Sequence record: LR745208.1
Strand: one strand, 5' to 3'
DNA: 64,000 bases
In this document: positions 1 through 64,000 of the stretch, piece after piece
How the letters are laid out: each line of letters begins with the position of its first letter
Numbering within the stretch: position 1 is the stretch's first letter
Notes under the pieces: model-generated
Database searches by the model: none
Seen by the model: only the letters and a program-made list of their open reading frames with translations
Told to the model about the DNA's origin: nothing
Translations under genes and position numbers: made by a program

Positions 1-92
1 ATAATGTCCTCAATTATCCTCATTTGACCACAGGTGGAAAATCGTACTGACCCTCAATACCTGCCTTATAGCTTACCCTTAACTGTAGAGAC

Positions 93-1535
93 ATGAAGGC
101 CAGGATCACATTATTGGACCCCGAAACCAATTCGGGGAAGGTTCACCAACTAGACTTACTCCATGCGGAGCATATCCAGTACGTCCAATCGTGTGTCAAG
201 TTGATGGTCTCCAACCGAATCTTCAATGTCCTCCCCTCAGGTCGGAAATCCTACTTCCCAACCTCGGAGATACTCTCTTCCCAACTAGTCAAAAACGCTC
301 AAGCTCAAGCAGTCGAGTTGGTTCATGGTTGGGTCAACGGAGTTTACGGTCGAACCCTCAAAGCCAAGATCACGGGACTCAAAGAAGACGGTACTTACAG
401 TGACTTGGAAGCCCTTCAGCTTTACACAATTGGGAAGTACCGGCTGACCCATGGAGGGAAATTTGGGAAGGGGACGATCTCTCAAGAACTCGTTGACCTG
501 TATTGGTCGTGGGTCTGGAATCCCGAGACTGTTGGAAACCCACCTACAATCAGCGAGCGATTTCCCCTGCGATTCACGGAGATGACCTGTACCTTCCGAG
601 AGTCCGGAGCATCTCATTTTCACGGTTGGTGGCTCAAGTTCTCCTCTTTGACTCGGTACAAAACCATCTTCCTTCCCCTCAAAGAGTCCCCCTTTCTTCG
701 TAAACGCAAGGATGTCCAGCTGACGGTCCTGGCCGCGAAGCGCCCCGACGGTCATTGGACCTTCCAATTCTCTGAGAAGTCAGAAGATCCGGTTCTCGAT
801 GGTTCGGCTGGCAAGTTGGGGATTGATGTTGGCTTGAATGTGTTGGCGGCCACTTCAAGCGGAACCCTCTATGGTCAACGATTTAAGGCCAAGTTCAACA
901 GGCTCCATAAGAGAGCTCAGTCCATCCGAGCTAACAGGAAACGACAAGGGTTCTTGGAGGATAGCCGTCGGTTGTGGGCCATGGAGCGGAGGCTCTCCGG
1001 CCAGATCAAGACGGCAACGAATACGGTAGCTAACCAGCTCGTGAAGAGCCACCCAAACACCACATTTGTGGTTGAGGATTTGGATCTCTCCAGTGCACCT
1101 GGGTCGAAAAGGTTTGCCTACAGGGCCCTTCAATCGAGTCTGGAGAGGAAAGCAGTTACGGAGAAGGTGAACCCGGCTTATACGAGTCAGGAATGTCCTT
1201 CGTGTCATTTCGTTTCCCGGAGTAACCGTCGGGGAGTAAAGTTTGTCTGCCAGAGTTGTGGCAGAAAGAGTCATGCGGATTTTGTTGGGGGATCCAATCT
1301 GCTCGGACGTTCCGGGGATAACCAGATTGGGTTGAAAACCTCAGTGAAGTCGGTGAAAGCGATCTTGGATGAAAGGCACCGCTTGCGGTTCAGATCACCA
1401 AGATCCCTGTTAGAAGGAGCTCACACCGATGAGCCCGAAGCTTACTGTGGGGGTATGGCTGGTAACAGCCTCACCCGCATAGCTCCAAAACAACCGATAC
1501 CCATTAAACCTCGCAAGAGGGATAAACGCGTATAG
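93..1535 (+). mobile_element. tnpB: IS200/IS605-family TnpB RNA-guided nuclease, no TnpA in window
   Basis: RuvC motifs LGIDVG, VVEDL, HADFVG; zinc finger CPSC..CQSC. Confidence 0.9.
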
Positions 1536-1542
1536 ATTGTCA
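1380..1542 (+). ncRNA. probable TnpB omegaRNA/right end
   Basis: nested stems TGTGGG/CCCGCA and GGCTG-GTAA-CAGCC over tnpB 3' end; TCAAC near 1538-1542; boundaries uncertain. Confidence 0.5.
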
Positions 1543-1599
1543 ACGGTAAGGAAGTGGAGGTTGGCCAAGGCATCCGAGGTGAAAGGGTAGTCCCCCTGT

Positions 1600-1646
1600 C
1601 GATTTCCCTAAAAATTACCCTTCTCGTGCCGATAGGGTATTGAAGG
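1600..1646 (+). promoter_or_regulatory. sigma28-type promoter cassette
   Basis: CGATTTCCCTAAA-N15-GCCGATAG; heads ORF 1660. Confidence 0.8.
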
Positions 1647-1659
1647 CAGGTAGCTCATC

Positions 1660-1944
1660 ATGGACACCGATCGCGACATGGAAGAAATCGAAGCAGGCAG
1701 CGAGATCGAGCCCCTCTACGAGGACGACTTCGACCTTGACAACATGAGGGGACACCAGGGGGAGCCCACGGACTCCGAGGACATGGATGATTCCGACGAC
1801 CATGACCCCGATGACGATGACGAGTCCTACGAGGACGACGATTTCAACGATTCCATGGACGGTGATCATGCGTCGGCCTTGGCCTCCGCGGGTTGGGGAA
1901 CTGACGAAGATTATGGCACCTTCAACGCCTTCGGGGAGGAGTAG
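1660..1944 (+). CDS. highly acidic small phage protein
   Basis: about 39/94 residues D/E; C-terminal SALASAGWGTDEDYG. Confidence 0.8.
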   Translation: MDTDRDMEEIEAGSEIEPLYEDDFDLDNMRGHQGEPTDSEDMDDSDDHDPDDDDESYEDDDFNDSMDGDHASALASAGWGTDEDYGTFNAFGEE

Positions 1945-1945
1945 G

Positions 1946-2203
1946 GTGGTGCTCTGGCCCCCCCAGCCCCAGGGCTACACCAAGCGCACCGTCAAGGACT
2001 ACCAGCCTGGGGATGCCATCGGATATGCTCGGGCCTTCCTGAAGAGCACGGGTATGGCCACGGATCCACGCTGGAGCCAGCGGGGGAAGGTCGTGGGACC
2101 CAAGGGGGCCTTCCTCGAAGTCCAGTGGGCGGACCCTGAGGGCACGTCTCTGGTCCATCCCAACAATATCGCCAAGGTAGGAACGGCCGCTTGGGCGGAT
2201 TGA
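1946..2203 (+). CDS. hypothetical protein (GTG start)
   Basis: 3' part of ORF 1787..2203, abuts previous stop. Confidence 0.6.
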   Translation: MVLWPPQPQGYTKRTVKDYQPGDAIGYARAFLKSTGMATDPRWSQRGKVVGPKGAFLEVQWADPEGTSLVHPNNIAKVGTAAWAD

Positions 2204-2248
2204 CGATTCTACTAAAAATCTTCCATCTCGTGCCGATAGGGTGTAAGG
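2204..2248 (+). promoter_or_regulatory. sigma28-type promoter cassette
   Basis: motif copy; heads ATG 2263. Confidence 0.8.
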
Positions 2249-2262
2249 AAGAAGAGAGCACA

Positions 2263-2466
2263 ATGAACCTCGTGACCCGCTCGGCCCGAAAGATGATCCG
2301 TCGATGTTGTGGGGATCACTCCCTCTCGGAGTTCAAGGCAAACGCCCACCGCGCAAATCGTGCGCGGGTCAAGCGAACCCTCGCCCAAGTCGCCTCGGGC
2401 AACATGGAGGATGCCAACCTCATGCCCGTTCGAGCGCACATGATCACCGCGTATGAGGTAGACTGA
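2263..2466 (+). CDS. small basic hypothetical protein
   Basis: ATG after promoter cassette. Confidence 0.7.
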   Translation: MNLVTRSARKMIRRCCGDHSLSEFKANAHRANRARVKRTLAQVASGNMEDANLMPVRAHMITAYEVD

Positions 2467-2574
2467 GCCATGAAAACCACCCTCACTGAATTCCTTCACG
2501 ATGTCATGGTCGGTGCCTTCTCCACCCTCGCTGTGCTGGTCCCGGTGCTTTGGCTATCCGGACAGGTATGACCG

Positions 2575-2865
2575 TTGTTGTTTTCACCTACCAGCGGGGG
2601 TACTTCCAGCATGGCCGTTGTTGAGCGATGGTCCGCCAAGATGGCTGATGGCCAAGAATTCCAGATTTCCCTGACGTATACAGGGATGGAGGGGTTCGGC
2701 TACGTCATCTACAACGTGGTTGACAACAAGCCTTGCATCCGGTCTACTCAGACGGGGCGGGGGTCAGACTTCAGTGCTCTGGCCCGAGCCCAGTTGGAAC
2801 TAGGGGAGAACATTGGACGTTCTGTCGTGATCTCCATGACCAAGTTGCCTAGGGGGGCATTATGA
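2575..2865 (+). CDS. hypothetical protein (start uncertain, possibly 2611)
   Basis: ORF coupled to next gene. Confidence 0.55.
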   Translation: MLFSPTSGGTSSMAVVERWSAKMADGQEFQISLTYTGMEGFGYVIYNVVDNKPCIRSTQTGRGSDFSALARAQLELGENIGRSVVISMTKLPRGAL

Positions 2866-3326
2866 TGGAATCAATTTGTACGTTTCTCGCATCCGCGCCG
2901 CATGCAGAGGTATGTCCGGCGCGGGCCGATGAAGATGCAACCTGCGTGTGTGGCCTGTGGGATGCCCGCAACGAGCTTGAGTGCCTCAACACATCCTATA
3001 ACGCCTACTATCGCGACGAGGACTGGAGGGCCGGTTCACCGGAGGTCCTCGCGGAGATCCTCGTGAGTAAGCGTTTTCGATCACGGCCAAAGCTGGATGT
3101 GACAGTGACCTTGGATTTGTCCTGTGAGGATCTGGCGCGATTTGATGCTGCTTTTGCGAAGTGTCTGGCAGTCTCAGAGAGGAAAGCAAAACTTGGGGAT
3201 TTGCATGAGGCACTGCGCCGCCAGCAGGAGGACCGATCGCGTCTGGCTGCACATGCGCTCACCGAGATTGATACAAATATCGCTGGCATCGAGGCTCAGA
3301 TCGCTGCGTTGAAGTCAGAGACCTAG
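2862..3326 (+). CDS. hypothetical protein with C-terminal coiled coil
   Basis: ORF, overlapping start/stop. Confidence 0.65.
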   Translation: MMESICTFLASAPHAEVCPARADEDATCVCGLWDARNELECLNTSYNAYYRDEDWRAGSPEVLAEILVSKRFRSRPKLDVTVTLDLSCEDLARFDAAFAKCLAVSERKAKLGDLHEALRRQQEDRSRLAAHALTEIDTNIAGIEAQIAALKSET

Positions 3327-3361
3327 AAGACGGAATCAACCAAGAAATGTTGGGGTAGTGT

Positions 3362-3410
3362 CGATTTCTTGAAAAAGTGGGCTATCCCGTGCCGATAGGG
3401 TTGTGAGAGA
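3362..3410 (+). promoter_or_regulatory. sigma28-type promoter cassette (TTGAAAAA variant)
   Basis: motif copy; heads ORF 3420. Confidence 0.75.
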
Positions 3411-3419
3411 GCAAACAAC

Positions 3420-3611
3420 ATGAAGACCCTGAAGACCATCGGACGTTCCGCCAGTGCTGTTTCTGCCCAGTTCCGTACCGGGGCAGGTTCGATGCATGAT
3501 CGGCGAGCCCCCAGGGGTGGTGCCTGCAACGATGTCAGGGAGCTCATGGACTCCTACATGGAGGACCGTGAGGTTCAGGGGGAACTTGATTCGATGGTTG
3601 ATGAGGGCTGA
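3420..3611 (+). CDS. hypothetical protein
   Basis: ATG after cassette. Confidence 0.7.
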   Translation: MKTLKTIGRSASAVSAQFRTGAGSMHDRRAPRGGACNDVRELMDSYMEDREVQGELDSMVDEG

Positions 3612-3638
3612 AAATCCCGACTGTTGCTGGAGTTGAAC

Positions 3639-3971
3639 ATGAATACGACGTGGTGTAAGCTGGCGAGTGGGTCGTGGGGACTCAAAATCGTGGGGACCGA
3701 TGAAGAGTTGGCCGCCCTGGTGGTAGGTGCCCCACTCAAGGTGGCTCGGCAGGACGGCACGTCCAGCATGGAAACACCCACCGCGATTTCTCTGTTCCCT
3801 GGGTATGCCCAGGCGTCCATCGTTGCAAAACCGAAGGCAGCCGCAACCACCCGACCAGTCACAGCTTCCCGACGATCCAACTGGCGCCCCTGTGGCTACC
3901 CAGGATGCAGCCCATCGTACTGTGATGAGTGTGACGGGGTAGGGTACCGCTCCGGACGTGGTGGATATTGA
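3639..3971 (+). CDS. hypothetical protein with C-terminal Cys cluster
   Basis: CGYPGCSPSYCDECDG. Confidence 0.7.
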   Translation: MNTTWCKLASGSWGLKIVGTDEELAALVVGAPLKVARQDGTSSMETPTAISLFPGYAQASIVAKPKAAATTRPVTASRRSNWRPCGYPGCSPSYCDECDGVGYRSGRGGY

Positions 3972-4170
3972 CATGCGTGACATGTACGCTCGGATCATAA
4001 GGTACACATGGCCCGCAACCACACGACATGTCCCCATGGGCACTGCCATGTGGATGGACGGAATAATTCCGCCCCTCAAGCAGATTGCTCCCCCAAGTCT
4101 TCGGCCGGAGTGTAATACCAATATCGAACCTGAGGGGAACAAATATCCCCCACGGTCTAAGGAGAGAGAC

Positions 4171-5014
4171 AATGACGACTACGATCAAGATGGGCCAGTG
4201 TCAGGAACCAATTCTCAAGTGTCTGCACCAGCACGGGGGTAGCTTCGCGGCTGCTGAGGTGACCGCCGAGGTGATTACCTCCATGGGGGCCGCTTCGGAA
4301 GGGGATGCGGGCAAGAAGTCCCGTCAGGCTGTGACCAACGCGGCCTTCGAGCTGCGGCAGCGGCATTGCATGACCAGTAATGGCAAGGTCTGGACGCTGA
4401 CCGGCCTCGGGACATCCGTGGCAACGGGAAGCACCGGAGGCAAGATCCCAGCTCGCGACTACAAGGCGGATCTGGTTCGGGTCCGTGCGCCCAACGGGGA
4501 AAGGGCAAAGGATGTCGCTCCGGAACCTTCGGGGGATGCAACCTCAGAGGGGGATACTTCGCAGGAAGCATCCGCTCAGATCTCGGCTGAAGCGACCGAA
4601 GAGGGCACAGCCACAGAGAGTGTCTCCCCCCCGGTGGATCCACATGCCGCGACGGATCCGGCTCCTGCGGCTACACCCCCCCGGCAGCGTCGCATGAAGG
4701 TGGCCAGCGCGGCCCCTCAGCAGCAGGGGGTGGAGGACCCACGCATCCAGGAAGCACGCCTGAAGACGGAATGCTTCGGCGGGTGGTCGTCCAAGGCTCG
4801 CCCCTGTGAGGGATGCCCTGTCTCTCGTCAGTGTCGGGAGGGTCAGGCAGCGGCAATGATGCACCTTGCAAGCTATCTCAAGGCAGCAGTTGTCACCGAT
4901 GCCATGAAGAACCTTCACACCACCCTCATCACGGGGATGTTGGAGTCCCGCGTCCGTGTGGCTCCCGTGTGGTCAGCCCCCGTGCTGACCGTGGTTCCTC
5001 CGGTCGAGGAGTAG
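4171..5014 (+). CDS. Mrr-N-like winged-helix protein with C-terminal Cys motif
   Basis: PILKCLHQHGG..WTLTGLG; CFG..C..C..C. Confidence 0.6.
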
Positions 5015-5018
5015 TTCG

Positions 5019-5516
5019 GTGTCCACGGGGACATCGGCAGAACAAGCTCTAGCCCCATTTCGATCCGTCTTGAATGACCCCAACACCCCCCTGCCTGAAA
5101 AGATTCGGGTGGGGGCTGAGTTGTGGTTGTTGATTGACCTAGCCGAAAAAGTCTTGGGGCCGTTCAAGGAAGAGCTGAGATCAGCTGCCTTGGCCCAGCT
5201 TGGTGGGAAAAAGGACTCTGTGACCTTCGACGGGAATGGGTTTTCTCAAGCTCGGGTAACTGTGCCTGAGGAGATTGTCAAACTCGAACCTAAGGCACAG
5301 GCTGCCCTCAATTCCTTCCAGGGGCTGTCCCTTGAAATGGCAATCTTGGAAGATGTGTTCAACAGCATCTATAAGGTGGACTTGAGGTCCAATTCGGTAG
5401 CTGCCTTCAATGCACTCCCCGAGGATGCCAGACGGCACATGGCCCACAAGGTCAAGATTGACATGAATACCCCGAGAGTATCCCTGCAAACCTTCAATGG
5501 GGTCGACCCCCTGTGA
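5019..5516 (+). CDS. hypothetical protein
   Basis: 165 aa ORF in operon. Confidence 0.7.
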   Translation: MSTGTSAEQALAPFRSVLNDPNTPLPEKIRVGAELWLLIDLAEKVLGPFKEELRSAALAQLGGKKDSVTFDGNGFSQARVTVPEEIVKLEPKAQAALNSFQGLSLEMAILEDVFNSIYKVDLRSNSVAAFNALPEDARRHMAHKVKIDMNTPRVSLQTFNGVDPL

Positions 5517-5963
5517 GTGAACATGAAAGCATGGTGGTTACGTGACATACTACCTGGAGGCTTCAGCCCAGTTGGCCCCACAGAATCTGTCCCCCAAGCG
5601 AAAGCATCAGGGGGGTGACCTAATGGGATACAATATCTGGCAAACCGAGGCAGACTTCAAGATAACAGCTGAGCGCCAACACTGGCGGATGCGGTTCCGA
5701 GATGAGATGTGCCATGACAACGTGGATCTTCACACCCGTTCCTGCCAGGAATGAGTCGGATGTGTGTCCGACGTGTGGGGGAGACCTATCCACCAAACAT
5801 TCCACTCCATGCCCCCGCGGGGAAGGTGTAACCATGTGGGCGATTGTGGAGACGTTTGAGTTTGATGATGAGAACGAGTCCCCGTAGCTCAGATGGACAG
5901 AGCGGTGAATTCCTAATTTACAGGTCACACGTTCAATTCGTGTCGGGGACGCTAGGTGAAACA

Positions 5964-6386
5964 ATGAATGTCAAACAAGTAATCGTGATCCGTAAGGACA
6001 TCAAGATGAGGCGAGGGAAGGAGATTGCTCAGGGGAGCCATGGCAGCATGGCCTGGATGTCCGAAGTGATCCGAAACCACACGAGAGATCATCAGGACTC
6101 CTGTGTGGACTACTTGAGTAATGGGTACCAGCCAATCGACCTGACCCCGGAACAAAACGAGTGGCTCATCAACGGGCTGTTCACTAAGATTGTGACTCAG
6201 GTGGATTCAGAGGCAGAACTCATGTCCGTCTTCCAAGCCGCCACGGATGCAGGTCTCACAGTGCATTTGATCACCGATGCTGGTCTGACCGAGTTTAATG
6301 GGGTGCCTACCCGCACCTGTCTGGCAATTGGTCCCAACAAGTCTGAGGAAATCGACAAGATCACCGGGCACCTGAAGTTGTATTGA
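5964..6386 (+). CDS. pth2: peptidyl-tRNA hydrolase, Pth2 family
   Basis: KQVIVIRKD..GKEIAQGSH, KIV, DAGLTE, LAIGP..IDKITGHLKL. Confidence 0.92.
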   Translation: MNVKQVIVIRKDIKMRRGKEIAQGSHGSMAWMSEVIRNHTRDHQDSCVDYLSNGYQPIDLTPEQNEWLINGLFTKIVTQVDSEAELMSVFQAATDAGLTVHLITDAGLTEFNGVPTRTCLAIGPNKSEEIDKITGHLKLY

Positions 6387-6389
6387 CCA

Positions 6390-6695
6390 ATGTCCAACGT
6401 CATCAAGATAGCAGAATTCCAAACTCGTAAGGACCACCGCAATCGACGGGATAGGGCGCGGTGGGCCCACAAAAAGGCTTCCCTGAGGCCCTTGGAGCCA
6501 CCAGATCTGCCCGATACGAACCGGTGTCAGGCTTGGCACCAGGGCGGGCAATGCGCCCTGGATATTGGACATTACAGGCCCAACCTGGATTTGAACCCCT
6601 GTCCTCACATTTTGGAGAATGGGACGGAATGGTTTGGTGTTGGTGATTGGGCGTCAGTTGCATACTTGACCAGTGGCATACTTGACAGGATCTAG
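6390..6695 (+). CDS. hypothetical protein
   Basis: ORF in operon. Confidence 0.55.
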   Translation: MSNVIKIAEFQTRKDHRNRRDRARWAHKKASLRPLEPPDLPDTNRCQAWHQGGQCALDIGHYRPNLDLNPCPHILENGTEWFGVGDWASVAYLTSGILDRI

Positions 6696-6817
6696 ACCGT
6701 GCTTATCATGGGGGCCATGCACCACTAACTGCCGTACTGTCGTGGCCCCCCTCTAGCATTGGTCTGCCCAATTTCATCTCAAGTGAAGGTCAGTCGATGT
6801 AATCAAGGAACAAGGTC

Positions 6818-7222
6818 ATGAATCCAATCAAGTCACGGTTTCTCAAGTCCCCCAGCTACCGGGCCGTCCAGCTCGCCTACGCTTTCCTGCGTGAAACCCC
6901 CTACCGTAATGTGGAGGCGGTCACCGGCCAGGACAAGATGGACAAGGCCCCTCGGGAGTATGCCCGTAGCGTCCTCGCCTTGGATGTTGCCACCTACGTG
7001 CTGTGGCTCTCCGAAGAGGGTGCGATCGACCCCAAGAACACGTCCCCAGCCTGGGGTTACCGGGCTGCGGAGGCCAAAGCTTTGAAGCCCAGCATCCTGG
7101 AATGGATGCTTCTTCCCGAGACTCCTGAGCGGGCAGAGAAGCGACTGGGCATCTACAATGCCTACATGGCCCGTAAGAAGGAAGTGGCAGCCGCCCATAT
7201 GGCAGCCAGGAAGCTGTCGTGA
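6818..7222 (+). CDS. phage hypothetical protein
   Basis: R..QLAYAFLR..PY..VE. Confidence 0.75.
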   Translation: MNPIKSRFLKSPSYRAVQLAYAFLRETPYRNVEAVTGQDKMDKAPREYARSVLALDVATYVLWLSEEGAIDPKNTSPAWGYRAAEAKALKPSILEWMLLPETPERAEKRLGIYNAYMARKKEVAAAHMAARKLS

Positions 7223-7596
7223 AGGAACGGCTGTATCTGGTGGTCCGTTCGGATTTGCCACCTGGGCTCCAGATGTCTCAGGTGGTGCATGCCATGGTGG
7301 CGTTCGACCGTGCTCATCCGGGGGTCTCGGAGGCATGGCAGGACAGCTCCAACACCATCTCAATCCTGTCTGTCCCCAATGAGGGGGCCCTCAGGAAATT
7401 GGCAGATGAGATTGATTGTTGGGGGGATGCCCCTTGGGTACCTTTCTATGAACCGGACCTGGAGGGCAGCATGACGGCTCTGGCACTAGGACCAGGGTAC
7501 ACCTCCCAGCGTATGGTGCGAGGGCTGCTCCCTGCATTGGACCCCAAGGTGGCTTACTACGCAAGTGCAGAGTTCGACACCAATCCCCATCCCTGA
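7219..7596 (+). CDS. second, divergent Pth2-like protein
   Basis: LYLVVRSDL..G.QMSQVVHA, FYEPDL..MTALALGP. Confidence 0.75.
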   Translation: MKERLYLVVRSDLPPGLQMSQVVHAMVAFDRAHPGVSEAWQDSSNTISILSVPNEGALRKLADEIDCWGDAPWVPFYEPDLEGSMTALALGPGYTSQRMVRGLLPALDPKVAYYASAEFDTNPHP

Positions 7597-7628
7597 TCCA
7601 GCGGTATCGGTGTGGCCGATACCCCCAA

Positions 7629-7703
7629 GCCCCATTGAGACATAGCGGCCTAATGCTCTGAGCTTTAACCTCAGGATCGCGAGTTCAAATCTCGCATGGG
7701 GCA
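7629..7703 (+). tRNA. tRNA with UUA anticodon (putative ochre suppressor, Glu-like body)
   Basis: acceptor GCCCCAT/ATGGGGC, anticodon arm CTGAG-CTTTAAC-CTCAG, T arm GCGAG-TTCAAAT-CTCGC. Confidence 0.8.
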
Positions 7704-7727
7704 CCCGCCAAAGGTGTAACTACAATC

Positions 7728-8306
7728 ATGAACATGACCCCCAAAGAAAAGCAACAGGTCGCAGAGAGCGTGATGGTGCTGCGTGATGTTCTCAAGGGAT
7801 ATGACTCCTTGGTGGAGGACAAGCACAATCTCCTGGAAGGTATCAAGAAGATAGGGGATGCCCTGAATGTTTCCTGGGAGTGCATTCCAGGACAGTACAT
7901 AAAGTTTGCGAAAAATGGTGGCGGGATGGTCGCAATCATCCTGGAGATCCTCAAGGATGCCAGCCACAACACAAGCCTCAATAGTCATACCTTGGGGCAT
8001 GAGCGAGAAGCCCGTGAGAAGGGTGCCCCAATCACACCTTTGGAGGAGGCAAAGAAGCAGATCGCCTACCTGACTTCCAAGCTGGATGCTGCCAACAAGG
8101 AACTGGCCCAGCGTAAGGAAGACGCCACCGCATGGTGTCAGGTTGACGAGTCCAATCCAACGGAAGTAGCTCTACGGGATCTGGTATACGAATGGGCTCG
8201 AACGGAGACCCGGGGGACCACCCCGTTTCGGGAACTTCAAGGTTTAGTGCTAGCTGCCCTTGTGCATTCCCTGATTAGCCGGGAGAAGTCATGCGTGTCC
8301 TCCTGA
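7728..8306 (+). CDS. hypothetical protein
   Basis: 192 aa ORF. Confidence 0.65.
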   Translation: MNMTPKEKQQVAESVMVLRDVLKGYDSLVEDKHNLLEGIKKIGDALNVSWECIPGQYIKFAKNGGGMVAIILEILKDASHNTSLNSHTLGHEREAREKGAPITPLEEAKKQIAYLTSKLDAANKELAQRKEDATAWCQVDESNPTEVALRDLVYEWARTETRGTTPFRELQGLVLAALVHSLISREKSCVSS

Positions 8307-8521
8307 CCCCTCAGGACATCCTCAAGGTATTCGAGGATTACGAGTATGACGAGCATTGTGGGAATTGTTATGACGTCCACAACCAAGACGCCCATGGACA
8401 CTACGACTCTTGTGAGTTTGCGGACAACCGAGATGCTCTCATCCGGCTGGCAACCTTGATTGTGGAATTCGCCAGCAGCCCTTCCACGCTACGAAAAGGC
8501 CCAAAGCCGTGGCACCGATGA
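8291..8521 (+). CDS. hypothetical protein
   Basis: overlapping ORF. Confidence 0.55.
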   Translation: MRVLLTPQDILKVFEDYEYDEHCGNCYDVHNQDAHGHYDSCEFADNRDALIRLATLIVEFASSPSTLRKGPKPWHR

Positions 8522-8535
8522 CGGTACAGTGAAGT

Positions 8536-9327
8536 ATGGTAACAGTCATTGGCATTGCTGGCAACTCAAGCGCAGGCAAAGACACCGTGGCCAACCTTCT
8601 TGTCGAGCGGGGTTTCACGATTGTGTCCTTCGCTGATGAGCTGAAACGCCTTGCTGGCCGGATCTTTGACTATGATGCCAACACCCTCTTTGGGGAACCC
8701 GCATGCAGGAATGCGCCGGACCCCAGAGCATCCGACCCAGCCTACTGGAAGGGGGTTTGGGATCGGGTGGATGTTAACCAAGGGCGGCTAGTGAAACTAT
8801 TTAGGGATGCCCCGATTCCCATCTCGGAATGCAGGATCACCAGGACATTTACAGAGATGGTGTTGGAGTTCCTCCATCGGCGAGAGGGTATGACGGCCCG
8901 GCGCTGTCTGCAGCAAATGGGCACCGCCTGGGGCAGGGCACTGTGGTCAGACGTGTGGATTAACACGGTCAGAAATACCGTTCAGCACCTGGAGCAGGGC
9001 TGGTCCTACACCCGACAGGGGGGCCCCGTGGACCCCGATACCTGGGGTACAGACCCACATGTGCATGTGTGTATCTCGGACTCTCGGTTCGCCAATGAGG
9101 CACAGGCCGTCCGTTCCCTCAAGGGTGGCAAAATGATATGGCTTGAGGCGTCCCTTCGGGCGCCAAGGAATCCCAGCATCGCACATGACTCAGAGCCCGT
9201 GAGGGAATCCTTCATCGTGAATGGGGTAGACCTGATCGACTACGACCTGGACAACAACGGGACCCTGGAGTCTTTGCCCGGGAAGTTGGATCTAGCCCTC
9301 ATTGCTCTTGCGGAAGGGTTATCATGA
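8536..9327 (+). CDS. deoxynucleoside monophosphate kinase
   Basis: IGIAG..SAGKDT, FADELK, LQQMGT, SDSRFANE. Confidence 0.88.
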   Translation: MVTVIGIAGNSSAGKDTVANLLVERGFTIVSFADELKRLAGRIFDYDANTLFGEPACRNAPDPRASDPAYWKGVWDRVDVNQGRLVKLFRDAPIPISECRITRTFTEMVLEFLHRREGMTARRCLQQMGTAWGRALWSDVWINTVRNTVQHLEQGWSYTRQGGPVDPDTWGTDPHVHVCISDSRFANEAQAVRSLKGGKMIWLEASLRAPRNPSIAHDSEPVRESFIVNGVDLIDYDLDNNGTLESLPGKLDLALIALAEGLS

Positions 9328-9878
9328 AGCACCAACTGCTGATGGTGGATATGGATGGCACGATCGCAGAGTTCTTGGGGGGGTTGCGCAGGGTATGGGC
9401 TACCTCAGTGGGGACAGTGTGCCCCCTTCCACCACCGGAACAACACACGATCTGGGATCTCTATGCCGTAGTGCCAAAAGAGCATCACGAAACGTTTGAT
9501 CAGGTGATGGCCACCCCAGGGCTGTTTCGAGATTTGGAACCCATCAAGGGAGCCGTGGATGCTTTGCATGCTATGCGGCAGGCTGGGCACGAGGTAATGT
9601 TGTGTTCCACCCCACTTGTGACCAACAAGGGTTGTGTTGAGGAAAAACTCGATTGGATCGAGAGACACCTAGGAGATGCCTTCACCAAGAAGGCCATATT
9701 CACTCACGACAAAACTGTAGTTTGTGGGGACATTCTGGTGGATGACAAGCCGGTCATCCGGGGGGCCAGGATGCCTACATGGAGTCATGTGGTCTACCAC
9801 CAACCCTACAATGCACACATCACAGACAGGCCCCGGCTGCACTCCTGGGCCGATTGGCGTAGCTTACTTACAATCTAG
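9324..9878 (+). CDS. 5'(3')-deoxyribonucleotidase (HAD)
   Basis: DMDGTIAEF, K..W, GDILVDD. Confidence 0.9.
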   Translation: MKHQLLMVDMDGTIAEFLGGLRRVWATSVGTVCPLPPPEQHTIWDLYAVVPKEHHETFDQVMATPGLFRDLEPIKGAVDALHAMRQAGHEVMLCSTPLVTNKGCVEEKLDWIERHLGDAFTKKAIFTHDKTVVCGDILVDDKPVIRGARMPTWSHVVYHQPYNAHITDRPRLHSWADWRSLLTI

Positions 9879-10102
9879 AACACCGTGGCCTGAATGTCCT
9901 GGCGGCGGTCATCCAGCAGCTGTAGCACTTCCTGGACCGCTGCGATGGCATCCTCCGGGGTGGTGGCTCGCCCGATGTCCGCCGCCAGATCCTCGTCATC
10001 GAACGCTTCGACCACGTAGTCCCAGCCACCTTCTTCGTAGTGGGCACGGGCATGTGCCCTCACGGCTGCAATCAGGGCTGTCATCTTCTCATCCATGGTC
10101 AT
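9875..10102 (-). CDS. hypothetical protein
   Basis: ORF with RBS. Confidence 0.7.
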   Translation of the reverse strand: MTMDEKMTALIAAVRAHARAHYEEGGWDYVVEAFDDEDLAADIGRATTPEDAIAAVQEVLQLLDDRRQDIQATVF

Positions 10103-10113
10103 GCTCCTTGGAC

Positions 10114-10320
10114 TTACGGACACACGATCTTGCTGTTGGCACGGACCCACTCACGGGCCTTGGTCTGGCTGGTGAACACAATGTGCTTGGGGGAACCATC
10201 CGGTAGGAACTCCCCAGGAATCACCACCTTGAAGGGGCGGCTGGGCTGGGCACTGAATTCGATGACTAGTGGGCTGCCCTGAACTTGCGTGATCCTGGTG
10301 TTGTATCGGTTGGTCGCCAT
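10114..10320 (-). CDS. small protein, paralog of 12998..13183
   Basis: MATNRYNTRITQVQG. Confidence 0.75.
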   Translation of the reverse strand: MATNRYNTRITQVQGSPLVIEFSAQPSRPFKVVIPGEFLPDGSPKHIVFTSQTKAREWVRANSKIVCP

Positions 10321-10332
10321 GGTTGGTCTCGC

Positions 10333-10377
10333 TCTCACAACCTTATCGGTATGGGGGGTCCCACAATTAGGAGAATC
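10333..10377 (-). promoter_or_regulatory. sigma28-type promoter cassette (variant)
   Basis: CTAAT-N15-ACCGATA. Confidence 0.7.
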
Positions 10378-10395
10378 AACTCAGCAAGAGGCCCA

Positions 10396-10632
10396 TCAAG
10401 ACAGGGCCACCATCACGGCTTCCCTGGCATCGTTGGACCCCCGGAAGGGGGCGCCGGGCTGGTCTCTACGACCCACAACCCGACCCGTCACAGTCATGGA
10501 GGTATCCCGGACCTCCACCCGGCCATCTGCCCGAAGGGAGACCCAGAAGTGCCGGTGACGCCCACGGGAAACGCTCACATGCACCGTCCCCGCAAGGTCC
10601 GTGCACGAATGATTTCGGGTCATTGTTTCCAT
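10396..10632 (-). CDS. hypothetical protein
   Basis: ATG after cassette. Confidence 0.65.
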   Translation of the reverse strand: METMTRNHSCTDLAGTVHVSVSRGRHRHFWVSLRADGRVEVRDTSMTVTGRVVGRRDQPGAPFRGSNDAREAVMVALS

Positions 10633-10638
10633 GGGCAT

Positions 10639-10684
10639 CCTCACAACCCTATCGGTACCAAGGGGTGACTTTTTAGTGAAATCG
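10639..10684 (-). promoter_or_regulatory. sigma28-type promoter cassette
   Basis: motif copy. Confidence 0.8.
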
Positions 10685-10849
10685 AACATCCCTAGGCCAG
10701 AAGGTGCTGACCTGTATGTAGGCACTCTGATATCTCATGGGCCAGCTTGGGGTTCACGGATCGAACCAGCTCTCGCAGGGCTGGCAGCGAGAAGCTCATG
10801 GCTTCTGCAACCGTCCAACCGAGGGTCTTGGCAATTCGTTCGTGGAGGC

Positions 10850-11053
10850 TCATGAGTTCACCAGGGCCAGCGCGGAATCCTTGGCAGCCTTCTCCGCACC
10901 CTGACCCGTGTACTCCTGGCGGACCGTGTTCGAGTCAGAGCTACCGTCCGGGAGCAGGTTCAGGTAGACCACGAAGTAGCCCGCACGAAGACGGAAGACT
11001 CGGTGGATCCGGGTTCCCTGAGGATTCGCTGGGACGGTCAGGATGGGTTTCAT
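10850..11053 (-). CDS. hypothetical protein
   Basis: ATG after cassette. Confidence 0.7.
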   Translation of the reverse strand: MKPILTVPANPQGTRIHRVFRLRAGYFVVYLNLLPDGSSDSNTVRQEYTGQGAEKAAKDSALALVNS

Positions 11054-11060
11054 GGTCTAG

Positions 11061-11107
11061 CCTCACAACTCTATCGGTATGGGGCAAGGCACTTTTTAGA
11101 GAAATCG
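11061..11107 (-). promoter_or_regulatory. sigma28-type promoter cassette (back-to-back with 11118)
   Basis: motif copy. Confidence 0.8.
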
Positions 11108-11117
11108 TGATGCAGTC

Positions 11118-11163
11118 GGAATTTCCTAAAAGTCATCCCTCCCGTACCGATAGGGTTGTGAGG
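11118..11163 (+). promoter_or_regulatory. sigma28-type promoter cassette
   Basis: motif copy; heads 11164. Confidence 0.8.
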
Positions 11164-11301
11164 ATGCCCATGACCGTTGAAGAACTCGAAGCTATGGACC
11201 GTTCCTGGCCTTCCTGGATGCTAGGGGGGTTGGTCGGCCGGAGGTCCTGGCCCGGAGTCGGGCCCGAATGGCCGAGCTGGCTGAGCAGTTTCACCAGATG
11301 A
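11164..11301 (+). CDS. small hypothetical protein
   Basis: ATG after cassette. Confidence 0.55.
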   Translation: MPMTVEELEAMDRSWPSWMLGGLVGRRSWPGVGPEWPSWLSSFTR

Positions 11302-11354
11302 CCCAAGAACCGGGACAGGTGTGAAGAGATGGTGCCCCAGAGAGTAAAGGGAGC

Positions 11355-11600
11355 ATGACCGAGCTGCCACAATTCACCAAGGGCAAGAAGTACCACATTC
11401 TGCTCAGGTGTGATCCCACAGGCCAGGAGGCGTACTTCAAGGGAACCTTCCTGGAACTCTCACACCCTGCCCCAACAAGATCCGCCTACGCCTTGTTCGA
11501 TGGGACCCTCCATCTGGGTCGGGGCTGGCCCGATGAAACCAGTGAGGAATTCATCGTTCAGGCAGATCACATTCATTCCGTTCAGGAGATTAAATCATGA
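11355..11600 (+). CDS. hypothetical protein
   Basis: RBS, coupled ORF. Confidence 0.7.
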   Translation: MTELPQFTKGKKYHILLRCDPTGQEAYFKGTFLELSHPAPTRSAYALFDGTLHLGRGWPDETSEEFIVQADHIHSVQEIKS

Positions 11601-11920
11601 AACAGTACCTGAGCATGACCACCAAGCGCAGCGACCTTCGCAGTGCGGCAATTGGTTGGGGCAACATCGAGGACCCCCGGCTGGTGGTACAGGGGAAGTC
11701 TATTGGGCACACGCCCTGCATCCATGGCCCCACGTATGACTGTGTCCTGAGGGCACTTGCGGACGGCTGGGAACTTCTTGGTCCCTCTGAGTCTCTGGAT
11801 GATGATGGTACCTTTTCTTGGGACTTGGTCCGGGATTGTGACCACGGGAGTGCAAGAGAAGCCTTCCTTCCAGAGTTCAATCGGCAGATGGCCAGGATGC
11901 GAAAGGAAGAGGGCCGATGA
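11597..11920 (+). CDS. hypothetical protein
   Basis: ATGA overlap. Confidence 0.65.
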   Translation: MKQYLSMTTKRSDLRSAAIGWGNIEDPRLVVQGKSIGHTPCIHGPTYDCVLRALADGWELLGPSESLDDDGTFSWDLVRDCDHGSAREAFLPEFNRQMARMRKEEGR

Positions 11921-12762
11921 TGAGCAGCCACGTCGTGATCTACCATGCCGGTTGCCCCGATGGGTTCACGGCTGCCTGGGTGGTTTGGGAAAACCTGTAC
12001 GGGAATGATGCGGAGTACATCCCTGCCAAGTACGGGGATGCTCCACCCGATGTCACTGGGAGGACAGTTCTCATCGTAGACTTCTCCTACTCCCGTGATG
12101 TGCTCCTCAAGATGCATACGGAAGCCAAGTCCCTGCTCGTGTTGGATCACCACAAGGGTGCTCGGGAGGCTCTTGAGGGGCTTCCCTTCTGCACCTTCGA
12201 CATGGCACGGTCTGGCGCCGGGATGGCCTGGGATCACATCCGTGGCAAGAAGGATCGCCCTTGGCTGGTCAACTACGTGGAGGACAGGGACCTATGGCGA
12301 TGGGCCCTCGATGACTCCAAGGCGGTCAATGCCTGGGTCGGGATCCAAGATTTCCACGATGATTCCACAGACCACCTTCCGACCCATGCCTTCTGCAATT
12401 GGAGTAGGATGTTGGCGGCCGGGTCTGGGGTGGCGAAGCGGAATGGCAAGCCCATTCTCAGGTTTCAGGCCCAGTACGTGGCCAACATGGTCAGGCAGGC
12501 GCAGAGGGTTTCCTTCGGAGGATTCGACAACATCCCCCTGGTCAACTGCACCCGCCCCCTGATTGACGAGGTTCTCAACAAACTGGCAGAAACATCCTTC
12601 CTGGCCATCGGCTGGTCACAGGAGGCAGATGGCCGGTTCCGTTACTCGCTTCGTTCCAGCAAAGAGAATGGAAATGTTGACGTTTCCTACCTTGCCCAGG
12701 CCCATGGTGGCTCAGGTCACCAGAACGCCGCGGGCTTCACTCTCGACAAGCTGTTGTTTTGA
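11917..12762 (+). CDS. DHH/DHHA1 phosphoesterase
   Basis: YH..CPDGF, LDHHK, GGSGH..AAGF. Confidence 0.88.
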   Translation: MMSSHVVIYHAGCPDGFTAAWVVWENLYGNDAEYIPAKYGDAPPDVTGRTVLIVDFSYSRDVLLKMHTEAKSLLVLDHHKGAREALEGLPFCTFDMARSGAGMAWDHIRGKKDRPWLVNYVEDRDLWRWALDDSKAVNAWVGIQDFHDDSTDHLPTHAFCNWSRMLAAGSGVAKRNGKPILRFQAQYVANMVRQAQRVSFGGFDNIPLVNCTRPLIDEVLNKLAETSFLAIGWSQEADGRFRYSLRSSKENGNVDVSYLAQAHGGSGHQNAAGFTLDKLLF

Positions 12763-12953
12763 TCGTGGACATCCAGGACACCGCAAAGGCCCTCATAGGG
12801 GCTGGGGACCGCCTCCGGGCAGCCAAGGCCGCTTGGGTCACCCGGGGACCAGAATCGCCCTGGTACCGTCTCTGTGACGAACTGCGGGAGGCAGAGGTGC
12901 AATACCTACAGGCATTCGAGACCCTGAGGGCCGCCCTGGAACGATTTCACTAA
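12759..12953 (+). CDS. hypothetical protein; its TAA stop is the -35 of next promoter
   Basis: CGATTTCACTAA overlap. Confidence 0.65.
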   Translation: MIVDIQDTAKALIGAGDRLRAAKAAWVTRGPESPWYRLCDELREAEVQYLQAFETLRAALERFH

Positions 12954-12987
12954 AAAGTTGCCTTCTCGTGCCGATAGGGTATTGAGG
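12942..12987 (+). promoter_or_regulatory. sigma28-type promoter cassette
   Basis: motif copy. Confidence 0.8.
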
Positions 12988-12997
12988 CTAGACTAAC

Positions 12998-13183
12998 ATG
13001 GCGACCAACCAATACAACACCCGGATCACTCAGGTACAGGGCTCGGCGATCGTGATTGAGTTTTCTGGCCAGCCCTCGCACCCCTTCAAGGTGGAGATTG
13101 CGGGACAGCGTTGGGTCTTCAAGTCCCAGACCAGGGCCCGAGAGTTCGTTCACAGCCGAATGCCAGTGGGTTCAAACGAGTAG
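12998..13183 (+). CDS. small protein, paralog of 10114..10320
   Basis: MATNQYNTRITQVQG. Confidence 0.75.
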   Translation: MATNQYNTRITQVQGSAIVIEFSGQPSHPFKVEIAGQRWVFKSQTRAREFVHSRMPVGSNE

Positions 13184-13193
13184 GTGTCCTGGT

Positions 13194-13239
13194 CGATTTC
13201 ACTAAAAAGTCACCCCCCCATACCGATAGGGTTGTGAGG
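13194..13239 (+). promoter_or_regulatory. sigma28-type promoter cassette
   Basis: motif copy. Confidence 0.8.
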
Positions 13240-13241
13240 AC

Positions 13242-13520
13242 ATGAACATGACCACCTACCGAGTCGCAGTAAGCCTTTTCGCAGTCCGGGTCCGTGTGGG
13301 CACGGAGCACATCCTGTATGTGGCCGAGAAGCCCCAGTGGGATGGCAGCTGGGCAACCAGCGATGTCACGCAGGCCAAGACCTGGACGACCAAAGGCTGG
13401 GCGCGCAAGTGGATCCAGGAGCGTGCATTCCGACAGATCGAGTCGGCCAGCGTCATCCCCCAGGACTGTCACAACCAGAACTATGCCTGGGTGGAAACTG
13501 TTTTGGGTCGTCAGTCCTGA
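13242..13520 (+). CDS. hypothetical protein
   Basis: ATG after cassette. Confidence 0.75.
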   Translation: MNMTTYRVAVSLFAVRVRVGTEHILYVAEKPQWDGSWATSDVTQAKTWTTKGWARKWIQERAFRQIESASVIPQDCHNQNYAWVETVLGRQS

Positions 13521-13578
13521 AGTCGCATTTGCCTCAACCACCCCGATGAGGGGGATGTTCCGGAAGGGATGTAAAATC

Positions 13579-13938
13579 ATGAGCAAGATCAAGACTGTCC
13601 ACCCGAATCTGACCGCCCCCGCTGCTCTGTCCAAGAAGGGCAAGGAAGCTGTTCAGAAGGTCCTGGACGTGATGGCCAAGCATGGCTGCAACCTCGCGGA
13701 AGATGCCACCGGGGGCTGCCCTGCCTTCCGGACCCCCGAGGAATGGGCTGCCAGGGGAGAGTCCTACGGGCTCAAGTCCGTTGTGGTCGTGGTCCATGAC
13801 GGTGGGGACGTGGGCAACTACTTCAGCTTCGATCGGGAGCAGTACAATCTCGTCGAGGATGTGAATGCTGCCCTGGGGAAGATTGGGCTGTACGCCGAAC
13901 AGTGCACCTGCTGGTACAGCGCCATCTACCCGATTTGA
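13579..13938 (+). CDS. hypothetical protein, paralog of 40223..40537
   Basis: VVVHDGG..GLYAEQCT.WY. Confidence 0.75.
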   Translation: MSKIKTVHPNLTAPAALSKKGKEAVQKVLDVMAKHGCNLAEDATGGCPAFRTPEEWAARGESYGLKSVVVVVHDGGDVGNYFSFDREQYNLVEDVNAALGKIGLYAEQCTCWYSAIYPI

Positions 13939-14006
13939 TAGTACTTCCCAGGACTTAAGCGAATCCTGGTCTCAGCAAGCAGGTTGCCGTGTACGGTGTC
14001 CCTGGA

Positions 14007-14052
14007 CGATTTCACTAAAAATTGGTCCCCTCATGCCGATAGGGTTGTGAGG
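14007..14052 (+). promoter_or_regulatory. sigma28-type promoter cassette
   Basis: motif copy. Confidence 0.8.
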
Positions 14053-14059
14053 ACGAACC

Positions 14060-14263
14060 ATGAACACCAACGACGCAACATTCTCGAACCGGGTCAACGT
14101 CAACGGTGCCGAAATCAACGAGGCAATCATTGCCCGGATCCGCACGGCGGTTGCCTACGAGTGTTCAACCGACGAGATCATGGACATGATCGAGGCAACT
14201 TCGACCTGCCCTACCCGTTGGGTAGCCTTCATGGCTGAGGCAATCCGCTCGGGCCGGGCATAG
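14060..14263 (+). CDS. hypothetical protein
   Basis: ATG after cassette. Confidence 0.75.
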   Translation: MNTNDATFSNRVNVNGAEINEAIIARIRTAVAYECSTDEIMDMIEATSTCPTRWVAFMAEAIRSGRA

Positions 14264-14268
14264 ACCTA

Positions 14269-14315
14269 CGATTTCGCTAAAAAGTCCCCTTCCCGTACCG
14301 ATAGGTATTTGAAAG
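14269..14315 (+). promoter_or_regulatory. sigma28-type promoter cassette
   Basis: motif copy. Confidence 0.8.
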
Positions 14316-14325
14316 CGAGAACTCC

Positions 14326-14565
14326 ATGGACGCCATCGTTTGGATCTCCAACCGCAACCATCCCACACAGACCACCTGCAAGGTCCTCCGAACAACCCCG
14401 ACCACGATCATCGTGGACATGGTCTATCCGCACACGACAACCAACCTCAAGTTCCGGCGCTCGGACGGCAACATGACCGGGGGCAAGGTGTCCTTCTGGC
14501 TGGACGCGGAGTCCCTGAAGCAGATCAACCGAGAGATCCTTGCCACCCACACAGGGAACTGCTAG
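14326..14565 (+). CDS. hypothetical protein
   Basis: ATG after cassette. Confidence 0.75.
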   Translation: MDAIVWISNRNHPTQTTCKVLRTTPTTIIVDMVYPHTTTNLKFRRSDGNMTGGKVSFWLDAESLKQINREILATHTGNC

Positions 14566-15269
14566 TCCCAGTCGAGCATGCAGCCAAGATGGGTTGCATG
14601 CTCTTCAATGCTGTCCGCCATATCCTCAGCGGTCCTAGCCTGCTGCCCAGCGTCCTCTTCCATGACAGGACACCATGGGGCATTGAAGGACGTAGTGGGG
14701 ATACCTCGTGGGGTTCCTACCATAATTTTCTCAACGGGGCCAACCCCTGCCAGGGTCCTCGTGTAGTGGAGCCCATCGGGGCTTGGCTTGACCGGCTTCC
14801 CAAGGATTTCGGGTACATGGGCCGCACATATGACGGGTGCCCCACCAGCCAGGACAAGCTTCTCAACCCCATGGGAGACCTCACTGTATTGTCCAGGCTG
14901 GCGATAGACACGGCTCAGGAGGCTCTTGATGGCACCCCTTCCTTCGGCGCTACCATTGGACCCTGCTAGACCTCCCTTGACACCGAACCGGGTTTTCTTG
15001 CATAGCTTGAAGGCAACAGGCGTTTCCCCATCGAAGTAAATTGACCATACATCAAACTCATTCAACCCTTGGGGGGAGGAAATGATCAGCCCCAATTGCC
15101 TGTAGGTAACTTCATACATTGCCCACACTGCATCCCTGTACTGGTCGTAGTCCCCATGCCCTATCTCAGTCCATTGCCCCATTGCTTCCTTGAGAAGGGG
15201 GAGGAGGTGGGGCCGAAGAGCCGGATTCTCGTGGGCAAGTCGGACCAGTTTGGATCGAAGGGTCACCAT
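14562..15269 (-). CDS. protein with TLRSKLVRLAH leader
   Basis: shared N-terminal motif. Confidence 0.8.
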   Translation of the reverse strand: MVTLRSKLVRLAHENPALRPHLLPLLKEAMGQWTEIGHGDYDQYRDAVWAMYEVTYRQLGLIISSPQGLNEFDVWSIYFDGETPVAFKLCKKTRFGVKGGLAGSNGSAEGRGAIKSLLSRVYRQPGQYSEVSHGVEKLVLAGGAPVICAAHVPEILGKPVKPSPDGLHYTRTLAGVGPVEKIMVGTPRGIPTTSFNAPWCPVMEEDAGQQARTAEDMADSIEEHATHLGCMLDWD

Positions 15270-15288
15270 GAAACGGTAGGGGTATAGG

Positions 15289-15334
15289 CGATTCCGCTAA
15301 AAATCTCCCCTCTCGTGCCGATAGGGTATTGAGG
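15289..15334 (+). promoter_or_regulatory. sigma28-type promoter cassette (identical to 15584 copy)
   Basis: 58 bp identity including ATGAACATGA. Confidence 0.8.
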
Positions 15335-15336
15335 AC

Positions 15337-15576
15337 ATGAACATGAAGAAGCCAGCCAAGAAAAGCTACTCCCCGCGGAAGAGCAACAAGTTCGAGTTCA
15401 CCTACGTGGAGTGGGATGAGGACACAGCGGCTCACTGTGTCTTCGGGAAAGACAGTGGGTTCGCCTACGCGGCCTTCTCGGATAAAGGTGAGGCAGACAC
15501 CTACAGTGAGGACCACAACCAGAACACGCGGGATGCCATCCAGCATGTTACAGAGACCAGCCTGTTCCCCCGGTAG
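15337..15576 (+). CDS. hypothetical protein
   Basis: ATG after cassette. Confidence 0.7.
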   Translation: MNMKKPAKKSYSPRKSNKFEFTYVEWDEDTAAHCVFGKDSGFAYAAFSDKGEADTYSEDHNQNTRDAIQHVTETSLFPR

Positions 15577-15583
15577 GTAGGTC

Positions 15584-15629
15584 CGATTCCGCTAAAAATC
15601 TCCCCTCTCGTGCCGATAGGGTATTGAGG
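15584..15629 (+). promoter_or_regulatory. sigma28-type promoter cassette
   Basis: motif copy. Confidence 0.8.
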
Positions 15630-15631
15630 AC

Positions 15632-16189
15632 ATGAACATGACCACCCTACTCTACATCCACGGCCTGGAGTCTGGCCCTCGGGGGGCGAAGACTGAGGCC
15701 CTTGAGGCTGCGGGATTCACGGTGGTTTCCGAGCAGATGCCCTGCCCTCCCATCCGTGACCTGAAGGGACCAGAGGGCGCTCAACTTTTCGAGCAAAGCC
15801 TTATGATCCAGCTTCAGGCACTGGCAACCCATAAGATCGATGCCATCGTGGGGTCTTCTTTTGGAGGGGCAGTGGCCGTTGAGCTGTTGCTCCGTGGGCT
15901 CTGGGCTGGCCCCACCCTACTGCTATGCCCCGGTCACGAACTCATGGCGGAGCGAACCGGGTACCAGCTTCACTGGGAAGGGCTCGAAGGTCTCCCGGGC
16001 GAAGTCACCAAGCAGGTACTGGTGGTCCATGGTAGGGGTGATGCTGTGGTTCCCGTAGGGCACTCACAGAACCTAGTGGCAGGATCCCAGGCGACCCTGG
16101 TTCTTGTGGATGATGACCACCGCCTCTCGGCCACATCGAACACCCAGCAACTCACCAGCCTGCTTGCCCTCATCGGTGTGAGCCCCTAG
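15632..16189 (+). CDS. alpha/beta hydrolase (YqiA-like esterase)
   Basis: YIHGLES, GSSFGG, HG..D..VP, DDHRL. Confidence 0.85.
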   Translation: MNMTTLLYIHGLESGPRGAKTEALEAAGFTVVSEQMPCPPIRDLKGPEGAQLFEQSLMIQLQALATHKIDAIVGSSFGGAVAVELLLRGLWAGPTLLLCPGHELMAERTGYQLHWEGLEGLPGEVTKQVLVVHGRGDAVVPVGHSQNLVAGSQATLVLVDDDHRLSATSNTQQLTSLLALIGVSP

Positions 16190-16190
16190 T

Positions 16191-16237
16191 TGATTTCGCT
16201 AAAAAGTCCCCCTCCCATACCGATAGGTATTTGAAAG
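16191..16237 (+). promoter_or_regulatory. sigma28-type promoter cassette
   Basis: motif copy. Confidence 0.8.
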
Positions 16238-16252
16238 CGGGACCCACCCACT

Positions 16253-16474
16253 ATGAAGCCCACATACATCATCGTTCTTACCCACACCACCACGAACGTC
16301 AAAACCTACGTGGCGGCCCGGACCCAGGTGGACGGTAGCTGGTCCACTCCTCACCAGGATCTCGCTCGTGTTTACAAGACCCTGGGTGGGGCGATGCGCT
16401 GGCTGGCCGACCACCCCGAGATCGCCCTTGGTACCGGTGGCATCCAGGGCGACATTGTCACGGTCCAGGTGTGA
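16253..16474 (+). CDS. hypothetical protein
   Basis: ATG after cassette. Confidence 0.7.
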   Translation: MKPTYIIVLTHTTTNVKTYVAARTQVDGSWSTPHQDLARVYKTLGGAMRWLADHPEIALGTGGIQGDIVTVQV

Positions 16475-16728
16475 CAACCGAGAGTAAACCCCTAACCAAC
16501 CCGAGTGCCATCGCCCTCCAGGAAGCCCTGGACCAGATGGAGTACAGCAAAACTTGCATCCGCGAGAATCGGGGTTACGACAAGGAGCTAGCTCGCGAAA
16601 GCTATGTGTCTGGCCTTGGTGAGGTGCTGATCCCGGCCATGGAGATCGCCCTTGGGGACATCGAGAAGGGGCAGGACCTAGAGAAGATCGCCAGGATGAT
16701 GGTCAAGATACTGGAAGGTAAGTCATGA
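16471..16728 (+). CDS. hypothetical protein
   Basis: GTGA overlap. Confidence 0.65.
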   Translation: MTTESKPLTNPSAIALQEALDQMEYSKTCIRENRGYDKELARESYVSGLGEVLIPAMEIALGDIEKGQDLEKIARMMVKILEGKS

Positions 16729-16949
16729 GCGACTGGAAGAACTCGAAGGGGGAGTCCGTGTATATTGAATCCATCCCCTGGGTGGAGGAGGGGATGAAGG
16801 TCTACGTTCCCAAGCAGGGGGATGAGAGGGCCTACACCGCTGGCATCGTTATGATTGCTACGGGCGATGCAGCAAGGGTCTTGACCCAACTCGGGTCCCA
16901 CTGGTATCGGCTCCGGGACTGTGTGAAAATCTCACAGTCGAATTCTTAG
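16725..16949 (+). CDS. hypothetical protein
   Basis: ATGA overlap. Confidence 0.65.
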   Translation: MSDWKNSKGESVYIESIPWVEEGMKVYVPKQGDERAYTAGIVMIATGDAARVLTQLGSHWYRLRDCVKISQSNS

Positions 16950-16951
16950 GT

Positions 16952-16997
16952 CGATTTCGCTAAAAAGTCCCCTTCCCGTACCGATAGGGGATTGAGG
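16952..16997 (+). promoter_or_regulatory. sigma28-type promoter cassette
   Basis: motif copy. Confidence 0.8.
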
Positions 16998-17002
16998 ATC
17001 AC

Positions 17003-17552
17003 ATGAGATGTCTCTGAAGCATCCGTCCAGAAGGCCGAACAGGAACAACAGCGGGTTGCAGCTCAGCGGGCCTACAGAGTTGAGGGACGGAAAACATTTG
17101 CCAAGAGGGCTGCCACGGTGGTTGGGGTTGTTCTGGTCGCGTTTCTTGGTGGCCTTGGGCTCATGCACGCGCAGGGCAACAGGGTAAGGGACGAACTCAC
17201 GACCCGCATGGAAGCCGTACGCCAACGTCGGGCGGACATCTACTCAGCCACCCAGAGAGAAGCCCACATAGTGGCCTACTGGGAGCAAGTGAGTGGCATG
17301 TCAGCCCCAAGGGAACGTGACGTTTGGGAAGCCCCCCTTTCACCACGGGATCGCGCTCTGGAACGAAGCCGGGCAGAACGCATCCGTGCCAGGGATGCCG
17401 AGATCACAGGTGCTGAAAACCGAGTTCACATTGCCATCCGCCGCTATGATGAGGCTGCGGCCAACTACAACCGTTACGCAGAATTAGTCGATCCATCCGT
17501 TTCTCGTGGGTTCCCCCACCATGTCCCCTACTCCAACGAGGTTTCCCCATGA
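17003..17552 (+). CDS. lemA: LemA-like membrane protein; extra base just after ATG 17003 (in-frame ORF from 17118)
   Basis: TM segment then QRRAD and ENRVHIAIRRYDEA..YN. Confidence 0.6.
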
Positions 17553-18382
17553 ATTCGATTTCTCGTTTCGGGCTCAGCATGTTGGCTGTGCTCCTCACCC
17601 TGACCGTTGCTACGTCGGCCATCGCTTACCCGGCCATCACCCACCCGGTGACAGACCTTGCGGGAGTCCTGACTCCAGCGGAGGTTGAGGATATTGCCGC
17701 CCGGGAGCTGGACCATTTCCAGCGGACCCATGTCCAGATTGCCGTGCTAACGGTGCCCACCACCAATGGGGAACCCATTGAGGACTTCGCCAACGGAGTT
17801 GCGGGTCAATGGCGTGGAGGGCAGGCCGGGCAGAACAATGGGGTCCTAGTCGTGCTGGCCATCCGGGATCACCGATCACGGATCGAAGTCGGCTCAGGGC
17901 TCGAAGCCCAGGTGACCGATTCACAGGCAGTCGAACTGCTGGACAGCATGCGCCCATCCTTCCGGGCCAGCCAGTTCGGAGATGGCCTGCGGGGCATCGT
18001 GGGTGCCCTGATTGTGGCCACAGGGGGGAACCCTCAGATGGTCACACAGGCTGGCTGGCGCTACCATCCAATGCCCGCACAGCACAGTAGTGGGGACCAT
18101 ACCGTGCTCATTCTGTTCATCATCCTGGGGGGTTTTCTGTTCCTACTGATGCTGTGGTGGATGGCGCGAGACGAGCGGGGCAGCTACGGTTACAGCAGTG
18201 GTCGAAGCTACGGTGGGAGTGGGAGTAGCTCAACCTTCGTGTACCTGAACAACGACAGTTCGAGTTCAAGCAGCTCAAGTTCGAGTAGCTGGGACAGCGG
18301 GTCAAGCTCAAGCTCCAATGACTCCAGCTACGGTGGTGGGGGCGGTGACTTCGGTGGTGGTGGCGGAAGCAGCGGCTGGTAG
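17549..18382 (+). CDS. TPM-domain (YgcG-like) membrane protein
   Basis: VTDLAGVL, IEVGSGLE, TM, Gly/Ser tail FGGGGGSSGW. Confidence 0.9.
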   Translation: MNSISRFGLSMLAVLLTLTVATSAIAYPAITHPVTDLAGVLTPAEVEDIAARELDHFQRTHVQIAVLTVPTTNGEPIEDFANGVAGQWRGGQAGQNNGVLVVLAIRDHRSRIEVGSGLEAQVTDSQAVELLDSMRPSFRASQFGDGLRGIVGALIVATGGNPQMVTQAGWRYHPMPAQHSSGDHTVLILFIILGGFLFLLMLWWMARDERGSYGYSSGRSYGGSGSSSTFVYLNNDSSSSSSSSSSSWDSGSSSSSNDSSYGGGGGDFGGGGGSSGW

Positions 18383-18388
18383 GATCCA

Positions 18389-18853
18389 ATGAACCCCATC
18401 CCCCTTGCAGCATGTGCGCTCATCATTCACGAGTCTGGCCTGATCCTGGCAGTATCCAGGAAGGATAGACCTGATGCCTTCGGACTCCCCGGGGGCAAGG
18501 TAGATGGGAAGGAGTCTCTGGAGTTCACAGCCTACCGGGAACTCTTCGAGGAGACCGGGCTGGTGGCTTTGCCAGATGGGGCACCTCCCTTCTTCACCGC
18601 ACTATGTCCTGGAGGGGGCCCCAATGGGGTGGACTACATGACCAGCACCTTCCTCTGCAAGACACATGGGTCAAGGATCCAGACAACCGAGAAGGGACTT
18701 GTTCGTTGGGTCCCCAAGGAAGTGCTCTGCCATCCCACAGCCCCCTTTGCCCAGTACAACCTGGACATGTTTGTGGCCCTGAACTCTGTCCCATGGTTCA
18801 TCCAAGACCTTCACATCACCACCATCCACCTTGACCCGGAGTACGTCCTATGA
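18389..18853 (+). CDS. NUDIX hydrolase
   Basis: PGGKVDGKES..TAYRELFEETG. Confidence 0.9.
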   Translation: MNPIPLAACALIIHESGLILAVSRKDRPDAFGLPGGKVDGKESLEFTAYRELFEETGLVALPDGAPPFFTALCPGGGPNGVDYMTSTFLCKTHGSRIQTTEKGLVRWVPKEVLCHPTAPFAQYNLDMFVALNSVPWFIQDLHITTIHLDPEYVL

Positions 18854-19107
18854 GCCGCACTATCACTTGGGGAACCTTGGCCGAAGGATGCCAGTATGCC
18901 ACTTGGCACGGGTGGGGGATCTCTGTAACTCGGAGGTACCCAAAGGGCTGGTCTATTGAGTTGCGCCGTGGCAAGAAGGCGTCCCCAGGACGTGTCACCC
19001 TGGACTCTCACCTGTCTGCCCGGTACTCCGAGGCATATGCGATGAAGTGGGCCGAGAAGGTTGTTCGAGCACTCAACCGTGCGCTCAAGAAGGACCAGAA
19101 GCGATGA
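18850..19107 (+). CDS. hypothetical protein
   Basis: ATGA overlap. Confidence 0.65.
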   Translation: MSRTITWGTLAEGCQYATWHGWGISVTRRYPKGWSIELRRGKKASPGRVTLDSHLSARYSEAYAMKWAEKVVRALNRALKKDQKR

Positions 19108-19463
19108 CTATAACCGTTACTGTTTCCCATATCCACGATGTGTTCGCAGCCCGTGCCAACCATTGGGCGCTTACCACCATTGACAATGCGTTCTTCAATT
19201 CGCGTGACAGGTGGGTGGGGGTCGAAGAGGGTCCACTCACGTTCCAATTCACTGACCGGGATGCATTCCTCAACTACTTGACTGAGGGGTACCTGAAGGC
19301 ATTTGGGCGGTTCACTTCCGCAGGGGAGTCCTGTGATGAGATAGAGAAGGTTCTCTCCGATCCCCACTACCAGAAGAAGTTCGCCTCAGTGGGATGGGTA
19401 CTCAACATGGCAGGCACCCATGGTCGGGTTGAGTACAACTGGTGGTTCAAACGGTGCGAGTAG
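19104..19463 (+). CDS. hypothetical protein
   Basis: ATGA overlap. Confidence 0.65.
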   Translation: MTITVTVSHIHDVFAARANHWALTTIDNAFFNSRDRWVGVEEGPLTFQFTDRDAFLNYLTEGYLKAFGRFTSAGESCDEIEKVLSDPHYQKKFASVGWVLNMAGTHGRVEYNWWFKRCE

Positions 19464-19464
19464 T

Positions 19465-20316
19465 TTAGTCGATCACTTCAACGTGGGTGATCTTCACTTT
19501 GTGGGGATCGAACACGGCCACTTCGGGGACACCACTCACGAGGTCTGACCCGTAGTAGATGACCGAATCATAGCCCCGGCTTTTGGCCCTTTTGGCCTGA
19601 GCCTTGCTGGATGTGATGAGGGTATTGAAGACGGTAGCCACAACCGTATAGACCTTGGGGCGGTAGGCCGATGAGTCCAGGCCCACCTCATCCAAGGTGT
19701 CGTAGAGGTAGCCGGGAGCCCCAGTCGGTGCCCCACCAAACATGTCCAGTGGGGACTCCCCACTCCCAAGGGGCTTTACCTTGCTACCAATGATGTACCC
19801 GGCAACGTCATTGATAGAGTTTGGGTCTACTCCCAAGAACTTCTCAAATCCCATTGTGTCGAGGGTCCCTTGACCTGGAGTAGGATTGTCGTTCCAGAAG
19901 CCTGTGGCCCGAGGATACGTCTCCCATGCGTCAACACCCCCTTTGTAAAGGGCCTCCAGCATCCCACCGGCATTGCGGTTCTGGCTCTTGAGATCATCAA
20001 TGATTGAGGGGTCGAACCCAATGTTGCGGTTGGCCTCTGCGTACTTCTCAGCAACGTGCTTGTAGGGAGTTAGGAAGATTCCCCGGCCGTAAAACTTGTT
20101 GACCAGTTCGTCCCGGCCACGGTTCATGTCAAAGGTCTTGAAGAAAGCCGTGGTGCCATGGTAGAGGGTCGTGGGTTTCCCCTCAGGGAGCCCCTCAAGG
20201 TCATAGTTGGATAGGTTGAGAGTCTTGGCTCCCTGGAGGAGATGCCGGAAGGCAACCTTGATGGGACTGGCCTGAGGGCTCATTAGGTGTCCAACAGGGC
20301 CATTTTCGTGAGCCAT
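19465..20316 (-). CDS. ADP-ribosyltransferase-like protein with KVAFRHL leader
   Basis: LYHGT..FD..GRGIFLT..AEKYA, GYDSV, EVAVFDP. Confidence 0.6.
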   Translation of the reverse strand: MAHENGPVGHLMSPQASPIKVAFRHLLQGAKTLNLSNYDLEGLPEGKPTTLYHGTTAFFKTFDMNRGRDELVNKFYGRGIFLTPYKHVAEKYAEANRNIGFDPSIIDDLKSQNRNAGGMLEALYKGGVDAWETYPRATGFWNDNPTPGQGTLDTMGFEKFLGVDPNSINDVAGYIIGSKVKPLGSGESPLDMFGGAPTGAPGYLYDTLDEVGLDSSAYRPKVYTVVATVFNTLITSSKAQAKRAKSRGYDSVIYYGSDLVSGVPEVAVFDPHKVKITHVEVID

Positions 20317-20732
20317 CCAAAGACTTCCCGCTTTGACAGTAGGGCCAGTTCCTTGCGGGTCTTGAGATCAAAAGCTACAAACTGGGCTGCATTCTGCTTC
20401 CCAGTCGTAGGCAGGGCTGCCACGGGTTGCCCTGGTACCCGAAGGATCCATTGACCCTCTAGTTTCTCCCATTTTGCCTGATTGTCCAGGATCGTCTGGT
20501 GCCTCTGGTTCTCTTCCGTACCTGGAGTCTGGAGGTTGTTGTGGTACTGGTCCCGTAGGGCCACCTCCCGTTGCTCACGTCGCAATGCAGATGGCATCCA
20601 TTTGGCAATGGCCTCTTCATCCACGTCCCTCTTTTTGGGGCCACCAGCCGCTTCCTTCAATAGCGGAAGCAATTGCCCACGCAACTCGGGATTGGCATGT
20701 GCCAGACGAATGAGCTTGGAGCGAAGGGTCAT
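20283..20732 (-). CDS. protein with TLRSKLIRLAH leader
   Basis: shared N-terminal motif. Confidence 0.8.
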   Translation of the reverse strand: MTLRSKLIRLAHANPELRGQLLPLLKEAAGGPKKRDVDEEAIAKWMPSALRREQREVALRDQYHNNLQTPGTEENQRHQTILDNQAKWEKLEGQWILRVPGQPVAALPTTGKQNAAQFVAFDLKTRKELALLSKREVFGWLTKMALLDT

Positions 20733-20915
20733 ACTTGGGGGCCTTGGATAGCCAGTTTAGGGTCTTACACCCAAATGTCGGCGATAAGCAACTTCCCGGA
20801 ATGTTGCTTATCGTACACTCTTAACTGGCGAAACCTTGCCTGGACGGGCACCGGGCAACGACTAACCGGCGAATTGTTGCAGGGACCCCTATTCCCCCTA
20901 TCCCCAGCACCCCGT

Positions 20916-21650
20916 ATGCCCCTCGACAAATTGGCAGCATGGCGGATTGCGTACTCCCATTGGGTATCTAGAGTTGCCCGTACCGTTCCAATGTACACGG
21001 ACGAGGCCCTCAAGGTCCTGGGGCTTCCTGCCACAGCCAGTGTTGAGGATGCCAAGAAGGCGTTCCGGACCCTCATAATGATCCACCACCCGGATAGGGG
21101 CGGGGACATCGCCAAGGCTGTACCAATTATTGAGGCCTGGACACAGTTGAAAGATGGGGTCACTATTTCCCGTCCCAACCCCACCTCCGGGACCTACCCG
21201 GGTAGCGGCTACCGTAGTCCACCCCCCAGGACCCGTCCAAGGCCACCACCGCCTCCGCCCCCAAGGCCACCACCAAGGAAGCCCGAGCCGCCCCCAGCAC
21301 AGCCGTCCCAGGGGCCATCCTCCAAGTATCCTCCCCTGAAGGTAACTTGGAAGGAAGCGGAACGGGCAACCAAGGTTCCTAATGGCACGAGTCAACCAGA
21401 AGCCAAGGACCGTCAACGGGCCGAAGACTTGATCAAGAAGGCCGCCAAAGTCCCCGGGTACGCCATTAAGATGAGTGCCTTGGCCAACCAGATGGCCAAC
21501 TCCATTGACAGCGTCGCCAAAGCCCTACGTCGCGGTCGGGCCTTCGAGGACCATGATGAAGTCCCGGGCATTGACATCCATATCATCCGGTCCATGTCCC
21601 AGATCTTCTATACCAGGGCTATGACTCTGGCTAGAGTCGCCGGGGCCTAG
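20916..21650 (+). CDS. DnaJ-domain protein with Pro-rich linker
   Basis: ALKVLGL..KKAFRTL..HHPDRGG. Confidence 0.8.
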   Translation: MPLDKLAAWRIAYSHWVSRVARTVPMYTDEALKVLGLPATASVEDAKKAFRTLIMIHHPDRGGDIAKAVPIIEAWTQLKDGVTISRPNPTSGTYPGSGYRSPPPRTRPRPPPPPPPRPPPRKPEPPPAQPSQGPSSKYPPLKVTWKEAERATKVPNGTSQPEAKDRQRAEDLIKKAAKVPGYAIKMSALANQMANSIDSVAKALRRGRAFEDHDEVPGIDIHIIRSMSQIFYTRAMTLARVAGA

Positions 21651-21655
21651 TCCAA

Positions 21656-22450
21656 ATGGCAGAGTCAATCATTCCTGTGGACCCTAACCCTGCACGGGTT
21701 GCCTTCCGGCATTTGTTGGCCTCCAGACCAATCTATATTGACAAACAGGCCCTTCAGCACTTCGTGCAAACAGACCTCATCCCATCAATCAGCAAATGGT
21801 TGAAACGCCAACCCCAGCAGAATGACCCAATAGGGTCAGTGGACCACATCGCCCAAGCAACCCTTCAGGTTGAGAAGGCAGACCAGAGGAGTTCCGATCA
21901 GGTTCGTGTCCAGATCCATGCCCGATCCTCTAGGAGCAAGGGGGTTGCTGTACTAAGCGGAAGTGCCGGGCGTGCAGCAAGAGAAATCAATGTGTGGATC
22001 AATGGAGCCCTATCCCCCGAGGATTTCCTGGTGCCCACCAAATGGTCGGATCGAATGTCTCCCGTATGGGAGTGCTCCAGTCCAGGGTGCCTCCCCTATG
22101 GCATCTATGCAGTTCTACTCCATGAAGTTACCCACATGGCCGAGGTGGCCCCGCCATCTCTTTCCTACAATCCCAGAGACGTGATTGAAAAAGGGGAGGC
22201 TGTTTGGGAGGGTTACATCAATGACCCAGGTGAAGTCCGGGCCTTCATGCAGGAAGTGGTGGATGCAGCAGAGCGTTTAGCCCCTAAACTCCGGGTTCAC
22301 ATGCGCTCCAATCAGCAACTCATGGAAACAGTGCTTACCCTGACAACCACTTGGTCCATTATTGAGAAGCACCTCAAACCTAGGGAGAGGGTCAAGATAC
22401 TCAAAGCAGTCTATGAAGTATTAGATCGAAAGGGGCTGCTGCTTGAGTGA
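21656..22450 (+). CDS. HExxH metallopeptidase-like protein with RVAFRHL leader
   Basis: LLHEVTH, YINDPGEVRA. Confidence 0.65.
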   Translation: MAESIIPVDPNPARVAFRHLLASRPIYIDKQALQHFVQTDLIPSISKWLKRQPQQNDPIGSVDHIAQATLQVEKADQRSSDQVRVQIHARSSRSKGVAVLSGSAGRAAREINVWINGALSPEDFLVPTKWSDRMSPVWECSSPGCLPYGIYAVLLHEVTHMAEVAPPSLSYNPRDVIEKGEAVWEGYINDPGEVRAFMQEVVDAAERLAPKLRVHMRSNQQLMETVLTLTTTWSIIEKHLKPRERVKILKAVYEVLDRKGLLLE

Positions 22451-22454
22451 TGCT

Positions 22455-22645
22455 TGATGCTACTTGGGGTGACGATTTCCCGCCCCAACGGTTCCCTCGG
22501 GGTGTAAGCTAGGCAAGGTCTGGAGCCACGAGCAAAACACGCTGCATGGATAGGTCACCCGTTCCCATCATGGAACACTTCGGCCGTCCCGATTTGGGTT
22601 CAACGCGGGGATTAGATACCCCCGGTGCGCGAGAAGACCTTTCAA
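22455..22645 (+). ncRNA. candidate structured RNA containing 16S helix-24-like hairpin
   Basis: ORF-free gap, several stems, GGGATTAGATACCCC at 22607-22621; strand uncertain. Confidence 0.35.
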
Positions 22646-22679
22646 TTCTTGGACAACCCTGCAATATTCTTGGACACAC

Positions 22680-23273
22680 ATGCAATTCACTCCTCCTGAA
22701 GAACAGTGGTCAATCATCATCGACACGGACAGCTACTCGGGTAACTTCGAACGTGAGATGGGGGCCTACATCACCGGTCTGGAAACAATTCGAGGGGAAG
22801 ACTTGATCCACGACTTCCGAGAGGCTCATGGTGTCAACCGAAAGGAACGGAACGTCTACTGGAACGATGACCCCAGGAACCCCCTAGCTGAAGTTTTTAT
22901 GGAGTGGCCTGGGGAGCATGGCGATGAGCTGGCCCACATCTGTCCAACTCCCGGCTATGGGAACAACGGGCATGGAGAGCACAAGAAGCTCTCGGAGCTG
23001 ACCCCCGCCAAAGCCGAGAAGTACCTCTGTCCCGCCTACCAATCGGTCCAGCTTCGAACCAATGAGAAACCCACGGACGAGCAAGTGAAGCTCATCAAGG
23101 AATGGGCCTACAAATTTGCTGCCAAAACCCAGGACCCTAAGCCCACTCTCGCGGAATACGAGAAGAGTGGCCGGGATAACCACCCCTTCTACTTCCAGCA
23201 ACCCATCAAAATTATTGGGTTCCGTCTCCAGTGTGACAGAATGACAACTGAGGAGACCAATCTTGGACCCTGA
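22680..23273 (+). CDS. hypothetical protein
   Basis: 197 aa ORF. Confidence 0.75.
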   Translation: MQFTPPEEQWSIIIDTDSYSGNFEREMGAYITGLETIRGEDLIHDFREAHGVNRKERNVYWNDDPRNPLAEVFMEWPGEHGDELAHICPTPGYGNNGHGEHKKLSELTPAKAEKYLCPAYQSVQLRTNEKPTDEQVKLIKEWAYKFAAKTQDPKPTLAEYEKSGRDNHPFYFQQPIKIIGFRLQCDRMTTEETNLGP

Positions 23274-23655
23274 CCAGTATACCCTTCAAGCTCGAAGGCT
23301 CCTCCAGGAGACCGATTGGGAAACCCTCGTTGCGAAGATCGCCCAAGCCATCCAAGAGGCCCGTACTAATGCCTTCTCGGAATGCGTGGAAACGGTCCGG
23401 GACTTCTGCCATAGCACGAAAAGCCCTGGGGGTAGTGAGGTGGCTTCCCGTATCCTCGAATCACTTGGCAGCCGGTCTGGCAATGATGGTACGGCCTTCA
23501 CGCACACCGCCTCCCTACGTGCCGCCCAAGAACTCAACTACATGTTCGTCCAATGCCAGCATTGTGGTCACGTGGACGTTCAATGCCAACTCACCAAACC
23601 AATTCCCAGGCCTCAGCCCACGATGCCAGAGGGGTCCTGGGATGATGAAGACTAA
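23263..23655 (+). CDS. hypothetical protein
   Basis: overlapping ORF. Confidence 0.6.
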   Translation: MDPDQYTLQARRLLQETDWETLVAKIAQAIQEARTNAFSECVETVRDFCHSTKSPGGSEVASRILESLGSRSGNDGTAFTHTASLRAAQELNYMFVQCQHCGHVDVQCQLTKPIPRPQPTMPEGSWDDED

Positions 23656-23878
23656 ACGACCCACCGAAAAGGCTCTTGACCAAATCCATTCTCTGAGCCA
23701 GGAGATGGAACGGCTGATTGCTAATGGGGATTGGACCCAAGCTGAGTTCAATAGGCTGCGTCATGAGGCTCATGCCATTGTACCGGATTTTGCAGATGTC
23801 CACAGCTTCCTAATTCGAGCCGCCCACCCGGACTGGCTAGGTCCAGCCTACAGGGCAAGACAGGACCCCGATGACTAG
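23642..23878 (+). CDS. hypothetical protein
   Basis: 3' part of ORF 23330..23878. Confidence 0.55.
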   Translation: MMKTKRPTEKALDQIHSLSQEMERLIANGDWTQAEFNRLRHEAHAIVPDFADVHSFLIRAAHPDWLGPAYRARQDPDD

Positions 23879-24128
23879 CTGGCATGTTCGACACATCCCC
23901 AAAGGCCAACTCGGGAACCTCTCCAAGATCGCTGAAGAGCTGGAGGAGGCCCTGGACGCCGAAGAACAGGGCCAAGACCTCATGCTCATGTTCGAGCTCT
24001 CAGATATCATCGGGGCCTGCGGGCTAGTGGCAGCCCGCTACGGAATGACCCTGGACCAACTCGTCACCTTCTCAAAACTCCGCAGCGAAGTGGCTATAGC
24101 TGATGCTGGACCTGTCCCAAATCCGTAA
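23871..24128 (+). CDS. MazG-like NTP pyrophosphatase
   Basis: KIAEELEEA..ELSDIIGA. Confidence 0.7.
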   Translation: MTSWHVRHIPKGQLGNLSKIAEELEEALDAEEQGQDLMLMFELSDIIGACGLVAARYGMTLDQLVTFSKLRSEVAIADAGPVPNP

Positions 24129-24695
24129 CGGGGTTTTCTTCCCGGACGCTGAAACCTCAGCGTTGGAGCAGGACCTGTTTGCCGACATGGCACCATCCCA
24201 CACAACAAGACCTTCCCGACCCGGGGCTTCACCCTATCAGGGTCAGCCGAACAGGGGATCCTTGAACGGTTCAGGGGCCAGAAGGTATCGCCCCAACTCC
24301 TCTATGCCAAGAACCAATGCTTCCGAGAGGAGCCCGTCCTTGAGGGGTTCAAGTGGCTTCGTGAGTTCACCAAGATGGAGCAGTTCGTGTTCTGCTACCA
24401 ACGGGATGCCCATGACCGCTTCGACATGCTCGTAGAGAATGCCACTGCGTTCCTTCAAGCCCACAACATTGAATGGCGTGTTCGGGATGTCACCCACGAG
24501 GACTCCGGATACCACCACCACAAGGTTGACATTGAAGTCCTGACCCAAACCTACGGGTGGCTCGAAACCCATTCCTGTACCTACTACGCCGATGAACAGA
24601 CCAGCCGGTTCAACATCAAGGGCAACCAACACACTCTGTCCAACACCGCCATTGCGTCCCCAAGAATCCTGGTCCCTTTTCTGGAACGGTTGTAA
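24103..24695 (+). pseudogene. seryl-tRNA-synthetase-like catalytic core, frameshifted near 24190
   Basis: frame of 24375 extends upstream through GSAEQGI, CFREE, REFTKMEQF; then KVDIE, ETHSC, HTLSNTAIASPR. Confidence 0.7.
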
Positions 24696-24886
24696 CCCAT
24701 GAGTAAAGAATACAAGGCGGAACTTAGTGCCCGATTGGGCTAGGTTTCCTCCGGTGCCTGAGTGTAACATCCTGCATGAGCACCCAAGAAGCAATTGTAC
24801 TGGTTGTATTGATTTTGACGATGGGCACGGTCATGGGCATCAATGCCTGGAAGGGCACCGGCTCTTGGTGGGGCTGAGAGGAACCG

Positions 24887-25321
24887 ATGAGTACCATCAA
24901 AGATACTGACAGCTACGTACATATCCAGATGCATGCTTGGTATCCTACCTTGGAGCAATTCCAAGAACTACTGGCGGCGGACTGGAAGGAGGCAGCCCTG
25001 GAGGCGTACTGCCTGGACTACAGCTTCGACGAGAAGACCCGGGAGGAGTACCTGCTCGTCCAGGAATTCACGAAGCTGGTCAGGGAGGCATGTCCGGCCG
25101 GGTTCCAGGTGGGGGTCCATCTGCTGTGGCCTAGAGCCGCCCACTGTGGCGAGGACATCTACGTTGTTGACGGGGAGTTGGACCACAACCGGTGGATGTA
25201 CCATCGCAAGTGCGACAAAGCTGCCCTTATCGAGCGCGGTGGGAAGCTGTGGTGCGCTGGTTGTATGGAGCCGGTAGAGAGGGAGGATACAATGTCCCTT
25301 GAGGAAAAGGCCGGGGCCTAG
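24887..25321 (+). CDS. hypothetical protein
   Basis: 144 aa ORF. Confidence 0.65.
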   Translation: MSTIKDTDSYVHIQMHAWYPTLEQFQELLAADWKEAALEAYCLDYSFDEKTREEYLLVQEFTKLVREACPAGFQVGVHLLWPRAAHCGEDIYVVDGELDHNRWMYHRKCDKAALIERGGKLWCAGCMEPVEREDTMSLEEKAGA

Positions 25322-25322
25322 T

Positions 25323-25368
25323 CGATTTTGCTAAAAATTGTGCTCCCCGTGCCGATAGGGTATTGAGA
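25323..25368 (+). promoter_or_regulatory. sigma28-type promoter cassette
   Basis: motif copy; heads 19-codon ORF 25373..25432. Confidence 0.8.
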
Positions 25369-25437
25369 AGCGATGGAGAAGGTCCTTCGCGAGCGTGGCT
25401 GGAAGGTCACCTGCTACTACCAGATCGACTGAGGGGA

Positions 25438-25749
25438 ATGACAATGAGCCCGACCACTTGGCCTTGCAGTTGTACCAAGACCCACCCAATCACCAAGCTC
25501 GAATGTGAGAGCTGTGGGGATCCACGCCCAGCGTTCCTGCCCGAGGATGACACCCATGCTCGCGACAAGGCCCGGGAGTACATCGCTAGGGCTGGCTTCA
25601 ACGTCGTTGAGGCTCAGGCGTTCGCGCTCCGGAACGGGATCCCCGTAGCCCAGTCTCGGGCGGTTGCTGAGATGACCCGGGAGCTGGAAGACACCGTTCG
25701 CAGGTACGGGACACAGGCTGGGTTTATCTTCGAGTGGTCACAGGTCTAA
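25438..25749 (+). CDS. hypothetical protein with zinc-ribbon-like N-terminus
   Basis: WPCSC..CESCG. Confidence 0.65.
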   Translation: MTMSPTTWPCSCTKTHPITKLECESCGDPRPAFLPEDDTHARDKAREYIARAGFNVVEAQAFALRNGIPVAQSRAVAEMTRELEDTVRRYGTQAGFIFEWSQV

Positions 25750-25753
25750 GGGT

Positions 25754-25799
25754 CGATTTCGCTAAAAAGTCCCCTTCCCGTACCGATAGGGTTGTGAGG
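25754..25799 (+). promoter_or_regulatory. sigma28-type promoter cassette
   Basis: motif copy. Confidence 0.8.
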
Positions 25800-25807
25800 T
25801 AGCAGTC

Positions 25808-26122
25808 ATGAAAGACACTCTTCATTTCTATGGACAGGGTAATGTGGTGACGGATTGCCTTCGGCCTATCGGGGCAGATACTAAGAAGACCCAGGATGTT
25901 TTGCAGGTCACCTGCAAGGCATGTCAGAAGACACATACCTTCAAGGCATCCTTCCGGTTCCAATACGGGGTACGGATTGTGGTGGGAGACCGGGTCCGTG
26001 TTATCTCAACCCAAGAAGTGGGGGAGGTAATCGGATTCTGTCCCGAGGGGGTTCCCTACACGGTTCAGTTCAAGTCCGGGGAAACTGCCCGGCTCATGGG
26101 ACATGAAATCGAGGTCAAATGA
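25808..26122 (+). CDS. hypothetical protein with SH3/KOW-like C-terminus
   Basis: VGDRVRV..GEV. Confidence 0.7.
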   Translation: MKDTLHFYGQGNVVTDCLRPIGADTKKTQDVLQVTCKACQKTHTFKASFRFQYGVRIVVGDRVRVISTQEVGEVIGFCPEGVPYTVQFKSGETARLMGHEIEVK

Positions 26123-26413
26123 GCACCTGGATCCCCCAGCAAGGCAGCGTGGCCACCAGCGTGCTGCTGCACCGGGATCTCAAGCCCGGCGACCCTCCAG
26201 GACTGCTGGGACTTCGATGCCATCGGCCCCACGGAAACCTCCAAGTCTCCTCTGGTGGTGGTTCACCGGAACGGCATGTTCCTGGGTACCTTCTCGGTGA
26301 TGTCAGGCCACATCCTGCTCACGGCCGAGAAGCAGGTCTCACCGGCATCCCTCAAGGCCGGTCTCAACGTTCTTCAGGCCTTGTGTGTGGCCTGTGCCTG
26401 CATGGCCCAGTAG
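26119..26413 (+). pseudogene. hypothetical gene with +1 frameshift near 26194
   Basis: GC3 bias switches frame at GACCCTCC; second frame ends TAG 26411-26413. Confidence 0.55.
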
Positions 26414-26414
26414 G

Positions 26415-26520
26415 CCCACCCAGTAAGAAAGGTCCAACCCTCACCGGCAAGTTGGGACTAGGAGGACCTGTGGACCTGTAGGGGTTCGACTCCCTTCCCT
26501 CAACAATCCTGTTGGGGGGT
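26415..26520 (+). ncRNA. candidate small RNA with T-arm
   Basis: AGGGG-TTCGACT-CCCTT at 26480-26496 plus flanking stems. Confidence 0.4.
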
Positions 26521-26541
26521 AACCCTTGAAAACAAAGAGCC

Positions 26542-27027
26542 ATGAACCAAAAGAAACTCAACTGCTGGGAGTTCAAGGACTGTGGGCGGAACCGGTCAAG
26601 AGGGCAACAACCCAAACAGGACTTCAAGTGTGGGACCTGTGGAAAAGTATGATCTGACTTCGCTTGCAATAAACGGAAATACTGCTCCCGGAAATGCACC
26701 AATCAAGCCGCTAGAACAGACAGACCCACCTGTCAACAGTGTGGGAAGTCATGTCGTCTTGGACGCAATCGGTTCTGCTCAAAATCCTGTGCAGCCATCT
26801 TCCAGGTGCGACCACCAGCTATGTCTTGGAGTGACTTCTATCGAAAAGCCCAGGCCGCAAATCCAGATCCACAACCTTGTGCCTGCGGGTCCCCAGGCAA
26901 ACACCGGCATCACACAGACTACACTAAACCCGAAGTCGTGGTGTGGTTGTGCGCCCCCTGTCATCTCAAGCACCACCACATTGGAGCCATTAGAGGACAA
27001 CGATTTCGCCCAGACCGCCCGCTTTAA
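26542..27027 (+). pseudogene. zinc-finger/HNH-like gene with in-frame TGA at 26650
   Basis: NCWE start, CxxC and YCSxxC repeats, HH.DY..P..V.WLC..CH..HH. Confidence 0.6.
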
Positions 27028-27487
27028 GTATGCCCCAAAAGCATCTGCCCATGACAGGTTGGCCTACTTGACATGTACCGATAGTTGTCCAGCCCACGAC
27101 ACCGTGGTGCCAGCCAAGGAGGCTAAGGATCGGGCCCCCAACTGCCCCCTGTGCAACCAGCCCCGTGAGGTCTACCAACACCCCACCGTCAAGCCGTATG
27201 GACTCGCCATCTACCACGCCAAGTTGTTGTCCTTGCCCCCACACACCAACCCCATTGCCATTGTCCCCTTCTGTGGAACTGGCATTGAAGCCAAGGCACT
27301 CCTGGATGTTGGGTTCAGGGTCATCGCCATTGATATTGATCCCCGTCACGTTGCCATGACCCAGTACAGGCTAGGTGGGGTGGGGGTAACTGTTGTAGCC
27401 GTTGGGGATGCCCCTCCAGCCACCACCACCACCACCGAAGTCCCCGCCACTGACACCACATCTTTTGAAGACCTACTGGGACTCTAA
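26990..27487 (+). pseudogene. C-terminal fragment of a DNA methylase
   Basis: RFKYAPKAS, HPTVKP, PFCGTG, IAIDID. Confidence 0.65.
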
Positions 27488-27490
27488 CAC

Positions 27491-29038
27491 ATGACCAACA
27501 CCAACCTGACACCCCCCTCCGCCGCCCCAACCAAATACACCCTTCACCACGGGGACTGCTTGGATGTCCTCAAGTCCCTACCAGCCAATTCCGTGGACGC
27601 CATCGTTACGGATCCCCCGGCAGGGATCAACTTCATGGGCAAGGATTGGGATAAGGACAAGGGTGGGCGGGACAAGTGGGTTGCTTGGATGACCGAGATA
27701 TCTCGTGAATGCATCCGCGTCATCAAGCCCGGTGGCCATGCCCTCGTGTGGGCAATTGGTCGCACATCTCATTGGACCGGCTGGGCCTGGGAGGATGCTG
27801 GCTGGGAAGTACGCGAAAAAATTACGCATTTGAATGGGCAGGGATTTCCGAAATCGTTGGATGTCAGCAAGGCGTTGGACAAACAGGCCGGAGCCGAGAG
27901 GGAAGTGGTTGGGTCGAAGGTGGGGCAACCAGGATACTCTGTGGCTCCTGGAAAAGGGCGCAACACCCTCAACTCGGCGAACGATGGCAGCCTCAACAAT
28001 TCTGACGCCGAATGTCAGATCACAGCCCCCTCCACCGACGCCGCTAAGAAGTGGGACGGTTGGGGGACGGCACTGAAACCTTCTAGTGAAGACTGGTGGA
28101 TGTTCCGTAAGCCCCTTGAAGGCACCGTAGCAGCCAATGTATTGGCCCATGGAACCGGGGCGCTCAATATCGATGGGTGTAGAATTGGATGTGAGTCTCG
28201 CCCTATCAACAACTACTCAAGTGAGGGGGCTCAAGGCTGTATGTCCCATGGTGAGGGTAAGGGTCACTCAGGTAAGGAGTACACAACCACGACAGTGTCC
28301 CAGGGCAGGTGGCCCGCAAACGCCGTCCTCAGCCACAACGAGGATTGCGTCGAAGTAGGCACCAGGAAGGTCAAGACCGGTACTGCCACCTTCAAGAATA
28401 CAGATGCCGGGACCGTGCTGGACTCCTACAGTGGGGGGCTGAAACGCCAGGACCACGGTGAGTATGGCCACGCAGACCCCGATGGCACCGAAACCGTACC
28501 CGCCTGGGATTGCACCCCCGATTGCCCCGTACGGATGTTGGACGAACAGAGCCTTGCTGGAGGCATGCACAGTGCTGGAGCCGCCCGAGACAAAACAGTA
28601 ACCTCAACCTATGAAGCATCCTCCTATGACCTGTCTGGACCCAGACCCATGGGGAGGCTAGGGGACACAGGAGGAGCCAGTAGATTCTTCTACTGCGCCA
28701 AAGCCTCCAAAGGTGACCGGGGCGAGGGTAACAATCACCCCACCGTAAAATCACAATCTCTTATGGTTTGGCTTTGCAGGCTAATCTGCCCACCCGGTGG
28801 GACCATCCTGGATCCCTTCCTGGGCAGTGGTACCACCGGTATCGCCGCCCTACTTGAGGGGTTCCGGTTCATTGGCATCGAGAAGGAGCTACCCTACTTC
28901 GAGATCGCTAAGGGACGAATCGAAAACTACAACCAACCAAAGGCTGCCCCCAAGGCGGCAACTAAGGTGGAGGGGGCAACTGAGGGTAAGAACCCCACCA
29001 CACCCGATACAGGCTCCATCCTGGACATGTTCGGGTGA
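27491..29038 (+). CDS. DNA N6-adenine/N4-cytosine methyltransferase (beta class)
   Basis: VTDPP, HPTVKS, LDPFLGSGTT, IGIEKE. Confidence 0.92.
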   Translation: MTNTNLTPPSAAPTKYTLHHGDCLDVLKSLPANSVDAIVTDPPAGINFMGKDWDKDKGGRDKWVAWMTEISRECIRVIKPGGHALVWAIGRTSHWTGWAWEDAGWEVREKITHLNGQGFPKSLDVSKALDKQAGAEREVVGSKVGQPGYSVAPGKGRNTLNSANDGSLNNSDAECQITAPSTDAAKKWDGWGTALKPSSEDWWMFRKPLEGTVAANVLAHGTGALNIDGCRIGCESRPINNYSSEGAQGCMSHGEGKGHSGKEYTTTTVSQGRWPANAVLSHNEDCVEVGTRKVKTGTATFKNTDAGTVLDSYSGGLKRQDHGEYGHADPDGTETVPAWDCTPDCPVRMLDEQSLAGGMHSAGAARDKTVTSTYEASSYDLSGPRPMGRLGDTGGASRFFYCAKASKGDRGEGNNHPTVKSQSLMVWLCRLICPPGGTILDPFLGSGTTGIAALLEGFRFIGIEKELPYFEIAKGRIENYNQPKAAPKAATKVEGATEGKNPTTPDTGSILDMFG

Positions 29039-29048
29039 TGCAACCCCA

Positions 29049-29535
29049 ATGAACCTCTTCATCCTTCACGAAAACCCCACCCTCGCATCCCACATGATGT
29101 GTGACCAGCATGTCGTCAAAATGCCAACCGAAACCGCTCAAATGCTATCCACGGTCGCACGGGCACATGGATTCGACGTGGGATACAAGACCACCCACCC
29201 CAACCACCCCTGCACCCGCTGGATAGGAGAGTCCCTGGAAAACTTCGCCTAGGCATCCCAACACGGTATGGCCCTGTGCCACGAATTTAACTTCAGGTAC
29301 CTGCACCCACACGGCGCCCAAACGGTCATCCAAGAGATCCTTAGCAAGGTGGGGCATCTACTCCAACTACCCAATCAACCAACCAAGAACACCCTTCCCC
29401 CAAGTGATGCCCCCACAGTATAGGGGCAACGACCCAGTTACCGCCTATCGCCGATTCTACACCGAAGACAAAGTACGGTTCGCCTCATGGAGGAAAACAA
29501 GGCAACCCCCAGAATGGTGGCCCAGAAGGGTGTAA
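29049..29535 (+). pseudogene. pyrimidine-dimer DNA glycosylase-like gene, TAG at 29250 plus frameshift near 29390
   Basis: MNLFIL..DQHVVKM..AQMLST..THPNHPC; downstream frame VTAYRRFY..PPEWW. Confidence 0.8.
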
Positions 29536-29558
29536 CTACCCTCAACAGGAGCCAATTG

Positions 29559-29969
29559 ATGAAGTTTATGTACCTGCGCCTCAATAAGTCCACCAACCCA
29601 CGAGTGACCGTCGCCTACATGACGGTATCTGAAGCCAATGGCCCACAGGCCATCCAGTTCGGCTACGCCATCCGTGCTCCTAACGACCCCTGGAACCGAA
29701 ACCGCGCTCGCCTGATCGCCGAAGGACGCATGTTCGCCTCCATGGTACGGGCTCCCAAGGAGCCCACCACCAAGGCCCCCACACAGGCCAGCGGATCCAT
29801 CCCCCTGGACACCACCCCAGGTAACCCCCCAGACCAGCAAATCCTCGACGCCCTCACCGCCCTGCCCGATACCTTCATGTGCGCCGCCACCGTCCGCAAG
29901 TACGCCAAGATGGTCAGGGAAGCCAGGACAATTCGGGTGGTGGCTCAGAGCACCGTCTCGGCACCCTAA
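29559..29969 (+). CDS. phage hypothetical protein
   Basis: TVAY..P.D.WNRNRARLIAEGR. Confidence 0.7.
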   Translation: MKFMYLRLNKSTNPRVTVAYMTVSEANGPQAIQFGYAIRAPNDPWNRNRARLIAEGRMFASMVRAPKEPTTKAPTQASGSIPLDTTPGNPPDQQILDALTALPDTFMCAATVRKYAKMVREARTIRVVAQSTVSAP

Positions 29970-29978
29970 AGGGACGAC

Positions 29979-30302
29979 CAAGGGCCGGAGAGCCTAGGTC
30001 CCCCCATTCCAAATCGGGACCCAAAAATTTCTGGGTAGAAAAATCGGCCGAAAACGTATTGCTGTGGCAATCGGCAGAATTTAAATAGGAATGGGCCCTC
30101 ATGGACAATGAACCCTCACAGGACCAGCTACAAGCCCAGAAGGAAGCCCGCTGGCAAGAACTCCAAGAGTTCGGGACCCTCCACGACTGGGAGGGTGGAC
30201 AGAACATCCTCCAATGCCTCCTTCAGGAAAAAGGGACCTCTAGTGGGAGAGGACAGGGGGGATGTGACACAGGAACCAGACAAGGGCCGGAGAGCCTAGG
30301 TC
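29979..30302 (+). repeat. 22 bp direct repeat CAAGGGCCGGAGAGCCTAGGTC (29979, 30281)
   Basis: exact duplicate; related copy at 42369. Confidence 0.8.
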
Positions 30303-30550
30303 GCCCTTTGGGGTTCCTAATCAAAAGTCCAAAATTTTCAGGCCAAGAAATTGAGCCAACTCGTCCTGGCCTTGGCTTTCGGGGAGTTTAATAGGTTCCA
30401 CTATAGGAATCAGGGGCTAATACCTGGATATCAAAGGGGTTTTCCAAATTGGTGTCCCTATTCCAATGTCGGTTGAATGTAGGTCCTGGGCCTACATGGG
30501 ACCCACATGTAAGTCTATTAACCGGTTCTACAGACCCGGGGGACGGGCGA

Positions 30551-30934
30551 TGTCAAGTGAATCAGTGCTGTCAAGTGAAATCGTACGTCGATTTTTCTGT
30601 TGACATCATCCCATACGATTGCCCTTGACATGCCCCGCACCCCATGCCCGCAAGGGGCCGGACCCCCCATGGTGCCCCTACCCCTGTCAAGCCAATTCGT
30701 CTGTCAAGAGAAATCGACTGGTACGAATTTGGTGCTTGACATGCCACCAACTATTAGGAGTTGCCGAATGGTTGGTTCCCGGACCCGGCCGTTGGCCCAC
30801 AGGGTCAGGTGCCTGTCAAGAGAAATCGCCCACAGAAGGGGCATCCCCTGGGGGAACCTTGTCAAGGGAAATCACCTAGCTCCTCCCGGATCAACGAAGG
30901 CTTGGATCTTGGGACTTGTTGATTTGGCTTGACA
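30551..30934. repeat. array of 10 CGATTTNNCTTGACA-like sites, both orientations
   Basis: copies at 30551, 30569, 30589, 30616, 30685, 30702, 30724, 30814, 30860, 30920. Confidence 0.85.
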
Positions 30935-31283
30935 GGAAGTCAATGGCCCCGAGGAGCCACAGGAGGCGTCCTACCTCTTTGGATGCCTCACTGCGTTCCC
31001 CGTTGGGGTCTTTAGGGAACTTTATAGTGATGTCAGCAACAGTGAAGCCAATGCCATTGCCGATACCATTCTGGATTTCCATGGCATGTTCAGCATAGTC
31101 GATCCCGTACTGTTCACTGAGGTCCAGGATTGCAGCCTCCCTGGCATCCCAAGCCCGTTTGATATGCTCCATCAGGTTGATGGGTGCGCCGCCAGCGGTC
31201 TTGAGCAAGGGCAACAGATGGGGCCGGAGAGCCGGGTTCTCTTGGGCTAGGCGGATCAACTTGGAGCGAAGGGTAGGGGCCAT
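30891..31283 (-). CDS. protein with TLRSKLIRLA leader
   Basis: shared N-terminal motif. Confidence 0.75.
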   Translation of the reverse strand: MAPTLRSKLIRLAQENPALRPHLLPLLKTAGGAPINLMEHIKRAWDAREAAILDLSEQYGIDYAEHAMEIQNGIGNGIGFTVADITIKFPKDPNGERSEASKEVGRLLWLLGAIDFLSSQINKSQDPSLR

Positions 31284-31429
31284 ACACCCGGTCAGGGCAT
31301 AGGCCAAGTAGGGAGCCCCGAAATTGGAACAGGCAGGTCCCCTCCCCGGGTTCCTGCCTGTTTGGCTGGGGAAGATGAGAATCGGCTCCTTGGTGGTGCC
31401 CATGGTCACATAATTACCGGTACTTGTTT

Positions 31430-31639
31430 TCATTTGGGCTCCTGGACTCCGAGCCGGGCGTTCATGAATGCCTTGATTTCTAGCCACGCCTCCGCGCTGC
31501 CCGGCTCCCCTTTTATGGTTTTGATGAGGTCCACCGATATCACCATGTTTGGGTCATTTGCGAGCATCATCACGAGCTTGCCAACAGAGGTTTCGGTCAG
31601 GAGCTTGCTGATTTTGTTGACTGCGGGGGGTTTCTTCAT
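31430..31639 (-). CDS. hypothetical protein
   Basis: ATG after cassette. Confidence 0.7.
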   Translation of the reverse strand: MKKPPAVNKISKLLTETSVGKLVMMLANDPNMVISVDLIKTIKGEPGSAEAWLEIKAFMNARLGVQEPK

Positions 31640-31643
31640 GATG

Positions 31644-31690
31644 TCCTCAACTACCTATCGGCACGGGAGGAGGACTTTTTAGTGAAATCG
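31644..31690 (-). promoter_or_regulatory. sigma28-type promoter cassette
   Basis: motif copy. Confidence 0.8.
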
Positions 31691-31706
31691 GTGCCCCCAC
31701 CCTAGG

Positions 31707-31943
31707 CTAGTTGCTGGACTGGGCCGACAGGGCATTGATCTGGCGGGCGGTATCCACCATGCCCTGGAGGAGATCCTGGAGTTCGAGGAGCTTGTGGACA
31801 TCCTCCATGGGTAGCCGGTTGATTATGGCCAGGGCATCCTTCTCGCTCCGTACGGGCCCCATATAGAACAGCAACTCCCTGAGGTGGGGGTGCTTGGGGG
31901 CATGGCGGGCCATGAAGGCATCTGCGATCTTGTCGAGGGTCAT
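31707..31943 (-). CDS. hypothetical protein
   Basis: ORF with RBS. Confidence 0.7.
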   Translation of the reverse strand: MTLDKIADAFMARHAPKHPHLRELLFYMGPVRSEKDALAIINRLPMEDVHKLLELQDLLQGMVDTARQINALSAQSSN

Positions 31944-31988
31944 GGGAGGGACTCCTGAGGGATTGTTGGGTCAGAGGGTCAGATAGAT

Positions 31989-32204
31989 CTACGACAGGGC
32001 GTCCATGATGCCGGTCCGGATGGCCTGGATGGTTTCCTGTGACCACCGGTAGGAGCGGGCATCCGCCATGAGGTTGCCGACGATACCTTGGACATTGGCC
32101 CGGGTGACGGGGCCTACGGTGAACAGGAAATTCTCAACCGCCTTGCGGGACACGCCCGGCTGGCTGGCGAGGGATTCGATTCGTTCGTTGGTCAGGGTGG
32201 TCAT
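31989..32204 (-). CDS. phage hypothetical protein
   Basis: AVENFL..NL.ADARSYRW. Confidence 0.75.
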   Translation of the reverse strand: MTTLTNERIESLASQPGVSRKAVENFLFTVGPVTRANVQGIVGNLMADARSYRWSQETIQAIRTGIMDALS

Positions 32205-32212
32205 GGGGTTGT

Positions 32213-32259
32213 TCCTCAACTACCTATCGGTACGGGGATGGGACTTTTTAGCGAAATCG
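32213..32259 (-). promoter_or_regulatory. sigma28-type promoter cassette
   Basis: motif copy. Confidence 0.8.
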
Positions 32260-32268
32260 TGCCGGGTC

Positions 32269-32586
32269 CTACTCATCATCCTCTTCCGAGTCATCGTCTT
32301 CCTCCGAGTCATCCTCGTCCGTGTAGGGGACATCGGGGAAGTAGAGGATCTGTCCCAAACCCATGCTGTCGGTCTGGGCACTACGCAGGCCCTCGGCCAG
32401 ATCCATCAGGTGACGGCTGTTGTCCTCCGCCCCCCAGACGAGGGCAGCCAGGAACTCTCCCAGGGTGTTGTCCATGCCCAGTTCGACCCCCAGGCAGGTC
32501 TTCCCGTACATGCCCCGTCCACTGTAGGACCGGCTGGTGAAGCCCTCAGAGTCATCGATGATCTGCTGTAGGATGTGCTTGGTCAT
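32269..32586 (-). CDS. phage hypothetical protein, acidic tail
   Basis: RSYSGRGMYG..C.G; DSMGLG.I.YFP. Confidence 0.8.
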   Translation of the reverse strand: MTKHILQQIIDDSEGFTSRSYSGRGMYGKTCLGVELGMDNTLGEFLAALVWGAEDNSRHLMDLAEGLRSAQTDSMGLGQILYFPDVPYTDEDDSEEDDDSEEDDE

Positions 32587-32595
32587 GACTGCTTC

Positions 32596-32640
32596 CTTCC
32601 TTCCCTATCGGCACGAGAGGGGTAGTTTTTAGCGAAATCG
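32596..32640 (-). promoter_or_regulatory. sigma28-type promoter cassette
   Basis: motif copy. Confidence 0.8.
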
Positions 32641-33077
32641 CAACTCTGAAATAGGCCAGTCATTTCAAGCACCGTCATCATATTGGGTCCAGTTGGGGTC
32701 CTGGGTACCTCATCAAAACTAAGAGCCCAATGATTTCAATATCCGGCACGACCGTGCTGGAGGAGACAGAATCGTTTTTATGCGAAGTCGTGATTCCAAT
32801 ATTTCCCTGTTCCAATAATCCTCAATAACTCCCACTGACATAGGTCAAATCCCAATAAGGTGACTCCGGAAAGTCACCCGAGCGCGTCAAAACCAAATGA
32901 GCGATTTGGAAACGGGCTGTTCAGGGTACACGGATGTTCAGGTTGAGCGGTTCATGACGCGGGGCGTCGAACGGTGCAGGTCGGGTGCAAGATCCGCGGT
33001 CGGGGAGGCTTGGTGCACGCAACGGGCACTACGACTTCAACTTCTAGCCTCGAACAAGGGCCCGATCTGGCCCTTGT

Positions 33078-33123
33078 CGATTCCACTAAAAATCCCCATT
33101 CTCGTGCCGATAGGGTATTGAAG
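33078..33123 (+). promoter_or_regulatory. sigma28-type promoter cassette
   Basis: motif copy; heads 33133. Confidence 0.8.
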
Positions 33124-33132
33124 CAGGAGACC

Positions 33133-33339
33133 ATGGAGAAGAACACGAACCGAGATCACGTCACTGGCCAGTATGACGTGGATGATGATGCCATGTGCAC
33201 CTGTGGCCACAAGCGTGGTGAACACACCTGTGGCAAGCGCGGTACGGGGGCCTTTGAGTGCGTGGTCGAGGGGCCCGATGGCATCCTTGGAAGCGCCGGA
33301 TGCGAGTGCATGAAGTTCAATAGGGTCAGCTACCGATAG
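33133..33339 (+). CDS. small Cys/His-rich protein
   Basis: CTCGH..H..C..CEC. Confidence 0.7.
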   Translation: MEKNTNRDHVTGQYDVDDDAMCTCGHKRGEHTCGKRGTGAFECVVEGPDGILGSAGCECMKFNRVSYR

Positions 33340-33617
33340 GCTTCACCGCTACTGGCCAGTGACGTGATCTCGCAGGAGAGGCATGCTTCCAGGCCAGACC
33401 CAATGTTGTCCTGTCGGACGGCCTTCACAGCATCCAGGTGTTGGCCCGACTGCCGCAGCAACACTGCATACAGGACACTCGGGGGCTCTGGTTAGAACCC
33501 GAGGGTGACCCTCGCCTTGAGGGCCCGCATGCCCTGGCGGGCCAGTGACAACTCACTAAAGTACACCTTGCTGGTGCTGTGCATGGGAAAGTAGACCAAC
33601 TTTTTAGTGAATTCGAC

Positions 33618-33926
33618 CTACCACCAGCTCGGGGAGGCTCCTACCCAGTTCTTTTCCACCTCAGCAAGGTCCCGCTGGGCATTCCGGATGGCCATCTGGA
33701 CGGTCTTCCCGTACCACGTACGGCCTCGGCGTCCCATGGGCCCCAGGTGCAGGGCCCATACAAGCGCCGAATCCCCCTGCTCCAGGTTGGGGCAGTCCTT
33801 GTGGACGTTCGCAGGGAGGTTTTCCGGTACTACCAGACACCGAATCAGCTGTGTCCCTGGCGTTGTGCCCATGGTGAGCTTGGCCACACGGCGTTCCAGG
33901 TTCAGCAAGGCTTCTTGGATCTTCAT
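33618..33926 (-). CDS. hypothetical protein
   Basis: coupled ORF. Confidence 0.6.
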   Translation of the reverse strand: MKIQEALLNLERRVAKLTMGTTPGTQLIRCLVVPENLPANVHKDCPNLEQGDSALVWALHLGPMGRRGRTWYGKTVQMAIRNAQRDLAEVEKNWVGASPSWW

Positions 33927-33928
33927 GG

Positions 33929-34195
33929 CTAGTCAATCTCCGTTCCATACTCCGCCCAGACAGCCGGTCCGACAATCCTTTGCCCTGCCAGAACACTCGC
34001 CGTGGGGTTGAAAGGCAGACCCTTCAGGACCCCCTCCTCGTTGACCACCAGGACATACCGTCGCTCACCGGGCAGCGGTCGCACAATCTCAATCCACCCA
34101 CCAACAGCCTCATGCAGCTGGTCCAGGGACAGCTCTGGCCCGTTCAGGCCATGAAGTGCCGTGACTGATCCGTCTGTACCGATGATTTTTGCCAT
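33929..34195 (-). CDS. DUF3846-like protein
   Basis: LDQLHEAVGGWIE..VNEEG..LPFN.TAS..IVG. Confidence 0.75.
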   Translation of the reverse strand: MAKIIGTDGSVTALHGLNGPELSLDQLHEAVGGWIEIVRPLPGERRYVLVVNEEGVLKGLPFNPTASVLAGQRIVGPAVWAEYGTEID

Positions 34196-34197
34196 GG

Positions 34198-34443
34198 CTA
34201 CTTTCCCAGTCCGAATTCGTCGATGGTGATGATCAGGGTCTGCCGCTGAACCTCAGCGACCGCCTCATTGAACTTCCATGCCTTGTAGGCATCGCTGACT
34301 GCCTTGTTGAAGTTACCGTCCGTACCCCCAGCCACATCACGGTCGAGTAGCTCCTTCCAGTACCTCTTGGCCTCCTCAACCTCTTTGAGGGCCATCCGGT
34401 AGGCAACTGCCGCAACCGTAACATGCATGTTCATCTTGTTCAC
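34198..34443 (-). CDS. hypothetical protein
   Basis: coupled ORF. Confidence 0.65.
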   Translation of the reverse strand: MNKMNMHVTVAAVAYRMALKEVEEAKRYWKELLDRDVAGGTDGNFNKAVSDAYKAWKFNEAVAEVQRQTLIITIDEFGLGK

Positions 34444-34643
34444 GGCCCAGTCTCCTCCAAAAGTTCCAGCTCGTCCTCCGACCAGGGGGCATCATCCTCA
34501 AACTCGTCATCCCACCGGATGAAGAACTCCAGGTGGACATCATCCACAGCGATGATGGTTCCCCTGGCCGCTGTATCGTCCTCTCCAAGACACAGCCCGG
34601 GCTTGACTCGAACTCGATCATGAAGCCTCATTGGTTTCCTCAA
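34440..34643 (-). CDS. SH3-like small protein
   Basis: DRVRV..GTI. Confidence 0.6.
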   Translation of the reverse strand: MRKPMRLHDRVRVKPGLCLGEDDTAARGTIIAVDDVHLEFFIRWDDEFEDDAPWSEDELELLEETGP

Positions 34644-34888
34644 TACTTCCCCGAGACAATCCCGTTGGCCAGCTCGATGGCATCCCTACGAAAGAAGTAT
34701 GTGCCCACGATGCCCCCGTTCAGGTACACCGTGAACCGAAGCCGGGGCGTGGGGTTGAAAACGTTGCCATTCTTGGGGTAGAGGTGCCCAATGACCACAC
34801 GCTCAATCGTGTACCCCGCCGCCTTGGCCCCCGCCGAAAGCCCCACCACGCTGAATGACGTGTGCCCGAGTTCGTTGATGGGATTCAT
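34640..34888 (-). CDS. hypothetical protein
   Basis: ATG after cassette. Confidence 0.7.
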   Translation of the reverse strand: MNPINELGHTSFSVVGLSAGAKAAGYTIERVVIGHLYPKNGNVFNPTPRLRFTVYLNGGIVGTYFFRRDAIELANGIVSGKY

Positions 34889-34893
34889 AGGTG

Positions 34894-34939
34894 CCTCAAT
34901 ACCCTATCGGCACGAGAAGGAGGATCTTTAGTGAAATCG
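34894..34939 (-). promoter_or_regulatory. sigma28-type promoter cassette
   Basis: motif copy. Confidence 0.8.
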
Positions 34940-35057
34940 ACCTGCCTCAATGCCCACCGGGGCCAAAACCTAACCCAAAGGGCACCATCAGCAGCCTCAA
35001 GTTGACAAATAGTTCAATGGTTTCGTCAAGACCTATGGATTGGTCAGACTCCCAGAG

Positions 35058-35165
35058 CTATGGGTACGGGAGGCTCTGCAGGGAGTCCAGCAACTTCTCG
35101 GTCTGGGCCCGACGCACCTGCAACTGGGCCACAATTGCCTTGACGAGCTGGTTGGGATCCCGCAT
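35058..35165 (-). pseudogene. fragment paralogous to C-terminus of 37525..37923
   Basis: MRDPNQLVKAIVAQL vs MRDPNQLVKAVVAGL. Confidence 0.6.
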
Positions 35166-35298
35166 CGATCTCAGGACATCCGAATAGAGCCTAGCAGGAC
35201 ATCCCACCCCGCGCTGGCCTGAGAAGCCTCTTCGGGTTTTTCTAGGATGCCCTGCCAGGACCTACTACCCATCCCGAGCCATATGGTGTCCATCCCTG

Positions 35299-35345
35299 CC
35301 TTCAAATACCTATCGGTATGGGAGGGGGACTTTTTAGGGAAATCG
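35299..35345 (-). promoter_or_regulatory. sigma28-type promoter cassette
   Basis: motif copy. Confidence 0.8.
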
Positions 35346-35536
35346 ACATTGGAAGAGCTACCAACATCCTTTCCTCAGACCGAGCTCGCTCATCATGGTC
35401 ATCCTGAGGGGGTGGGTTCATGGTTGGGATCCTCGCTGGGGCTGTTCGGAATGTCAAGGGCGGAGTAGGCTCGAAATTGAAGTTGTAGTGCTCGTTGCGC
35501 TGACCCAGGGACGGAGCCCACACCCCTGGGTCTTGT

Positions 35537-35637
35537 CCACCGGACCCAAAACCACACCCAAATGACACCAATGAGACACATCGGCTTACGAAATCATTGG
35601 ACTTTTCAGAATTGGTCACTTTTGGGGGTCCAGGACA
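35537..35637. repeat. ~100 bp R2 element, full copy
   Basis: CCAAAACC left arm, TACGAAATCATT core, TTGGTCACTTTTGGGGGTC right arm. Confidence 0.8.
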
Positions 35638-36068
35638 GTCCCCACGGCGAGCGCCCCTGCAACCCGATCCCAGAAGGCCTCGGTATCCATGTCATCGAGG
35701 TGGATCCTGACCTTCGTGATGCCATAGTCCCGTTTGATGGTGTTTTCAGCGATCCTGCGGTACCCAGCATCCTTGCTCTTTAGGGCTGTGAAGACTTCGT
35801 TGGCTGCCTTCAGGGTGTCCTTGAACCCCCGTACCTCATGCTGGAACACCACCACGAGGTTGCGATCCAGGAGGGTACTCACCTCAGTCCTCCAATGGGC
35901 AACCCACTTGGTCTGGCCATTCTTCTCGGCCAGCTGAGCCTTGTAGAACTCCAACAGAGCCCCTCCCGTGTGTTCCTCCACCTTGTCCTTGAAGGTCTCT
36001 CGGCTGTAGGCCATGGCCCTAAGAATACGCGTAGCGACCCGTTTGGCTGTTGGTTTCAAATCCGGCAT
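35616..36068 (-). CDS. protein with KRVATRIL leader; ends in R2-encoded LDPQK
   Basis: 150 aa ORF. Confidence 0.75.
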   Translation of the reverse strand: MPDLKPTAKRVATRILRAMAYSRETFKDKVEEHTGGALLEFYKAQLAEKNGQTKWVAHWRTEVSTLLDRNLVVVFQHEVRGFKDTLKAANEVFTALKSKDAGYRRIAENTIKRDYGITKVRIHLDDMDTEAFWDRVAGALAVGTVLDPQK

Positions 36069-36273
36069 TTCCGTCTCTTTCCAAAGTCGCGGGTTGGTCC
36101 GACAGACCCTACCAGAACCTCAACCACACCCGTCCCCGCTGTAACCCGGTTCCAAATGTGTTTACAGGCCATGATGTCCAACAGGGCTTTAAAGGGCCCA
36201 ACCAGAGTACATGGTGTTGAGGTCCTGGTAGGACCAGTCAAGAAAAGTGCCCCAGGGGCCAAAGATTAGGAAC

Positions 36274-36408
36274 CAGTACAGTCCGGTGGGACTCGAACCC
36301 ACATCCACGGTTTACAAAGCCGCTGCTCTGCCTGCTGATCTACCTCAATGTAGGTTATCCTAGGTTCCTACACCCACTTCCACCAGCTGAGCTACTTGGA
36401 CTGTACTG
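36274..36408 (-). tRNA. tRNA-Thr(UGU)-like with 52 nt D-loop insertion
   Basis: TAGCTCAGCTGGT..AGAGC, arm GCGGC-TTTGTAA-ACCGT, T arm GTGGG-TTCGAGT-CCCAC. Confidence 0.65.
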
Positions 36409-36409
36409 A

Positions 36410-36612
36410 CTCGATGAAGAATCCCATGTGTGGCCAGGAATTGAACCCAGCTACGGTCAGTCCACACCGACCGTCCCCATCCAGGGGCTAGGGGGAATCG
36501 AACCCCTGCACATCCAACACACACATGAGACTCGGTCGCGGGCAGGGGAGCTGCACCCCTCTAGCTTCATCAGCACCCTTTCGGGCCCCAGAACTCCTGG
36601 GCGGTCCGCGTT
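36410..36612 (-). ncRNA. promoter-driven structured RNA with three T-loop-like hairpins
   Basis: GGTTCAATTCC, GGTTCGATTCC, AGGGG-TGCAGCT-CCCCT, GCCC-GAAA-GGGT. Confidence 0.6.
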
Positions 36613-36616
36613 GTTG

Positions 36617-36662
36617 TTACAAACTACTATCGGTACGGGAAGGTGACTTTTTAGGGAAATCG
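36617..36662 (-). promoter_or_regulatory. sigma28-type promoter driving the RNA cluster
   Basis: motif copy, no RBS/ATG downstream. Confidence 0.8.
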
Positions 36663-37331
36663 TCACCGACCCATCACAACAGCCCCACAGCCAACATTGG
36701 CCATACATAGGATGCCACGTACCCCTTTGCTGGAGTTGCAGGACTTGCAGGCGATCACGATGTTCTCAGCCACATTGGGGCCACCCTTCGAGATTGGGGC
36801 TACATGGTCCACCGTAGGTTTGTCCCCATAGGGCTTGAGGCAGTAGGCACACAACCCACAAGATACCTCCAGGGCCAGCTCAACCTCATCCCCTGTGAGG
36901 GTACTCTCCACCTTGGCTAGATTGGCCCGACGCTGCTGGCGGTTCACAGTGAAATGTTCTGGGTGGGATTTGTAGAACCGGGCATCCTTCGCCCGTCTCC
37001 TTTCAGGGTGCTCCTTGTTCCGGGCATTTTGACGGGCCCGCACTGCTGCCCTGTTAGCCTGATAATAAGCTGCACTCCGGACCCTATATTTTTCAGGGTC
37101 CCTGGCATCCTCCCATGCCTGAACTCGTTCTGGATTGGAGGCACGATAAGCAATAACCTGCTCCTTAACCTTCACCCCGTCCCTCACGTAGCGTGCATGC
37201 CTGAGAATGGACATACACTCTTTACACTTGTACTTGTGCCCATCTTTAGCCCGTTTGTTAAGGCCAAAATCGTCAAGGGGCTTCAGAGTCCCACATTCGG
37301 AACATACTTTTTTAGCTGCCAAGGCATCCAT
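36663..37331 (-). CDS. HNH homing-type endonuclease
   Basis: CSEC, CKEC; CAYC..TVDHV.P.SKGG.N..NIV.AC..CN..K. Confidence 0.9.
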   Translation of the reverse strand: MDALAAKKVCSECGTLKPLDDFGLNKRAKDGHKYKCKECMSILRHARYVRDGVKVKEQVIAYRASNPERVQAWEDARDPEKYRVRSAAYYQANRAAVRARQNARNKEHPERRRAKDARFYKSHPEHFTVNRQQRRANLAKVESTLTGDEVELALEVSCGLCAYCLKPYGDKPTVDHVAPISKGGPNVAENIVIACKSCNSSKGVRGILCMANVGCGAVVMGR

Positions 37332-37463
37332 GCCAATGTGTGCGCAATAGGGAGATTAGCTGCGGGCCCTAACCTGAGCCCCGCCAGGGACTTGAACCCT
37401 GACCCGAAATCAAATGCCCGGTACTGCTCCATCTCACCCTTCGAAAGTCGAATCTTCATGGTA

Positions 37464-37509
37464 TCCTCAATATCCTATCGGTACGTGGAGGCAACTTTTA
37501 GTGAAATCA
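37464..37509 (-). promoter_or_regulatory. sigma28-type promoter cassette
   Basis: motif copy, 14 nt spacer. Confidence 0.75.
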
Positions 37510-37524
37510 TATTCGGCCCCCAAT

Positions 37525-37923
37525 TCAGCCCTGCCCGTCTTCGGACAGCATGGAACTAATCAACTTCTCGGCCGTGTCCCGACGCTCACGTAACCCGGCC
37601 ACAACCGCTTTGACCAGCTGGTTCGGATCCCTCATGGGCCCGATATTGCTCACAATTGTGTGTTCCCCACACACGATGTAGTGGCCATCCCCAGTTGGGT
37701 AAATTGAGAACTCCTTCGTGAACCTCAGGCAATAGTGCCAGCCGAGATTTTCCCACACGTCCACAACCCACCCCCCAGTCCTCATCCTCTTCAGGAGCTT
37801 CTGGGCTTCCCGCCCAGCGGTTTCGTATGCCTCCCGGGTACACCCTCCCCCGCAAGCCGGAGAACAATAGACCCCCCCGCGAAGTACCGGTGTCCATGAC
37901 AGTTTCTTTGCAACAGGCTTCAT
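37525..37923 (-). CDS. hypothetical protein
   Basis: YCSPACGGGC, VWENLGWHY. Confidence 0.75.
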   Translation of the reverse strand: MKPVAKKLSWTPVLRGGVYCSPACGGGCTREAYETAGREAQKLLKRMRTGGWVVDVWENLGWHYCLRFTKEFSIYPTGDGHYIVCGEHTIVSNIGPMRDPNQLVKAVVAGLRERRDTAEKLISSMLSEDGQG

Positions 37924-37953
37924 TTCTTCAAGTCTCCAGTTTCAATGCCAGGG

Positions 37954-38313
37954 CTACCCGTACACGATCTCCCCAAACAGGGCACATTGGATGAACACGT
38001 CAGCCGTGACCATATCACAGTTGCTGATCAGGACATCCTTGAAATGGTCAGGGTACTCCCGGGCCATCACCTGAAGGCCCCTCACGATGGAAGCATGGTT
38101 CATCACACACTCCCGCCTGGGGTCCTCGTTCTCGTAGATGGTCACCCCCCAGTAGTGTGCCCGGTCGGGACAGCTTGTGGAGTCCACATGCCCCCAATAC
38201 CGGATTCCGCCAGACTCGATGGCACTGATCAGCAAGGACTCGATCTCCTCGTTCTCAACCTCGAACGTCACGGTTACGGATGTCTTGGGCTGCTCAACTT
38301 CACGCTTGGTCAT
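37954..38313 (-). CDS. phage hypothetical protein
   Basis: AIESGGIRYW..ADVFIQCALFGEIVYG. Confidence 0.8.
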   Translation of the reverse strand: MTKREVEQPKTSVTVTFEVENEEIESLLISAIESGGIRYWGHVDSTSCPDRAHYWGVTIYENEDPRRECVMNHASIVRGLQVMAREYPDHFKDVLISNCDMVTADVFIQCALFGEIVYG

Positions 38314-38372
38314 TGGTCAATCCTTTTATCAGTCGGGCTGTATCCTCAGAGATCCAAACTGGACCCCACGCT

Positions 38373-38417
38373 ACCTCACTACCTATCGGCACGGGAAGCC
38401 AACTTTTTAGCAAAATC
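38373..38417 (-). promoter_or_regulatory. sigma28-type promoter cassette
   Basis: motif copy. Confidence 0.8.
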
Positions 38418-38496
38418 CCACGGCGGCCCTATGTGGCCCTATACCTCGAAGCTCAGTTCCTTTCAGCATGGAGAAATCGGCTGTAGCCCTCACAAA

Positions 38497-38868
38497 TCAG
38501 GCCCGACTCCAAGGTCCCTGCTTGGGACTGGAGACCCACTCCAAGGGTTCCCTGCCCAGCTTCCCAGAATCAAAGGTCACGGTAACCAGAGCCAGCCTAC
38601 CAGACAGGGCTTCGGTCCCGCCTATACGAGCGAACTCAAGTGGGACCCCAGCCTCAGTACACAGCTGACGGGCCTGCCCCTCCGCCCGAAGGCAGGCTTG
38701 ATGGTTACTAGGCCCAAGAGACCGCAACTCCTCAACCCCCTCGCTCGCAGAAGCCACACGATCCCTCTCAGCTCGGGTAGGACCCATGTTGGCCAGGAAG
38801 GTAGCAATCACGTCACCGCGTTCCCACGTCGTCTCACTCATGTCCCCTGTTACGCCCTCCGGGGTCAA
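38497..38868 (-). CDS. hypothetical protein
   Basis: ORF. Confidence 0.55.
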   Translation of the reverse strand: MTPEGVTGDMSETTWERGDVIATFLANMGPTRAERDRVASASEGVEELRSLGPSNHQACLRAEGQARQLCTEAGVPLEFARIGGTEALSGRLALVTVTFDSGKLGREPLEWVSSPKQGPWSRA

Positions 38869-38957
38869 AACCTAACCTAAATGGCCCCTGACTCCCTCAC
38901 GGCCTTACGAAATCATTAGGTTTTCTCGGATTGGTCACTTTTGAGGGTCTCGGACAG
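38859..38957. repeat. ~100 bp R2 element, full copy
   Basis: as 35537. Confidence 0.8.
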
Positions 38958-39234
38958 GACCCCGTTCCACGAATCGTCGGTGGCAGTCTGCACCCACCGG
39001 AAACTCTCCCATGTACCCAGGTGCACTGGCGTCACTGTCCTGGTCCCCCCATGCCGCACCACCGTCGATCACAATGGCAAGATACGGGTAGTCCCCCTCC
39101 TGGCTTTGTTCGCCCATACACCGCACCGGGCGCTCACAGATTGCACACTGCGCCTCATCCGACCTGTACGCATGGGCTCTGCCCGTCCCCATCGCGAACG
39201 GAGGAACCGCAAATGATCCATCTGGCCTCTTCAT
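38935..39234 (-). CDS. hypothetical protein ending in R2-encoded DPQK
   Basis: CAIC..C; stop inside R2. Confidence 0.7.
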   Translation of the reverse strand: MKRPDGSFAVPPFAMGTGRAHAYRSDEAQCAICERPVRCMGEQSQEGDYPYLAIVIDGGAAWGDQDSDASAPGYMGEFPVGADCHRRFVERGPVRDPQK

Positions 39235-39289
39235 CCCAATCGCGAGGTGCGGTGTAATAACTTCACACGTCAGTTCATGCCCCGTCCGA

Positions 39290-39335
39290 TTCTCGCGTCT
39301 CGTCGGTATGATGTCTCAACTTTTAACCGAAATCG
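39290..39335 (-). promoter_or_regulatory. degenerate sigma28-type cassette (ACCGACG -10)
   Basis: CGATTTCGGTTAAAAG..CATACCGACG. Confidence 0.55.
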
Positions 39336-39354
39336 GCCATTGCCATATGTGGCC

Positions 39355-39681
39355 CTATACCTCGAAGCTCAGCTCCTTGAACAGGTCCTTCGCAGCCTCA
39401 AGCCCCAGGGCCCGATCAACCACCTCCAGGCGTACCACCCTGCGAAGCCCCTCAACAGCCTCCCTGATCGATGAACAGAACTCGGATGCAAAGGTGGTGA
39501 GATCCCCATCAGGTCCCAAGTCAGCCATGGCACGGTACTCAGGACCAGCTGCCCGGGGATAGACACACACCCGAATTGGTAACCCCCCAAACACACCAAG
39601 CTCGTCCTTGGTCAAGATATGAGGACGATCCTGAGCCTCATCACTGTATTGGATATCTGTCAGCTTGTTCATCATCTTCAT
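39355..39681 (-). CDS. hypothetical protein
   Basis: ATG after cassette. Confidence 0.7.
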   Translation of the reverse strand: MKMMNKLTDIQYSDEAQDRPHILTKDELGVFGGLPIRVCVYPRAAGPEYRAMADLGPDGDLTTFASEFCSSIREAVEGLRRVVRLEVVDRALGLEAAKDLFKELSFEV

Positions 39682-39684
39682 GTC

Positions 39685-39731
39685 ATCACTACCCCTATTG
39701 GTAACGGGAGACCCCACTTTTAGGAAAATCG
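39685..39731 (-). promoter_or_regulatory. sigma28-type promoter cassette (ACCAATA variant)
   Basis: motif copy. Confidence 0.7.
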
Positions 39732-39742
39732 ACCTACTTCGA

Positions 39743-39845
39743 TGCCCACCGGGGTCAAAACCTAACCAAAATGGCCCCCGCTAGCCTTACCGGCTGACGT
39801 AATCATTAGGTTTTCTCGGATTGGTCACTTTTGGGGGTCCAGGAC
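39743..39845. repeat. ~100 bp R2 element, full copy
   Basis: as 35537. Confidence 0.8.
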
Positions 39846-40226
39846 AAGGCCCTCCGTTGGGACTAGATCCCGGCTCCGAAAAAGGACCGGATAGTTCGCC
39901 TCAGGGAGACCTTCCAGGTAGACTGTGTACCGACCGGTGCTGGTACAACATTTCCGGACCTCTCCGTACAGTCCCTTGAAGGGACCCTTTTCACGAACCC
40001 GGACCCGAACGCCACTTCCAGGCTGGAAGGAGCCAATTAGGGTTGCAGGCTCATTGGAAATGGAGCCGGGGACATCTGCCATAAGGATGAGCCTGTCCCC
40101 ATCATCAACCCCAAGACGATGGAGGCCCCGGCGGGCATCCACATCGAGTATGACCTTGGTGTTCCCAGGCATCTTCCCGCTTTGCAGGATCCGCTGCAAT
40201 GACTCGAAAAGTTCTTGGACGGTCAT
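39825..40226 (-). CDS. hypothetical protein (SH3-like C-terminus) ending in R2-encoded LDPQK
   Basis: stop inside R2. Confidence 0.7.
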   Translation of the reverse strand: MTVQELFESLQRILQSGKMPGNTKVILDVDARRGLHRLGVDDGDRLILMADVPGSISNEPATLIGSFQPGSGVRVRVREKGPFKGLYGEVRKCCTSTGRYTVYLEGLPEANYPVLFRSRDLVPTEGLVLDPQK

Positions 40227-40537
40227 CGTACAACCCTCAGAGCGGGCTTCCCTCGCATGGCTACCGGGAGGGGATTGATGACGGCATACCAGCCCGTACA
40301 GAGCTCAGCATACACACCACAAGCCTGGAGGGCTCCATCCATCTCTACCGCACGGTCACCCTCAGGGTCGAAGAAGGGGGCAAGGTTACCTCCTCCATGG
40401 ACCACCACGAGAAGAGCACTGGGATGGACTTGGTTCCACTCCCCCACAGAGGCATTCCATTCCTTGGGGGTGTAGAACTTACCGTCAGGAATATCCCCAA
40501 CGAGGTTCTGAACCACTTGTCGGAGCTTGAGGGTCAC
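40223..40537 (-). CDS. paralog of 13579..13938
   Basis: VVVHGGG..GVYAELCTGWY. Confidence 0.7.
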   Translation of the reverse strand: MTLKLRQVVQNLVGDIPDGKFYTPKEWNASVGEWNQVHPSALLVVVHGGGNLAPFFDPEGDRAVEMDGALQACGVYAELCTGWYAVINPLPVAMRGKPALRVVR

Positions 40538-40818
40538 AGCCAGCGACCCTTGGACGGGGAAAGGATCGTGTCGACCCCATTCAGGGTCGAGTAGGCAGAG
40601 ACCACTGCCCGGCCATCCAGGAACATGACCTTGGCAAGGGTCACCTCTCCCGCCAGGAAGGCCAGCCCCATCTTGGTCCTGATATCCTGGGTGACCAGGA
40701 AAAGCTTCCACTCAGGACCGTCCCAGTGCCCCTTGTACTGAGGGTACCGGGCATTCTGAAGCTCCGCATTCCTGCGAAGCCGGACAATCCGCTCAGCTGG
40801 ATCCTTGGGTGTGGTCAT
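40534..40818 (-). CDS. hypothetical protein
   Basis: ATG after cassette. Confidence 0.75.
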   Translation of the reverse strand: MTTPKDPAERIVRLRRNAELQNARYPQYKGHWDGPEWKLFLVTQDIRTKMGLAFLAGEVTLAKVMFLDGRAVVSAYSTLNGVDTILSPSKGRWL

Positions 40819-40823
40819 CTTAA

Positions 40824-40868
40824 CCTCACTACCCTATCGGCACGAGAAGACAACTTTTTAGTGAAATC
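40824..40868 (-). promoter_or_regulatory. sigma28-type promoter cassette
   Basis: motif copy. Confidence 0.8.
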
Positions 40869-41072
40869 CTACGGTGGCCCTAGTACCGGCTCGATCAAGT
40901 TGACCATTTTCCCACAAGCTGCGGGGGAACACCCATCCGAACAGCCCCTGTCGGCAATCCTCCAAACCTCACGTAGAACCGCATAGGCGGCATCCCGCTC
41001 TCGAAGGATCCGTTCCATCTTCTCGTAGGCTAAAGAGGGGAGGAGTGCAAAATCATCATCATCCGTGAGCAT
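40869..41072 (-). CDS. hypothetical protein
   Basis: ORF. Confidence 0.55.
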   Translation of the reverse strand: MLTDDDDFALLPSLAYEKMERILRERDAAYAVLREVWRIADRGCSDGCSPAACGKMVNLIEPVLGPP

Positions 41073-41096
41073 GCCCCTATTACCCCCATCCCGTAT

Positions 41097-41196
41097 CCCA
41101 CCGGACCCAAAACCTAACCAAAACAGCTCCGCCTACCCCACATCACTGACGGAACTATTGGGGATTTTGTCGGAGTGTGGTTTTGACCCCGGTGGG
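41097..41196. repeat. R2-related element with two left arms in inverted orientation
   Basis: CCCACCGGACCCAAAACC ... GGTTTTGACCCCGGTGGG. Confidence 0.7.
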
Positions 41197-41493
41197 ACAG
41201 GCAATCCCCATGTTGGCCATGATGGCAGCCTCTCGCTGTTCATCAGGCACCCCAAATGTCATGGCCTTCGCTTCCTCCCTACCCCTAGTAGGTGCCTGCA
41301 TCCTATGTAGCTCCTCCCTCAGGAACCACATGGGCTCACCCTCTCCCTCAAGCTGTACTAGAACTTGGCTGCTACCCTCTCGACCCACCACAATTCCATC
41401 CCGGCCATCTATGGCCACCAAGCCAGTCTGGGGAAGACCTGCCTCAGGTCGCCATTGAGAAGCCACTCGAACGGTGTCCCCCAATAGGATCAT
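41155..41493 (-). CDS. SH3-like hypothetical protein
   Basis: LGDTVRV..GIVV. Confidence 0.5.
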   Translation of the reverse strand: MILLGDTVRVASQWRPEAGLPQTGLVAIDGRDGIVVGREGSSQVLVQLEGEGEPMWFLREELHRMQAPTRGREEAKAMTFGVPDEQREAAIMANMGIACPTGVKTTLRQNPQ

Positions 41494-41548
41494 GTCCTGT
41501 AGAGTCTGCTGTCCTAGGGACCGACCCACCCGTGGGATTTTGGTCACT

Positions 41549-42076
41549 TCAGGCGAGTGCAGGACTACTACCCCCCCCATCCACCTTTGGGACATCAGGT
41601 GAGGCAGTGACCCTCTCCAAATGGCGTAGAGCAATCAGCTCAATGTGCCCGTCAGGAAACAGGACCCAAGAAGAGTCCCGTACATCATCCCCCTCAACTA
41701 CAACTGGTAGGAATAGCGGAGGGAGTGGTTCCACTATCACCCCAATCTGAAGATGAACCCGAGCACCCCAGCCATTTGGCCAGTTCACCTTGACCTTATC
41801 CCCTACCAGGATTGGATCCTCCACAGATGCCAGCAAAGTCTCATATTGCTCGTGCACCTCACTGGCCCTACGTACCCTGTTCTGTAACTCCCCCCTGAGG
41901 TCCACAAGGGCCATCTCAAGGGTAGGACCATAACCACAGGCCCCATCAGGCCCATCATCCGCCTCCACCCGATAGTGGGCATCCCATTGCGGGAGATATA
42001 CGTGAACTGCCGTGATGGGAAGTGCACCCCACCTGCCCAATTGGTCCTTGCCTAACTTGTACTCCATGTGTGCCAT
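41549..42076 (-). CDS. hypothetical protein (HicB-like segment plus SH3-like)
   Basis: YRVEAD..GYGPTLEMAL; VGDKVKV. Confidence 0.65.
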   Translation of the reverse strand: MAHMEYKLGKDQLGRWGALPITAVHVYLPQWDAHYRVEADDGPDGACGYGPTLEMALVDLRGELQNRVRRASEVHEQYETLLASVEDPILVGDKVKVNWPNGWGARVHLQIGVIVEPLPPLFLPVVVEGDDVRDSSWVLFPDGHIELIALRHLERVTASPDVPKVDGGGSSPALA

Positions 42077-42078
42077 GG

Positions 42079-42300
42079 CTACTTGCCCCCTACTAGATGA
42101 CGCCTTGCTATGGCATCATGGGTCCGCTCATTACTGACAAAAGTCCCCAGAAGCGCAATCAGCCTGATTCGGGATACACTCACCTGAGAAGCCGTAGCCC
42201 CAAATCGCTCCCTCCCTAATTGCTGGAGGGCCAATCCCGAAACCCGGGAATCCTTGAGCAGTATCTCCACTTCATCCAATGTCAGCTTCTCATAACTCAT
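42079..42300 (-). CDS. hypothetical protein
   Basis: ORF with RBS. Confidence 0.6.
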   Translation of the reverse strand: MSYEKLTLDEVEILLKDSRVSGLALQQLGRERFGATASQVSVSRIRLIALLGTFVSNERTHDAIARRHLVGGK

Positions 42301-42474
42301 TGTGGTTCCTTTGTTTGTGATGTTTGGTAAGGGACTGGCTGGAGACTGTGGAGTTCGGGACTGACTCTGGCCGGAGAGCCCAAGTCAGGTTGAGTTGAGG
42401 GCCAAAGTATTGGCCGGGATTTCAGTTTCAATATTTTTGGGTCCAAAATCATTGGGGCTTTAACTATTTGACTC

Positions 42475-42780
42475 CTACCGACCCGACCCTCGCTCTCCGG
42501 CGTCGGTAGGGTCCTCCCCATCCCTCGAAGGGACCCTGATGTCCCACCCCGTTGTGGCTCCATGGATGAGCCCACAGGACTTGGTTCCTAGGGGGCACAC
42601 GCAGGACAGGACGGGGTTAATCTGGCAAGAGGGGTCTTGTTTGCCCTGTTCTAGTGCCCGGTCTTCACAGGGAATGTGATCCATGCAAATGAACTGACCC
42701 GGATGGGTAATTGGGGAAGCTGCCTTCATGTGAGGCCGAATCTGTTGGGTTCCACAGCGGGCGCATGAGACGAGGGTCAT
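42475..42780 (-). CDS. Cys-rich hypothetical protein
   Basis: CARC, C.D..C. Confidence 0.55.
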   Translation of the reverse strand: MTLVSCARCGTQQIRPHMKAASPITHPGQFICMDHIPCEDRALEQGKQDPSCQINPVLSCVCPLGTKSCGLIHGATTGWDIRVPSRDGEDPTDAGERGSGR

Positions 42781-42984
42781 TTACCTACTTGCTCTTCCTA
42801 GGGTTCCGATGATGATCTCTTTACAAGTAGGGCATTGGACCAGATACTCACTTGGGCCTGCCGCACACTCTCCAAGGGTATGGGACGATTCCCACACCTG
42901 GAACTCGACCAAGGTCAAACAGTACTGGCAGGTACCGTGGCAGATTGCATCTTGGGGTCTTGTTCCTTCACGTAGTACAATCAT
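42781..42984 (-). CDS. zinc-ribbon small protein
   Basis: CQYC..CPTC. Confidence 0.7.
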   Translation of the reverse strand: MIVLREGTRPQDAICHGTCQYCLTLVEFQVWESSHTLGECAAGPSEYLVQCPTCKEIIIGTLGRASR

Positions 42985-43220
42985 GGGCTCACCAGGATGG
43001 GAGCACCGCAGTCCCCGTCAAAGGTAGGGTCATTTGGGTCCAGGTGGCGGTCTTCTGGGAGGGTCTGCCAAGCTGTAGGTGCCTTGAGGGTGGCCTTACG
43101 TGGGGGTGTGGGTGCCAGGACAGCTACGGTGATCATGGCACCCAGGGCGATGGCAGCCAGGGTCAGGAAGATGAACTCCCAGGGGTTGTCCCAAGGGTCA
43201 TTTGGGTGTGTCTCAGTCAT
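42981..43220 (-). CDS. small membrane protein
   Basis: single hydrophobic segment. Confidence 0.6.
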   Translation of the reverse strand: MTETHPNDPWDNPWEFIFLTLAAIALGAMITVAVLAPTPPRKATLKAPTAWQTLPEDRHLDPNDPTFDGDCGAPILVSP

Positions 43221-43249
43221 GGGTTTAGTTACCCCTCCTGTAGTTGTTC

Positions 43250-43357
43250 CAGACCCCCCCAAAACCGACACCTTCTGGATTCTCGGCAAATTGTCCAATG
43301 ATTTCGTAGTGGGCTATAGTAGGTGGTCTCTATTCGGGTGTGGTTTTGGCCCCGTGG
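43250..43357. repeat. R2 element, reverse orientation
   Basis: CCAATGATTTCGTAG core; GGTGTGGTTTTGGCCCCGTGG arm. Confidence 0.75.
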
Positions 43358-43451
43358 AGCATGACGGGGTGGTTGGGGGTGGGGTTTTTGGGATTGTGGG
43401 TCCTTATGGGAGGGGTCCTATATTGTGGGTTTGTGGCAACCCTGAGTTTTG

Positions 43452-43498
43452 AAATCGTTTCAAGCGATTCGTTTCGAGCGAATCGCTTGAAACGATTT
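43452..43498. repeat. perfect 20 bp inverted repeat, 7 nt loop
   Basis: AAATCGTTTCAAGCGATTCG / CGAATCGCTTGAAACGATTT. Confidence 0.9.
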
Positions 43499-43872
43499 GT
43501 CCCAATTGGAATCGTTTGAATGTATTTGAGTTTCAATAACTTGTGGGGTCCCAGAGGGGTTTCCCAACGGCTAGTGGGTGGTCCATTTTGGACCAGTCCT
43601 GTTACCTGATAGGTTAAGGGGACTTAGTCACCAAGGTGTTCTATTAATGGGTCCAAGTACTTGGGGTTGTCGGTCTTAGGGATACCCATTCATCGCAGAC
43701 TTGGCGTGTAGTGCAGATGAGGAGTGCCCACACACCCGAGCCAAAGATGATGGCGAGGAGGATGCCAAAGCCTATGTAGGAGGGCCAGTCTTCGTTCCAC
43801 ACGTTTGAGCGGCCCTGGTCATTGGGTGTTTGGGGGGTGGTGGGACCCATGGTTGGCGGTAGTTGGGTGGGG

Positions 43873-44214
43873 TCATTGCTCTGGGGGTCTTGGGATGTCT
43901 GGCCAACATTGGGGGCCTTGGGAGTTGAGGATCTGTCGTTGGTCTTTGGTGAGGGCGTCCCAAGCTGCATCCATCTGGTCAAGGATGTCGTCTTCCAGTT
44001 CCATGTCAGCCTGACGGGCGGTGGTGGTTCTTGTGCCATGGAAGGATGGGTCATCGAGGGAGGCTTCTTTGGCCCGGATGTCCCATAGTTGGCATTGGAG
44101 GTTCCGGTAGGTTTTGAGGGGGTCTGTGGGGTCGTCCATATCATTTAGTTCCAGCTGGTAGTGTTTTGGACAGGTGGTGTTCCAGCTGGCTACGGAGTAG
44201 GTCTTCCGCTTCAC
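43873..44214 (-). CDS. hypothetical protein
   Basis: EDDILDQMD..W. Confidence 0.55.
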   Translation of the reverse strand: MKRKTYSVASWNTTCPKHYQLELNDMDDPTDPLKTYRNLQCQLWDIRAKEASLDDPSFHGTRTTTARQADMELEDDILDQMDAAWDALTKDQRQILNSQGPQCWPDIPRPPEQ

Positions 44215-44596
44215 TTAGATTGAAGAAGTTGGAGACACAGGGGATATCGGTACGTGGGTTGTCATGGGTGTACATGAGGAACAGCCGTCCGGCCCCATAG
44301 AGCCATACCCCCAGGGTGTTTCTCTGCCCTCCTCCGGTCAGGACTATTGGGCGCAGCCCCTTGCAACCACAGCCACAGGGGGTCCAGTCGAAGTCGAATT
44401 TGTAGTCGGGGGTCTTGGGTGCTTTGAGGGTCATGAGCTTGCTGGCACCTCTGGGCTTACGGGGTCGTGGTGTCTTTTTGGGCTTCCAGGTCACGCGGGT
44501 GTTGCAGGCGTGGTTATCTCGATGGTGTGGGGAAAGGGTACACATTAGCCCATCTTTGTTGCGTTCGCCACAGGTGGCCAAGTTGGTGGGGGTCAA
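44141..44596 (-). CDS. hypothetical protein
   Basis: ORF. Confidence 0.5.
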   Translation of the reverse strand: MTPTNLATCGERNKDGLMCTLSPHHRDNHACNTRVTWKPKKTPRPRKPRGASKLMTLKAPKTPDYKFDFDWTPCGCGCKGLRPIVLTGGGQRNTLGVWLYGAGRLFLMYTHDNPRTDIPCVSNFFNLSEAEDLLRSQLEHHLSKTLPAGTK

Positions 44597-44753
44597 TTAG
44601 TTTCTCCTGGTATGGCGCGTTCCACGTAGATCCCCCCGAGGAATGTTTGGAGGCAAGCAAGGGCACCCCACCACCCCAGGTCATGGACGAGGATGGTGCT
44701 TAGTGCAATAAGCCCCCATACTCCTGCCAGTAGCAATCTTCGAGTTGAGTTGC

Positions 44754-44972
44754 TCATTGGTTTCCCATGAGCAGAGCAACCAGGGCTTTTCTCTGTTCCT
44801 CATCGAGGAAGGTGCTAGCACAGGTGTTGTTTGTGTCGTCTATGACAGAGAGTTTGTAGGTGGTTTTCCCGGTGGTGGACTCAATGCGGGTCCAAACAAC
44901 GACGCCATCGTTGGGAAGGACCACCCTGTGTTCGGTGGTAGTGGTCTTGTAGACCTGGAGTGGGGATGTCAT
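44754..44972 (-). CDS. hypothetical protein
   Basis: coupled ORF. Confidence 0.65.
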   Translation of the reverse strand: MTSPLQVYKTTTTEHRVVLPNDGVVVWTRIESTTGKTTYKLSVIDDTNNTCASTFLDEEQRKALVALLMGNQ

Positions 44973-45718
44973 GGGGTTGGCACCTTATCGACCAGGGTGA
45001 TTGCCCCTTCGGTCCATGCCTTTTCAGCCCAATCAAGCAGGCCGATGGCTTGCATTTCGGTAGCATCAATTCCCTGGATGCCCATCCGCATGGCGTCTTC
45101 ATTTTCGGCTGTGATGAGGGTGATGCGAGCCTTGGGGTTTTCGAGTTCGATCAGGCACCGTCCAGCGGTACACCAAGTCTTGAGGGTGTAGTCGTGTAGT
45201 CGAGGCAGAACTGAAAAGAGACGCGAGGCCCTGTCGGTTTCCTTAGAGACCATCCAGGATGCCTTGGAGGCTCGGATGACCTTGGCCATCGGCTCACACA
45301 CGGCCGTTCCGAACCCACAGGTGGGGCTTCCCCATTTGTCCTCAGTCTTGGTGAATGGGTGTCCACCGTGGCCGAACCAGACGGAGGGCTCAAAGTTGGC
45401 TTTGACGTAATCGTGAACACGGTTGGACGCTTCGTTGATGGCGGTCCAGCGAAGGTCCACGAACTTGTTAGGGGGGTCGTTGCGCCACCTGTAGGTCTTG
45501 AGGGCTGCTTCCAGGGTGGCATGGGAGTGGAGGCGATGGTCCTGGTCCCATTCACGGAGGGTGTCATCGTTCCGGCATGCATTGCAGATGACTTCCTGGA
45601 CCTTGGGGTTCTCACTTTTGGTATCCCCGGTGTAGATGGTGGTCCAAGAGGACAGGTTGGCGGCTTTGCAGCGGCCACAGGAGTGGTTGCCATCGATCTG
45701 GGTGTCAGTCATGCTCAT
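44969..45718 (-). CDS. hypothetical protein with CxxC N-terminus
   Basis: 249 aa ORF. Confidence 0.7.
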   Translation of the reverse strand: MSMTDTQIDGNHSCGRCKAANLSSWTTIYTGDTKSENPKVQEVICNACRNDDTLREWDQDHRLHSHATLEAALKTYRWRNDPPNKFVDLRWTAINEASNRVHDYVKANFEPSVWFGHGGHPFTKTEDKWGSPTCGFGTAVCEPMAKVIRASKASWMVSKETDRASRLFSVLPRLHDYTLKTWCTAGRCLIELENPKARITLITAENEDAMRMGIQGIDATEMQAIGLLDWAEKAWTEGAITLVDKVPTP

Positions 45719-45886
45719 CTTTCATGGATGCCGCTTCGAGGGCGAGGCATGGGGTACAGGGATTTGGGTGTCCATAAACGCAGCCTGTTCCCTTGTATTT
45801 ACACCCCAGCGAGGCAATCTGCGTGAGTGCCCCTTGCATCAGGGTGATGCGGTGGTTCAGTTCGTCCAGGTGTGGGTCGGGGACTC

Positions 45887-46294
45887 TCATTTGCTTTCGG
45901 TCCTTCCAAAGCAGTTATTCTGAAGCTTCTCCCAGTTGGGTCCCTCACATTCAATCATTTGCCCTTGAGTATCCACCACATACCATTGGAAGACGATCTC
46001 GGTGCCATCCAGGTAATGGTGGACCTGATTGGCATAGCCAAACGGGCATGTGATGTGGCTATGCCCCTTGGCCTTGTCATATTCCCGTTCAAGGACCCCT
46101 TCAAAGAGTGTGGTTTGGGCCCCAGTTTGCTTGTTTATTGAGGTGTATCGATGGGTTACCTTGGGGGACACAGGGCCCTCCATATCTCGCATGTGTCCCA
46201 CCCGAAGATGGCCGTAGAGAGCCAGACCAAGTAGTAGCTCTTCATGGTTACCGGCACCCGCTACAGCATGAGCCGTTCTTGGTGTCATAGCCAC
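45887..46294 (-). CDS. hypothetical protein
   Basis: ORF. Confidence 0.6.
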   Translation of the reverse strand: MAMTPRTAHAVAGAGNHEELLLGLALYGHLRVGHMRDMEGPVSPKVTHRYTSINKQTGAQTTLFEGVLEREYDKAKGHSHITCPFGYANQVHHYLDGTEIVFQWYVVDTQGQMIECEGPNWEKLQNNCFGRTESK

Positions 46295-46556
46295 ACCTTG
46301 GGCAGCAATGGTTGGAGAGGTATTCAGTCTTCAGGTGGTAGTTCCAACCTAGCAAGAAGGCATAGATCCAGATGGCTAGGAGGGTGCTGTCAGACACTCG
46401 TGGAGAGATGGGCTCTTGGGACTTGTTGGGGTAAGCGGATGCCATCAGGACTCCGTCGGGGGCATAGCTAACGGCTACGGGGATCCCTGTAATCTTCTCA
46501 AAGTCGGCGATTGCTTCGGTGAGGTCATTATTGGGGCCAACAGGGGTCATGGTCAA
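46248..46556 (-). CDS. hypothetical protein
   Basis: ORF. Confidence 0.55.
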   Translation of the reverse strand: MTMTPVGPNNDLTEAIADFEKITGIPVAVSYAPDGVLMASAYPNKSQEPISPRVSDSTLLAIWIYAFLLGWNYHLKTEYLSNHCCPRCGYDTKNGSCCSGCR

Positions 46557-46826
46557 TCACTTCTTTGGTGGTGTGGTCCAGTATTGAATCTCGTAGGCAT
46601 GCATAGCTGCCTTGAGTTTGGCAAAAAAGGCTCTTAAGGGTGCCTTGAAGTCGGGTATGATGGTTCCGGCGGTGACCTGGGCAGCAAGGGCCTCAAAGTC
46701 CTGGACCACTTCGGCCACCTGACTTTCCAGACCTGGGTTGGGGCCGTAGGACTTCTGGGCACTATTGGCCACGTCACTCAGATTTTCCACAGCTGGGCGA
46801 AGGCGTTCGATGGCATCACTTACCAC
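46557..46826 (-). CDS. hypothetical protein
   Basis: ORF. Confidence 0.6.
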   Translation of the reverse strand: MVSDAIERLRPAVENLSDVANSAQKSYGPNPGLESQVAEVVQDFEALAAQVTAGTIIPDFKAPLRAFFAKLKAAMHAYEIQYWTTPPKK

Positions 46827-46831
46827 GGGAT

Positions 46832-48151
46832 TTACCAGTTCTCTCGTTCCGTGGCCTGCTTGCGGGCTTCCACGTAGGCCAGTTGGGTCATTGCCTTGAG
46901 GTATTGGTGGTGTGCCTGAAAGTCTCCAAACTGGGGGCCAGAGGCGGCTGGCTTGAGGTCAATGCGGATTGAGCCTAGCCAGTTCATGACGTGGACATAT
47001 TGGGCCACGGTGGTCAGGAAGTCTTTGGCCTCTTGGGGGGTGACGTTCCCTTTGGCGGCAGCTTCGACCATAGCGTTCCAGTTCTCGAACAGGCCTACCG
47101 TGAAGGGGACTCGTTTGAAGGACTGGGACAGGAGGTCATTGCCAAGGTGCCACAAGGCACGGGAGAAGAGTGGGTCAGTCCCCTTGAAGCCCGCAATTGC
47201 CTTGTCCCATTCGGTCTTGACCAGCCCATACAGGGTCTCGATATTTTGGGTCTTCCCGTCCCAGTTGCCAGTTGTTGGCAGGTTGACCAGGGTTCTCCAA
47301 ACATCATCACGGATCATGATGGCCGTGACTGGGAGGGGGTGACGGCCCTTGGATGCCCCTTGTCCGTAGAAGTTTCGGTGCTCGTCCTTGTCCCCATACT
47401 CGGTATCGGGCAGGATGGATAGGTGGAGTTCCGCCCGTCTCTGCCCCCCTCTACCGGCCACAACCATACCTGCCCATTTGTTGGCCAGCTGGTCACGGAT
47501 GGTAGTCAGGATGTTGGCTTCCCCGGCCGGTGATGTACATGTATGGCCATTCTCGTTTTGGAACTTGGGTGCCATCATGTAGGAGGCGACAACCCGGATG
47601 GTCATCCGGTTGATCTTGGTGACCATGATGGCATTCCCACCGAGTTCATAGCCAAGGGCTTTGAGGGCCTTTTCGACCCGCTTACGGGTAGGGACCCAGC
47701 TTGGGATGAGGTTCTTTTTGACAGGCTTTCCAGTTACTTTGGCTAGCAGTTCCTTCAAGGGGGGGTAGGGGTCAACGTTGTCACTCACGAGGAGGCGTCC
47801 CCCGTGGATGGCATCGATGAGGTCTTCGAGGGGCATGTCCTTGGTGGTGGGGACATCATGGACGGAGTTGTCGCCCCAGCCCCGTTCGATGAGGTCCTGG
47901 TTGAACATTTCCTTCCAGGCAGCCTGTTGGGCAACGCCCTCAAGGTGTTCAACCCCTCCGTAGTCGTTGTAGGTGCCTTGGAGGGGGAAGGTACGGGGGA
48001 ACCACCCTCCCGTGATAGTAGCCATGGCTCCCCCGGCTTCCTTGCCCTGGTAGTAGGGGGAGCGAGTCAGGAGCATGTATTGGACTCGGTCTCCACAATG
48101 GATGGGGAGGCCTGAGATTGCACAAGTGAAGCTGGAGCTGCCCATGTTCAA
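46832..48151 (-). CDS. phage hypothetical protein
   Basis: MGSSSFTCAISGLPI..YNDYG; 439 aa. Confidence 0.8.
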   Translation of the reverse strand: MNMGSSSFTCAISGLPIHCGDRVQYMLLTRSPYYQGKEAGGAMATITGGWFPRTFPLQGTYNDYGGVEHLEGVAQQAAWKEMFNQDLIERGWGDNSVHDVPTTKDMPLEDLIDAIHGGRLLVSDNVDPYPPLKELLAKVTGKPVKKNLIPSWVPTRKRVEKALKALGYELGGNAIMVTKINRMTIRVVASYMMAPKFQNENGHTCTSPAGEANILTTIRDQLANKWAGMVVAGRGGQRRAELHLSILPDTEYGDKDEHRNFYGQGASKGRHPLPVTAIMIRDDVWRTLVNLPTTGNWDGKTQNIETLYGLVKTEWDKAIAGFKGTDPLFSRALWHLGNDLLSQSFKRVPFTVGLFENWNAMVEAAAKGNVTPQEAKDFLTTVAQYVHVMNWLGSIRIDLKPAASGPQFGDFQAHHQYLKAMTQLAYVEARKQATERENW

Positions 48152-48343
48152 TCCTTTGACTTGGTAGTAGCCCGGAACGGGCTGGTGATGAGTCCCAGAA
48201 GGAACATGGCAGCCCAGGCGACCCAGAAGCCTACCTGTGCGGTTTCATGGTGGCATTTCTCTGGGGTCCAGTTCGTGGCCCGCTTGGCGCGTTGTTTGAT
48301 GGTGTGGATGTCAATGGGTGGGCTGTTGCTCATTGTGGGTCTT

Positions 48344-48772
48344 TCATTTGCAAGACTGAATCTTGTTGAGTGCCCGGAGGTTGGCGGCATAGTGGGGGAC
48401 CACCGTGAGGGTCCGTCCCTCGGGGTTCTCAATGGAGCATGTGTACAGGTGGTTTCCAGCTTCAAAAGACAGGGAATGCCTTGGGGGACTGATCTCATAG
48501 ACCATGAAGCCATTGAAGTCCGTGGCATTCTGTGGGGGTCGTGTCTGGAAGTCCTCCATGGGCACACCTACAGGCCAATCCATGTCAAGCACGAATCGGA
48601 GGTTGCCTGAGAAGTAGTCTCCGGTCATGGAGACCAGCATGGCGGAGACCTTTTGGCCGTTCAAAGACACTTGAATGGGTGTGGGCAGGGTGGTGGTCAC
48701 TGGAGGGTCCTTCTGGCAAACATTGAAGATTTCCCACATTGGTGGCACCTCAATTGGATGAGGTGCCACCAA
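48344..48772 (-). CDS. hypothetical protein
   Basis: ORF, start uncertain. Confidence 0.5.
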   Translation of the reverse strand: MVAPHPIEVPPMWEIFNVCQKDPPVTTTLPTPIQVSLNGQKVSAMLVSMTGDYFSGNLRFVLDMDWPVGVPMEDFQTRPPQNATDFNGFMVYEISPPRHSLSFEAGNHLYTCSIENPEGRTLTVVPHYAANLRALNKIQSCK

Positions 48773-48886
48773 TGTGGGTCATTTGGGGCGATGACGGGGG
48801 TGGTCACTGGGACAAGGGGCATGGAGAATTGGCAGTGGGGGCAGGGCACATGGGTTACCTGATTGTCAACGGTGGTCATGGTGTGG

Positions 48887-49105
48887 TTACGCCTTTGATG
48901 GCAACAATTTCTTCCAAATGGCCCGATATGCCCTCATCCATTTTTCTGCCTCGTTGACAAGTTTGGTTTCCCCCTCATCGAGATGGGATTGAGCCATCGA
49001 CATATGGTCAATCATCTCTTTCAATTCAGCCAGACGCTCACGGGGCAATTCTCGCAAGGCATCCTGAAGTTCTACCGGGAAGTCTTCAATATCAGTGGTT
49101 CTCAT
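48887..49105 (-). CDS. hypothetical protein
   Basis: ATGA overlap. Confidence 0.6.
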   Translation of the reverse strand: MRTTDIEDFPVELQDALRELPRERLAELKEMIDHMSMAQSHLDEGETKLVNEAEKWMRAYRAIWKKLLPSKA

Positions 49106-49759
49106 GGTTCTGCTATGCTTCTAGGGTATTTGGCGCCACCAAATTTGCGGGGTCTGGGGAACTCATCTAGCCCTACCGTTTGGAGGATATCTCGGGTCAT
49201 GCCAATCCTTCGGAACAGGACCCCAATGTCCTCATCATAGGCCAGCCTGAGGCAGAAGTCCTTCAAGTAGGCCTGTGAGAACCCCTCGGTTAGCTCTGCC
49301 ATCTCCAGGACCTTCTCGGGCGAGAGGGTGGTGGTGTTTTGGGCCAGGAACAGGTCAATGAACCGTTTACGGTCATTGGCGTTGGGTAGGTTGAAGGTGA
49401 AGATGTCATCGAACCTCCCTGGACGGAGCATTGCATACCCCAAAGGGGCCAAGCTATTGACTGTGGCGAGGATGGTGGGGTGGTACACCGACTGTCTTCA
49501 GAGAAGATCCTACGGTGGTGTCATTGGCATCTGGGAGATTGTTCCATTGGGAAGTGCCGACACGGAGTAGATCGAACAGGTCGTGGAGAAAGAAGCGTTT
49601 CCAACTCCACTTGCCCTTCAGTTTCTTGAAATGGTTCCATACCACCAGGACAAAAGATGCCACAAGGGAGACCAGGATCACAATATTGAGGATGGCTCGG
49701 GTCAGGTGGTTGACCCGCTCCCAATCGGTCTTTGGGCTGGTGGTGTCTTCAAGTAGCAT
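49102..49759 (-). pseudogene. truncated AAA+ ATPase (second region of homology and lid only) with upstream TM fragment
   Basis: ILATVN..AMLRPGRFD..LP..DR..TEGFSQAYL; no Walker A/B seen. Confidence 0.6.
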
Positions 49760-49766
49760 ATCGGGC

Positions 49767-50102
49767 TCAATCCATCTGGTAGTAAACAGCAGTGCCCCAA
49801 CCGGCCGTCTTAAGGGTCCAGGAGATGGCTTCAGCCTGTCTGGTGTTCAGGTCACCCTGTCCCCCAATGGGGGCGTGGATGAAGTAGACACGGGCACCCA
49901 ACCAAGTACTGCCATGGCCGCTCAGTCCTGCTCTCGTGACTGCTCCCGCCACCTGGGCGACCCTGACTCCCTTGGGGAGAAACAGGATTGCACGGTCCAT
50001 ATTGCAGGTGCCCCCATCACCCGGGTTGTCCCTGGCGGTCTTTAGGGCTGCTTCCTTGGCGGCTTGAAGGTCCTGGATTAGCTTTGGCTGATCGAGTTTC
50101 AT
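49767..50102 (-). CDS. phage hypothetical protein
   Basis: DGGTCNMD..QGDLNTRQAEA..GW...YYQMD. Confidence 0.8.
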   Translation of the reverse strand: MKLDQPKLIQDLQAAKEAALKTARDNPGDGGTCNMDRAILFLPKGVRVAQVAGAVTRAGLSGHGSTWLGARVYFIHAPIGGQGDLNTRQAEAISWTLKTAGWGTAVYYQMD

Positions 50103-50130
50103 GGTCCTGTTACACCCGTCCGAGCGGCGG

Positions 50131-53100
50131 TCATGGCAGGTGATTTACTCCCCTCTCGGTCGTGTTGGGCACATCAACCTCAACTTCGGCCCCCTCAGTC
50201 TCATCGACCCTGGTTAGCTTCCGGGCTGGCTCCCCCACATCCACCCGGACCTTCTCGTCAGCCATTCCTGAGACCATGTCCATGACTAGCCTGAGGGCCG
50301 GTTTAGTGACCAGATCCGCCAGGGAGTCACCAAGATCGGCTAGGCCATCTTCCCGCATTGATTGGGCAATGGAGGCGAGTTTGCTGCTTGGTTCATAGCT
50401 CATGTCAAAAAGCTTCGGGCCCACGGCATCAGGGTCCGAAAGGTACCCTGAGTCGGGAGTTGAGTTGCGGGTTGCCATTGTTGAGTGCTTAGCCCAAGGG
50501 GTTGAGGCGAGTCCAACACCTCCCAGGACCTTAGTCAGGGCGAGCCCCTGAGGGCCCGCCAGGAACTTGAGTGCCTTGCCCCTATTGGCCCCCAGGGTTT
50601 GGGTCAGGAACTCCACAAGGGGGTCCCTAGCCGCCTTGGCGAGCTGTCTACCAGCGACGGTTACCATGGCTGACTTGGCTTCGGTTTTGGCCCGTGCCTT
50701 GAGGCGTTGGGTCGTCGTGGCAGTGGCTGGGGCGTGGAGGACGCCCACCTTGGGCATCAGGTTAGCCAGGGGGGTAGTCTTTGGGTGCTTCGAGTAGATG
50801 TCTACAATGTTGTGCAGCTCCTCTCTCCAGCCAGATGTCAGTGCCGACCCCCATGTGGCCACCACCCAGGCCTCCAAGTCATGGAGGTTCATGGGTCCCC
50901 GATGGGATACCCAGGAAGATGTCTTGGTAGACCACACTTGGTAACCGGTCACAGTTGTACCAATTGTATCAAAGGACCACATCCCCACGTCAAGAGACCA
51001 GCCCTCGTGGATCATGTAGGAGGCTAGGTCTGTTCCTTTGAAGTCTTGCGCGAGGGCAATGGGGCACCCCTCAATGGCATCCACTGTCCCTTCTTCGTCG
51101 GGATCATACCCATCCTCGTCATCATAGCGTTTCCTGGCGTCCCGCATGAGCGTGTTCAGGTCGGCTGCGTCAATGGGGTTCCAGAAGGTCTTCTCGTCTA
51201 TTTTTGGGTAGACAGCATTGGAGATATATGGGATTGGGTCCTTCAGCCATATACGGGGCCCCAGGTGGCGGTAGTCGGCCTGTTTGGTGTTCCAGAGGGC
51301 GTACTCCCAGGTTTCCTTATCGGCACCTTCGTCAAAGCGTGCCCGGAGGGATAGGTTGTTTTTGGTAAGCCAAATCAGGAAAGATGTCCCCACGGCCAAC
51401 TCCTCCTTATGGTGATCTCCGCCCGAGATAGCGGTGGCCTGGGGGGACAAGCGATTCATGTCGGCAGATATATTCTCATTCTCAGGATTCTTGGTACGGG
51501 CTTGGTTCCTGGCTTGGCGTAGGATGTCATCCAGTTCCTCCTGCTGTGCTACGGTGAGGCCTAGGATTGGGATGCCGGTGCCCGCGGATGGCTTGGTCCA
51601 CAGGTAGCCAGTGTGCCCCTCCAGCCACCCTACAAGGTCGCTAAAGGGCATCCATTTGGTCAGGGTCTCCACGTTGGTTACGTTGGTCATGGCTGGAGTC
51701 ACGGTGATTCGATAAGTAAGCCTGTAGGTCCAGCAGTCTTTTGTGGCGTTTGCCTCCACCTTAATCCCCGTCAACAGGTCTTTAACAGACACGGTTGGGG
51801 GCAGGGATCCATCATCCTTGGGGGCAGGTTGCTTCGACCATTGCTGTGCAAGCCATGTCTCGGTACGGGCGAGGAGGTCTGGGGATACTTTGGCTCGGGA
51901 GGCCTTGGCCATCTGGTTTGTCGGCGCCCATGTAGAATCCCTTTTAGCTAGCCCTTCGAGCCAGACTGTCGGGTGGTAGCTCCCTGTATAGCCTTCCGGA
52001 TATGCTTCCTTCCACTCGGCTGCTAGGGATTCCAGGGTATCTTTGGTCTCGGTAGTCATGGGTCCCTTTTCCTGCGCACGAGCGGCATCCTGTATCCAAG
52101 CCTCGGTACGAGTCACAAGGTCAGCAGAAGAGGTGAAAAAGTGTGGCCCTATCGTACCGATTTTGTTCAATGGGATCCAATTGTGATCCAGCCCATCAGC
52201 CTCCTTCGACACAAACATCTCAGCGGGTGCCACCCATGAGTGGCTGGTGTCTTTGGATAGCAGCCCGAGGAGCCATTCCTTGGGGCCCTCCTCCTTGCTC
52301 CAATAGGAGGATGGTTTGGCCTTCAGCCACTCTCTTGCCAAGGATTCCAAGGTATCTATGGCCCTGGTGGCCAACCGGGAGGATACGGCCGACTCGGATT
52401 TGGAGTTCTTCTCCGTTTTGAGTTGACGGAATGTTTCCTGAGAGATACTGGGGTTGCTGGAGAGGGGGAGGGTCCATGAGGCTTTGTCCACCAATGCTTT
52501 GTCATTCCACCAGCCCTCGAAGGCGGGGGTGGATAGGGTTATGAGAAGCTTACCTTTATGGTCTTTCAGGGATTGACGTACCTCAGGATGTAGGTGCTCC
52601 GCCTCATCGGCGATGACCAGATCGAACTCTTCACCCGCATAGAACTTGCTACTAAAAGTCCCTTTGCTGATGACCTCAGGGGGGTCCGTGGTACTGGGAG
52701 ACAAGTAGAGGACTCGTTTGCCCTCAGCCAGGGCTGCGTTGGCAACCGCTACGGCGAGAGTGGTTTTCCCCGCCCTCCGGTCAGCACTCACCACGTTGAC
52801 TCTATAGCCGCTTCGGGCAATTTGCCGCTGTATATGGCTCAGATATTCAAAATGGTCGAGTTTAGGGGCAGCTTCAGCTGTCTCAGCTGCGTGCTGCCCT
52901 TTTAGGATACAGTCATCGACGGAATCAACAGCTTGGTGCAGGGCATCAAGGTTGTCGTGGGTCCACTCTGCCCCCCAGTGGCGGGTCATTAGGTCCTGGA
53001 TCTCTTTGCATAAACGGACCCCAGTTGAGGTTCGGAGATCGGTCTCACCTCTACCATCGAGGGAGTAGGTCAGGTCATATGTAGAGTCAAGAGCACCCTT

Positions 53101-53673
53101 CAAGGTGACTGTGAAGCTAGCTTTGTTGGGGTCCGTGAAGTGGTGGGTAAAGGTGGCCTGGGCTGTCCTAGGCTCGGTTTGTGTTTGTTCACAGCCTTTG
53201 GCAATGTCCGAGACAACGTTTTGAAGTAGCTTCTCATTGTCCGGTGTCCAAAGGATTTTCCAGTGGCTCGACATCCACTCTTTGGCGGCGAGTAGGTTGC
53301 TGAACTGTATGGGGTGTCGGGTTGTGTGAGGATCCCCTGTTCGGCTTATCCCATAGGATATCCTCCCCGTACTTGCGTCTAACAGATAGCCGGTCAACGT
53401 GAATGAATGGGTCGCGGGAATGGTGGCCTTACCAAATTCGATCAGTTTGATGACCCGATCTTCGAGATCTCGGCGGGCTGTTCCAGAACCCAGGTTGGGT
53501 ACAATTATCCCCGTTGGACGGTCTGCGTAGCAACCTACAATATCGTCAAAGAAGTCCTGTCTCCATTGCGCTGGAGACCTACCAAGGGCATTGCGCAGGT
53601 CTACAATAAGGTCCTCTAGCCCGTCTATTTTGAGAGGGCGTCGGAACTCAGGCAATGGAACGGAAGGGATCAT
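50131..53673 (-). CDS. 1180 aa mosaic protein with terminase-like P-loop ATPase domain
   Basis: RRAGKTT, VIADEA, STP..SNPSI; internal duplicated domain. Confidence 0.7.
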   Translation of the reverse strand: MIPSVPLPEFRRPLKIDGLEDLIVDLRNALGRSPAQWRQDFFDDIVGCYADRPTGIIVPNLGSGTARRDLEDRVIKLIEFGKATIPATHSFTLTGYLLDASTGRISYGISRTGDPHTTRHPIQFSNLLAAKEWMSSHWKILWTPDNEKLLQNVVSDIAKGCEQTQTEPRTAQATFTHHFTDPNKASFTVTLKGALDSTYDLTYSLDGRGETDLRTSTGVRLCKEIQDLMTRHWGAEWTHDNLDALHQAVDSVDDCILKGQHAAETAEAAPKLDHFEYLSHIQRQIARSGYRVNVVSADRRAGKTTLAVAVANAALAEGKRVLYLSPSTTDPPEVISKGTFSSKFYAGEEFDLVIADEAEHLHPEVRQSLKDHKGKLLITLSTPAFEGWWNDKALVDKASWTLPLSSNPSISQETFRQLKTEKNSKSESAVSSRLATRAIDTLESLAREWLKAKPSSYWSKEEGPKEWLLGLLSKDTSHSWVAPAEMFVSKEADGLDHNWIPLNKIGTIGPHFFTSSADLVTRTEAWIQDAARAQEKGPMTTETKDTLESLAAEWKEAYPEGYTGSYHPTVWLEGLAKRDSTWAPTNQMAKASRAKVSPDLLARTETWLAQQWSKQPAPKDDGSLPPTVSVKDLLTGIKVEANATKDCWTYRLTYRITVTPAMTNVTNVETLTKWMPFSDLVGWLEGHTGYLWTKPSAGTGIPILGLTVAQQEELDDILRQARNQARTKNPENENISADMNRLSPQATAISGGDHHKEELAVGTSFLIWLTKNNLSLRARFDEGADKETWEYALWNTKQADYRHLGPRIWLKDPIPYISNAVYPKIDEKTFWNPIDAADLNTLMRDARKRYDDEDGYDPDEEGTVDAIEGCPIALAQDFKGTDLASYMIHEGWSLDVGMWSFDTIGTTVTGYQVWSTKTSSWVSHRGPMNLHDLEAWVVATWGSALTSGWREELHNIVDIYSKHPKTTPLANLMPKVGVLHAPATATTTQRLKARAKTEAKSAMVTVAGRQLAKAARDPLVEFLTQTLGANRGKALKFLAGPQGLALTKVLGGVGLASTPWAKHSTMATRNSTPDSGYLSDPDAVGPKLFDMSYEPSSKLASIAQSMREDGLADLGDSLADLVTKPALRLVMDMVSGMADEKVRVDVGEPARKLTRVDETEGAEVEVDVPNTTERGVNHLP

Positions 53674-53705
53674 TTAGAATTCAGAGCCGGTTGACGGTAT
53701 GGCAT

Positions 53706-53906
53706 CTACTGATCCTGATTGGCCGAATGTATGGCACGAAACCAGTATCCCGCGCAGGTGACTACCATGAAGGCAGCCAGATTGAGTGCCCCAGGGAAGG
53801 TGGAAAAACCAATGAGGGTGGCCAATATTCCAAGCCAGATGGACGCAATACAATGCTTGTGCCAAGTTTTCATGTCATTCCCCCACTTCTCTGGATGTGA
53901 TTCCAA
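53706..53906 (-). CDS. small membrane protein
   Basis: two hydrophobic segments. Confidence 0.55.
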   Translation of the reverse strand: MESHPEKWGNDMKTWHKHCIASIWLGILATLIGFSTFPGALNLAAFMVVTCAGYWFRAIHSANQDQ

Positions 53907-54032
53907 ACCTGGATAATACCCACTGTGATCCAGCCAGCCAGGATGAGCCCCAGGAGGGGGTCTCCGGAGACCAGCAAGAGATACAGGGAGAGGATGGCTC
54001 CGAATGGGCCATAAGCCCCATGGCGAGGTACC

Positions 54033-54644
54033 TCATAGAAGTCCTTTCAGGGCGTCCACTTGAGCCTGCATGGCATCGACCTTTTCCTTCAAGGCCAGGG
54101 TCAGGTTGGATAGGGTCTTCTGAAGGGCATCCTCAGGTGCCCCTTTGATGCCCTCGCAATCCAAACGACCGCCTACCTGCACTCGGTAAATGCCCTCGTT
54201 CCCCTCAGTAATGGTGAGAGTATCTTCCCCTAGCTGGCGCATGATTGTGAAGCACCGGTCCAGGGTTGAGGGCTGGCTCGGGAGCTTGCCAGCCAGTTGG
54301 ATCAAGGCAAGCTCATCGTCGGCTGGGATGTTAACAGGTTTGGCAAACCCGAGTTGGACATCTATTTGGCCGATGTGGATGGTATCATCTGAGCGGGGAT
54401 ACCACCTGTTGACCACAGCGTCATTCACGTACTCAAGGGCCCAGATTTCCTTACCCACCCTGTTTTCAATGATTAGTCTCCGTCCCTCCGTCCCCGAGAT
54501 GACGAGGTGGCTTTTTGGGTCTTCCCCAATGCGGATTACCTGTTGGGTAATGGTCTTGGTCTGGTGGATGCCGGACCCCCTCCGTGAGCACACGAAGGTG
54601 ATGGGGGTGATCTGGTTCTTGGGATTCGTGAAGCTTTTGATCAT
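54033..54644 (-). CDS. hypothetical protein with shared CF.LMR.LG domain
   Basis: paralogous module. Confidence 0.75.
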   Translation of the reverse strand: MIKSFTNPKNQITPITFVCSRRGSGIHQTKTITQQVIRIGEDPKSHLVISGTEGRRLIIENRVGKEIWALEYVNDAVVNRWYPRSDDTIHIGQIDVQLGFAKPVNIPADDELALIQLAGKLPSQPSTLDRCFTIMRQLGEDTLTITEGNEGIYRVQVGGRLDCEGIKGAPEDALQKTLSNLTLALKEKVDAMQAQVDALKGLL

Positions 54645-54650
54645 GGTTCC

Positions 54651-54944
54651 TCAAAGTCCGAGTAGTCCGGCCAGCCCATTGTCTTCCGCTGGCTTCGGGT
54701 CCTGCTGGAGTGGCTGGGGATTCAGATAGATGTGCCGCTGCCCTGTTACGCCTAGGGATACTCTTGGCTTGACGGTAGCACACCCCTCTTCAAAATACTC
54801 TAAGGTAACCATGGTTGCCCATGTCTTGTCGAAGCACCACGCTGGCTGTTCTCCAGATGTGGGTGACTCGATGACGATGGCTGGGTGCTCATTGCCATAG
54901 GCATCTACGTAGACAACATGGGAACCAATAGGGGTGCGGGTCAT
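54651..54944 (-). CDS. hypothetical protein
   Basis: ORF with RBS. Confidence 0.7.
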   Translation of the reverse strand: MTRTPIGSHVVYVDAYGNEHPAIVIESPTSGEQPAWCFDKTWATMVTLEYFEEGCATVKPRVSLGVTGQRHIYLNPQPLQQDPKPAEDNGLAGLLGL

Positions 54945-55037
54945 GGGGTCATCTCCAAGTTGTTCAAATTGGGGACCCTGCCCACACGTCTAGGCACTTA
55001 CGATGCCATGCGTCTAGGCAGGTGAGCCACCAGGGTC

Positions 55038-55391
55038 TTACTCTTTTGGGTTGATATCGGGGAGGTGCCCCTGTTGTAGACTACAGCAATGGGGGTGGGC
55101 GAGATCCCCGCTAGCTACGAGGGCTGTGTGGGTGACTCCTGCGATGGCGTCCAAGCAACGGCCAAACTCCAGCCGGTACTCCTCATCATCGTAGGTATAG
55201 GGACCACGACTGGTGGTGGCCCACCCATAGCCGCGGGTGATATTGAGGACCTCTTCCAAGGCGGATGCCAGACCCGTCTGGTCTCGGTGCAGGGCAGCCT
55301 CCAAGGTGGCAATTCGTGTATGCAATACGATCATTACATCACGAAAACTCTTGTCCCGTATGGCCCATTCTTCACATTGCTGACAGGTCAT
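55038..55391 (-). CDS. hypothetical protein
   Basis: ATGA overlap. Confidence 0.65.
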   Translation of the reverse strand: MTCQQCEEWAIRDKSFRDVMIVLHTRIATLEAALHRDQTGLASALEEVLNITRGYGWATTSRGPYTYDDEEYRLEFGRCLDAIAGVTHTALVASGDLAHPHCCSLQQGHLPDINPKE

Positions 55392-55804
55392 GATTGGCCC
55401 CATTTGCGAAGGAGCATGCTCAGGTCTGCCACGACCAGCACTTCCCACTCGGTAGCTTTGAGTAACCCGGCCCCCGACGGGTGTGGGTCGTGAAACAGCT
55501 TTGTTCCCTGCCACAGCACAGCATGTTGGTGCCCACGGGGACCGGGCCCGGCGGCAATGGAAATTCCATGGTGGTAGGCTGGGTCCTCGAATGGATTGAA
55601 TCTGAAGTTCATGGACATCAATCCACGCTCGGCCAGCCATTGCTGAGACTGTGAGAACCAGCTGTTATCTTTGATGGCGCAGAAGTTGGGCACATTGGCG
55701 ACATCCAAGTCTAGCAGTGAGGCGAGGCATGTAGCATAGCAGTTACCGACTTGTTCGGGTGGGTCATCTACGCCACCGAATGTGGTCTGGTGCTGGAGCC
55801 TCAT
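55388..55804 (-). CDS. papain-like (C39-like) peptidase-family protein
   Basis: GNCYATCLASLL..HAV..HDPHPS. Confidence 0.6.
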   Translation of the reverse strand: MRLQHQTTFGGVDDPPEQVGNCYATCLASLLDLDVANVPNFCAIKDNSWFSQSQQWLAERGLMSMNFRFNPFEDPAYHHGISIAAGPGPRGHQHAVLWQGTKLFHDPHPSGAGLLKATEWEVLVVADLSMLLRKWGQS

Positions 55805-56709
55805 GGGGCACTCAATGCCTTGAAGATCAGGTCAAGGTACTCAACGGTCTTGGCAGGCGTCCAGGCATGAATGAGGACATTCGTGACCAGGGTACTGTCG
55901 GCGTCAAAAGTCACCCCATCTGCCTTGGCAAGTTCCGCCAGAGCCCCCACGTCAAAAGGGGTGCCCCGGGTGGCTTGAATGGAGATCACGCGTTTGCGGG
56001 GCCCCATGGTGATTTGTGCCCCACGCATTGGGAAGGTGTACCACGGTTCTAGGTTGAACTCGTCCTTGTAGTATTGGTTTGGGATCTCCTGGGGCCGGAT
56101 ACAGACATCATTGGAGGACAGTTCCTCGAAGATGCCCAGGAACTCTGCATCGTGACGCACACGAATTGGGTCCGGAGGGATGGGCAGGTGTTTGGTGTCG
56201 GAGGGAACCACCCGCTCCCATCCCGTAGGTTGCCACATGTAGGCAAACATGTTTGGGGGCATCTGGGGGGGCACAGGGAGGCGGTCAAACCCTTTCGGGT
56301 ACTTGTATTTCTTGCTGCGACGAAACTCATTCAGAAGGTCGCTCCATTTCCCATAGACTTCCTTGGGGATGTCTTTGGCGTCAACTGGCAGGCCCAGTTG
56401 GGCATTGACATCGTGGTAATTGGCAAGACTCAGAGGCGCACGCGCAGCTTCTACCCGAGCATGCCAGTCACGCCACACGGAGAGAAGCACTCGGTTGATG
56501 TACTGAATGTGGGGGTCAGAGGCGAGACCCTCATCGTCTACTGAGGAGTTGGTCTGGACATGAAAAAGGCCACAGCCATTCATGTACAACTCAATTGCAC
56601 ACCGCTGGCATCGGTTGCAGCGATAGTTGGTCTGGCTCATCCCACCAAACGACCCCCCACGCTCTTGCCAGTCCTGGCTGCCACACCAGCAATCCGGTAG
56701 GTTCTTCAC
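55801..56709 (-). CDS. hypothetical protein
   Basis: 302 aa ORF. Confidence 0.75.
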   Translation of the reverse strand: MKNLPDCWCGSQDWQERGGSFGGMSQTNYRCNRCQRCAIELYMNGCGLFHVQTNSSVDDEGLASDPHIQYINRVLLSVWRDWHARVEAARAPLSLANYHDVNAQLGLPVDAKDIPKEVYGKWSDLLNEFRRSKKYKYPKGFDRLPVPPQMPPNMFAYMWQPTGWERVVPSDTKHLPIPPDPIRVRHDAEFLGIFEELSSNDVCIRPQEIPNQYYKDEFNLEPWYTFPMRGAQITMGPRKRVISIQATRGTPFDVGALAELAKADGVTFDADSTLVTNVLIHAWTPAKTVEYLDLIFKALSAP

Positions 56710-56715
56710 TACATC

Positions 56716-57072
56716 TTACCTTTTCGATAAACGCCCATTCCCGTTCCCGCCTTGGACTCCTCTTTGGTCCGGTCCGTACCGTTCGACCCTCAAGACTATG
56801 CGATGGGGCAAGGTCCACAGGATAAACCCTACAGTCCATATCGAAAGGGACGCTGGCCAGAGTACGGAACCGAAGATGATGTATGCGGCATGCCAGTCAC
56901 AGGGACTCATTTTGGGATAGTCCTTGTGGTCATGCTCAGAACGCCACGTGCCAGGACTCTGATTACTGTAGGCGGAGGAGGGGTCGAATCGCTCAAACAG
57001 CCTGGATGCAAAGTGTGCAAACAGCACATAGAGGAAGATCAGCCCAACAATGCAACCAAAAGTTCCCATCAC
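56716..57072 (-). CDS. membrane protein
   Basis: two TM segments. Confidence 0.65.
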   Translation of the reverse strand: MMGTFGCIVGLIFLYVLFAHFASRLFERFDPSSAYSNQSPGTWRSEHDHKDYPKMSPCDWHAAYIIFGSVLWPASLSIWTVGFILWTLPHRIVLRVERYGPDQRGVQGGNGNGRLSKR

Positions 57073-57138
57073 ACACCCTCCCGTAGGCGTTCACACTCTT
57101 CCAGCCCATACCCGCATGTTTGCAGTTCTGGCAGCCCA

Positions 57139-57576
57139 TCAGGTCCTCGGCTTCGGCCGGATCACTTCCAGCATCGCATTGAGACGGTACACCCCATGGG
57201 ACCCGATCTTGGGGGTCACGTCCATCCCATCCAGGAAATTGTCCACCAGCTCACTGGCATTGGTGTACCCCATCGAATTGGCCAGCAGAAACAGGATCAA
57301 CCGGACCGTGTCCTCACTCAGCACATTGTTGGCCATGCACTCCCGCAGGTGATTGTTGTCATCCTGGATGGCCCTCAGTTCCCTGGTAGCCCTCAGGAGG
57401 GCTCGGCCATCAACGTCATGGGCGTCCCGCTCGTGGGTGTACTGGTCACGAAGCTCACGGAGTTGCCTCTTCAACTCGGTCTCAGCTTGTGTGTCCCGCA
57501 TGGCTTCGCAGTATCCTCCTGGTTCACAATCTGAACAGGGGCCTCCGTGGATATTGTGACAATTCATGCAACTCAT
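57139..57576 (-). CDS. hypothetical protein, coiled coil
   Basis: ATGA overlap. Confidence 0.7.
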   Translation of the reverse strand: MSCMNCHNIHGGPCSDCEPGGYCEAMRDTQAETELKRQLRELRDQYTHERDAHDVDGRALLRATRELRAIQDDNNHLRECMANNVLSEDTVRLILFLLANSMGYTNASELVDNFLDGMDVTPKIGSHGVYRLNAMLEVIRPKPRT

Positions 57577-58202
57577 GTGGTTTTTGCATCCTTCCAGTCG
57601 TCAACAAAACGATAGCTGGTATCCTCCCCCCATAGGTATAAGGAGCATCGCTTCAGGGGGGATCCCGGTACCTGGGGTGTGCGGCCAAGGTCCAGTCCCA
57701 CCATGATGAATTCGGACGCTCTTTCCAAACCCACCCACCGAGAGATGTAGCTGCGCAGAAAAGCCTCCTGAAGCTCGAACCAGAAGGGACGCTTTCGAGA
57801 AAGCAGCGCGTCCAGTCGGGGAAGCATGGCCTTTGGCACCTTGGGGAGGTAGTCCTCGGTGAGGATGAGGATCAGGTCATCCCCTTCCAACCCAAAGTTG
57901 GCGAAGTATGTCTGTCCCGTGTCCGTGTTGATGGCCAGGGTGTAGCTGAATTGCTTGACCCTACCACCCCAGATAGCTCCCGCGAACTTGTCGGGCAGCC
58001 TCTCGTTGCCATAGTTGTCCAGAACCAGCAGGTTGATGGGGTTGGAGCCTGTACCATGTACTTTGAAGTTCCCAAGGTGGTCCCCGTCCGGCACCATGGT
58101 ACAGGCAGTCTGAGGGATCCAGTCGAAGGTGTTGTAGACCCTGCGCAAGATTCGGCCTTCGGCCTTGTGGGGGGAGATTATCGTGTGGGTGGTTATGGAC
58201 AT
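57573..58202 (-). CDS. hypothetical protein
   Basis: 209 aa ORF with RBS. Confidence 0.75.
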   Translation of the reverse strand: MSITTHTIISPHKAEGRILRRVYNTFDWIPQTACTMVPDGDHLGNFKVHGTGSNPINLLVLDNYGNERLPDKFAGAIWGGRVKQFSYTLAINTDTGQTYFANFGLEGDDLILILTEDYLPKVPKAMLPRLDALLSRKRPFWFELQEAFLRSYISRWVGLERASEFIMVGLDLGRTPQVPGSPLKRCSLYLWGEDTSYRFVDDWKDAKTT

Positions 58203-58254
58203 GTTGTTTCTCTTACACCTTCAAGGGGTGGTACATGCTTCAATCCTCTCATTT

Positions 58255-58362
58255 TGGCAACTTGCCTGGGATTTGAACCCAGATCCCGGCAAGAGTTGGG
58301 GGTGGGGTCTAGAACACCTTCCAACTCTCACCATGTGCTAACCAGTCTTGCACCAACAAGTT
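58255..58362 (-). tRNA. 108 nt tRNA with 47 nt anticodon arm and encoded CCA
   Basis: AACTTGT/GCAAGTT-G-CCA, D stem GTGC/GCAC, T arm CTGGG-TTCAAAT-CCCAG. Confidence 0.75.
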
Positions 58363-58364
58363 CA

Positions 58365-59210
58365 GGCCCCTACCCGGTTCTGCCCCGGGCCTCCCACCAT
58401 TCTGGGTAATGCGACTACACACCGTTAGGCCGTACTGGGTGGCGTGGGACATAACCACTAACGCTAGCCACCATCACGATTGAGGCAGTTTGTGGACCCC
58501 GCCGGGGTATTCCCTGACACAGACCACACTCTGCCCAAACATTAACCCCGTGCAGCAATTTCCACGGGACGGGTCCAACTGCGCCTTTTGGGTGACCTTT
58601 CGCTAGCAGGTGTCTCATTGTCCACGGGAGGCCCCGCTTCATCCGTTTGAGACTCGACCCAGTCAGTGGAATGCCTCCCACGTCTACCCAGGCCACCGCT
58701 AACTCCATCCTGTGCTGCCCTCAGACTGCCCCAAGAATCTTCACTGGGACCTTGGACCAACTGTAACGACAACACAAGGCATCATTGCGGAAGTACGCGC
58801 ACTCTATTCCGCTTCCCTCTCTCCCTGCGCGCTATGCCAGGAACTAAACCCTGGCTACCTGGAGAGGAATAAGCTGTTGGTGGGTTGATCCAGGCCAATA
58901 CTGGGGCCCGGACATTTCACTTGGGGGGGCGCCCACCGGCATCCTCCTTGCGCTACATCTTTCAGCGACCGGGCGGTTGTCTCGCATACCTGCCCAGTTA
59001 TCGCTTCTGGTTCGCCATTGGAACTGCTTACCCTCCGACATCAATCTAACTTCATCGATCAATCCGACTCAATCCACACATGGGGTGCCCCGTAGGGCGT
59101 AAGTTGGGTGGGATCTAACTCGGCGGGGCTCTTGCGTTTTTCATCATTGTAGGGTTCCTCTGCGTACGTTTACTGGTGCCTTGTTGGCTGGGACTCTTCT
59201 CTGTTCCTTA
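58365..59210 (-). ncRNA. candidate large structured ncRNA (~850 nt)
   Basis: own promoter, no convincing ORF, multiple hairpins, tRNA immediately 3'. Confidence 0.65.
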
Positions 59211-59252
59211 CACACCCTATCGGCACAAGAAGACCAATTTTTAGCAAATTCG
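59205..59252 (-). promoter_or_regulatory. sigma28-type promoter driving the large ncRNA/tRNA
   Basis: CGAATTTGCTAAA-N15-GCCGATAG. Confidence 0.8.
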
Positions 59253-59259
59253 TATGACC

Positions 59260-59874
59260 CTACGTGACCACATCTTCGTCTGGCTCGGCCAGTATGTACT
59301 GGTCCTCTGGAAAGCAGACGTCCACCCGGTAGGCGGACTCCTCATCATCTGACTCGTCCTGATCCTTTTTGATCACCACCAGGACTTTTTCGGATGCCGG
59401 GCACGGAAGGGACCCCACGAACATGTGGCGGCCCCCCAGGACTCCAACCACCACGTCCCCGGCATTGAGGTCCTTGGCCAATACCTTGATGGCATCCGGC
59501 CCCACCCGCTTGATCCCCAGGGGCTCCGCGATGGCGTTCAGGGCACCTGCCCGTTCAGACGGGGGGTCCACCGGGGCGTCTACCCCAATGGCTTTGCGGA
59601 GCTTCCCAATTTGGGACTCCAAATCCCCAATGTCCTTCTGGATTGCCTGGACCAAAGTCCCATAGAGAAGGTTGAGGGCAGCCTCCCCAGTTTTGACAGG
59701 CTGTCCTGACGAGAGGGGGATGCCTCGGTGCCTGATGACAGGGGACCCAACATTTGCAAAAACACCCCCGTCAGCCTTGTTGTCGCTGATCTCAATTCGG
59801 GTATCATGCCCCAAGAATCGCATGAGAAGGAAACACTCGCCTGTTGTCCGTTGCCTATTCATTGTCTGCTCCAC
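59260..59874 (-). CDS. hypothetical protein with shared CF.LMR.LG domain
   Basis: paralogous module. Confidence 0.75.
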   Translation of the reverse strand: MEQTMNRQRTTGECFLLMRFLGHDTRIEISDNKADGGVFANVGSPVIRHRGIPLSSGQPVKTGEAALNLLYGTLVQAIQKDIGDLESQIGKLRKAIGVDAPVDPPSERAGALNAIAEPLGIKRVGPDAIKVLAKDLNAGDVVVGVLGGRHMFVGSLPCPASEKVLVVIKKDQDESDDEESAYRVDVCFPEDQYILAEPDEDVVT

Positions 59875-60892
59875 ACGTCGTTCGTCTCAGGTCCCCATGT
59901 GGAAGCGCCACAGGTTCGGGCTGTGAGGGGAAAAGTACTAAGCAAGTAGTGGGGCCAACGTCCACCACTTCGCCCTTTTCGGTGGTGCTCACCCAACCCC
60001 TGTCTGCACGAACTATGTCGCCCTTTTTGATTGACCCGCGGCCCCAGGGACCACGGGCCAACTCCTCTTCCTCCACATGGTCCAGGTGCTCGGTCATGTA
60101 GTATCCTGTATACGCGCTGGTACCGGTACCCCTACTACTGGAGAATCCCACGCAAACCTCGTGGGGTCCGCAAGGACCAATCACGGTTCCAGTCTCATCA
60201 ATGTGTTGGTACCGGCCCCGTGCCACTTTGACCCGGTCCCCAATCTTGAATCCAGTCAGGCTCCCTGGTTCCGGGGTCCTCTCACAGGCAGCCACACAGG
60301 CAGAGGCAGGATCAAGGTCACCAGCGATGTACCATCCTGCCTTGGCACCCCCATCGAAGCTCACCATAAATTCGAGTTCCTCATATGCGTTTGGGGTAGT
60401 GCTTGTCACGGTCCCCGTAAGACCTATGAACCGGTGCTCCAAGTTGGTACCCCTGGTCTTGCGGGCAAGGCGAACCCGGTCCCCCACTTTGTAGGCTGGG
60501 GTTCGGATAGAGCAGGTACACTCATCGCCAGCCCCAGCCGCACAACCAGGACAGGTACCCCCACCATGGGGTCCCGCAGCACCAGTTGGGGCTGTGATTG
60601 ATCTCAGCTTGGCGATTTGGGTCTCCAAGGTCTTGACCTTGGCATCCACCCGCTTGGTCAGGAGCCGGACCAGCTCCTCAAGTGAGGCTTCCGGGGTGGG
60701 ATGTTTCTTGGACGTCATGTCCCCGGCTGACACCCAATAGGTAGAGGTGCCATCGGCGAGTAGCATCTCCTTCTTGAGGATGCCTCCCGTGAATCCCATT
60801 CCCTCGATGAGGGCAAAACATGTTTTCTCAAGCGTTTTCATCACTTGCACTCGAATCTTTCTGGGAAAAGTGCTGCCACCTTTGCTGTCCAC
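59855..60892 (-). CDS. mosaic protein: shared domain plus three SH3/KOW-like repeats (start possibly 60841)
   Basis: KVGDRVR, KIGDRVK, KKGDIVR. Confidence 0.75.
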   Translation of the reverse strand: MDSKGGSTFPRKIRVQVMKTLEKTCFALIEGMGFTGGILKKEMLLADGTSTYWVSAGDMTSKKHPTPEASLEELVRLLTKRVDAKVKTLETQIAKLRSITAPTGAAGPHGGGTCPGCAAGAGDECTCSIRTPAYKVGDRVRLARKTRGTNLEHRFIGLTGTVTSTTPNAYEELEFMVSFDGGAKAGWYIAGDLDPASACVAACERTPEPGSLTGFKIGDRVKVARGRYQHIDETGTVIGPCGPHEVCVGFSSSRGTGTSAYTGYYMTEHLDHVEEEELARGPWGRGSIKKGDIVRADRGWVSTTEKGEVVDVGPTTCLVLFPSQPEPVALPHGDLRRTTCGADNE

Positions 60893-61131
60893 TCATGTCC
60901 ATGTACCTTTTGTGCCTTCCGCTCCCCGTCCTGGAGCTTCTCCAGCGCGCGCTTGAAGATCCTCCCCGCTCGTAGGGGTACGATTTTGAAGGGCTTAAAC
61001 CAGTAACTCCCCCACCCATGGGCCCTTACGTGCCCCTCGTCGCTCATTTCAGTGACCTCCCCTCCCAATACGTAGGGGTACACGTCATGTTTCCAGAAGG
61101 CGTATTGTTTCACTGACTTGGACCCTCTCAT
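60841..61131 (-). CDS. phage hypothetical protein
   Basis: YAFWKHDVYPYVLGG. Confidence 0.75.
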   Translation of the reverse strand: MRGSKSVKQYAFWKHDVYPYVLGGEVTEMSDEGHVRAHGWGSYWFKPFKIVPLRAGRIFKRALEKLQDGERKAQKVHGHEWTAKVAALFPERFECK

Positions 61132-61337
61132 GGTTCCTTCCCCTTCGGTGTCCCAGCGAGATCCTCAAGGGACTCCGCCAGCCCATCCAGGTCGTAAGAT
61201 TTCGCACAACAGGTTCCAAACTTGCCATCACAGCCCTTCGTGATCAACAGCCCCGACGCAGCATCGTAGCTCATGTCGAAGTTGGAGTGGGTCTTCCAGA
61301 AGGCCAGGAAGGCACGGATTGTTTCTTCTAGGGTCAC
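61128..61337 (-). CDS. hypothetical protein
   Basis: overlapping ORF. Confidence 0.6.
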   Translation of the reverse strand: MTLEETIRAFLAFWKTHSNFDMSYDAASGLLITKGCDGKFGTCCAKSYDLDGLAESLEDLAGTPKGKEP

Positions 61338-61762
61338 GGGCCACCAAACTTCTGAGGAACCCCGCCTCTATCGAAAGGCCAAGCCGGGCCATACTCGGAG
61401 TTGGGATTGGCTGCATCCCACGCTGCCGCACATGTCCGACAGGGACGCTCCCAGTAGCCATTTCGATCCAGGTGCCCGCATCCGAAGGTCAGGCCCTCGT
61501 GGATACCTGATGAGACGGCACAGTCGGCTTGGCCACATGGCCTGGGTGCGCAGTGCATGGGGGCCATAGCGTCATCGTCGCCCTCGCCGCGAATCGCGCT
61601 GCACTCACACTCGCCCGGTGTCGGGGCGCCACATCCATCACAGGCGCACTCGCACGGCACGCAGTCGCATCCGGTGCAGGGGGTGGCGAGCGCGGTGATG
61701 TTGTTGAGCCGGTAGGTGCGGCGGGTCTTGGGTGGGTCATTGTCAACGGTCGAGGCATCCAT
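61334..61762 (-). CDS. Cys-rich hypothetical protein
   Basis: GIHEGLTFGCG.LD.NGYW..PC. Confidence 0.7.
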   Translation of the reverse strand: MDASTVDNDPPKTRRTYRLNNITALATPCTGCDCVPCECACDGCGAPTPGECECSAIRGEGDDDAMAPMHCAPRPCGQADCAVSSGIHEGLTFGCGHLDRNGYWERPCRTCAAAWDAANPNSEYGPAWPFDRGGVPQKFGGP

Positions 61763-61802
61763 CGTGGTCTCCTGGGTGGGTGTTCCGGCCCGCAGGGCCA
61801 GT

Positions 61803-61848
61803 TCCTTACACCCTATCGGCATGGGGGCACCAATTTTTAGAGAAATCG
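61803..61848 (-). promoter_or_regulatory. sigma28-type promoter cassette
   Basis: motif copy. Confidence 0.8.
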
Positions 61849-61967
61849 ATATGGGGTCACGTATGGTCGTGCGCTTGGGCTTCTTTTAGTTCCCTGATTC
61901 TGGCCACTTCATTGGCGGCCATGGTGGGAACATCCATCCTGGCATATGAGATGAAGTTGGGATGTCG

Positions 61968-62372
61968 TCATAGTGGATCTCCCAGGACGGTTACAGTAGC
62001 CGGAAGGGTGGTGTCCCACCTGACACCGAGGATGGCTAGGTGGTGGCAGATCGTACCAGCAACCCGGCACCACACCTTGGCTTGGTTCAGGTGATTGAGG
62101 CGGGTCTCTTCCCTACGTGCGTTGACGATTGGGTCCTCATGGTGCTCCAAGTGGTCAAAGAACTCGGCATTGCTGGCGGCTTCCTTCTGCTTGTGCATTG
62201 CCTCCCGGGCCAGTGCAATCAGGAACTCCTCATGGGACAGCATTGCTGGAGCCCGTGTCAGGCGTTCCGCTGCTTGAACGATTTCCTGGTTGGGGACAAA
62301 GGGGATCTGGAGTGTCACCACTGGTTCCTTGAAGGGAGCAAATGGATCAGGCATCTTGGGCATTCCGTTCAT
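61968..62372 (-). CDS. hypothetical protein
   Basis: ORF. Confidence 0.55.
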   Translation of the reverse strand: MNGMPKMPDPFAPFKEPVVTLQIPFVPNQEIVQAAERLTRAPAMLSHEEFLIALAREAMHKQKEAASNAEFFDHLEHHEDPIVNARREETRLNHLNQAKVWCRVAGTICHHLAILGVRWDTTLPATVTVLGDPL

Positions 62373-63219
62373 TACGCAACTCCTGCAATTCCCGTTCGTA
62401 GTTGGCCAGCATTTTTTCGTACCTCTGGATCCTCAAATTGGCAATGTCCAGGTCATCATACTGCCTTGGTAGGCAATACCGACAGGCCCCACAGGGGCCG
62501 TTCCCTGCTGCCTGCTCCTCCTCACATGCTTTGCCGGACCAGACATGGATTTCGGTTCGGGCTGCCTCAAGCTCTTGCGTGAGTCGTGCGACATCTTTGC
62601 GAAGCAGGTTTCTCTCACCCCGCGCCATTGCAAGGGATCCCTCACTCGCCTCCGCACGCCACGTCATGCTCTCAAGATTTGCAAGAAGGGATGGGATTCT
62701 CGGCAGGACCAGTACTGCATAGCTGGCCTGTTCATGTCGGTCTTTGGCCTGAAGGGCGGCATTGAGATCCTTGCGGAGTTCAGTCAAGCATTGTAGCCCA
62801 CCACACCCCGGAGTCTCATCAGATGTGTGCCCACAGCCACATGGCTCCCCGCCCATCTGTTCCTCCCGGAATGCCTTGGCGGACTCAGGACTGGGCTCAG
62901 GGATAGGATGGTGAACCTTCTCGTAGGCGTCCACCACTTCAGCAAGGATCTGTAGACGCTCGAAGGCTGGCGTGCCTGGAGGGGCCTCCCAGAGGCGTTC
63001 TACCTCATGAAGCGCCGCCGCATGCTCGGTGTCATTGGTGATGCCCTCCAGTACAGGTTCCACCTTGGACTCATGGAGCCACACCGTGACTGGTCCTACA
63101 AGCTCACGCCACTCGACCTGCACCATCTCACCCCGGAGGGCGGTCACTTTGCCAGTGTAGGTGGGTCGAGGCCAATGCTCAACATGGAACCTAACTTGGT
63201 CACCTATCTTGTGGGCCAT
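62347..63219 (-). CDS. mosaic protein with HigA-antitoxin-like segment
   Basis: AAL.EVE.LW.A.PGTP..ERL..LAEVV.AYE..H.PI..P. Confidence 0.7.
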   Translation of the reverse strand: MAHKIGDQVRFHVEHWPRPTYTGKVTALRGEMVQVEWRELVGPVTVWLHESKVEPVLEGITNDTEHAAALHEVERLWEAPPGTPAFERLQILAEVVDAYEKVHHPIPEPSPESAKAFREEQMGGEPCGCGHTSDETPGCGGLQCLTELRKDLNAALQAKDRHEQASYAVLVLPRIPSLLANLESMTWRAEASEGSLAMARGERNLLRKDVARLTQELEAARTEIHVWSGKACEEEQAAGNGPCGACRYCLPRQYDDLDIANLRIQRYEKMLANYERELQELRNERNAQDA

Positions 63220-63222
63220 GCC

Positions 63223-63471
63223 TTACTTACGCCCCGACACCCCAGAGTTGGGCCACGAATGCACCAAGCAGACCTGTTCCCAGCCCTTGCTCCTTGGGGG
63301 AGGGGCGTCACATTCGATGCAGTAGGGTTTGACCCGGCGTGACTCCGGTGGCCTATTGATGACCATACGTGTGGTGTCACGCTCTTTGGTTGCGGTTAGG
63401 GCCCTAACCTCGGTGGCAGACTCCTGGAGCAAGTCATTCAGGTCGTACCAGTCCCAACGGTCTATCACCAT
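63223..63471 (-). CDS. hypothetical protein
   Basis: ORF. Confidence 0.5.
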   Translation of the reverse strand: MVIDRWDWYDLNDLLQESATEVRALTATKERDTTRMVINRPPESRRVKPYCIECDAPPPRSKGWEQVCLVHSWPNSGVSGRK

Positions 63472-64000
63472 TCACCCCGCATGTATGCCTTCAGGTTCCA
63501 TTTGGTACCAAGAATGTGATCCGTTACAACTCCGTCCTGCATCCTGACTGTCCTTCTCTTATCCGCTTTGGATCCCGCCCCAACCTGTTGCTTACGGTCG
63601 GCTGCCCGGGTTGACGTGGCCTGGGTGTTCGCAGCCTCCCAGAGGCGTGCCCGTAGTAGGGACAGGGCAGATGCCAAGTTCTGCTTCTGGCTACGCTCGG
63701 TCTGGCATCGAACCATGAGCCCTGTAGGCAAATGTCTTACTTGTACGGCGCTATCAGTAGTGTTGACTCCTTGTCCGCCACATCCGCTCGCTCTCGTAGC
63801 TGCCCATTCAATATCCTGGGGCCGAATCACGAGTTGGGTCTCGTTCGGAGGTTCAAGGGTTGCCACCGTAATTGTGCTACTGTGGATTCTCCCATTGCTG
63901 GTCCGCTGCACCCTGTGGCCACCTGCCTCATTGGCGAAGGCATCCTTGGCGCCCTTCCCTGATACCTCTATGATGCACAGCCCTGGGGATTGCTCAATGA
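63465..64000 (-). CDS. class I peptide release factor (RF1-like), 5' end outside window
   Basis: EAGGHRVQR, GRIHSS, SGCGGQGVNTTDSAV, QTERSQ, VTDH. Confidence 0.88.
   Translation of the reverse strand, partial: IEQSPGLCIIEVSGKGAKDAFANEAGGHRVQRTSNGRIHSSTITVATLEPPNETQLVIRPQDIEWAATRASGCGGQGVNTTDSAVQVRHLPTGLMVRCQTERSQKQNLASALSLLRARLWEAANTQATSTRAADRKQQVGAGSKADKRRTVRMQDGVVTDHILGTKWNLKAYMRGEW

What the first reader, a model, noticed from the sequence alone, without database searches (positions are those of the whole stretch)
1600..61848. 31 copies of a sigma28/FliA-type promoter cassette with an extra CGATTTC upstream element
Seen: CGATTTC(A/G/C)CTAAAAA-N-(G/A)CCGATAGGGT(A/T)(T/G)TGAGG occurs 31 times (15 on +, 16 on -, one degenerate), always oriented into a small ORF or RNA unit, usually with RBS and ATG within ~20 nt. 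Known: TAAA-N15-GCCGATAA is the sigma28 (FliA/SigD/WhiG) consensus, and the spacer here is mostly 15 (14-17). Inference: the accessory/early programme runs on a flagellar-type sigma rather than sigma70. It could be host FliA (tying expression to motile cells, or to a host such as attack-phase Bdellovibrio where FliA-type promoters are prominent) or a phage-encoded sigma28 homolog. The invariant CGATTTC suggests an added activator or UP-like contact. I know of no described phage with such a large sigma28 regulon.
Basis: partly seen in the sequence, partly recalled or inferred. Interest (0 to 1): 0.9.

Follow-up and report, generated by a model that had tools for sequence, protein, structure and literature searches.

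The report
Sigma-28-type promoter set in huge phage
A 485-kb uncultivated groundwater phage places about 55 near-identical copies of a 46-base promoter-plus-ribosome-site cassette, whose two core boxes match the bacterial flagellar sigma factor (sigma-28/FliA) consensus, in front of its small accessory genes, which suggests it runs that gene set on a flagellar-type sigma rather than the housekeeping one.

Summary
The window is bases 1-64000 of LR745208.1, the phage GWB1_PHAGE_COMPLETE_CIR-CU-CL_55_23 (485,034 bp, Rifle groundwater). It holds 30 scored copies (15 +, 15 -) plus one half-copy of a 46-nt block: CGATTTC-n-CTAAAAA-gT-nn-CCyyCyCGT-R-CCGATA-GGGtnTtGAGG. Genome-wide there are 55 strong copies, 50 of them in one ~180-kb arc of small ORFan genes.

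Every copy is intergenic and points into the next gene. An SD and ATG follow 12-28 nt after CCGATA in 25 of 30 window copies. Two copies lead into RNA instead. There is no hairpin covariation and no Rfam hit.

The core TAAA-N15-RCCGATA has the same boxes and spacing as the sigma-28 consensus and the E. coli fliC and fliD promoters. Sigma-70-like promoters are not enriched, and no RNA polymerase domain turned up in the 27 largest ORFs. So host RNA polymerase with a sigma-28-family factor is the best reading.

No phage sigma with region 2 was found. Two phage paralogs carry region-4-like domains only (tandem in the gpB model). One of them, gpA, is as unique to this phage as the motif.

The host is probably a spirochaete, not Bdellovibrio. 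Whether host FliA or a phage factor reads the cassette is unresolved. I rate this a new variant of a known kind, with moderately high interest.

The parts
1600..1645 (+). cassette copy, 71.9 bits; ATG 26 nt after CCGATA, 94-aa ORF 1660-1941
2204..2249 (+). cassette copy, 57.1 bits; 67-aa ORF 2263-2463
3363..3408 (+). weaker copy, 25.4 bits, -35 half shifted by 1 nt; 63-aa ORF 3420-3608
10333..10378 (-). weaker copy, 34.7 bits (CTAATTG, CCGATAA); 68-aa ORF 10117-10320, paralogue of ORF 12998-13180
10639..10684 (-). cassette copy, 60.1 bits; 80-aa ORF 10399-10638
11061..11106 (-). copy with a 1-nt longer spacer (12.5 bits in fixed register); back to back with the copy at 11118; 67-aa ORF 10853-11053
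11118..11163 (+). cassette copy, 54.2 bits, divergent partner of 11061-11106; 45-aa ORF 11164-11298
12942..12987 (+). cassette copy, 73.2 bits (best); 61-aa ORF 12998-13180
13194..13239 (+). cassette copy, 67.9 bits; 92-aa ORF 13242-13517
14007..14052 (+). cassette copy, 68.2 bits; 67-aa ORF 14060-14260
14269..14314 (+). cassette copy, 63.7 bits; 79-aa ORF 14326-14562
15289..15334 (+). cassette copy, 67.4 bits, identical to the copy at 15584; 79-aa ORF 15337-15573
15584..15629 (+). cassette copy, 68.4 bits; 185-aa ORF 15632-16186 (UPF0227-like)
16191..16236 (+). cassette copy, 61.8 bits; 73-aa ORF 16253-16471
16952..16997 (+). cassette copy, 71.3 bits; 59-aa ORF 17008-17184
25323..25368 (+). 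cassette copy, 66.0 bits; next called gene starts 87 nt downstream
25754..25799 (+). cassette copy, 70.0 bits; 104-aa ORF 25808-26119
31645..31690 (-). cassette copy, 64.8 bits; 69-aa ORF 31433-31639
32214..32259 (-). cassette copy, 63.0 bits; 71-aa ORF 31992-32204
32595..32640 (-). cassette copy, 59.5 bits; 105-aa ORF 32272-32586
33078..33123 (+). cassette copy, 63.5 bits; 68-aa ORF 33133-33336
33570..33615 (-). degenerate half-copy: CGAATTC-A-CTAAAAAGT kept, CCGATA half lost
34894..34939 (-). cassette copy, 64.2 bits; 82-aa ORF 34643-34888
35300..35345 (-). cassette copy, 64.8 bits; 40-aa ORF 35174-35293
36617..36662 (-). cassette copy, 53.7 bits, without GAGG; leads into a cluster of tRNA-like elements (36560-36250), one scored as tRNA at 36285-36343
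37465..37510 (-). copy with a 1-nt shorter spacer, 34.1 bits; 58-aa ORF 37286-37459
38373..38418 (-). cassette copy, 51.4 bits; 119-aa ORF 37957-38313 after a 71-nt leader
39686..39731 (-). degenerate copy, 15.0 bits (CCAATA, shifted); 108-aa ORF 39358-39681
40824..40869 (-). cassette copy, 66.3 bits; 94-aa ORF 40537-40818
59207..59252 (-). cassette copy, 61.9 bits; leads into about 1 kb without an ORF (59200 to 58230)
61803..61848 (-). cassette copy, 53.2 bits; leader with a GGCCC-TGC-GGGCC hairpin, then AGGAG and the ATG of 142-aa ORF 61337-61762

Best explanation
Each copy is a compact expression cassette made of a strong sigma-28-type promoter fused to a Shine-Dalgarno site. The parts are the -35 box CTAAAAA, a 15-nt pyrimidine-rich spacer, the -10 box (G/A)CCGATA, a GGG discriminator and then GAGG.

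The phage has no detectable RNA polymerase of its own. I infer that host core polymerase carrying a sigma-28-family factor, most likely the host's own FliA, starts transcription about 7-8 nt after CCGATA. That would give very short leaders that begin at or just before the SD. Each cassette drives one small accessory gene or a short run of them, and in two cases an RNA.

The cassettes cluster in the arc from about 464 kb through 0 to 160 kb of the circular genome. Conservation beyond the two sigma boxes (CGATTTC at about -42 to -36, the spacer, and GGGt.T) is read in two possible ways. It may reflect selection for maximal strength, as in T4 early promoters. It may also mark one extra protein contact, for which the phage's own tandem region-4 protein gpA is the candidate.

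Shown: the motif, its placement, its match to the sigma-28 consensus, and the absence of RNA polymerase domains in the ORFs tested. Inferred: the sigma's identity, the start site, the timing and the role of CGATTTC.
For: Motif statistics and the sharp edges of the 46-nt block.

All copies are intergenic and co-oriented with the next gene. Of 55 copies, 46 have a called co-oriented start within 120 nt, and most of the rest have an uncalled ATG in the printed flank. Back-to-back divergent pairs occur at 11061/11118 and 464630/464685. Copies also precede RNA genes, so the element acts on transcription rather than translation.

There is no long-range covariation and no Rfam family.

The core equals the published FliA consensus TAAAGTTT-N11-GCCGATAA (PMC7286023). 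The same regex finds the E. coli fliC and fliD promoters.

Sigma-70-like sites are not enriched: 33 against 33-54 in shuffles, and 0 in 10-18 kb against 2.5 expected. None of the 27 largest ORFs scanned has an RNA polymerase domain.

Host hints point to Spirochaetes. They are the top phylum in the gene-taxonomy profile at 10.4%, and a phage fragment is binned in Spirochaetes bacterium RIFOXYC1_FULL_54_7. Spirochaetes have FliA, FlgM and a mapped sigma-28 promoter with -10 CCGATAA (PMC9481697).
Against: Nothing shows that sigma-28 holoenzyme reads these sites.

The block is conserved far beyond what FliA promoters need (about 46 nt).

The last -10 base is G (47 of 50) rather than the consensus A.

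Relying on an alternative sigma for what look like the first-expressed genes is unusual for a phage.

No bacterial genome among 185,579 species representatives carries the 22-base extended motif, apart from a mis-binned piece of this phage. So the host's own flagellar promoters do not share the full cassette.

The phage encodes a unique region-4 paralogue (gpA) that could supply the specificity instead.

Host assignment is weak: the authors' profile ratio is 2.46.
Confidence: 0.5

Rival explanations
1. The specificity is phage-encoded. gpA (153904-154692, 263 aa: an N-terminal mini-domain followed by the region homologous to gpB's two sigma region-4-like helix-turn-helix domains) recognises the upstream half of the cassette, CGATTTC-n-CTAAAAA. 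It could work alone on the RNA polymerase flap as a 'minimal sigma', together with an unrecognised region-2-like partner, or by replacing region 4 of a host sigma (sigma appropriation). On this view the likeness to sigma-28 promoters reflects descent of its domain from group-3 sigma factors.
For: gpA and gpB pass Pfam's Sigma70_r4 threshold (36.2 and 39.7 bits against a cut-off of 24.1) and match PHROG sigma families.

Their best PDB sequence matches are region 4 of SigF and of Aquifex FliA. The gpB model (pLDDT 85) matches only sigma region-4 structures.

gpB is a core gene of a large clade of huge phages, sitting after a clamp-loader gene and a NusG-like gene. gpA is a divergent paralogue at 41-45% identity with no close homologue anywhere. 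The motif is equally unique to this phage.

Two adjacent upstream boxes would suit two tandem helix-turn-helix domains. Minimal phage sigma factors are described for jumbo phages (PMC7824862).
Against: No region 2 was found in gpA, gpB or any other ORF, so -10 recognition and DNA melting would be unexplained.

The PDB matches are weak (E 0.002-0.07).

The co-occurrence of gpA and the motif rests on a single genome.

gpA lies inside the cassette-rich arc behind a tRNA array, with no recognisable promoter of another class in front of it.

A fully phage-specified system would not need an exact copy of both sigma-28 boxes and their spacing.
Confidence: 0.3
2. The cassettes are promoters for a phage-encoded or virion-carried RNA polymerase, single-subunit or phiKZ-like multisubunit, and the sigma-28 likeness is coincidental.
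For: Many very large phage ORFs have no recognisable domain, including 3644, 1833, 1764, 1260, 1190, 1180 and 1146 aa. Highly uniform promoters are typical of phage polymerases.
Against: No RNA polymerase domain in any of the 27 largest ORFs scanned.

No hairpin of the N4 type.

The bipartite -35/-10 layout with sigma-28 spacing is a holoenzyme signature.

The phage carries a NusG-like gene and sigma region-4-like genes, which fit use of the host core enzyme.
Confidence: 0.05
3. The repeat is not a promoter. It is a mobile or recombination cassette, an operator for a repressor, or a translational leader element that spread with duplicated small genes.
For: Some copies clearly arose by duplication with their genes: 15289 and 15584 are identical, and ORFs 10117-10320 and 12998-13180 are paralogues. 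The copy at 426261 sits in front of a gene absent from relatives.
Against: Conservation stops exactly at the block edges, and most downstream ORFs are unrelated.

Strict co-orientation and a fixed distance to start codons.

Copies also stand before RNA genes.

No inverted or direct terminal repeats and no structure signal.

The element matches a known promoter consensus box for box.
Confidence: 0.05

Closest known systems
Sigma-28 (FliA / SigD / WhiG) class III flagellar promoters, consensus TAAAGTTT-N11-GCCGATAA
   Same: TAAA at -35, (G/A)CCGATA at -10, and 15 nt between them. Copies are co-oriented and lie upstream of genes. The same regex picks up the E. coli fliC and fliD promoters.
   Different: The sites are in a phage, number about 55, and stand before ORFans, tRNA-like RNAs and other non-flagellar genes. 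The final -10 base is G. There are extra conserved parts: a CGATTTC box, a pyrimidine spacer, GGGt.T and a fused SD. Conservation is far tighter than in bacterial FliA regulons.
T4-type early promoters (about 40 very strong, extended-consensus promoters in front of small early genes, read by host sigma-70)
   Same: Many near-identical, extended promoters sit before small host-takeover-type ORFs in a plastic genome region, and host polymerase is used.
   Different: The boxes are sigma-28-type, not TTGACA/TATAAT. Sigma-70-like sites are not enriched here.
Phage-encoded sigma regulons (SPO1 gp28/gp34, phiEco32 gp36, T4 gp55/gp33; 'minimal sigma' of group 2 jumbo phages, PMC7824862)
   Same: A uniform phage-specific promoter class, with phage genes carrying sigma-derived domains (gpA, gpB) next to a NusG-like gene.
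   Different: No phage protein with region 2 was found. gpA and gpB have region-4-like domains only (tandem in the gpB model). The promoter copies a host-type alternative-sigma consensus rather than a new one.
T4 MotA/AsiA sigma appropriation at middle promoters
   Same: A possible extra upstream box read by a phage DNA-binding protein, while a host sigma reads the -10.
   Different: No MotA or AsiA homologue was identified. The upstream box adjoins an intact -35 rather than replacing it.

Membership tests
Sigma-28 (FliA/SigD/WhiG)-dependent promoters | -35 element TAAA | tested here: met
   T 50/50, A 49/50, A 50/50 and A 50/50 in the aligned strong copies
Sigma-28 (FliA/SigD/WhiG)-dependent promoters | -10 element GCCGATAA | tested here: met
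   R (G 31, A 19), then C, C, G, A and T each 50/50 and A 49/50. The eighth base is G in 47/50 instead of A, so 7 of 8 positions match
Sigma-28 (FliA/SigD/WhiG)-dependent promoters | 15 nt between TAAA and GCCGATAA | tested here: met
   25 of 27 regex copies in the window have exactly this spacing, the others differ by 1 nt. The E. coli fliC and fliD promoters have the same spacing
Sigma-28 (FliA/SigD/WhiG)-dependent promoters | Transcription depends on sigma-28 holoenzyme and starts 6-9 nt after the -10 | not testable with these tools
   The phage is uncultivated and no RNA data were available
Sigma-28 (FliA/SigD/WhiG)-dependent promoters | Drives flagellar, chemotaxis or motility genes | tested here: not met
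   Downstream genes are phage ORFans (9 of 10 tested have no Pfam family) or RNAs
Regulon of a phage-encoded sigma factor | Phage gene with sigma regions 2 and 4 | tested here: not met
   phmmer and HMM searches with E. coli FliA, RpoD, RpoE and RpoH against all 3877 ORFs found no region 2. gpA and gpB have region 4 only. The bulk Pfam scan of 140 proteins lists only its top 25 families, so it is not exhaustive
Regulon of a phage-encoded sigma factor | Factor and motif co-occur across related phages | tested here: inconclusive
   Both gpA and the motif are confined to this one phage, so this is a single case
Host sigma-70 early promoters (T4 type) | TTGACA-N16-18-TATAAT | tested here: not met
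   The cassette lacks both hexamers. Genome-wide sigma-70-like sites are at chance level
Promoters of phage RNA polymerases (T7, N4, phiKZ types) | Phage RNA polymerase gene; hairpin for the N4 type | tested here: not met
   No polymerase domain in the 27 largest ORFs and no covariation. Divergent folds cannot be excluded
Repeated structured RNA element | Covarying helices or an Rfam family | tested here: not met
   The top mutual-information pairs are all adjacent positions. No Rfam match

The most novel reading that the evidence does not exclude
A phage-specific tandem region-4 protein without region 2 (gpA) redirects host RNA polymerase to an extended sigma-28-like promoter. It would read the CGATTTC and CTAAAAA boxes either as a new kind of minimal sigma or as an appropriator of host FliA. 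The result would be a private 55-promoter regulon built by copying and extending the host's flagellar promoter code.
Probability: 0.22. Interest if true: 0.8.

Novelty: new variant of a known kind. Interest (0 to 1): 0.62.

Why it matters
Phage takeover programmes are known to use the host's primary sigma, a phage sigma or a phage polymerase. A large phage regulon written in the flagellar sigma-28 code would be a fourth strategy.

If host FliA reads the cassettes, expression of the accessory gene set would be tied to the motile state of the host, probably a spirochaete, where FliA is active.

The cassette is also a ready-made, very uniform promoter-plus-RBS part. It offers 55 natural variants for dissecting sigma-28 promoter strength, and it gives a concrete entry point to the transcription biology of the uncultivated huge phages. 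The tandem region-4 proteins, core to a large clade, are themselves uncharacterised.

Tried and rejected
- Hairpin or RNA-element reading: mutual information over 50 copies shows only neighbouring-position coupling. No Rfam hits.
- Terminator in front of each cassette: upstream 60-mers fold no better than random windows, p=0.23. No intrinsic terminators above chance.
- Phage sigma-28 homologue: phmmer and HMM searches with four E. coli sigmas found none. The stored part of the published GenBank file has no 'sigma' annotation.
- Bulk Pfam scan of 140 proteins: it lists only the top 25 families, so it cannot exclude a sigma region 2.
- Phage RNA polymerase: none among the 27 largest ORFs.
- Same motif elsewhere: IMG/VR exact-pattern scans return only this phage plus single chance hits. 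The one GTDB hit is a mis-binned piece of this phage. 78 related loci (1.53 Mb) have 0 core matches against 1.1 expected. Four relatives' loci from contig look-ups have none.
- Early-region homologue in relatives through the TPM-domain protein: only an unrelated 44% GC contig came back.
- PHROGs on the neighbours of gpA and gpB: no families.
- Not done: the metagenome-contig scan and walking along the 413-kb relative to reach its early region.

Full report
**Identity of the window.**
The window is bases 1-64000 of LR745208.1, an unannotated 'uncultured phage' of 485,034 bp. The supplement of Al-Shayeb et al. 2020 (PMC7162821) names it GWB1_PHAGE_COMPLETE_CIR-CU-CL_55_23. It is a curated circular genome from Rifle groundwater. 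Its gene-taxonomy profile is 75% unknown, 10.4% Spirochaetes and 4.2% Proteobacteria. I fetched the rest of the record so the motif could be judged genome-wide. The window contains no N.

**The observation.**
- CGATTTCNCTAAAAA occurs 23 times at <=1 mismatch against 0.01 expected. CCGATAGGGT occurs 27 times against 3.9 expected.
- A weight matrix built from the copies gives 57 hits in the genome, with an empty gap between 15 and 24 bits.
- Thirty hits are in the window, 15 on each strand. The half-copy at 33601-33615(-) has kept the upstream half only.
- Aligned copies show a 46-nt block: CGATTTC-n-CTAAAAA-gT-nn-CCyyCyCGT-R-CCGATA-GGGtnTtGAGG. Many positions are invariant, and information falls to zero immediately outside the block.

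**Placement.**
- Of 55 strong copies, 28 are in the window and 19 lie at 64-160 kb. Only 8 are in the remaining 325 kb, and three of those (464.6, 464.7 and 482.6 kb) adjoin the window across the circular junction.
- The cassette-rich arc has small genes (median 90-140 aa) and mixed strands. The poor arc holds the replication and structural genes.
- All copies are intergenic and point into the next gene. 46 of 55 have a called co-oriented start within 120 nt, and most of the others have an ATG my gene caller missed.
- In the window, 25 of 30 copies have an ATG-ORF starting 12-28 nt after CCGATA, with GAGG in between.
- Two divergent back-to-back pairs exist.
- Two copies run into RNA. One leads into a cluster of tRNA-like elements at 36.6-36.25 kb. 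The other leads into about 1 kb without an ORF at 59.2-58.2 kb.
- Downstream proteins are almost all ORFans.

**What it is not.**
- There is no long-range covariation, so it is not a hairpin or RNA element, and no Rfam family matches.
- No terminator-like folding precedes the copies.
- It is not a sigma-70 promoter, and sigma-70-like sites in the genome are at chance level.
- Some copies arose by duplication together with their genes. Even so, the sharp block edges and unrelated flanks show that the block itself is the conserved unit.

**What it resembles.**
- The published FliA consensus is TAAAGTTT-N11-GCCGATAA (PMC7286023). That is TAAA, 15 nt, then GCCGATAA.
- The phage block has TAAA, 15 nt, then (G/A)CCGATAG.
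- The regex that describes the phage core also picks out the sigma-28-dependent fliC and fliD promoters in E. coli K-12.

**Which polymerase.**
- No RNA polymerase domain was found in the 27 largest ORFs, including several of 1100-3600 aa with no recognisable domain at all.
- The phage does carry a NusG-like gene. Host core polymerase is therefore the likely enzyme.

**Which specificity factor.**
- No ORF has a detectable sigma region 2.
- Two paralogues exceed Pfam's threshold for sigma region 4: gpA (153904-154692, 263 aa) and gpB (419691-420284, 197 aa).
- Both contain two helix-turn-helix repeats. The gpB model (pLDDT 85) matches only region-4 structures, with SigF, FliA and WhiG among them.
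- gpB is a core gene of a large clade of huge phages. It has 887 homologues at 50-74% identity, on contigs up to 619 kb, always after a clamp-loader gene and the NusG-like gene.
- Relatives' loci contain no sigma-28 core sites: 0 in 1.53 Mb against 1.1 expected. gpB is therefore unlikely to be the reader of this motif.
- gpA is a divergent paralogue (41-45% identity) with no close homologue in 5.8 billion proteins. The cassette is likewise unique to this phage.
- That parallel is suggestive but rests on one genome. A protein without region 2 also cannot by itself explain a sigma-28-type -10 box.

**Host.**
- Spirochaetes are the top phylum in the authors' profile.
- The only bacterial 'genome' hit for the 22-base motif is a 1986-bp contig in the MAG Spirochaetes bacterium RIFOXYC1_FULL_54_7. 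It is 100% identical to phage 312244-314229, so it is a co-binned phage fragment.
- Spirochaetes have FliA, FlgM and a mapped sigma-28 promoter with -10 CCGATAA (PMC9481697).
- Nothing points to Bdellovibrio.
- No bacterial species representative carries the extended cassette, so the extra boxes belong to the phage rather than to the host's flagellar promoters.

**Mechanism and confidence.**
- That this is a promoter class: about 0.9.
- That it is read by a sigma-28-family holoenzyme built on host core: about 0.65.
- That the sigma is host FliA, with the extra conservation reflecting strength or one added contact: 0.5.
- The main rival is a phage-specified factor centred on gpA: 0.3.
- A phage polymerase and a non-promoter role get about 0.05 each.
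- The start site (about 7-8 nt after CCGATA, giving leaders that begin near GAGG) and the 'early' timing are inferences.

**Novelty.**
- Sigma-28 promoters and uniform phage promoter sets are both known.
- A set of about 55 sigma-28-type promoters in a phage, with an added upstream box and a fused SD, was not found in the searchable literature or in other viral contigs.
- I rate it a new variant of a known kind.

Noticed in passing
window 58230-59200 (-): About 1 kb with no ORF lies directly behind a cassette copy. It has no Rfam match and an unremarkable folding z-score (-1.8). It ends in a tRNA-like T-arm followed by GCCA (about 58250-58290). It may be a long non-coding or tRNA-like RNA with its own promoter.
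   Followed up: partly
window 36250-36610 (-): Three tRNA-like T-arms (GGTTCGATTCC, GGTTCAATTCC, GGTTCGAGTCC) follow a cassette copy. Only one is scored as tRNA by Rfam (36285-36343) and ARAGORN calls none. These may be unusual or interrupted tRNAs.
   Followed up: partly
window 7629-7705 (+); window ~63465-64058 (-): A putative suppressor tRNA with anticodon TTA, which would read UAA (borderline Rfam score of 29.5), sits in the same genome as a release-factor RF-1 gene. This hints at manipulation of stop-codon reading.
   Followed up: no
window 93-1535 (+): A TnpB/Cas12f-like ORF (OrfB_IS605 plus the TNB domain, 480 aa) ends 60 nt before the first cassette copy. If it has a guide RNA whose guide starts at the element's right end, the guide would overlap the cassette sequence. 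Catalytic residues and the guide RNA were not examined.
   Followed up: partly
genome-wide, e.g. window 5825, 7713, 29529, 50116(-); relatives L036 359 and 1439, L038 6826 and 7218: GG(C/T)GTAA(G/C) sits 3-10 nt before the ATG of many genes that lack the cassette, and also in related phages. It could be a clade-wide non-Shine-Dalgarno initiation signal or the -10 of promoters for near-leaderless mRNAs.
   Followed up: partly
LR745208.1 256443, 300607, 306721, 314462, 327661, 347178, 362339, 389572, 431316, 481790: GGTATGGT recurs just upstream of genes in the replication and structural part of the genome. It is a candidate late-promoter or initiation motif.
   Followed up: no
LR745208.1 153904-154692 (+) and 419691-420284 (-): Two paralogous proteins carry sigma region-4-like helix-turn-helix domains and no region 2. 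The second (gpB) is a core gene of a large clade of huge phages and always follows a clamp-loader gene and a NusG-like gene.
   Followed up: yes
LR745208.1 284693-289981, 300620-305863, 293818-296670, 297557-300556, 442541-445330, 420816-422702: Inteins or homing-endonuclease inserts are present in DNA polymerase A, the UvrD-like helicase, the DnaB-like helicase, the SNF2 helicase and the RecD2-like helicase. The clamp loader looks interrupted too: it is about 170 aa longer than in relatives, and this was not scanned.
   Followed up: no
LR745208.1 141800-201000 (+): ARAGORN tRNA genes in arrays in this stretch. The five-tRNA Arg/Gly array ends about 20 nt before the gpA start codon.
   Followed up: no
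LR745208.1 ~156790-156835 (-): A further degenerate cassette copy lies back to back with the copy at 156830(+). CATTTTTCA replaces CGATTTC. It scored below the scan threshold, so the true copy number is slightly above 57.
   Followed up: no

Follow-up and report, generated by a model that had tools for sequence, protein, structure and literature searches.

Translation-related modules and probable relics at the left end of the huge phage genome LR745208.1

The sequence LR745208.1 represents a 485-kb metagenomic huge phage, which is uncultured and carries no annotation. Its first 64 kb were analyzed here and are called the window. The standard genetic code fits this phage; ORF coverage under that code is 0.83-0.99 everywhere, and TAA, TAG, and TGA are all used as stops, with TAA closing 72 of the 369 long ORFs (19.5%). 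ARAGORN called 36 tRNAs in the genome, and the main array, with 34 further tRNAs at 142-201 kb, is distant from the window. The genes for a release factor (RF), a Pth2, a Pth2-like protein, and a seryl-tRNA synthetase (SerRS) remnant are each present in one copy in the genome, and the translation-related parts, some on each strand, span 58 kb with more than 100 unrelated genes between them (Table 1). According to the searched passages of Al-Shayeb et al. 2020 (PMC7162821), huge phages carry tens of tRNAs, aaRS, RF1/RF2, RRF, and tmRNA; LR745208.1 is similar in being a metagenomic huge phage with 36 called tRNAs and a release factor. Those passages contain no Pth2, suppressor tRNAs, frameshift in a phage RF, or loss of domain 1 (0 matches for "hydrolase" and "suppressor").

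Table 1. Translation-related and neighboring features in the window.
Feature	Position	Strand	Evidence
tRNA-Arg(CCU)	5878..5952	+	ARAGORN; Rfam tRNA 59 bits; Pth2 start 12 nt downstream
Canonical Pth2, 140 aa	5964..6386	+	Pfam PTH2 100 bits; TIGR00283 93.8 bits vs. cut-off 82
Two ORFs of unknown function between the Pth2 genes (6390-6695 and 6818-7222)	6390..7222	+	ORF calls
Divergent protein with predicted Pth2 fold, 125 aa	7219..7596	+	Pfam PTH2 19.6 bits, below gathering score 23
9-bp hairpin GGTATCGGT/GCCGATACC	7603..7623	+	Sequence and fold; between Pth2-like stop and tRNA(UUA)
tRNA, anticodon UUA	7629..7705	+	ARAGORN; Rfam 29.5 bits vs. gathering score 29; MFE fold is a cloverleaf
SerRS remnant, truncated to the stretch from motif 2 to motif 3	24153..24695 (stop-to-stop frame)	+	TIGR00414; PDB 1ser
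Structured RNA module B, tRNA-Thr(UGU)-like with ~50-nt D-loop insert	36272..36412	-	Rfam, blastn, fold
Structured RNA module A, closed by a 14-bp stem, with four hairpins of which two resemble T arms	36418..36535	-	Fold
Predicted generic phage promoter (CTAAAAAGT-N-GTACCGATA), not followed by a ribosome-binding site or an ATG	36628..36662	-	Sequence
HNH endonuclease gene, bordering the RNA cluster on its upstream side	36663..37331	-	Pfam HNH 42.9 bits
Promoter and ~1-kb ORF-poor stretch (candidate large RNA)	58250..59258	-	Promoter scan, T-arm scan
Short RF1-like release factor, post-frameshift part	63465..64000	-	Pfam RF-1 domain 105 bits

Module 1 (5878-7705, + strand) is a compact run on one strand, composed of tRNA-Arg(CCU), Pth2, the two ORFs, the divergent Pth2-fold protein, and tRNA(UUA). 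A second tRNA-Arg(CCU) is a member of the main tRNA array. Homologues of the canonical Pth2 were found at 57 viral loci, with tRNAs within 4 kb at 28 of them. The two ORFs gave no match in Pfam and NCBIfam searches and have no homologue beside the RF genes of other phages; the second overlaps the start of the Pth2-like gene by 4 nt. In structure comparison, the AF2 model of the divergent protein (pLDDT 83) agrees with solved structures of Pth2 at probability 1.0 and TM 0.66-0.76, and the top 14 Foldseek matches in PDB are all Pth2 (14/14). By this model, the protein has a Pth2 fold. It shares the fold with archaeal/eukaryotic Pth2 (PF01981), while being about 20% identical to the solved Pth2 structures and carrying DLPPGxQ in place of the canonical DLxMGKGK. 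Hydrolase activity is not assured, because the Lys of the canonical GKGK stretch is missing.

The stop codon of this gene lies 33 nt before tRNA(UUA). The hairpin between them is no copy of the phage promoter, as it lacks the CTAAAAAGT box. The tRNA has the loop CUUUAAC and A73, and CCA is not encoded. Its acceptor, anticodon, and T arms are good, and its D arm is odd and poor. By its anticodon it reads UAA, and possibly UAG by wobble. Because the Rfam score is barely at the threshold and the D arm is poor, it may be a damaged gene.

The Pth2-like family comprises 706 proteins and includes the cluster-C mycobacteriophage Pth (Bxz1 gp154 and Myrna gp84), for which 206 Mycobacterium phage records are already annotated as peptidyl-tRNA hydrolase. 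A suppressor tRNA (CUA, UCA) adjoins the Pth2-like homologue at 15 of 33 other metagenomic loci versus 3 of 136 control loci, the latter being neighborhoods of RF or canonical Pth2 genes (by-locus Fisher p 5.6e-10, which is optimistic because the 33 loci include several near-duplicates: L250/L251, L264/L265, and L267/L268). Suppressors account for 17/59 of the tRNAs near Pth2-like genes and for 4/965 of those near RF or canonical Pth2 genes. In metagenome contigs the two members of a pair invariably share a strand, and the gap between them can be as short as 2-89 nt; UAG is the codon read by most partner tRNAs. The pair is present also in viral contigs L232-L234, and the same arrangement is seen in the cultured mycobacteriophages Bxz1 and Myrna. 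Among the remaining loci of the 33, 10 have an odd tRNA with a 9-nt loop and 8 have no tRNA, several of these being almost flankless. At the level of gene neighborhoods, it is shown that a stop-codon-reading tRNA and the gene of the divergent Pth2 are a conserved pair across many unrelated phages, and that the partner tRNA, by its anticodon, reads UAG, UGA, or UAA depending on the phage. The literature search found no paper on this constant neighborhood.

The Pth2-like enzyme may attack the 3'-terminal ester bond of its partner tRNA. In doing so it would serve either to recycle peptidyl-suppressor-tRNA dropped by the ribosome or to limit the charged fraction of that tRNA. If so, the phage could keep a stop-reading tRNA in use, neither forfeiting it nor harming phage translation.

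Module 2 (63465-64122, - strand) is the RF gene, which extends beyond the window, with the shift site CTTTGAC at 64014-64008 and the ATG at 64122-64120. Frame 0 runs for 37 codons to the stop in CUU UGA C, and the RF1 homology resumes in the +1 frame. The shift site is of the prfB type, GGAGG-N3-CUU UGA C. CTT plus a stop is found at the same position in 76 of 80 viral loci (TGA 60, TAG 13, TAA 3), and GGAGG-like bases are upstream in at least 52 of those 76. The site is identical in L010 and present also in the distant L011. The phage RF gene is predicted to need a prfB-type +1 frameshift. Full-length RF would be made only if termination at the shift-site stop is slow, as in prfB. The shift-site stop is UGA, and therefore RF synthesis would report RF2 activity in the infected cell.

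As in prfB (RF2), the shift site of the phage gene is CUU UGA C with GGAGG three bases upstream, lies early in the gene, and is conserved. In contrast to prfB, the protein is RF1-type (its best matches are RF1 and the family consensus is PPT), domain 1 is missing, the shift site lies in domain 2, and the shift-site stop in the family may be UGA, UAG, or UAA. With UGA at this position, an RF1-type product would be unable to sense its own level. A 2025 survey reported prfA without any programmed frameshift (PMC12421855).

The phage RF has an intact GGQ and has lost the PxT loop. Its best PDB relatives are RF1, and the 4-residue gap in the alignment falls exactly on P-x-T; the nearest relative (85% identical) keeps PPT. 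Without PxT, the protein probably no longer reads UAA/UAG normally. It would be either a factor for codon-independent peptide release or a decaying copy, and the deletion, which is absent from the closest relative, is equally compatible with decay. The rescue factors PrfH (RF-H) and ArfB, which act independently of codons or on specific damage, are similar in having no domain 1, a retained GGQ domain, and a codon-reading tripeptide that is altered or absent, and the PrfH alignment to members of the phage RF family spans the full length. Assignment to PrfH was nevertheless rejected (71 bits vs. cut-off 167; no RtcB neighbor), and domains 2 and 4 are RF1-like, not RF2-like. ArfB was also rejected (45 bits vs. 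cut-off 100; no ArfB-type basic tail). Elsewhere among huge phages, the gene of the short RF is usually found within tRNA islands. Among the 80 loci, tRNAs are within 10 kb in 43, tmRNA is nearby in 4, and Pth2 in 6.

Module 3 is represented by RNAs. Module A folds with an MFE of -59 kcal/mol (z -4.76; 0 of 200 shuffles folded as well) and belongs to no Rfam family. Module B (141 nt, fold z -3.54) contains an Rfam partial tRNA at 36285-36343 (- strand; 35.6 bits) with a UGU loop, and the matching acceptor and D-stem 5' halves are located about 50 nt upstream. There is an AA bulge in the 11-12-bp acceptor-like stem, and the 5' half of the D arm is duplicated. By blastn, module B matches phage tRNA-Thr genes, and ARAGORN made no call. 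The "CUA-apex tRNA" proposed earlier corresponds to a hairpin (loop of 12 nt) within the Thr-like element's insert, and neither ARAGORN nor Rfam calls this hairpin as a tRNA. T-loop hairpins outside called tRNAs number 5 in the window against 0.28 expected, and 10 in the genome against 2.15 in shuffles. The T-loop hairpins of the preliminary description are confirmed by these counts, with the qualification that the stretch holding the T-arm at 37401 is unstructured (z -0.4). The candidate large RNA (59210->58250, - strand) is an ORF-poor stretch behind a promoter and ends in a T-arm minihelix followed by UUGCCA, but its identity as a large ncRNA was not borne out; it has no Rfam match, its fold z is -1.85, and its longest ORF (97 aa) has no Pfam match. 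No relatives of the structured RNAs were found.

Sigma28-like promoters precede both ORF-free RNA stretches (~36628-36662 and 59218-59258), but they are not specific to them. The motif TAAA-N15-RCCGATA has 54 copies in the genome, about 29 of them in the window, before ordinary genes, and appears to be the general sigma28-like promoter of the phage; none of the 54 stands before the tRNA/Pth2 cluster. From these features, Module 3 reads as promoter-driven, ORF-free, strongly folded RNAs made from tRNA pieces at 36272-36535, to which 58250-59210 perhaps also belongs.

The SerRS frame aligns to residues 267-393 of Thermus thermophilus SerRS (1ser) with E 2e-10, and scores 30 bits against the cut-off of 302 with TIGR00414, covering model positions 286-399 of 418. 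The sole standard start of the frame is the ATG at 24375, and both motif 1 and the N-terminal arm are missing. The piece is, by its reading frame, a remnant.

Most of the translation parts listed in the preliminary description do exist in this phage, as separate modules: tRNA(UUA), the two Pth2 proteins, the SerRS-like core, the PxT-less RF, and the tRNA with the D-loop insert. The HigA-like segment could not be recovered; none of 134 ORFs has an HTH match, and the motif scan was empty. It is reasonably likely that the left end of the genome holds a number of translation-related modules, each independent, along with some relics, and not one co-regulated system. Two items look undescribed: the Pth-like gene found in company with stop-codon-reading tRNAs, and a short RF apparently made only through a ribosomal frameshift.

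That the parts are mostly debris, a decaying translation island leaving a mutated tRNA that reads UAA by chance, a reader-less RF, the stump of a SerRS, and a tRNA-Thr that an insertion disrupted beside the HNH endonuclease gene, is considered unlikely. The low score and poor D arm of tRNA(UUA), the close RF relative without the PxT deletion, the startless SerRS piece, the duplicated D-arm half flanking the module B insert next to the HNH gene, and the real tRNA set elsewhere in the genome all agree with decay. However, the pairing of Pth2-like genes and suppressors recurs in at least 12 divergent lineages with three anticodons, the RF retains GGQ and an intact shift site with an SD-like element, and modules A and B follow a promoter that is intact and have folds well beyond those of shuffles.

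A single coordinated early system, decoying or repairing the damage by host abortive-infection toxins that target tRNAs or ribosomes (anticodon nucleases, HigB/RelE), is improbable. tRNA-like RNAs without decoding function do exist in the window; Pth can reverse the N-acetylation that GNAT toxins place on aminoacyl-tRNA, and ribosomes damaged by ribotoxins are rescued by PrfH-type factors (PMC6514570 for part of this). A 436-kb phage (L020) has two tRNA(UCA), the Pth2-like gene, and the short RF all within 10 kb of one another. Part of the linkage suggested earlier does hold, in that the Pth2-like gene and its stop-reading tRNA are paired beyond chance, but in LR745208.1 the parts are spread out and the promoter is the general one of the phage. 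PrfH was rejected as the identity of the RF, the search for a HigA-like protein was negative, the window showed no RNA-repair genes, and the sequence holds nothing bearing on decoys, host anticodon nucleases, or HigB/RelE. A decoy model also does not predict that the Pth2-like gene should be paired specifically with a tRNA that reads stop codons.

Equally doubtful is a code-change module, acting in early or residual stop recoding or as a switch activating genes with in-frame stops: suppressor tRNA, aaRS, and RF form the named module of Jade phages (Borges et al., bioRxiv 10.1101/2021.08.26.457843) and the partner tRNAs of the Pth2-like family mostly read UAG, the codon most often recoded, but the standard code fits throughout, TAA terminates many long ORFs, and the read-through control suggested earlier has no target, stops interrupting none of the genes and the long ORFs with a single in-frame stop being ordinary coupled genes with stop-NNN-ATG junctions. 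The annotations of Bxz1 and Myrna, both of which have the pair, use the standard code. LR745208.1 has the same part types as the module of Borges et al. (suppressor tRNA, release factor, and aaRS-related gene), whereas its three parts are non-adjacent, at 17-56 kb from each other, its genes are not recoded, and its aaRS is a startless stump. The conserved tRNA partner here is a hydrolase-like protein, and a hydrolase is outside that module.

The Pth2-like gene near the start of the window lies directly upstream of a tRNA gene with the anticodon UUA, and a canonical Pth2 gene starts 12 nt past tRNA-Arg(CCU) in the same region. The UUA tRNA and the two Pth2 genes named in the preliminary description were both confirmed. 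The canonical Pth2 is clear by profile, while the second is weak by sequence and was recognized through its predicted fold. Most of its relatives retrieved with the family profile have a precomputed PF01981 match. The AF2 model built on five homologues (pLDDT 83, pTM 0.77) was compared with PDB by Foldseek, and the top matches were all Pth2 (2zv3, 3erj, 1q7s, 1wn2, and 1xty; probability 1.0, TM 0.66-0.76). The model thus predicts the Pth2 alpha/beta fold for this product. Among residues relevant to catalysis, D12, H24, and D80 are invariant in the five-sequence alignment, and the canonical GKGK stretch has lost its Lys. The tRNA(UUA) has a 7-bp acceptor stem (GCCCCAT/ATGGGGC), a 7-nt anticodon loop (CUUUAAC) with U33 and a purine at 37, and a T arm (GCGAG-TTCAAAT-CTCGC) that matches the TTCRANY loop. 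These three arms are regular, but the D arm is poor, with a D stem of 2-4 pairs and 8 unpaired bases after the acceptor.

Features of the window related to translation or to structured RNA
Feature	Position	Strand	Evidence
Pth2 (PF01981/TIGR00283)	5964-6386	+	Pfam 100.3 vs 23; TIGR00283 93.8 vs 82; unambiguous
Pth2-like	7219-7596	+	Pfam PF01981 19.6, below the gathering score 23; no NCBIfam match
Suppressor tRNA, anticodon UUA	7629-7705		ARAGORN; Rfam RF00005 29.5 bits vs gathering threshold 29 (narrow pass)
Module B	36272-36412	-	z -3.54; two thirds of tRNA-Thr(UGU); Rfam 35.6 bits; blastn matches to phage tRNA-Thr genes
Module A	36418-36535	-	14-bp stem closes four hairpins, of which two resemble T arms; z -4.76
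Candidate large ncRNA	59210->58250	-	Longest ORF <=97 aa; z -1.85 (weak); ends in a T-arm minihelix, then UUGCCA
RF ORF in the window	63465-63911	-	Part of the gene only; ATG at 64122 opens 37 codons

The proximity of a Pth2-like gene to a stop-reading tRNA recurs in other phages. A 436-kb phage (L020) carries a short release factor (RF) gene, a Pth2-like homologue, and two tRNA(UCA) genes, all inside 10 kb. This co-location prompted the search that gave the main result, the pair of a Pth2-like gene and a suppressor tRNA. In three viral contigs, the Pth2-like homologues are followed by tRNA(UCA) twice (L232) or by tRNA(CUA) (L233 and L234); with the UUA tRNA here, the gene is paired with tRNAs for any of the three stop codons. 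A profile of five sequences retrieved 33 further Pth2-like loci from metagenomes, and ARAGORN was run on their 3-kb flanks; each locus scan in this study covered its best 34-80 loci, with flanks of 3-10 kb. At 15 of the 33 loci, the gene has a suppressor tRNA on its own strand (CUA 13, UCA 2), and the shortest gaps to the Pth2-like gene are 2, 20, 56, and 89 nt. Suppressors account for 17 of the 59 tRNAs near Pth2-like genes, compared with 4 of the 965 tRNAs close to genes for RF or canonical Pth2. Counted by locus, the numbers are 15/33 and 3/136 (Fisher p 5.6e-10, near-duplicate loci included); because some Pth2-like loci are near-duplicates, independent lineages are closer to a dozen. At ten further loci there is an unusual tRNA, called "Ile(aat)" by ARAGORN, whose 9-nt loop AGUAAUG(A/C)C is conserved, and eight have no tRNA, several of these being almost without flank.

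The Pth2-like family comprises 706 members by profile search, among them the product annotated as "peptidyl tRNA hydrolase" in 206 cluster-C mycobacteriophages. In Bxz1, a "tRNA-OTHER" gene, which is tRNA(CUA) by ARAGORN, comes 306 nt after gp154, and in Myrna, a tRNA(CUA) annotated as tRNA-Ser comes 130 nt after gp84. No published link between a Pth2-like gene and a suppressor tRNA was found in the literature search. The jumbo phage XacN1 has been reported to encode two CUA suppressors in a standard-code genome, without a reported target (PMC5852040).

Two other kinds of RNA were observed around these genes. The tRNA with the 9-nt loop takes the place of the suppressor tRNA next to the Pth2-like gene in the ten loci (L238, L240-L242, L254, L256, L258, L260, L263, and L266); its acceptor stems are varied, its loop often spells UAAUGA, and it is also present at the loci L019 and L021/L022. 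In the mycobacteriophage-like contigs L233 (4355-4664) and L234 (4352-4656), small tRNA-like elements, each an acceptor stem and a T arm ending in ...CCTCTCCCACCA, lie in the spacer that separates tRNA(CUA) from the Pth2-like gene. They resemble the T-arm minihelices of the window.

The window is 100% identical to the first 64 kb of the record LR745208.1, an "uncultured phage" genome of 485,034 bp, metagenomic and without annotation. The GC content is ~0.56, and the gene strand changes from plus to minus near 30 kb in the window. The rest of the genome contains 34 further tRNA genes, all at 141.8-201.0 kb, so the tRNAs of the window are outliers away from the main arrays. Control of stop read-through had been suggested as one role of the listed parts taken together. 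Standard-code ORFs of >=100 codons cover 0.83-0.99 of each 25-kb block of the whole genome. When each stop was read as sense in turn, ORF coverage singled out no codon, and TAA, TAG, and TGA all terminate long ORFs (19.5%, 34%, and 47%, respectively, of 369 non-overlapping long ORFs). As potential read-through targets, 136 pairs of long ORFs split by a single in-frame stop were collected; the inspected ones are, with few exceptions, places where coupled genes meet as stop-NNN-ATG, and they show no excess of TAA. Coverage, stop usage, and junction type together indicate that tRNA(UUA) serves no recoded genome and has no visible read-through target.

Same-frame joins of this kind (TAGgccATG, TAAcacATG, and TGAgccATG; e.g., 27485-27493, 263838, 319964, and 305864) are common genome-wide, which suggests widespread termination-reinitiation coupling. 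ARAGORN also called a tRNA with a four-base anticodon "ttta" at genome position 142,332-142,406 (32332-32406 of the genome segment L002). By eye, its loop CUUUUAA is compatible with a tRNA-Lys(UUU) whose anticodon stem contains a bulge, and Lys(UUU) is called nowhere else in the genome.

The release factor without PxT was verified at the end of the window, with a gene that extends past the window. The RF pieces were searched separately throughout and not joined across the stop; for Pfam scans of the window, called ORFs were concatenated with X spacers for batching. The post-shift piece matches RF1 best (Thermotoga maritima RF1 129 bits, RF2 89 bits, PrfH 45 bits). GGQ is intact (ASGCGGQGVN), and a 4-residue gap falls exactly at the P-x-T tripeptide (HRVQRT----SNGRIHSS versus HRVQRVPVTESGGRIHTS). 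Domain 1, on the RF3/L11 side, is absent; the product of ~213 aa begins at RF1 position ~113. The score for the prfA equivalog TIGR00019 is 175 against a cut-off of 423, and the scores are far under the cut-offs of prfA, prfB, PrfH, and ArfB alike.

The 37 codons of frame 0 (METIIVEIRAAEGGSDAKDLVNVYLGIYTKRGLRRGL) are terminated by a TGA inside cggAGGggtCTTTGACc. This site has the composition of a prfB-type frameshift site, CUU followed by a stop and C, with a Shine-Dalgarno (SD)-like element ~3 nt upstream. Frame 0 reads METIIVEIRAAEGG...RRGL, and the RF1 alignment resumes in the +1 frame. A word-indexed search gave 312 short (170-230 aa) relatives, most of which keep PPT in the alignment, including the nearest one (85% identity). 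In many relatives, the called gene opens out of frame at "...GGVFDL", the product of GGnGGnGTCTTTGAC read in +1. The same shift site was found in the DNA of the nearest relative and of one distant member.

A scan of IMG/VR gave 374 RF loci, and the best 80, mostly contigs of 50-620 kb and including this phage, were examined. CTT plus a stop is present at the equivalent codon in 76 of these best 80, and frame 0 encodes the N-terminal part. TGA serves as the stop in 60, TAG in 13, and TAA in 3; among the other four, one gene is uninterrupted and three are unresolved. A GGAGG-like element lies <=15 nt upstream of the shift site in at least 52 of these 76 loci. The PxT loop is PPT in most and PPN in 11; four phages, this one included, have a shortened loop. 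Of the best 80 loci, 43 have tRNAs (up to 37) no more than 10 kb from the RF gene, four have a tmRNA, and six have a Pth2 homologue. The RF loci with TAG at the shift site are L015, L016, L019, L023, L024, L036, L051, L059, L061, L063, L064, L070, and L077, and those with TAA are L026, L060, and L091. The tmRNA lies 0.5-1 kb upstream of the short RF in the loci L013 (9112-9470) and L090 (8591-8950), and 9 kb upstream in L065 (577-931).

No published description of this short-RF phage family was found in the literature search. According to a 2025 survey of 12,753 genomes, programmed frameshifting is known in prfB and not in prfA (PMC12421855). An origin of the RF as a bacterial gene was considered; the bacterial scan with one genome per species returned ordinary full-length prfA of <=47% identity, bar one MAG contig. 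On a JGI contig of 264 kb (L011), a frameshift-bearing short RF is located among bacterial-looking genes (Ser/Thr kinase, MMPL, and ECF sigma), and the short-RF family may therefore not be phage-only. Assignment to the PrfH/RtcB system is contradicted by the PrfH score (TIGR03072, 71 vs 167), and neither RtcB nor any other Pfam partner adjoins the gene here or in the RF homologue loci L010 and L011. ArfB is dismissed, as NF006718 scores 45 vs 100 with only 35 residues aligned, and domains 2 and 4 are present.

Structured RNAs were also part of the preliminary description. The promoter at 36628-36662 on the minus strand has neither an RBS nor an ATG behind it, and an HNH endonuclease gene is directly upstream of the RNA modules. 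The tRNA with a D-loop insert proved to be module B, a partial tRNA-Thr(UGU) whose matching acceptor and D-stem 5' strands are ~50 nt upstream; the D-arm 5' half is duplicated, and its imperfect second copy flanks the insert. The proposed tRNA with a CUA apex is no tRNA; it is a 12-nt hairpin loop within this insert. T-arm-like hairpins outside called tRNAs exceed the shuffles (10 in the genome vs 2.15), and five are within the window. The one at 37401 was rejected as a mini-RNA; it is in an unstructured stretch (z -0.4) and inside a small ORF that has an ordinary promoter and RBS ahead of it. For the large ncRNA, the ORF-poor stretch with its terminal minihelix was recovered, but its folding score is weak and Rfam at permissive thresholds gave nothing for this 1-kb stretch or for modules A and B. 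The stretch was rejected as a tmRNA, since ARAGORN called none there and the sole Rfam tmRNA match lies elsewhere in the window (36492-36506, 15 nt, 13 bits). Matches to mir-3718, mascRNA, mir-750, and Plastid-ycf2 are far under gathering scores and were judged to be chance; mir-3718 matched spuriously on both strands of 11061-11163, where back-to-back divergent phage promoters form a near-palindrome. When the tRNA/Pth2 cluster and the two RNA regions were compared by blastn with 50,697 phage records, only the genome itself and short matches to tRNA-Thr came back.

The sigma28-like promoter motif is real and conspicuous, but not specific to the RNAs. The motif CGATTTCnCTAAAAAGT-N11-GTRCCGATAGGGTATTGAGG, located 14-36 nt upstream of the ATG, matches the sigma28 (FliA)-type consensus TAAA-N15-GCCGATAA. 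TAAA-N14-16-RCCGATA has 54 matches in the genome (49 with N15), 48 of them in the first 160 kb, versus <=1 in shuffles. It precedes two ORF-free stretches, at ~36.65 kb and ~59.25 kb, and also ~29 ordinary genes of the window, always on the strand of the gene. The motif scan of the window found no such promoter upstream of the tRNA/Pth2 cluster. A candidate -10 box there is one arm of a hairpin at 7603-7623 and was rejected because it has no -35 box.

The SerRS-like core shows true homology to residues 267-393 of T. thermophilus SerRS (E 2e-10), but it is partial. It corresponds only to the part from motif 2 to motif 3 (~225-400), with neither a full class II core nor the N-terminal tRNA-binding arm. 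TIGR00414 scores 30 vs 302, and Thr-x-Glu is replaced by PTRG. There is no start codon ahead of the ATG at 24375, and TAA and then TGA separate the piece from the upstream MazG-like ORF. The HigA-like segment was not recovered by three kinds of search: HTH_3/HTH_31 domains of the HigA/XRE type were absent in Pfam from the 114 called ORFs of the window and from 20 alternative ORFs (134 in total), and a regex motif scan was empty.

The inventory of the preliminary description is thus largely right, and two or three of its parts do belong together. These parts recur in tRNA islands across phages. The window does not present a single coordinated system, and it is neutral on decoy or anti-toxin roles. 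The reading we regard as probable combines separate modules with a genuine partnership between the Pth2-like gene and its tRNA, and with a programmed frameshift that is likewise genuine. Any specific chemistry for the Pth2-like protein or the RF is much less certain. The Pth2-like enzyme may act on the 3'-ester of its partner tRNA, and would either recycle peptidyl forms dropped after weak stop-codon pairing or set the charged fraction of the tRNA. Synthesis of the RF would require slow termination at the stop of the shift site. With UAG at this site, an RF1-type product could regulate itself, which it could not with UGA; a UGA site would have RF synthesis report host RF2 and not the product itself. 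The PxT-less RF of this phage may catalyze codon-independent peptide release or may be a decaying copy.

We consider it rather unlikely that large phages use the Pth2-fold protein and the adjoining stop-reading tRNA as a device of two parts to control the outcome at stop codons. With a frameshift-gated RF1-like factor that senses host release-factor activity, such a device would constitute a phage-run termination regime in standard-code phages. It might be a switchable suppressor, with the hydrolase setting its acylation state, or a tRNA-guided activity for peptide release. In code-change modules, a suppressor tRNA, an aminoacyl-tRNA synthetase (aaRS), and an RF adjoin one another upstream of genes with recoded in-frame stops; here, in contrast, 17-56 kb separate the parts, and no gene is recoded.

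Translation genes of huge phages, including tRNAs, aaRS, RF1/RF2, RRF, and tmRNA, are already described in PMC7162821; their roles are largely obscure, and suppressor tRNAs of standard-code jumbo phages such as XacN1 (PMC5852040) are so far unexplained. The general phenomenon is known, while the Pth2-like/suppressor pairing and the RF frameshift regularities appear to be new. A Pth2-family gene and a stop-reading tRNA are co-inherited in phages that differ widely. Cultured Bxz1-type mycobacteriophages, which grow on Mycobacterium smegmatis mc2 155, carry the pair, so genetics and biochemistry are feasible now. Short RF1-type phage factors appear to use the frameshift trick of prfB, whereas the 2025 survey concluded that RF1 genes do not (PMC12421855); this bears on how a frameshift site could evolve in, or be transferred to, another domain of another paralogue. 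The two regularities are relevant to annotation as well, where short RF genes are routinely called truncated with wrong-frame starts.

Several other genes of the window were recognized. At the genome start, 93-1535 (plus strand) encodes a 480-aa TnpB-like protein with OrfB_IS605 and a Cas12f1-like TNB domain; its homologues are near the RF genes of two other phage loci, L081 and L082. The product of 19465-20316 (minus strand), 283 aa long, contains an ART-PolyVal ADP-ribosyltransferase domain (42.6 bits), and the neighbouring genes are on the opposite strand. At 26582-29038 (plus strand), TAA-CAC-ATG divides two in-frame ORFs, the first with a SAM-binding-like motif at its end and the second encoding an N6/N4 DNA methylase (91 bits). 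The motif (T)LRSKL(I/V)RLA..NP.LR..LLPLLK is common to 14562-15269, 20283-20732, and 30891-31487, all on the minus strand. It is N-terminal in two of these ORFs and internal in the third, and they look like a small paralogous family.

What the first reader, a model, noticed from the sequence alone, without database searches (positions are those of the whole stretch)
7629..7703. tRNA with UUA anticodon: putative ochre (and amber by wobble) suppressor
Seen: perfect 5 bp anticodon stem with loop CT-TTA-AC; D-loop AGCGGCCTA, 4 nt variable loop and loop context resemble tRNA-Glu (CTTTCAC), one base away; two extra nt between acceptor and D stem; 3' end ACCC, no exact CCA. Known: UUA reads UAA and by wobble UAG. 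TAA still ends ordinary genes here (24128, 24695, 46832), so this is not wholesale recoding. Inference: regulated read-through or a decoy.
Basis: partly seen in the sequence, partly recalled or inferred. Interest (0 to 1): 0.75.

Follow-up and report, generated by a model that had tools for sequence, protein, structure and literature searches.

The report
Odd stop-reading tRNA in huge phage
A 485-kb groundwater phage that uses the ordinary genetic code carries a real but misshapen tRNA gene whose anticodon matches the stop codon UAA; none of its genes needs it, so it is at most a weak read-through tRNA or a decaying copy, a kind of oddity already seen in other giant phages.

Summary
ARAGORN calls tRNA-Stop(tta) at 7629-7705. 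Rfam's tRNA model matches 7631-7701 at 29.5 bits, just over its cut-off of 29. The acceptor, anticodon and T stems are perfect and the loop is CU-UUA-AC. Two extra bases sit at the acceptor/D-arm junction, and no CCA is encoded. The A at 7667 is identical in contigs assembled from at least eight different Rifle groundwater samples or runs, so it is not an assembly error.

The window is the start of LR745208.1, a curated 485,034-bp huge phage. Its authors' own file labels this tRNA "Pseudo". The genome uses the standard code: coding density is 0.905 and TAA ends 106 of 531 called genes. Treating TAA as sense gives no gain, and every in-frame TAA junction is followed by a start codon. The phage has 37 other tRNAs, including Lys, Gln, Glu and Tyr, so this one fills no gap. 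I found no orthologue anywhere.

My best reading, at about 0.4, is a weak, dispensable ochre suppressor. A relic tRNA is nearly as likely, at about 0.35.

It sits among translation-rescue genes: two PTH2 hydrolases, and 56 kb away a truncated RF1-like gene with a prfB-style +1 frameshift. That gene is more unusual than the tRNA. The tRNA is a new member of a known kind, of modest interest.

The parts
7629..7705 (+). tRNA-type gene with anticodon UUA (77 nt, no encoded CCA)
   Evidence: ARAGORN; Rfam RF00005 at 29.5 bits; cloverleaf minimum-energy fold, z = -3.1; authors' annotation 'tRNA 7629..7706 Pseudo'
7629..7635 (+). acceptor stem, 5' strand GCCCCAU; pairs with 7696-7702
   Evidence: 7 of 7 Watson-Crick pairs, read from the sequence
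7636..7656 (+). Irregular D arm, with two bases more than canonical. The connector is U8-G-A. The D stem is G11-C28, bulged A12, C13-G27, A14-U26, U15-A25. The D loop is AGCGGCCUA, with A14, G18, G19 and A21 equivalents present.
   Evidence: Rfam alignment can only absorb the extra bases by shifting the acceptor stem. Energies: bulged cloverleaf -22.8 to -24.1 kcal/mol against -27.4 for the minimum-energy fold with an alternative D hairpin. Alignment to Vibrio phage D69 tRNA-Asn places two 1-nt insertions here.
7658..7674 (+). Anticodon stem-loop CUGAG-CUUUAAC-CUCAG.
   Evidence: 5 of 5 pairs, 7-nt loop with U33 and A37; identical in all assemblies
7675..7678 (+). variable loop GAUC (4 nt)
   Evidence: sequence
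7679..7695 (+). T arm GCGAG-UUCAAAU-CUCGC
   Evidence: 5 of 5 pairs and a canonical T loop
7696..7705 (+). acceptor stem 3' strand AUGGGGC, discriminator A (7703), then CC (then C, G), so no CCA
   Evidence: Sequence. About half of this phage's other tRNAs also lack an encoded CCA.
7603..7623 (+). perfect 8-bp hairpin GGTATCGG-TGTGG-CCGATACC between the stop of the PTH2-like gene (7594-7596) and the tRNA; no T run follows; possible processing or structural element
   Evidence: read from the sequence; not called as a terminator
7219..7596 (+). context: PTH2-like gene (125 aa) ending 32 nt upstream of the tRNA
   Evidence: Pfam PF01981 1.2e-5, phrog_1866 1.3e-15; 44% identical to the 'peptidyl tRNA hydrolase' of cluster-C mycobacteriophages
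6682..6709 (+). context: sigma-70-like promoter match TTGACA-16-TATCAT (11 of 12) upstream of ORF 6818-7222, the PTH2-like gene and the tRNA; possible common transcript
   Evidence: a consensus match only
5964..6386 (+). context: peptidyl-tRNA hydrolase Pth2 (140 aa)
   Evidence: Pfam PF01981 2e-30; NCBIfam arch_pth2 93.8 bits, above its cut-off of 82
5878..5952 (+). context: tRNA-Arg(CCU), a second copy of an isoacceptor also found in the main tRNA cluster
   Evidence: ARAGORN; Rfam 59 bits

Best explanation
This is a genuine, fixed tRNA-type gene of a standard-code huge phage. Its anticodon UUA pairs with the stop codon UAA and, by U:G wobble, more weakly with UAG.

Inferred mechanism:
1. 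It is transcribed with the upstream PTH2-like operon.
2. It is trimmed, and host or phage enzymes add the CCA end.
3. It is charged by a host synthetase. LysRS is the best guess, because of A73, U34-U35 and an Asn/Asp/Lys-type body. GlnRS mischarging is the alternative.
4. It competes with RF1 and RF2 at UAA, giving low-level, untargeted read-through on host and phage messages alike.

It is not the decoder of a reassigned codon, and no phage gene depends on it. Any benefit would be auxiliary, such as disturbing host termination or buffering nonsense mutations.

Shown: the gene, its structure, its fixation in the population, and the standard code. Inferred: expression, charging, and any suppression.
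For: - Two independent tools detect it, and the minimum-energy fold is a cloverleaf.
- All 17 pairs of the acceptor, anticodon and T stems are Watson-Crick. U8, A14, G18-G19, A21, U33, A37, G53-C61 and the T loop UUCAAAU are all present. Long neutral decay would not leave this pattern.
- It exactly fills a 131-bp intergenic gap in a genome with 0.905 coding density. It is co-oriented with translation genes, downstream of an 11-of-12 promoter match.
- It is identical in contigs from at least eight samples or runs.
- A low Rfam score does not disqualify it in this phage. Its tRNA-Tyr scores 23.3 bits, and its tRNA-Cys is not found at all at E<=10. Its tRNA-Lys(UUU) has a bulged anticodon stem.
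- Lack of an encoded CCA is shared by about half of the phage's tRNAs.
- There is precedent: a tRNA-Sup-TTA was predicted in the standard-code jumbo phage phiKp24 (PMC8386662).
- From established genetics (own knowledge): E. coli ochre suppressors are weak and tolerated.
Against: - tRNAscan-SE, as used by the genome's authors, calls it 'Pseudo'. Its Rfam score is the lowest of the 34 phage tRNAs that reach the cut-off.
- The D arm carries two extra bases, giving either a 3-nt connector plus a bulged stem, or 8 unpaired bases in the minimum-energy fold. This could prevent L-shape folding, charging or EF-Tu binding.
- No ORF needs it. TAA ends 20% of phage genes and TAG 34%, so efficient suppression would extend or fuse many phage proteins.
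- TAA-ended genes show no extra back-up stops. The median distance to the next in-frame stop is 13 codons, against 14 after TGA.
- No orthologue exists in IMG/VR, JGI metagenomes, GTDB genomes or 50,697 phage records, so conservation or covariation cannot support it.
Confidence: 0.4

Rival explanations
1. It is a relic or pseudo-tRNA. A former sense tRNA of Asn/Asp/Lys-like build acquired insertions in the D arm and a changed anticodon loop. It is no longer charged or used, and it persists only because it is recent or harmless.
For: - The authors' tRNAscan-SE annotation says 'Pseudo'.
- The Rfam score of 29.5 bits is barely at the cut-off.
- Against its nearest relative, Vibrio phage D69 tRNA-Asn, it differs by two 1-nt insertions at the acceptor/D junction and a re-registered anticodon loop.
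- The phage already has a near-complete tRNA set, so nothing is lost.
- No gene needs UAA decoding.
- It lies outside the main tRNA clusters, which are at 140-201 kb.
- A second aberrant tRNA, Thr-like with an insertion of about 50 nt, lies in the same window.
Against: - Three stems are perfect and every conserved tertiary nucleotide is retained.
- Dense phage genomes tend to delete useless DNA.
- Other evidently needed tRNAs of this phage score even lower.
- tRNAscan-SE often flags divergent phage tRNAs as pseudogenes (own knowledge).
Confidence: 0.35
2. It is a non-decoding tRNA-like RNA. For example, it could be a decoy or sponge for a host tRNA-targeting defence nuclease that attacks U-rich anticodon loops (Lys, Gln or Glu type). 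It could also be a regulatory or processing element of the PTH2 operon.
For: - The loop CUUUAAC mimics the Lys, Gln and Glu loops at 6 of 7 positions.
- The phage invests heavily in tRNA-related counter-measures: 37 tRNAs, a Lys(UUU) tRNA with an altered anticodon stem, two Pth2 genes and an RF-like rescue-type factor.
- Phage tRNAs are known to evade or neutralise anticodon nucleases (PMC10264068 and PMC11555353, listed).
Against: There is no direct evidence. No defence nuclease or host is identified. Known cases work through resistant functional tRNAs, not decoys. A single-copy gene would be a poor sponge.
Confidence: 0.13
3. It serves programmed read-through or local recoding. One or a few phage genes would carry an in-frame TAA, or a functional C-terminal extension after TAA, that this tRNA decodes.
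For: - Eleven TAA-ended genes are followed in frame by a coding-like ORF.
- One junction (genome 458254) has no nearby ATG.
- The gene upstream of the RF1-like gene ends in TAA, in frame with it.
Against: - Every such junction has a start codon 0-6 codons after the TAA, as do the TAG and TGA junctions. 'Stop-NNN-ATG' is the house style of this genome.
- The 458254 pair is a full-length sliding clamp followed by a member of a stand-alone 211-aa ATPase family.
- Coding density does not rise with TAA read as sense: 0.899 against 0.905.
- No TAA-recoded phage was found among 10,754 jumbo genomes (PMC13037316).
Confidence: 0.05
4. It is an assembly or sequencing artefact. The true base at 7667 would be C or G, making an ordinary Glu or Gln tRNA.
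For: None.
Against: The sequence is identical in 10 further contigs from ENA, JGI and Logan assemblies of different samples and assemblers, plus the curated genome. The phage already has Glu(UUC, CUC) and Gln(UUG, CUG) tRNAs with unrelated bodies.
Confidence: 0.01

Closest known systems
Predicted tRNA-Sup(TTA) of standard-code jumbo phages, e.g. Klebsiella phage phiKp24 (PMC8386662)
   Same: It is a phage-encoded tRNA with anticodon UUA, in a large phage that uses the standard code and carries many tRNAs. Its function is unknown and untested.
   Different: There is no sequence similarity: a blastn search of 50,697 phage records found no related Sup tRNA. The present one has an irregular D arm and was labelled a pseudogene by its authors.
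Suppressor tRNAs of stop-codon-recoded phages (Lak, crAss-like and 'gemstone' clades; TAG or TGA reassigned)
   Same: It is a phage tRNA whose anticodon matches a stop codon, in a genome that also encodes a release-factor homologue.
   Different: Those genomes have low code-11 coding density and many in-frame TAG or TGA codons. Here density is 0.905 and there is no in-frame TAA. TAA reassignment has not been found in phage surveys.
Laboratory ochre suppressors of E. coli (supG/supL Lys, supB Gln, supC Tyr; anticodon UUA)
   Same: It has the same anticodon and the same expected decoding: UAA strongly, UAG by wobble. The same weak efficiency is expected because both RF1 and RF2 compete. A73 and U34-U35 fit the Lys type.
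   Different: Those are single-base anticodon mutants of normal host tRNAs. This one is not a one-step mutant of any tRNA in its own genome and has a non-canonical D arm.
Phage tRNA-Asn/Asp of the 'CAUAGCGGCCUAAUG' D-arm type (Vibrio phage D69 tRNA-Asn and IMG/VR Asp/Asn tRNAs)
   Same: It shares 61 of 77 bases with the D69 tRNA-Asn. The D arm, T loop and variable loop are identical and the acceptor stem is similar.
   Different: The anticodon loop is CUUUAAC rather than CUGUUAA. The discriminator is A rather than G. There are two extra bases 5' of and inside the D stem.

Membership tests
tRNA (Rfam RF00005) | Score at or above the family's gathering threshold | tested here: met
   29.5 bits against 29, which is marginal. 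ARAGORN also calls it.
tRNA (Rfam RF00005) | 7-bp acceptor stem, 5-bp anticodon stem with a 7-nt loop (U33, purine 37), and 5-bp T stem with a T-psi-C loop | tested here: met
   All 17 pairs are Watson-Crick. The loops are CUUUAAC and UUCAAAU.
tRNA (Rfam RF00005) | Canonical D arm: a 2-nt connector (8, 9) and a 3-4 bp uninterrupted D stem | tested here: not met
   There are two extra bases. This gives either a 3-nt connector plus a bulged A in the stem, or 8 unpaired bases in the minimum-energy fold.
tRNA (Rfam RF00005) | Passes the tRNAscan-SE pseudogene filter | not testable with these tools
   tRNAscan-SE is not available here. The genome authors' tRNAscan-SE 2.0 annotation reads 'Pseudo'.
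Nonsense (ochre) suppressor tRNA | Anticodon complementary to a stop codon in a regular anticodon loop | tested here: met
   UUA at 7665-7667, flanked by U33 and A37.
Nonsense (ochre) suppressor tRNA | Is aminoacylated and inserts an amino acid at UAA/UAG | not testable with these tools
   This needs expression and reporter assays. Identity elements only hint at Lys (A73, U34, U35).
Stop-codon-reassigned (alternatively coded) phage | Low coding density under code 11 that rises when the stop is read as sense | tested here: not met
   Density is 0.905 under the standard code and 0.899 with TAA as sense.
Stop-codon-reassigned (alternatively coded) phage | In-frame occurrences of the stop codon inside conserved genes | tested here: not met
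   All in-frame TAA junctions are gene boundaries with their own start codons. The only ambiguous pair is two complete proteins.
Orthologous family of phage tRNA-Sup(UUA) | Related copies in other genomes keeping the anticodon, with covarying stems | tested here: not met
   Only the same phage population was found in IMG/VR, JGI metagenomes, GTDB genomes, INPHARED phages and the 15-billion-protein context look-ups.

The most novel reading that the evidence does not exclude
The UUA tRNA would be one arm of a phage-encoded module that reprograms termination. The tRNA would weaken UAA termination during infection. Alongside it, the phage makes two Pth2 hydrolases and an RF1 paralogue that lacks domain 1 and the PxT stop-recognition loop, and whose synthesis depends on a UGA-sensing +1 frameshift. 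Together these would shut down or mis-terminate host translation, or rescue ribosomes stalled by host tRNA-targeting defences. Phage genes would be buffered by their preference for UGA and UAG stops.
Probability: 0.08. Interest if true: 0.8.

Novelty: new member of a known kind. Interest (0 to 1): 0.35.

Why it matters
If the RNA is charged and active, it would be a natural ochre suppressor carried by a virus that does not need it for its own reading frames. That points to deliberate manipulation of host termination, or to an early step toward TAA reassignment, which has never been seen in phages. It would also be an unusual tRNA scaffold, with an extra base in the connector and a bulged D stem, of possible use for orthogonal translation.

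If it is inactive, it is a caution. Stop-anticodon tRNAs in metagenomic phages cannot be read as evidence of recoding without checking coding density and in-frame stops.

Tried and rejected
1. Orthologue searches all returned only the same phage population, so no covariation test was possible. I tried an exact 38-mer and loop-only degenerate patterns in IMG/VR, JGI metagenomes and GTDB genomes. I ran blastn with word size 11 against 50,697 phage records. I ran neighbour-protein searches with the search for related loci and the search for homologous proteins.

2. The variant contigs L020 and L021 stop 25 nt after the PTH2-like gene. This looked like a break at the tRNA. It is only the k=127 end of a de Bruijn bubble after the last SNP at 7494.

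3. The D-arm motif cannot serve as an isotype marker. It occurs in Asp, Asn, Met, Pro and Cys tRNAs.

4. The tRNA is not a recent duplicate of one of the phage's own tRNAs. The best internal match is 48-53 of 77 bases.

5. ARAGORN's 'tRNA-??? (ttta)' looked like a possible sister oddity. Rfam alignment shows it is tRNA-Lys(UUU) with a bulged U in the anticodon stem. The apparently missing Asn tRNA exists at L003 42196.

6. TAA recoding or read-through is rejected on coding densities, extension lengths, a codon-usage score of extensions, and inspection of junctions.

7. TAG read-through by wobble looked possible, because TAG has more long in-frame neighbours. These also carry their own ATG 0-6 codons downstream.

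8. Only 2 of 38 genes in the first 25 kb end in TAA, a nominal p of about 0.01. This is not significant over 20 bins.

9. A regex scan for full-length RF1 or RF2 via the GGQ motif found only the truncated RF1-like gene.

Full report
**Where the window comes from.** The window is bases 1-64000 of LR745208.1, an unannotated 'uncultured phage' record of 485,034 bp (100% identity). Table S1 of Al-Shayeb et al. 2020 (PMC7162821) lists a genome of exactly this length. It is GWB1_PHAGE_COMPLETE_CIR-CU-CL_55_23, circular and manually curated, from Rifle (Colorado) groundwater. I fetched the whole genome in ten pieces and confirmed that the first 64 kb equal the window and that there are no Ns.

**The observation.**
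- ARAGORN finds two tRNAs in the window: tRNA-Arg(CCU) at 5878-5952 and 'tRNA-Stop (tta)' at 7629-7705.
- Rfam's tRNA model matches 7631-7701 at 29.5 bits, just above its gathering score of 29.
- The RNA's minimum-energy fold is a cloverleaf at -27.4 kcal/mol, z = -3.1.
- Read directly, the acceptor (7 bp), anticodon (5 bp) and T (5 bp) stems are all perfect Watson-Crick helices.
- The anticodon loop is C-U-UUA-A-C with U33 and A37. The T loop is UUCAAAU. The variable loop is GAUC. The discriminator is A, and no CCA is encoded.
- U8, A14, G18-G19, A21 and G53-C61 are in place.

Alignment with the nearest relative, a Vibrio phage tRNA-Asn, places them as one extra G after U8 and one bulged A inside the D stem. 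Rfam can only absorb them by mis-registering the acceptor stem. A bulged-stem cloverleaf costs 3-4.6 kcal/mol more than the minimum-energy fold, which instead forms an alternative D hairpin.

**Is base 7667 real?** Position 7667 is A36 of the anticodon. The protein encoded just downstream (7728-8306) is found on 24 contigs. The ten loci returned come from ENA, JGI and Logan assemblies of at least eight different samples or runs, made with different assemblers. All carry the tRNA and the whole intergenic region without a single difference. This holds even in strain variants that differ elsewhere, such as a hypervariable patch at 7214-7494 and an indel near 5611-5705. An artefact is excluded. 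Selection cannot be inferred, because population diversity is low.

**Which genetic code does the phage use?**
- A greedy ORF call gives 531 genes, coding density 0.905 and mean length 276 aa under the standard code. Stops are TGA 242, TAG 183 and TAA 106.
- Reading TAA as sense does not raise density (0.899).
- After TAA the next in-frame stop lies a median of 13 codons away, against 14 after TGA. There is no sign of extra back-up stops or of coding extensions.
- A codon-usage score shows that nearly every coding-like extension after a stop is simply the next gene in the same frame.
- Inspection of all such junctions shows a start codon 0-6 codons after the stop for TAA, TAG and TGA alike. 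'Stop-NNN-ATG' is a house style of this genome.
- The single TAA junction without a nearby ATG (genome 458254) separates a full-length sliding clamp from a member of a stand-alone 211-aa ATPase family.

So TAA is a stop codon throughout and no gene needs this tRNA. This agrees with surveys that found TAG and TGA recoding in phages but never TAA.

**The phage's other tRNAs.** ARAGORN and Rfam together find 37 more, nearly all in clusters at 140-201 kb. They cover Lys (UUU, CUU), Gln (UUG, CUG), Glu (UUC, CUC), Tyr, Leu(UAA), Ser(UGA) and Asn. Every family from which a UUA anticodon could arise by one change is therefore already present, and the stop-anticodon tRNA fills no gap. It is not a recent copy of any of them, since the best match is 48-53 of 77 bases. 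ARAGORN's puzzling 'ttta' tRNA is tRNA-Lys(UUU) with a bulged U in its anticodon stem.

The Rfam scores of the others range from 36 to 69 bits. However, the phage's tRNA-Tyr reaches only 23.3 bits and its tRNA-Cys is not detected at all. A low score is therefore a weak argument in this genome.

The loop is just as close to the phage's own Gln(UUG) loop. The D-arm motif occurs in Asp, Asn, Met, Pro and Cys tRNAs of phages and bacteria. The closest full-length relative is tRNA-Asn(GUU) of Vibrio phage D69, at 61 of 77 bases. The body is of an Asn/Asp-like kind, the discriminator is A73 and the first two anticodon bases are U34-U35. From the known identity rules of E. coli synthetases (my knowledge, not tested here), LysRS is the most plausible charging enzyme and GlnRS is a common mischarger. 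This remains a guess.

**Relatives elsewhere.** There are none. Exact and degenerate DNA patterns, blastn and neighbour-protein searches in IMG/VR, JGI metagenomes, GTDB genomes, the INPHARED phages and the large protein collection all returned only this phage population. No covariation or conservation argument is therefore possible.

**Prior annotation and precedent.** The authors' own GenBank file, made with tRNAscan-SE 2.0, lists 'tRNA 7629..7706, product Pseudo'. A predicted tRNA-Sup-TTA has been noted, also untested, in the standard-code jumbo Klebsiella phage phiKp24 (PMC8386662). Borges et al. tabulated TAA-suppressor tRNAs across phage codes. The kind of object is thus known.

**Surroundings.** The tRNA lies 32 nt after a PTH2-like gene (7219-7596). 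A perfect 8-bp hairpin (7603-7623) sits between them. Upstream are an ORF of unknown function, an 11-of-12 sigma-70-like promoter match (6682-6709), a bona fide Pth2 peptidyl-tRNA hydrolase (5964-6386) and tRNA-Arg(CCU). The PTH2-like protein's nearest phage relatives are the 'peptidyl tRNA hydrolase' genes of tRNA-rich cluster-C mycobacteriophages.

**Verdict on mechanism.** The intact helices and conserved nucleotides, the tight fit in a dense genome and the translation-gene neighbourhood favour a gene that is, or very recently was, a working tRNA. The irregular D arm, the pseudogene call, the absence of any dependent ORF and the absence of orthologues favour a relic. I put a weak, dispensable ochre suppressor at about 0.4 and a relic at about 0.35. 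A non-decoding role such as a nuclease decoy gets about 0.13, targeted read-through about 0.05 and an artefact about 0.01. An efficient suppressor is unlikely. It would extend or fuse the products of 20% of phage genes, or 54% if UAG is also read.

**Side finding.** At the window's end on the minus strand (genome 64122-63465) is a release-factor gene in two frames. A 37-codon piece ends in ...GGAGGGG-U-CUU-UGA-C, which is the prfB frameshift signal. The +1 frame continues for 181 codons with the GGQ motif.
- The pieces match consecutive parts of the PCRF domain, followed by the RF-1 domain.
- The best family is RF1, not RF2 or PrfH, and it scores far below the RF1 cut-off.
- Domain 1 is absent.
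- Alignment to solved RF1 structures shows a 4-residue deletion exactly at the PxT stop-recognition loop.
- The sequence is identical in three independent assemblies.

This gene, the two Pth2 genes and the tRNA could form a termination or ribosome-rescue toolkit. That is the most novel reading the evidence allows, and it is speculative.

Noticed in passing
window 63465-64000 minus strand, continuing to genome 64122 (L002 13465-14122): RF1-like release-factor gene split by a prfB-style programmed +1 frameshift (SD-like GGAGGGG, then CUU UGA C). It lacks domain 1 and has a 4-residue deletion exactly at the PxT stop-codon-recognition loop, while GGQ is intact. The frameshift sits in domain 2, not at the N-terminal position used by bacterial prfB. 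The sequence is identical in three independent assemblies.
   Followed up: partly
window 36285-36400 minus strand: tRNA-Thr(UGU)-like gene (Rfam 35.6 bits, model positions 7-64), missed by ARAGORN. The acceptor halves ACAGUCC and GGACUGU are present, but an insertion of about 50 nt sits in the D-arm region, leaving two D-arm-like 5' segments. It may be an intron-like insert or a damaged tRNA.
   Followed up: partly
window 36430-36510 minus strand: Two further isolated T-arm-like hairpins (GGGGUUCGAUUCCCC and GCUGGGUUCAAUUCCUGGCC) lie just upstream of the Thr-like tRNA. They have no full tRNA around them.
   Followed up: no
L003 42332-42403 (genome 142332-142403): The phage's tRNA-Lys(UUU) has a bulged U in the anticodon stem, so ARAGORN misreads it as a 4-base 'ttta' anticodon. 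It might be an anticodon-nuclease evasion variant.
   Followed up: partly
window 5964-6386 and 7219-7596: There are two PTH2-family peptidyl-tRNA hydrolase genes within 1.6 kb, one canonical and one divergent. The divergent one carries a hypervariable patch in the population: 34 SNPs in 280 nt at 7214-7494, in contigs L020, L021 and L027.
   Followed up: partly
whole genome; e.g. window 27485-27493 and 63220-63225: In-frame neighbouring genes are very often joined as stop-NNN-ATG, or stop directly followed by ATG. This suggests widespread termination-reinitiation coupling. TAG is unusually common as a stop (34%) for a genome of 57% GC.
   Followed up: no
window 5303-5705: Strain variants (L025, L027) carry about 600 nt of extra sequence with two small ORFs just upstream of tRNA-Arg(CCU), so this region is an indel hotspot.
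   Followed up: no
window 10114-10320 and 12998-13183: The authors' annotation shows two small paralogous ORFs (MATNRYNTRITQVQGS... and MATNQYNTRITQVQGS...) on opposite strands about 3 kb apart. This matches the 54-nt inverted similarity seen by blastn at 10630-10682 and 11121-11172.
   Followed up: no
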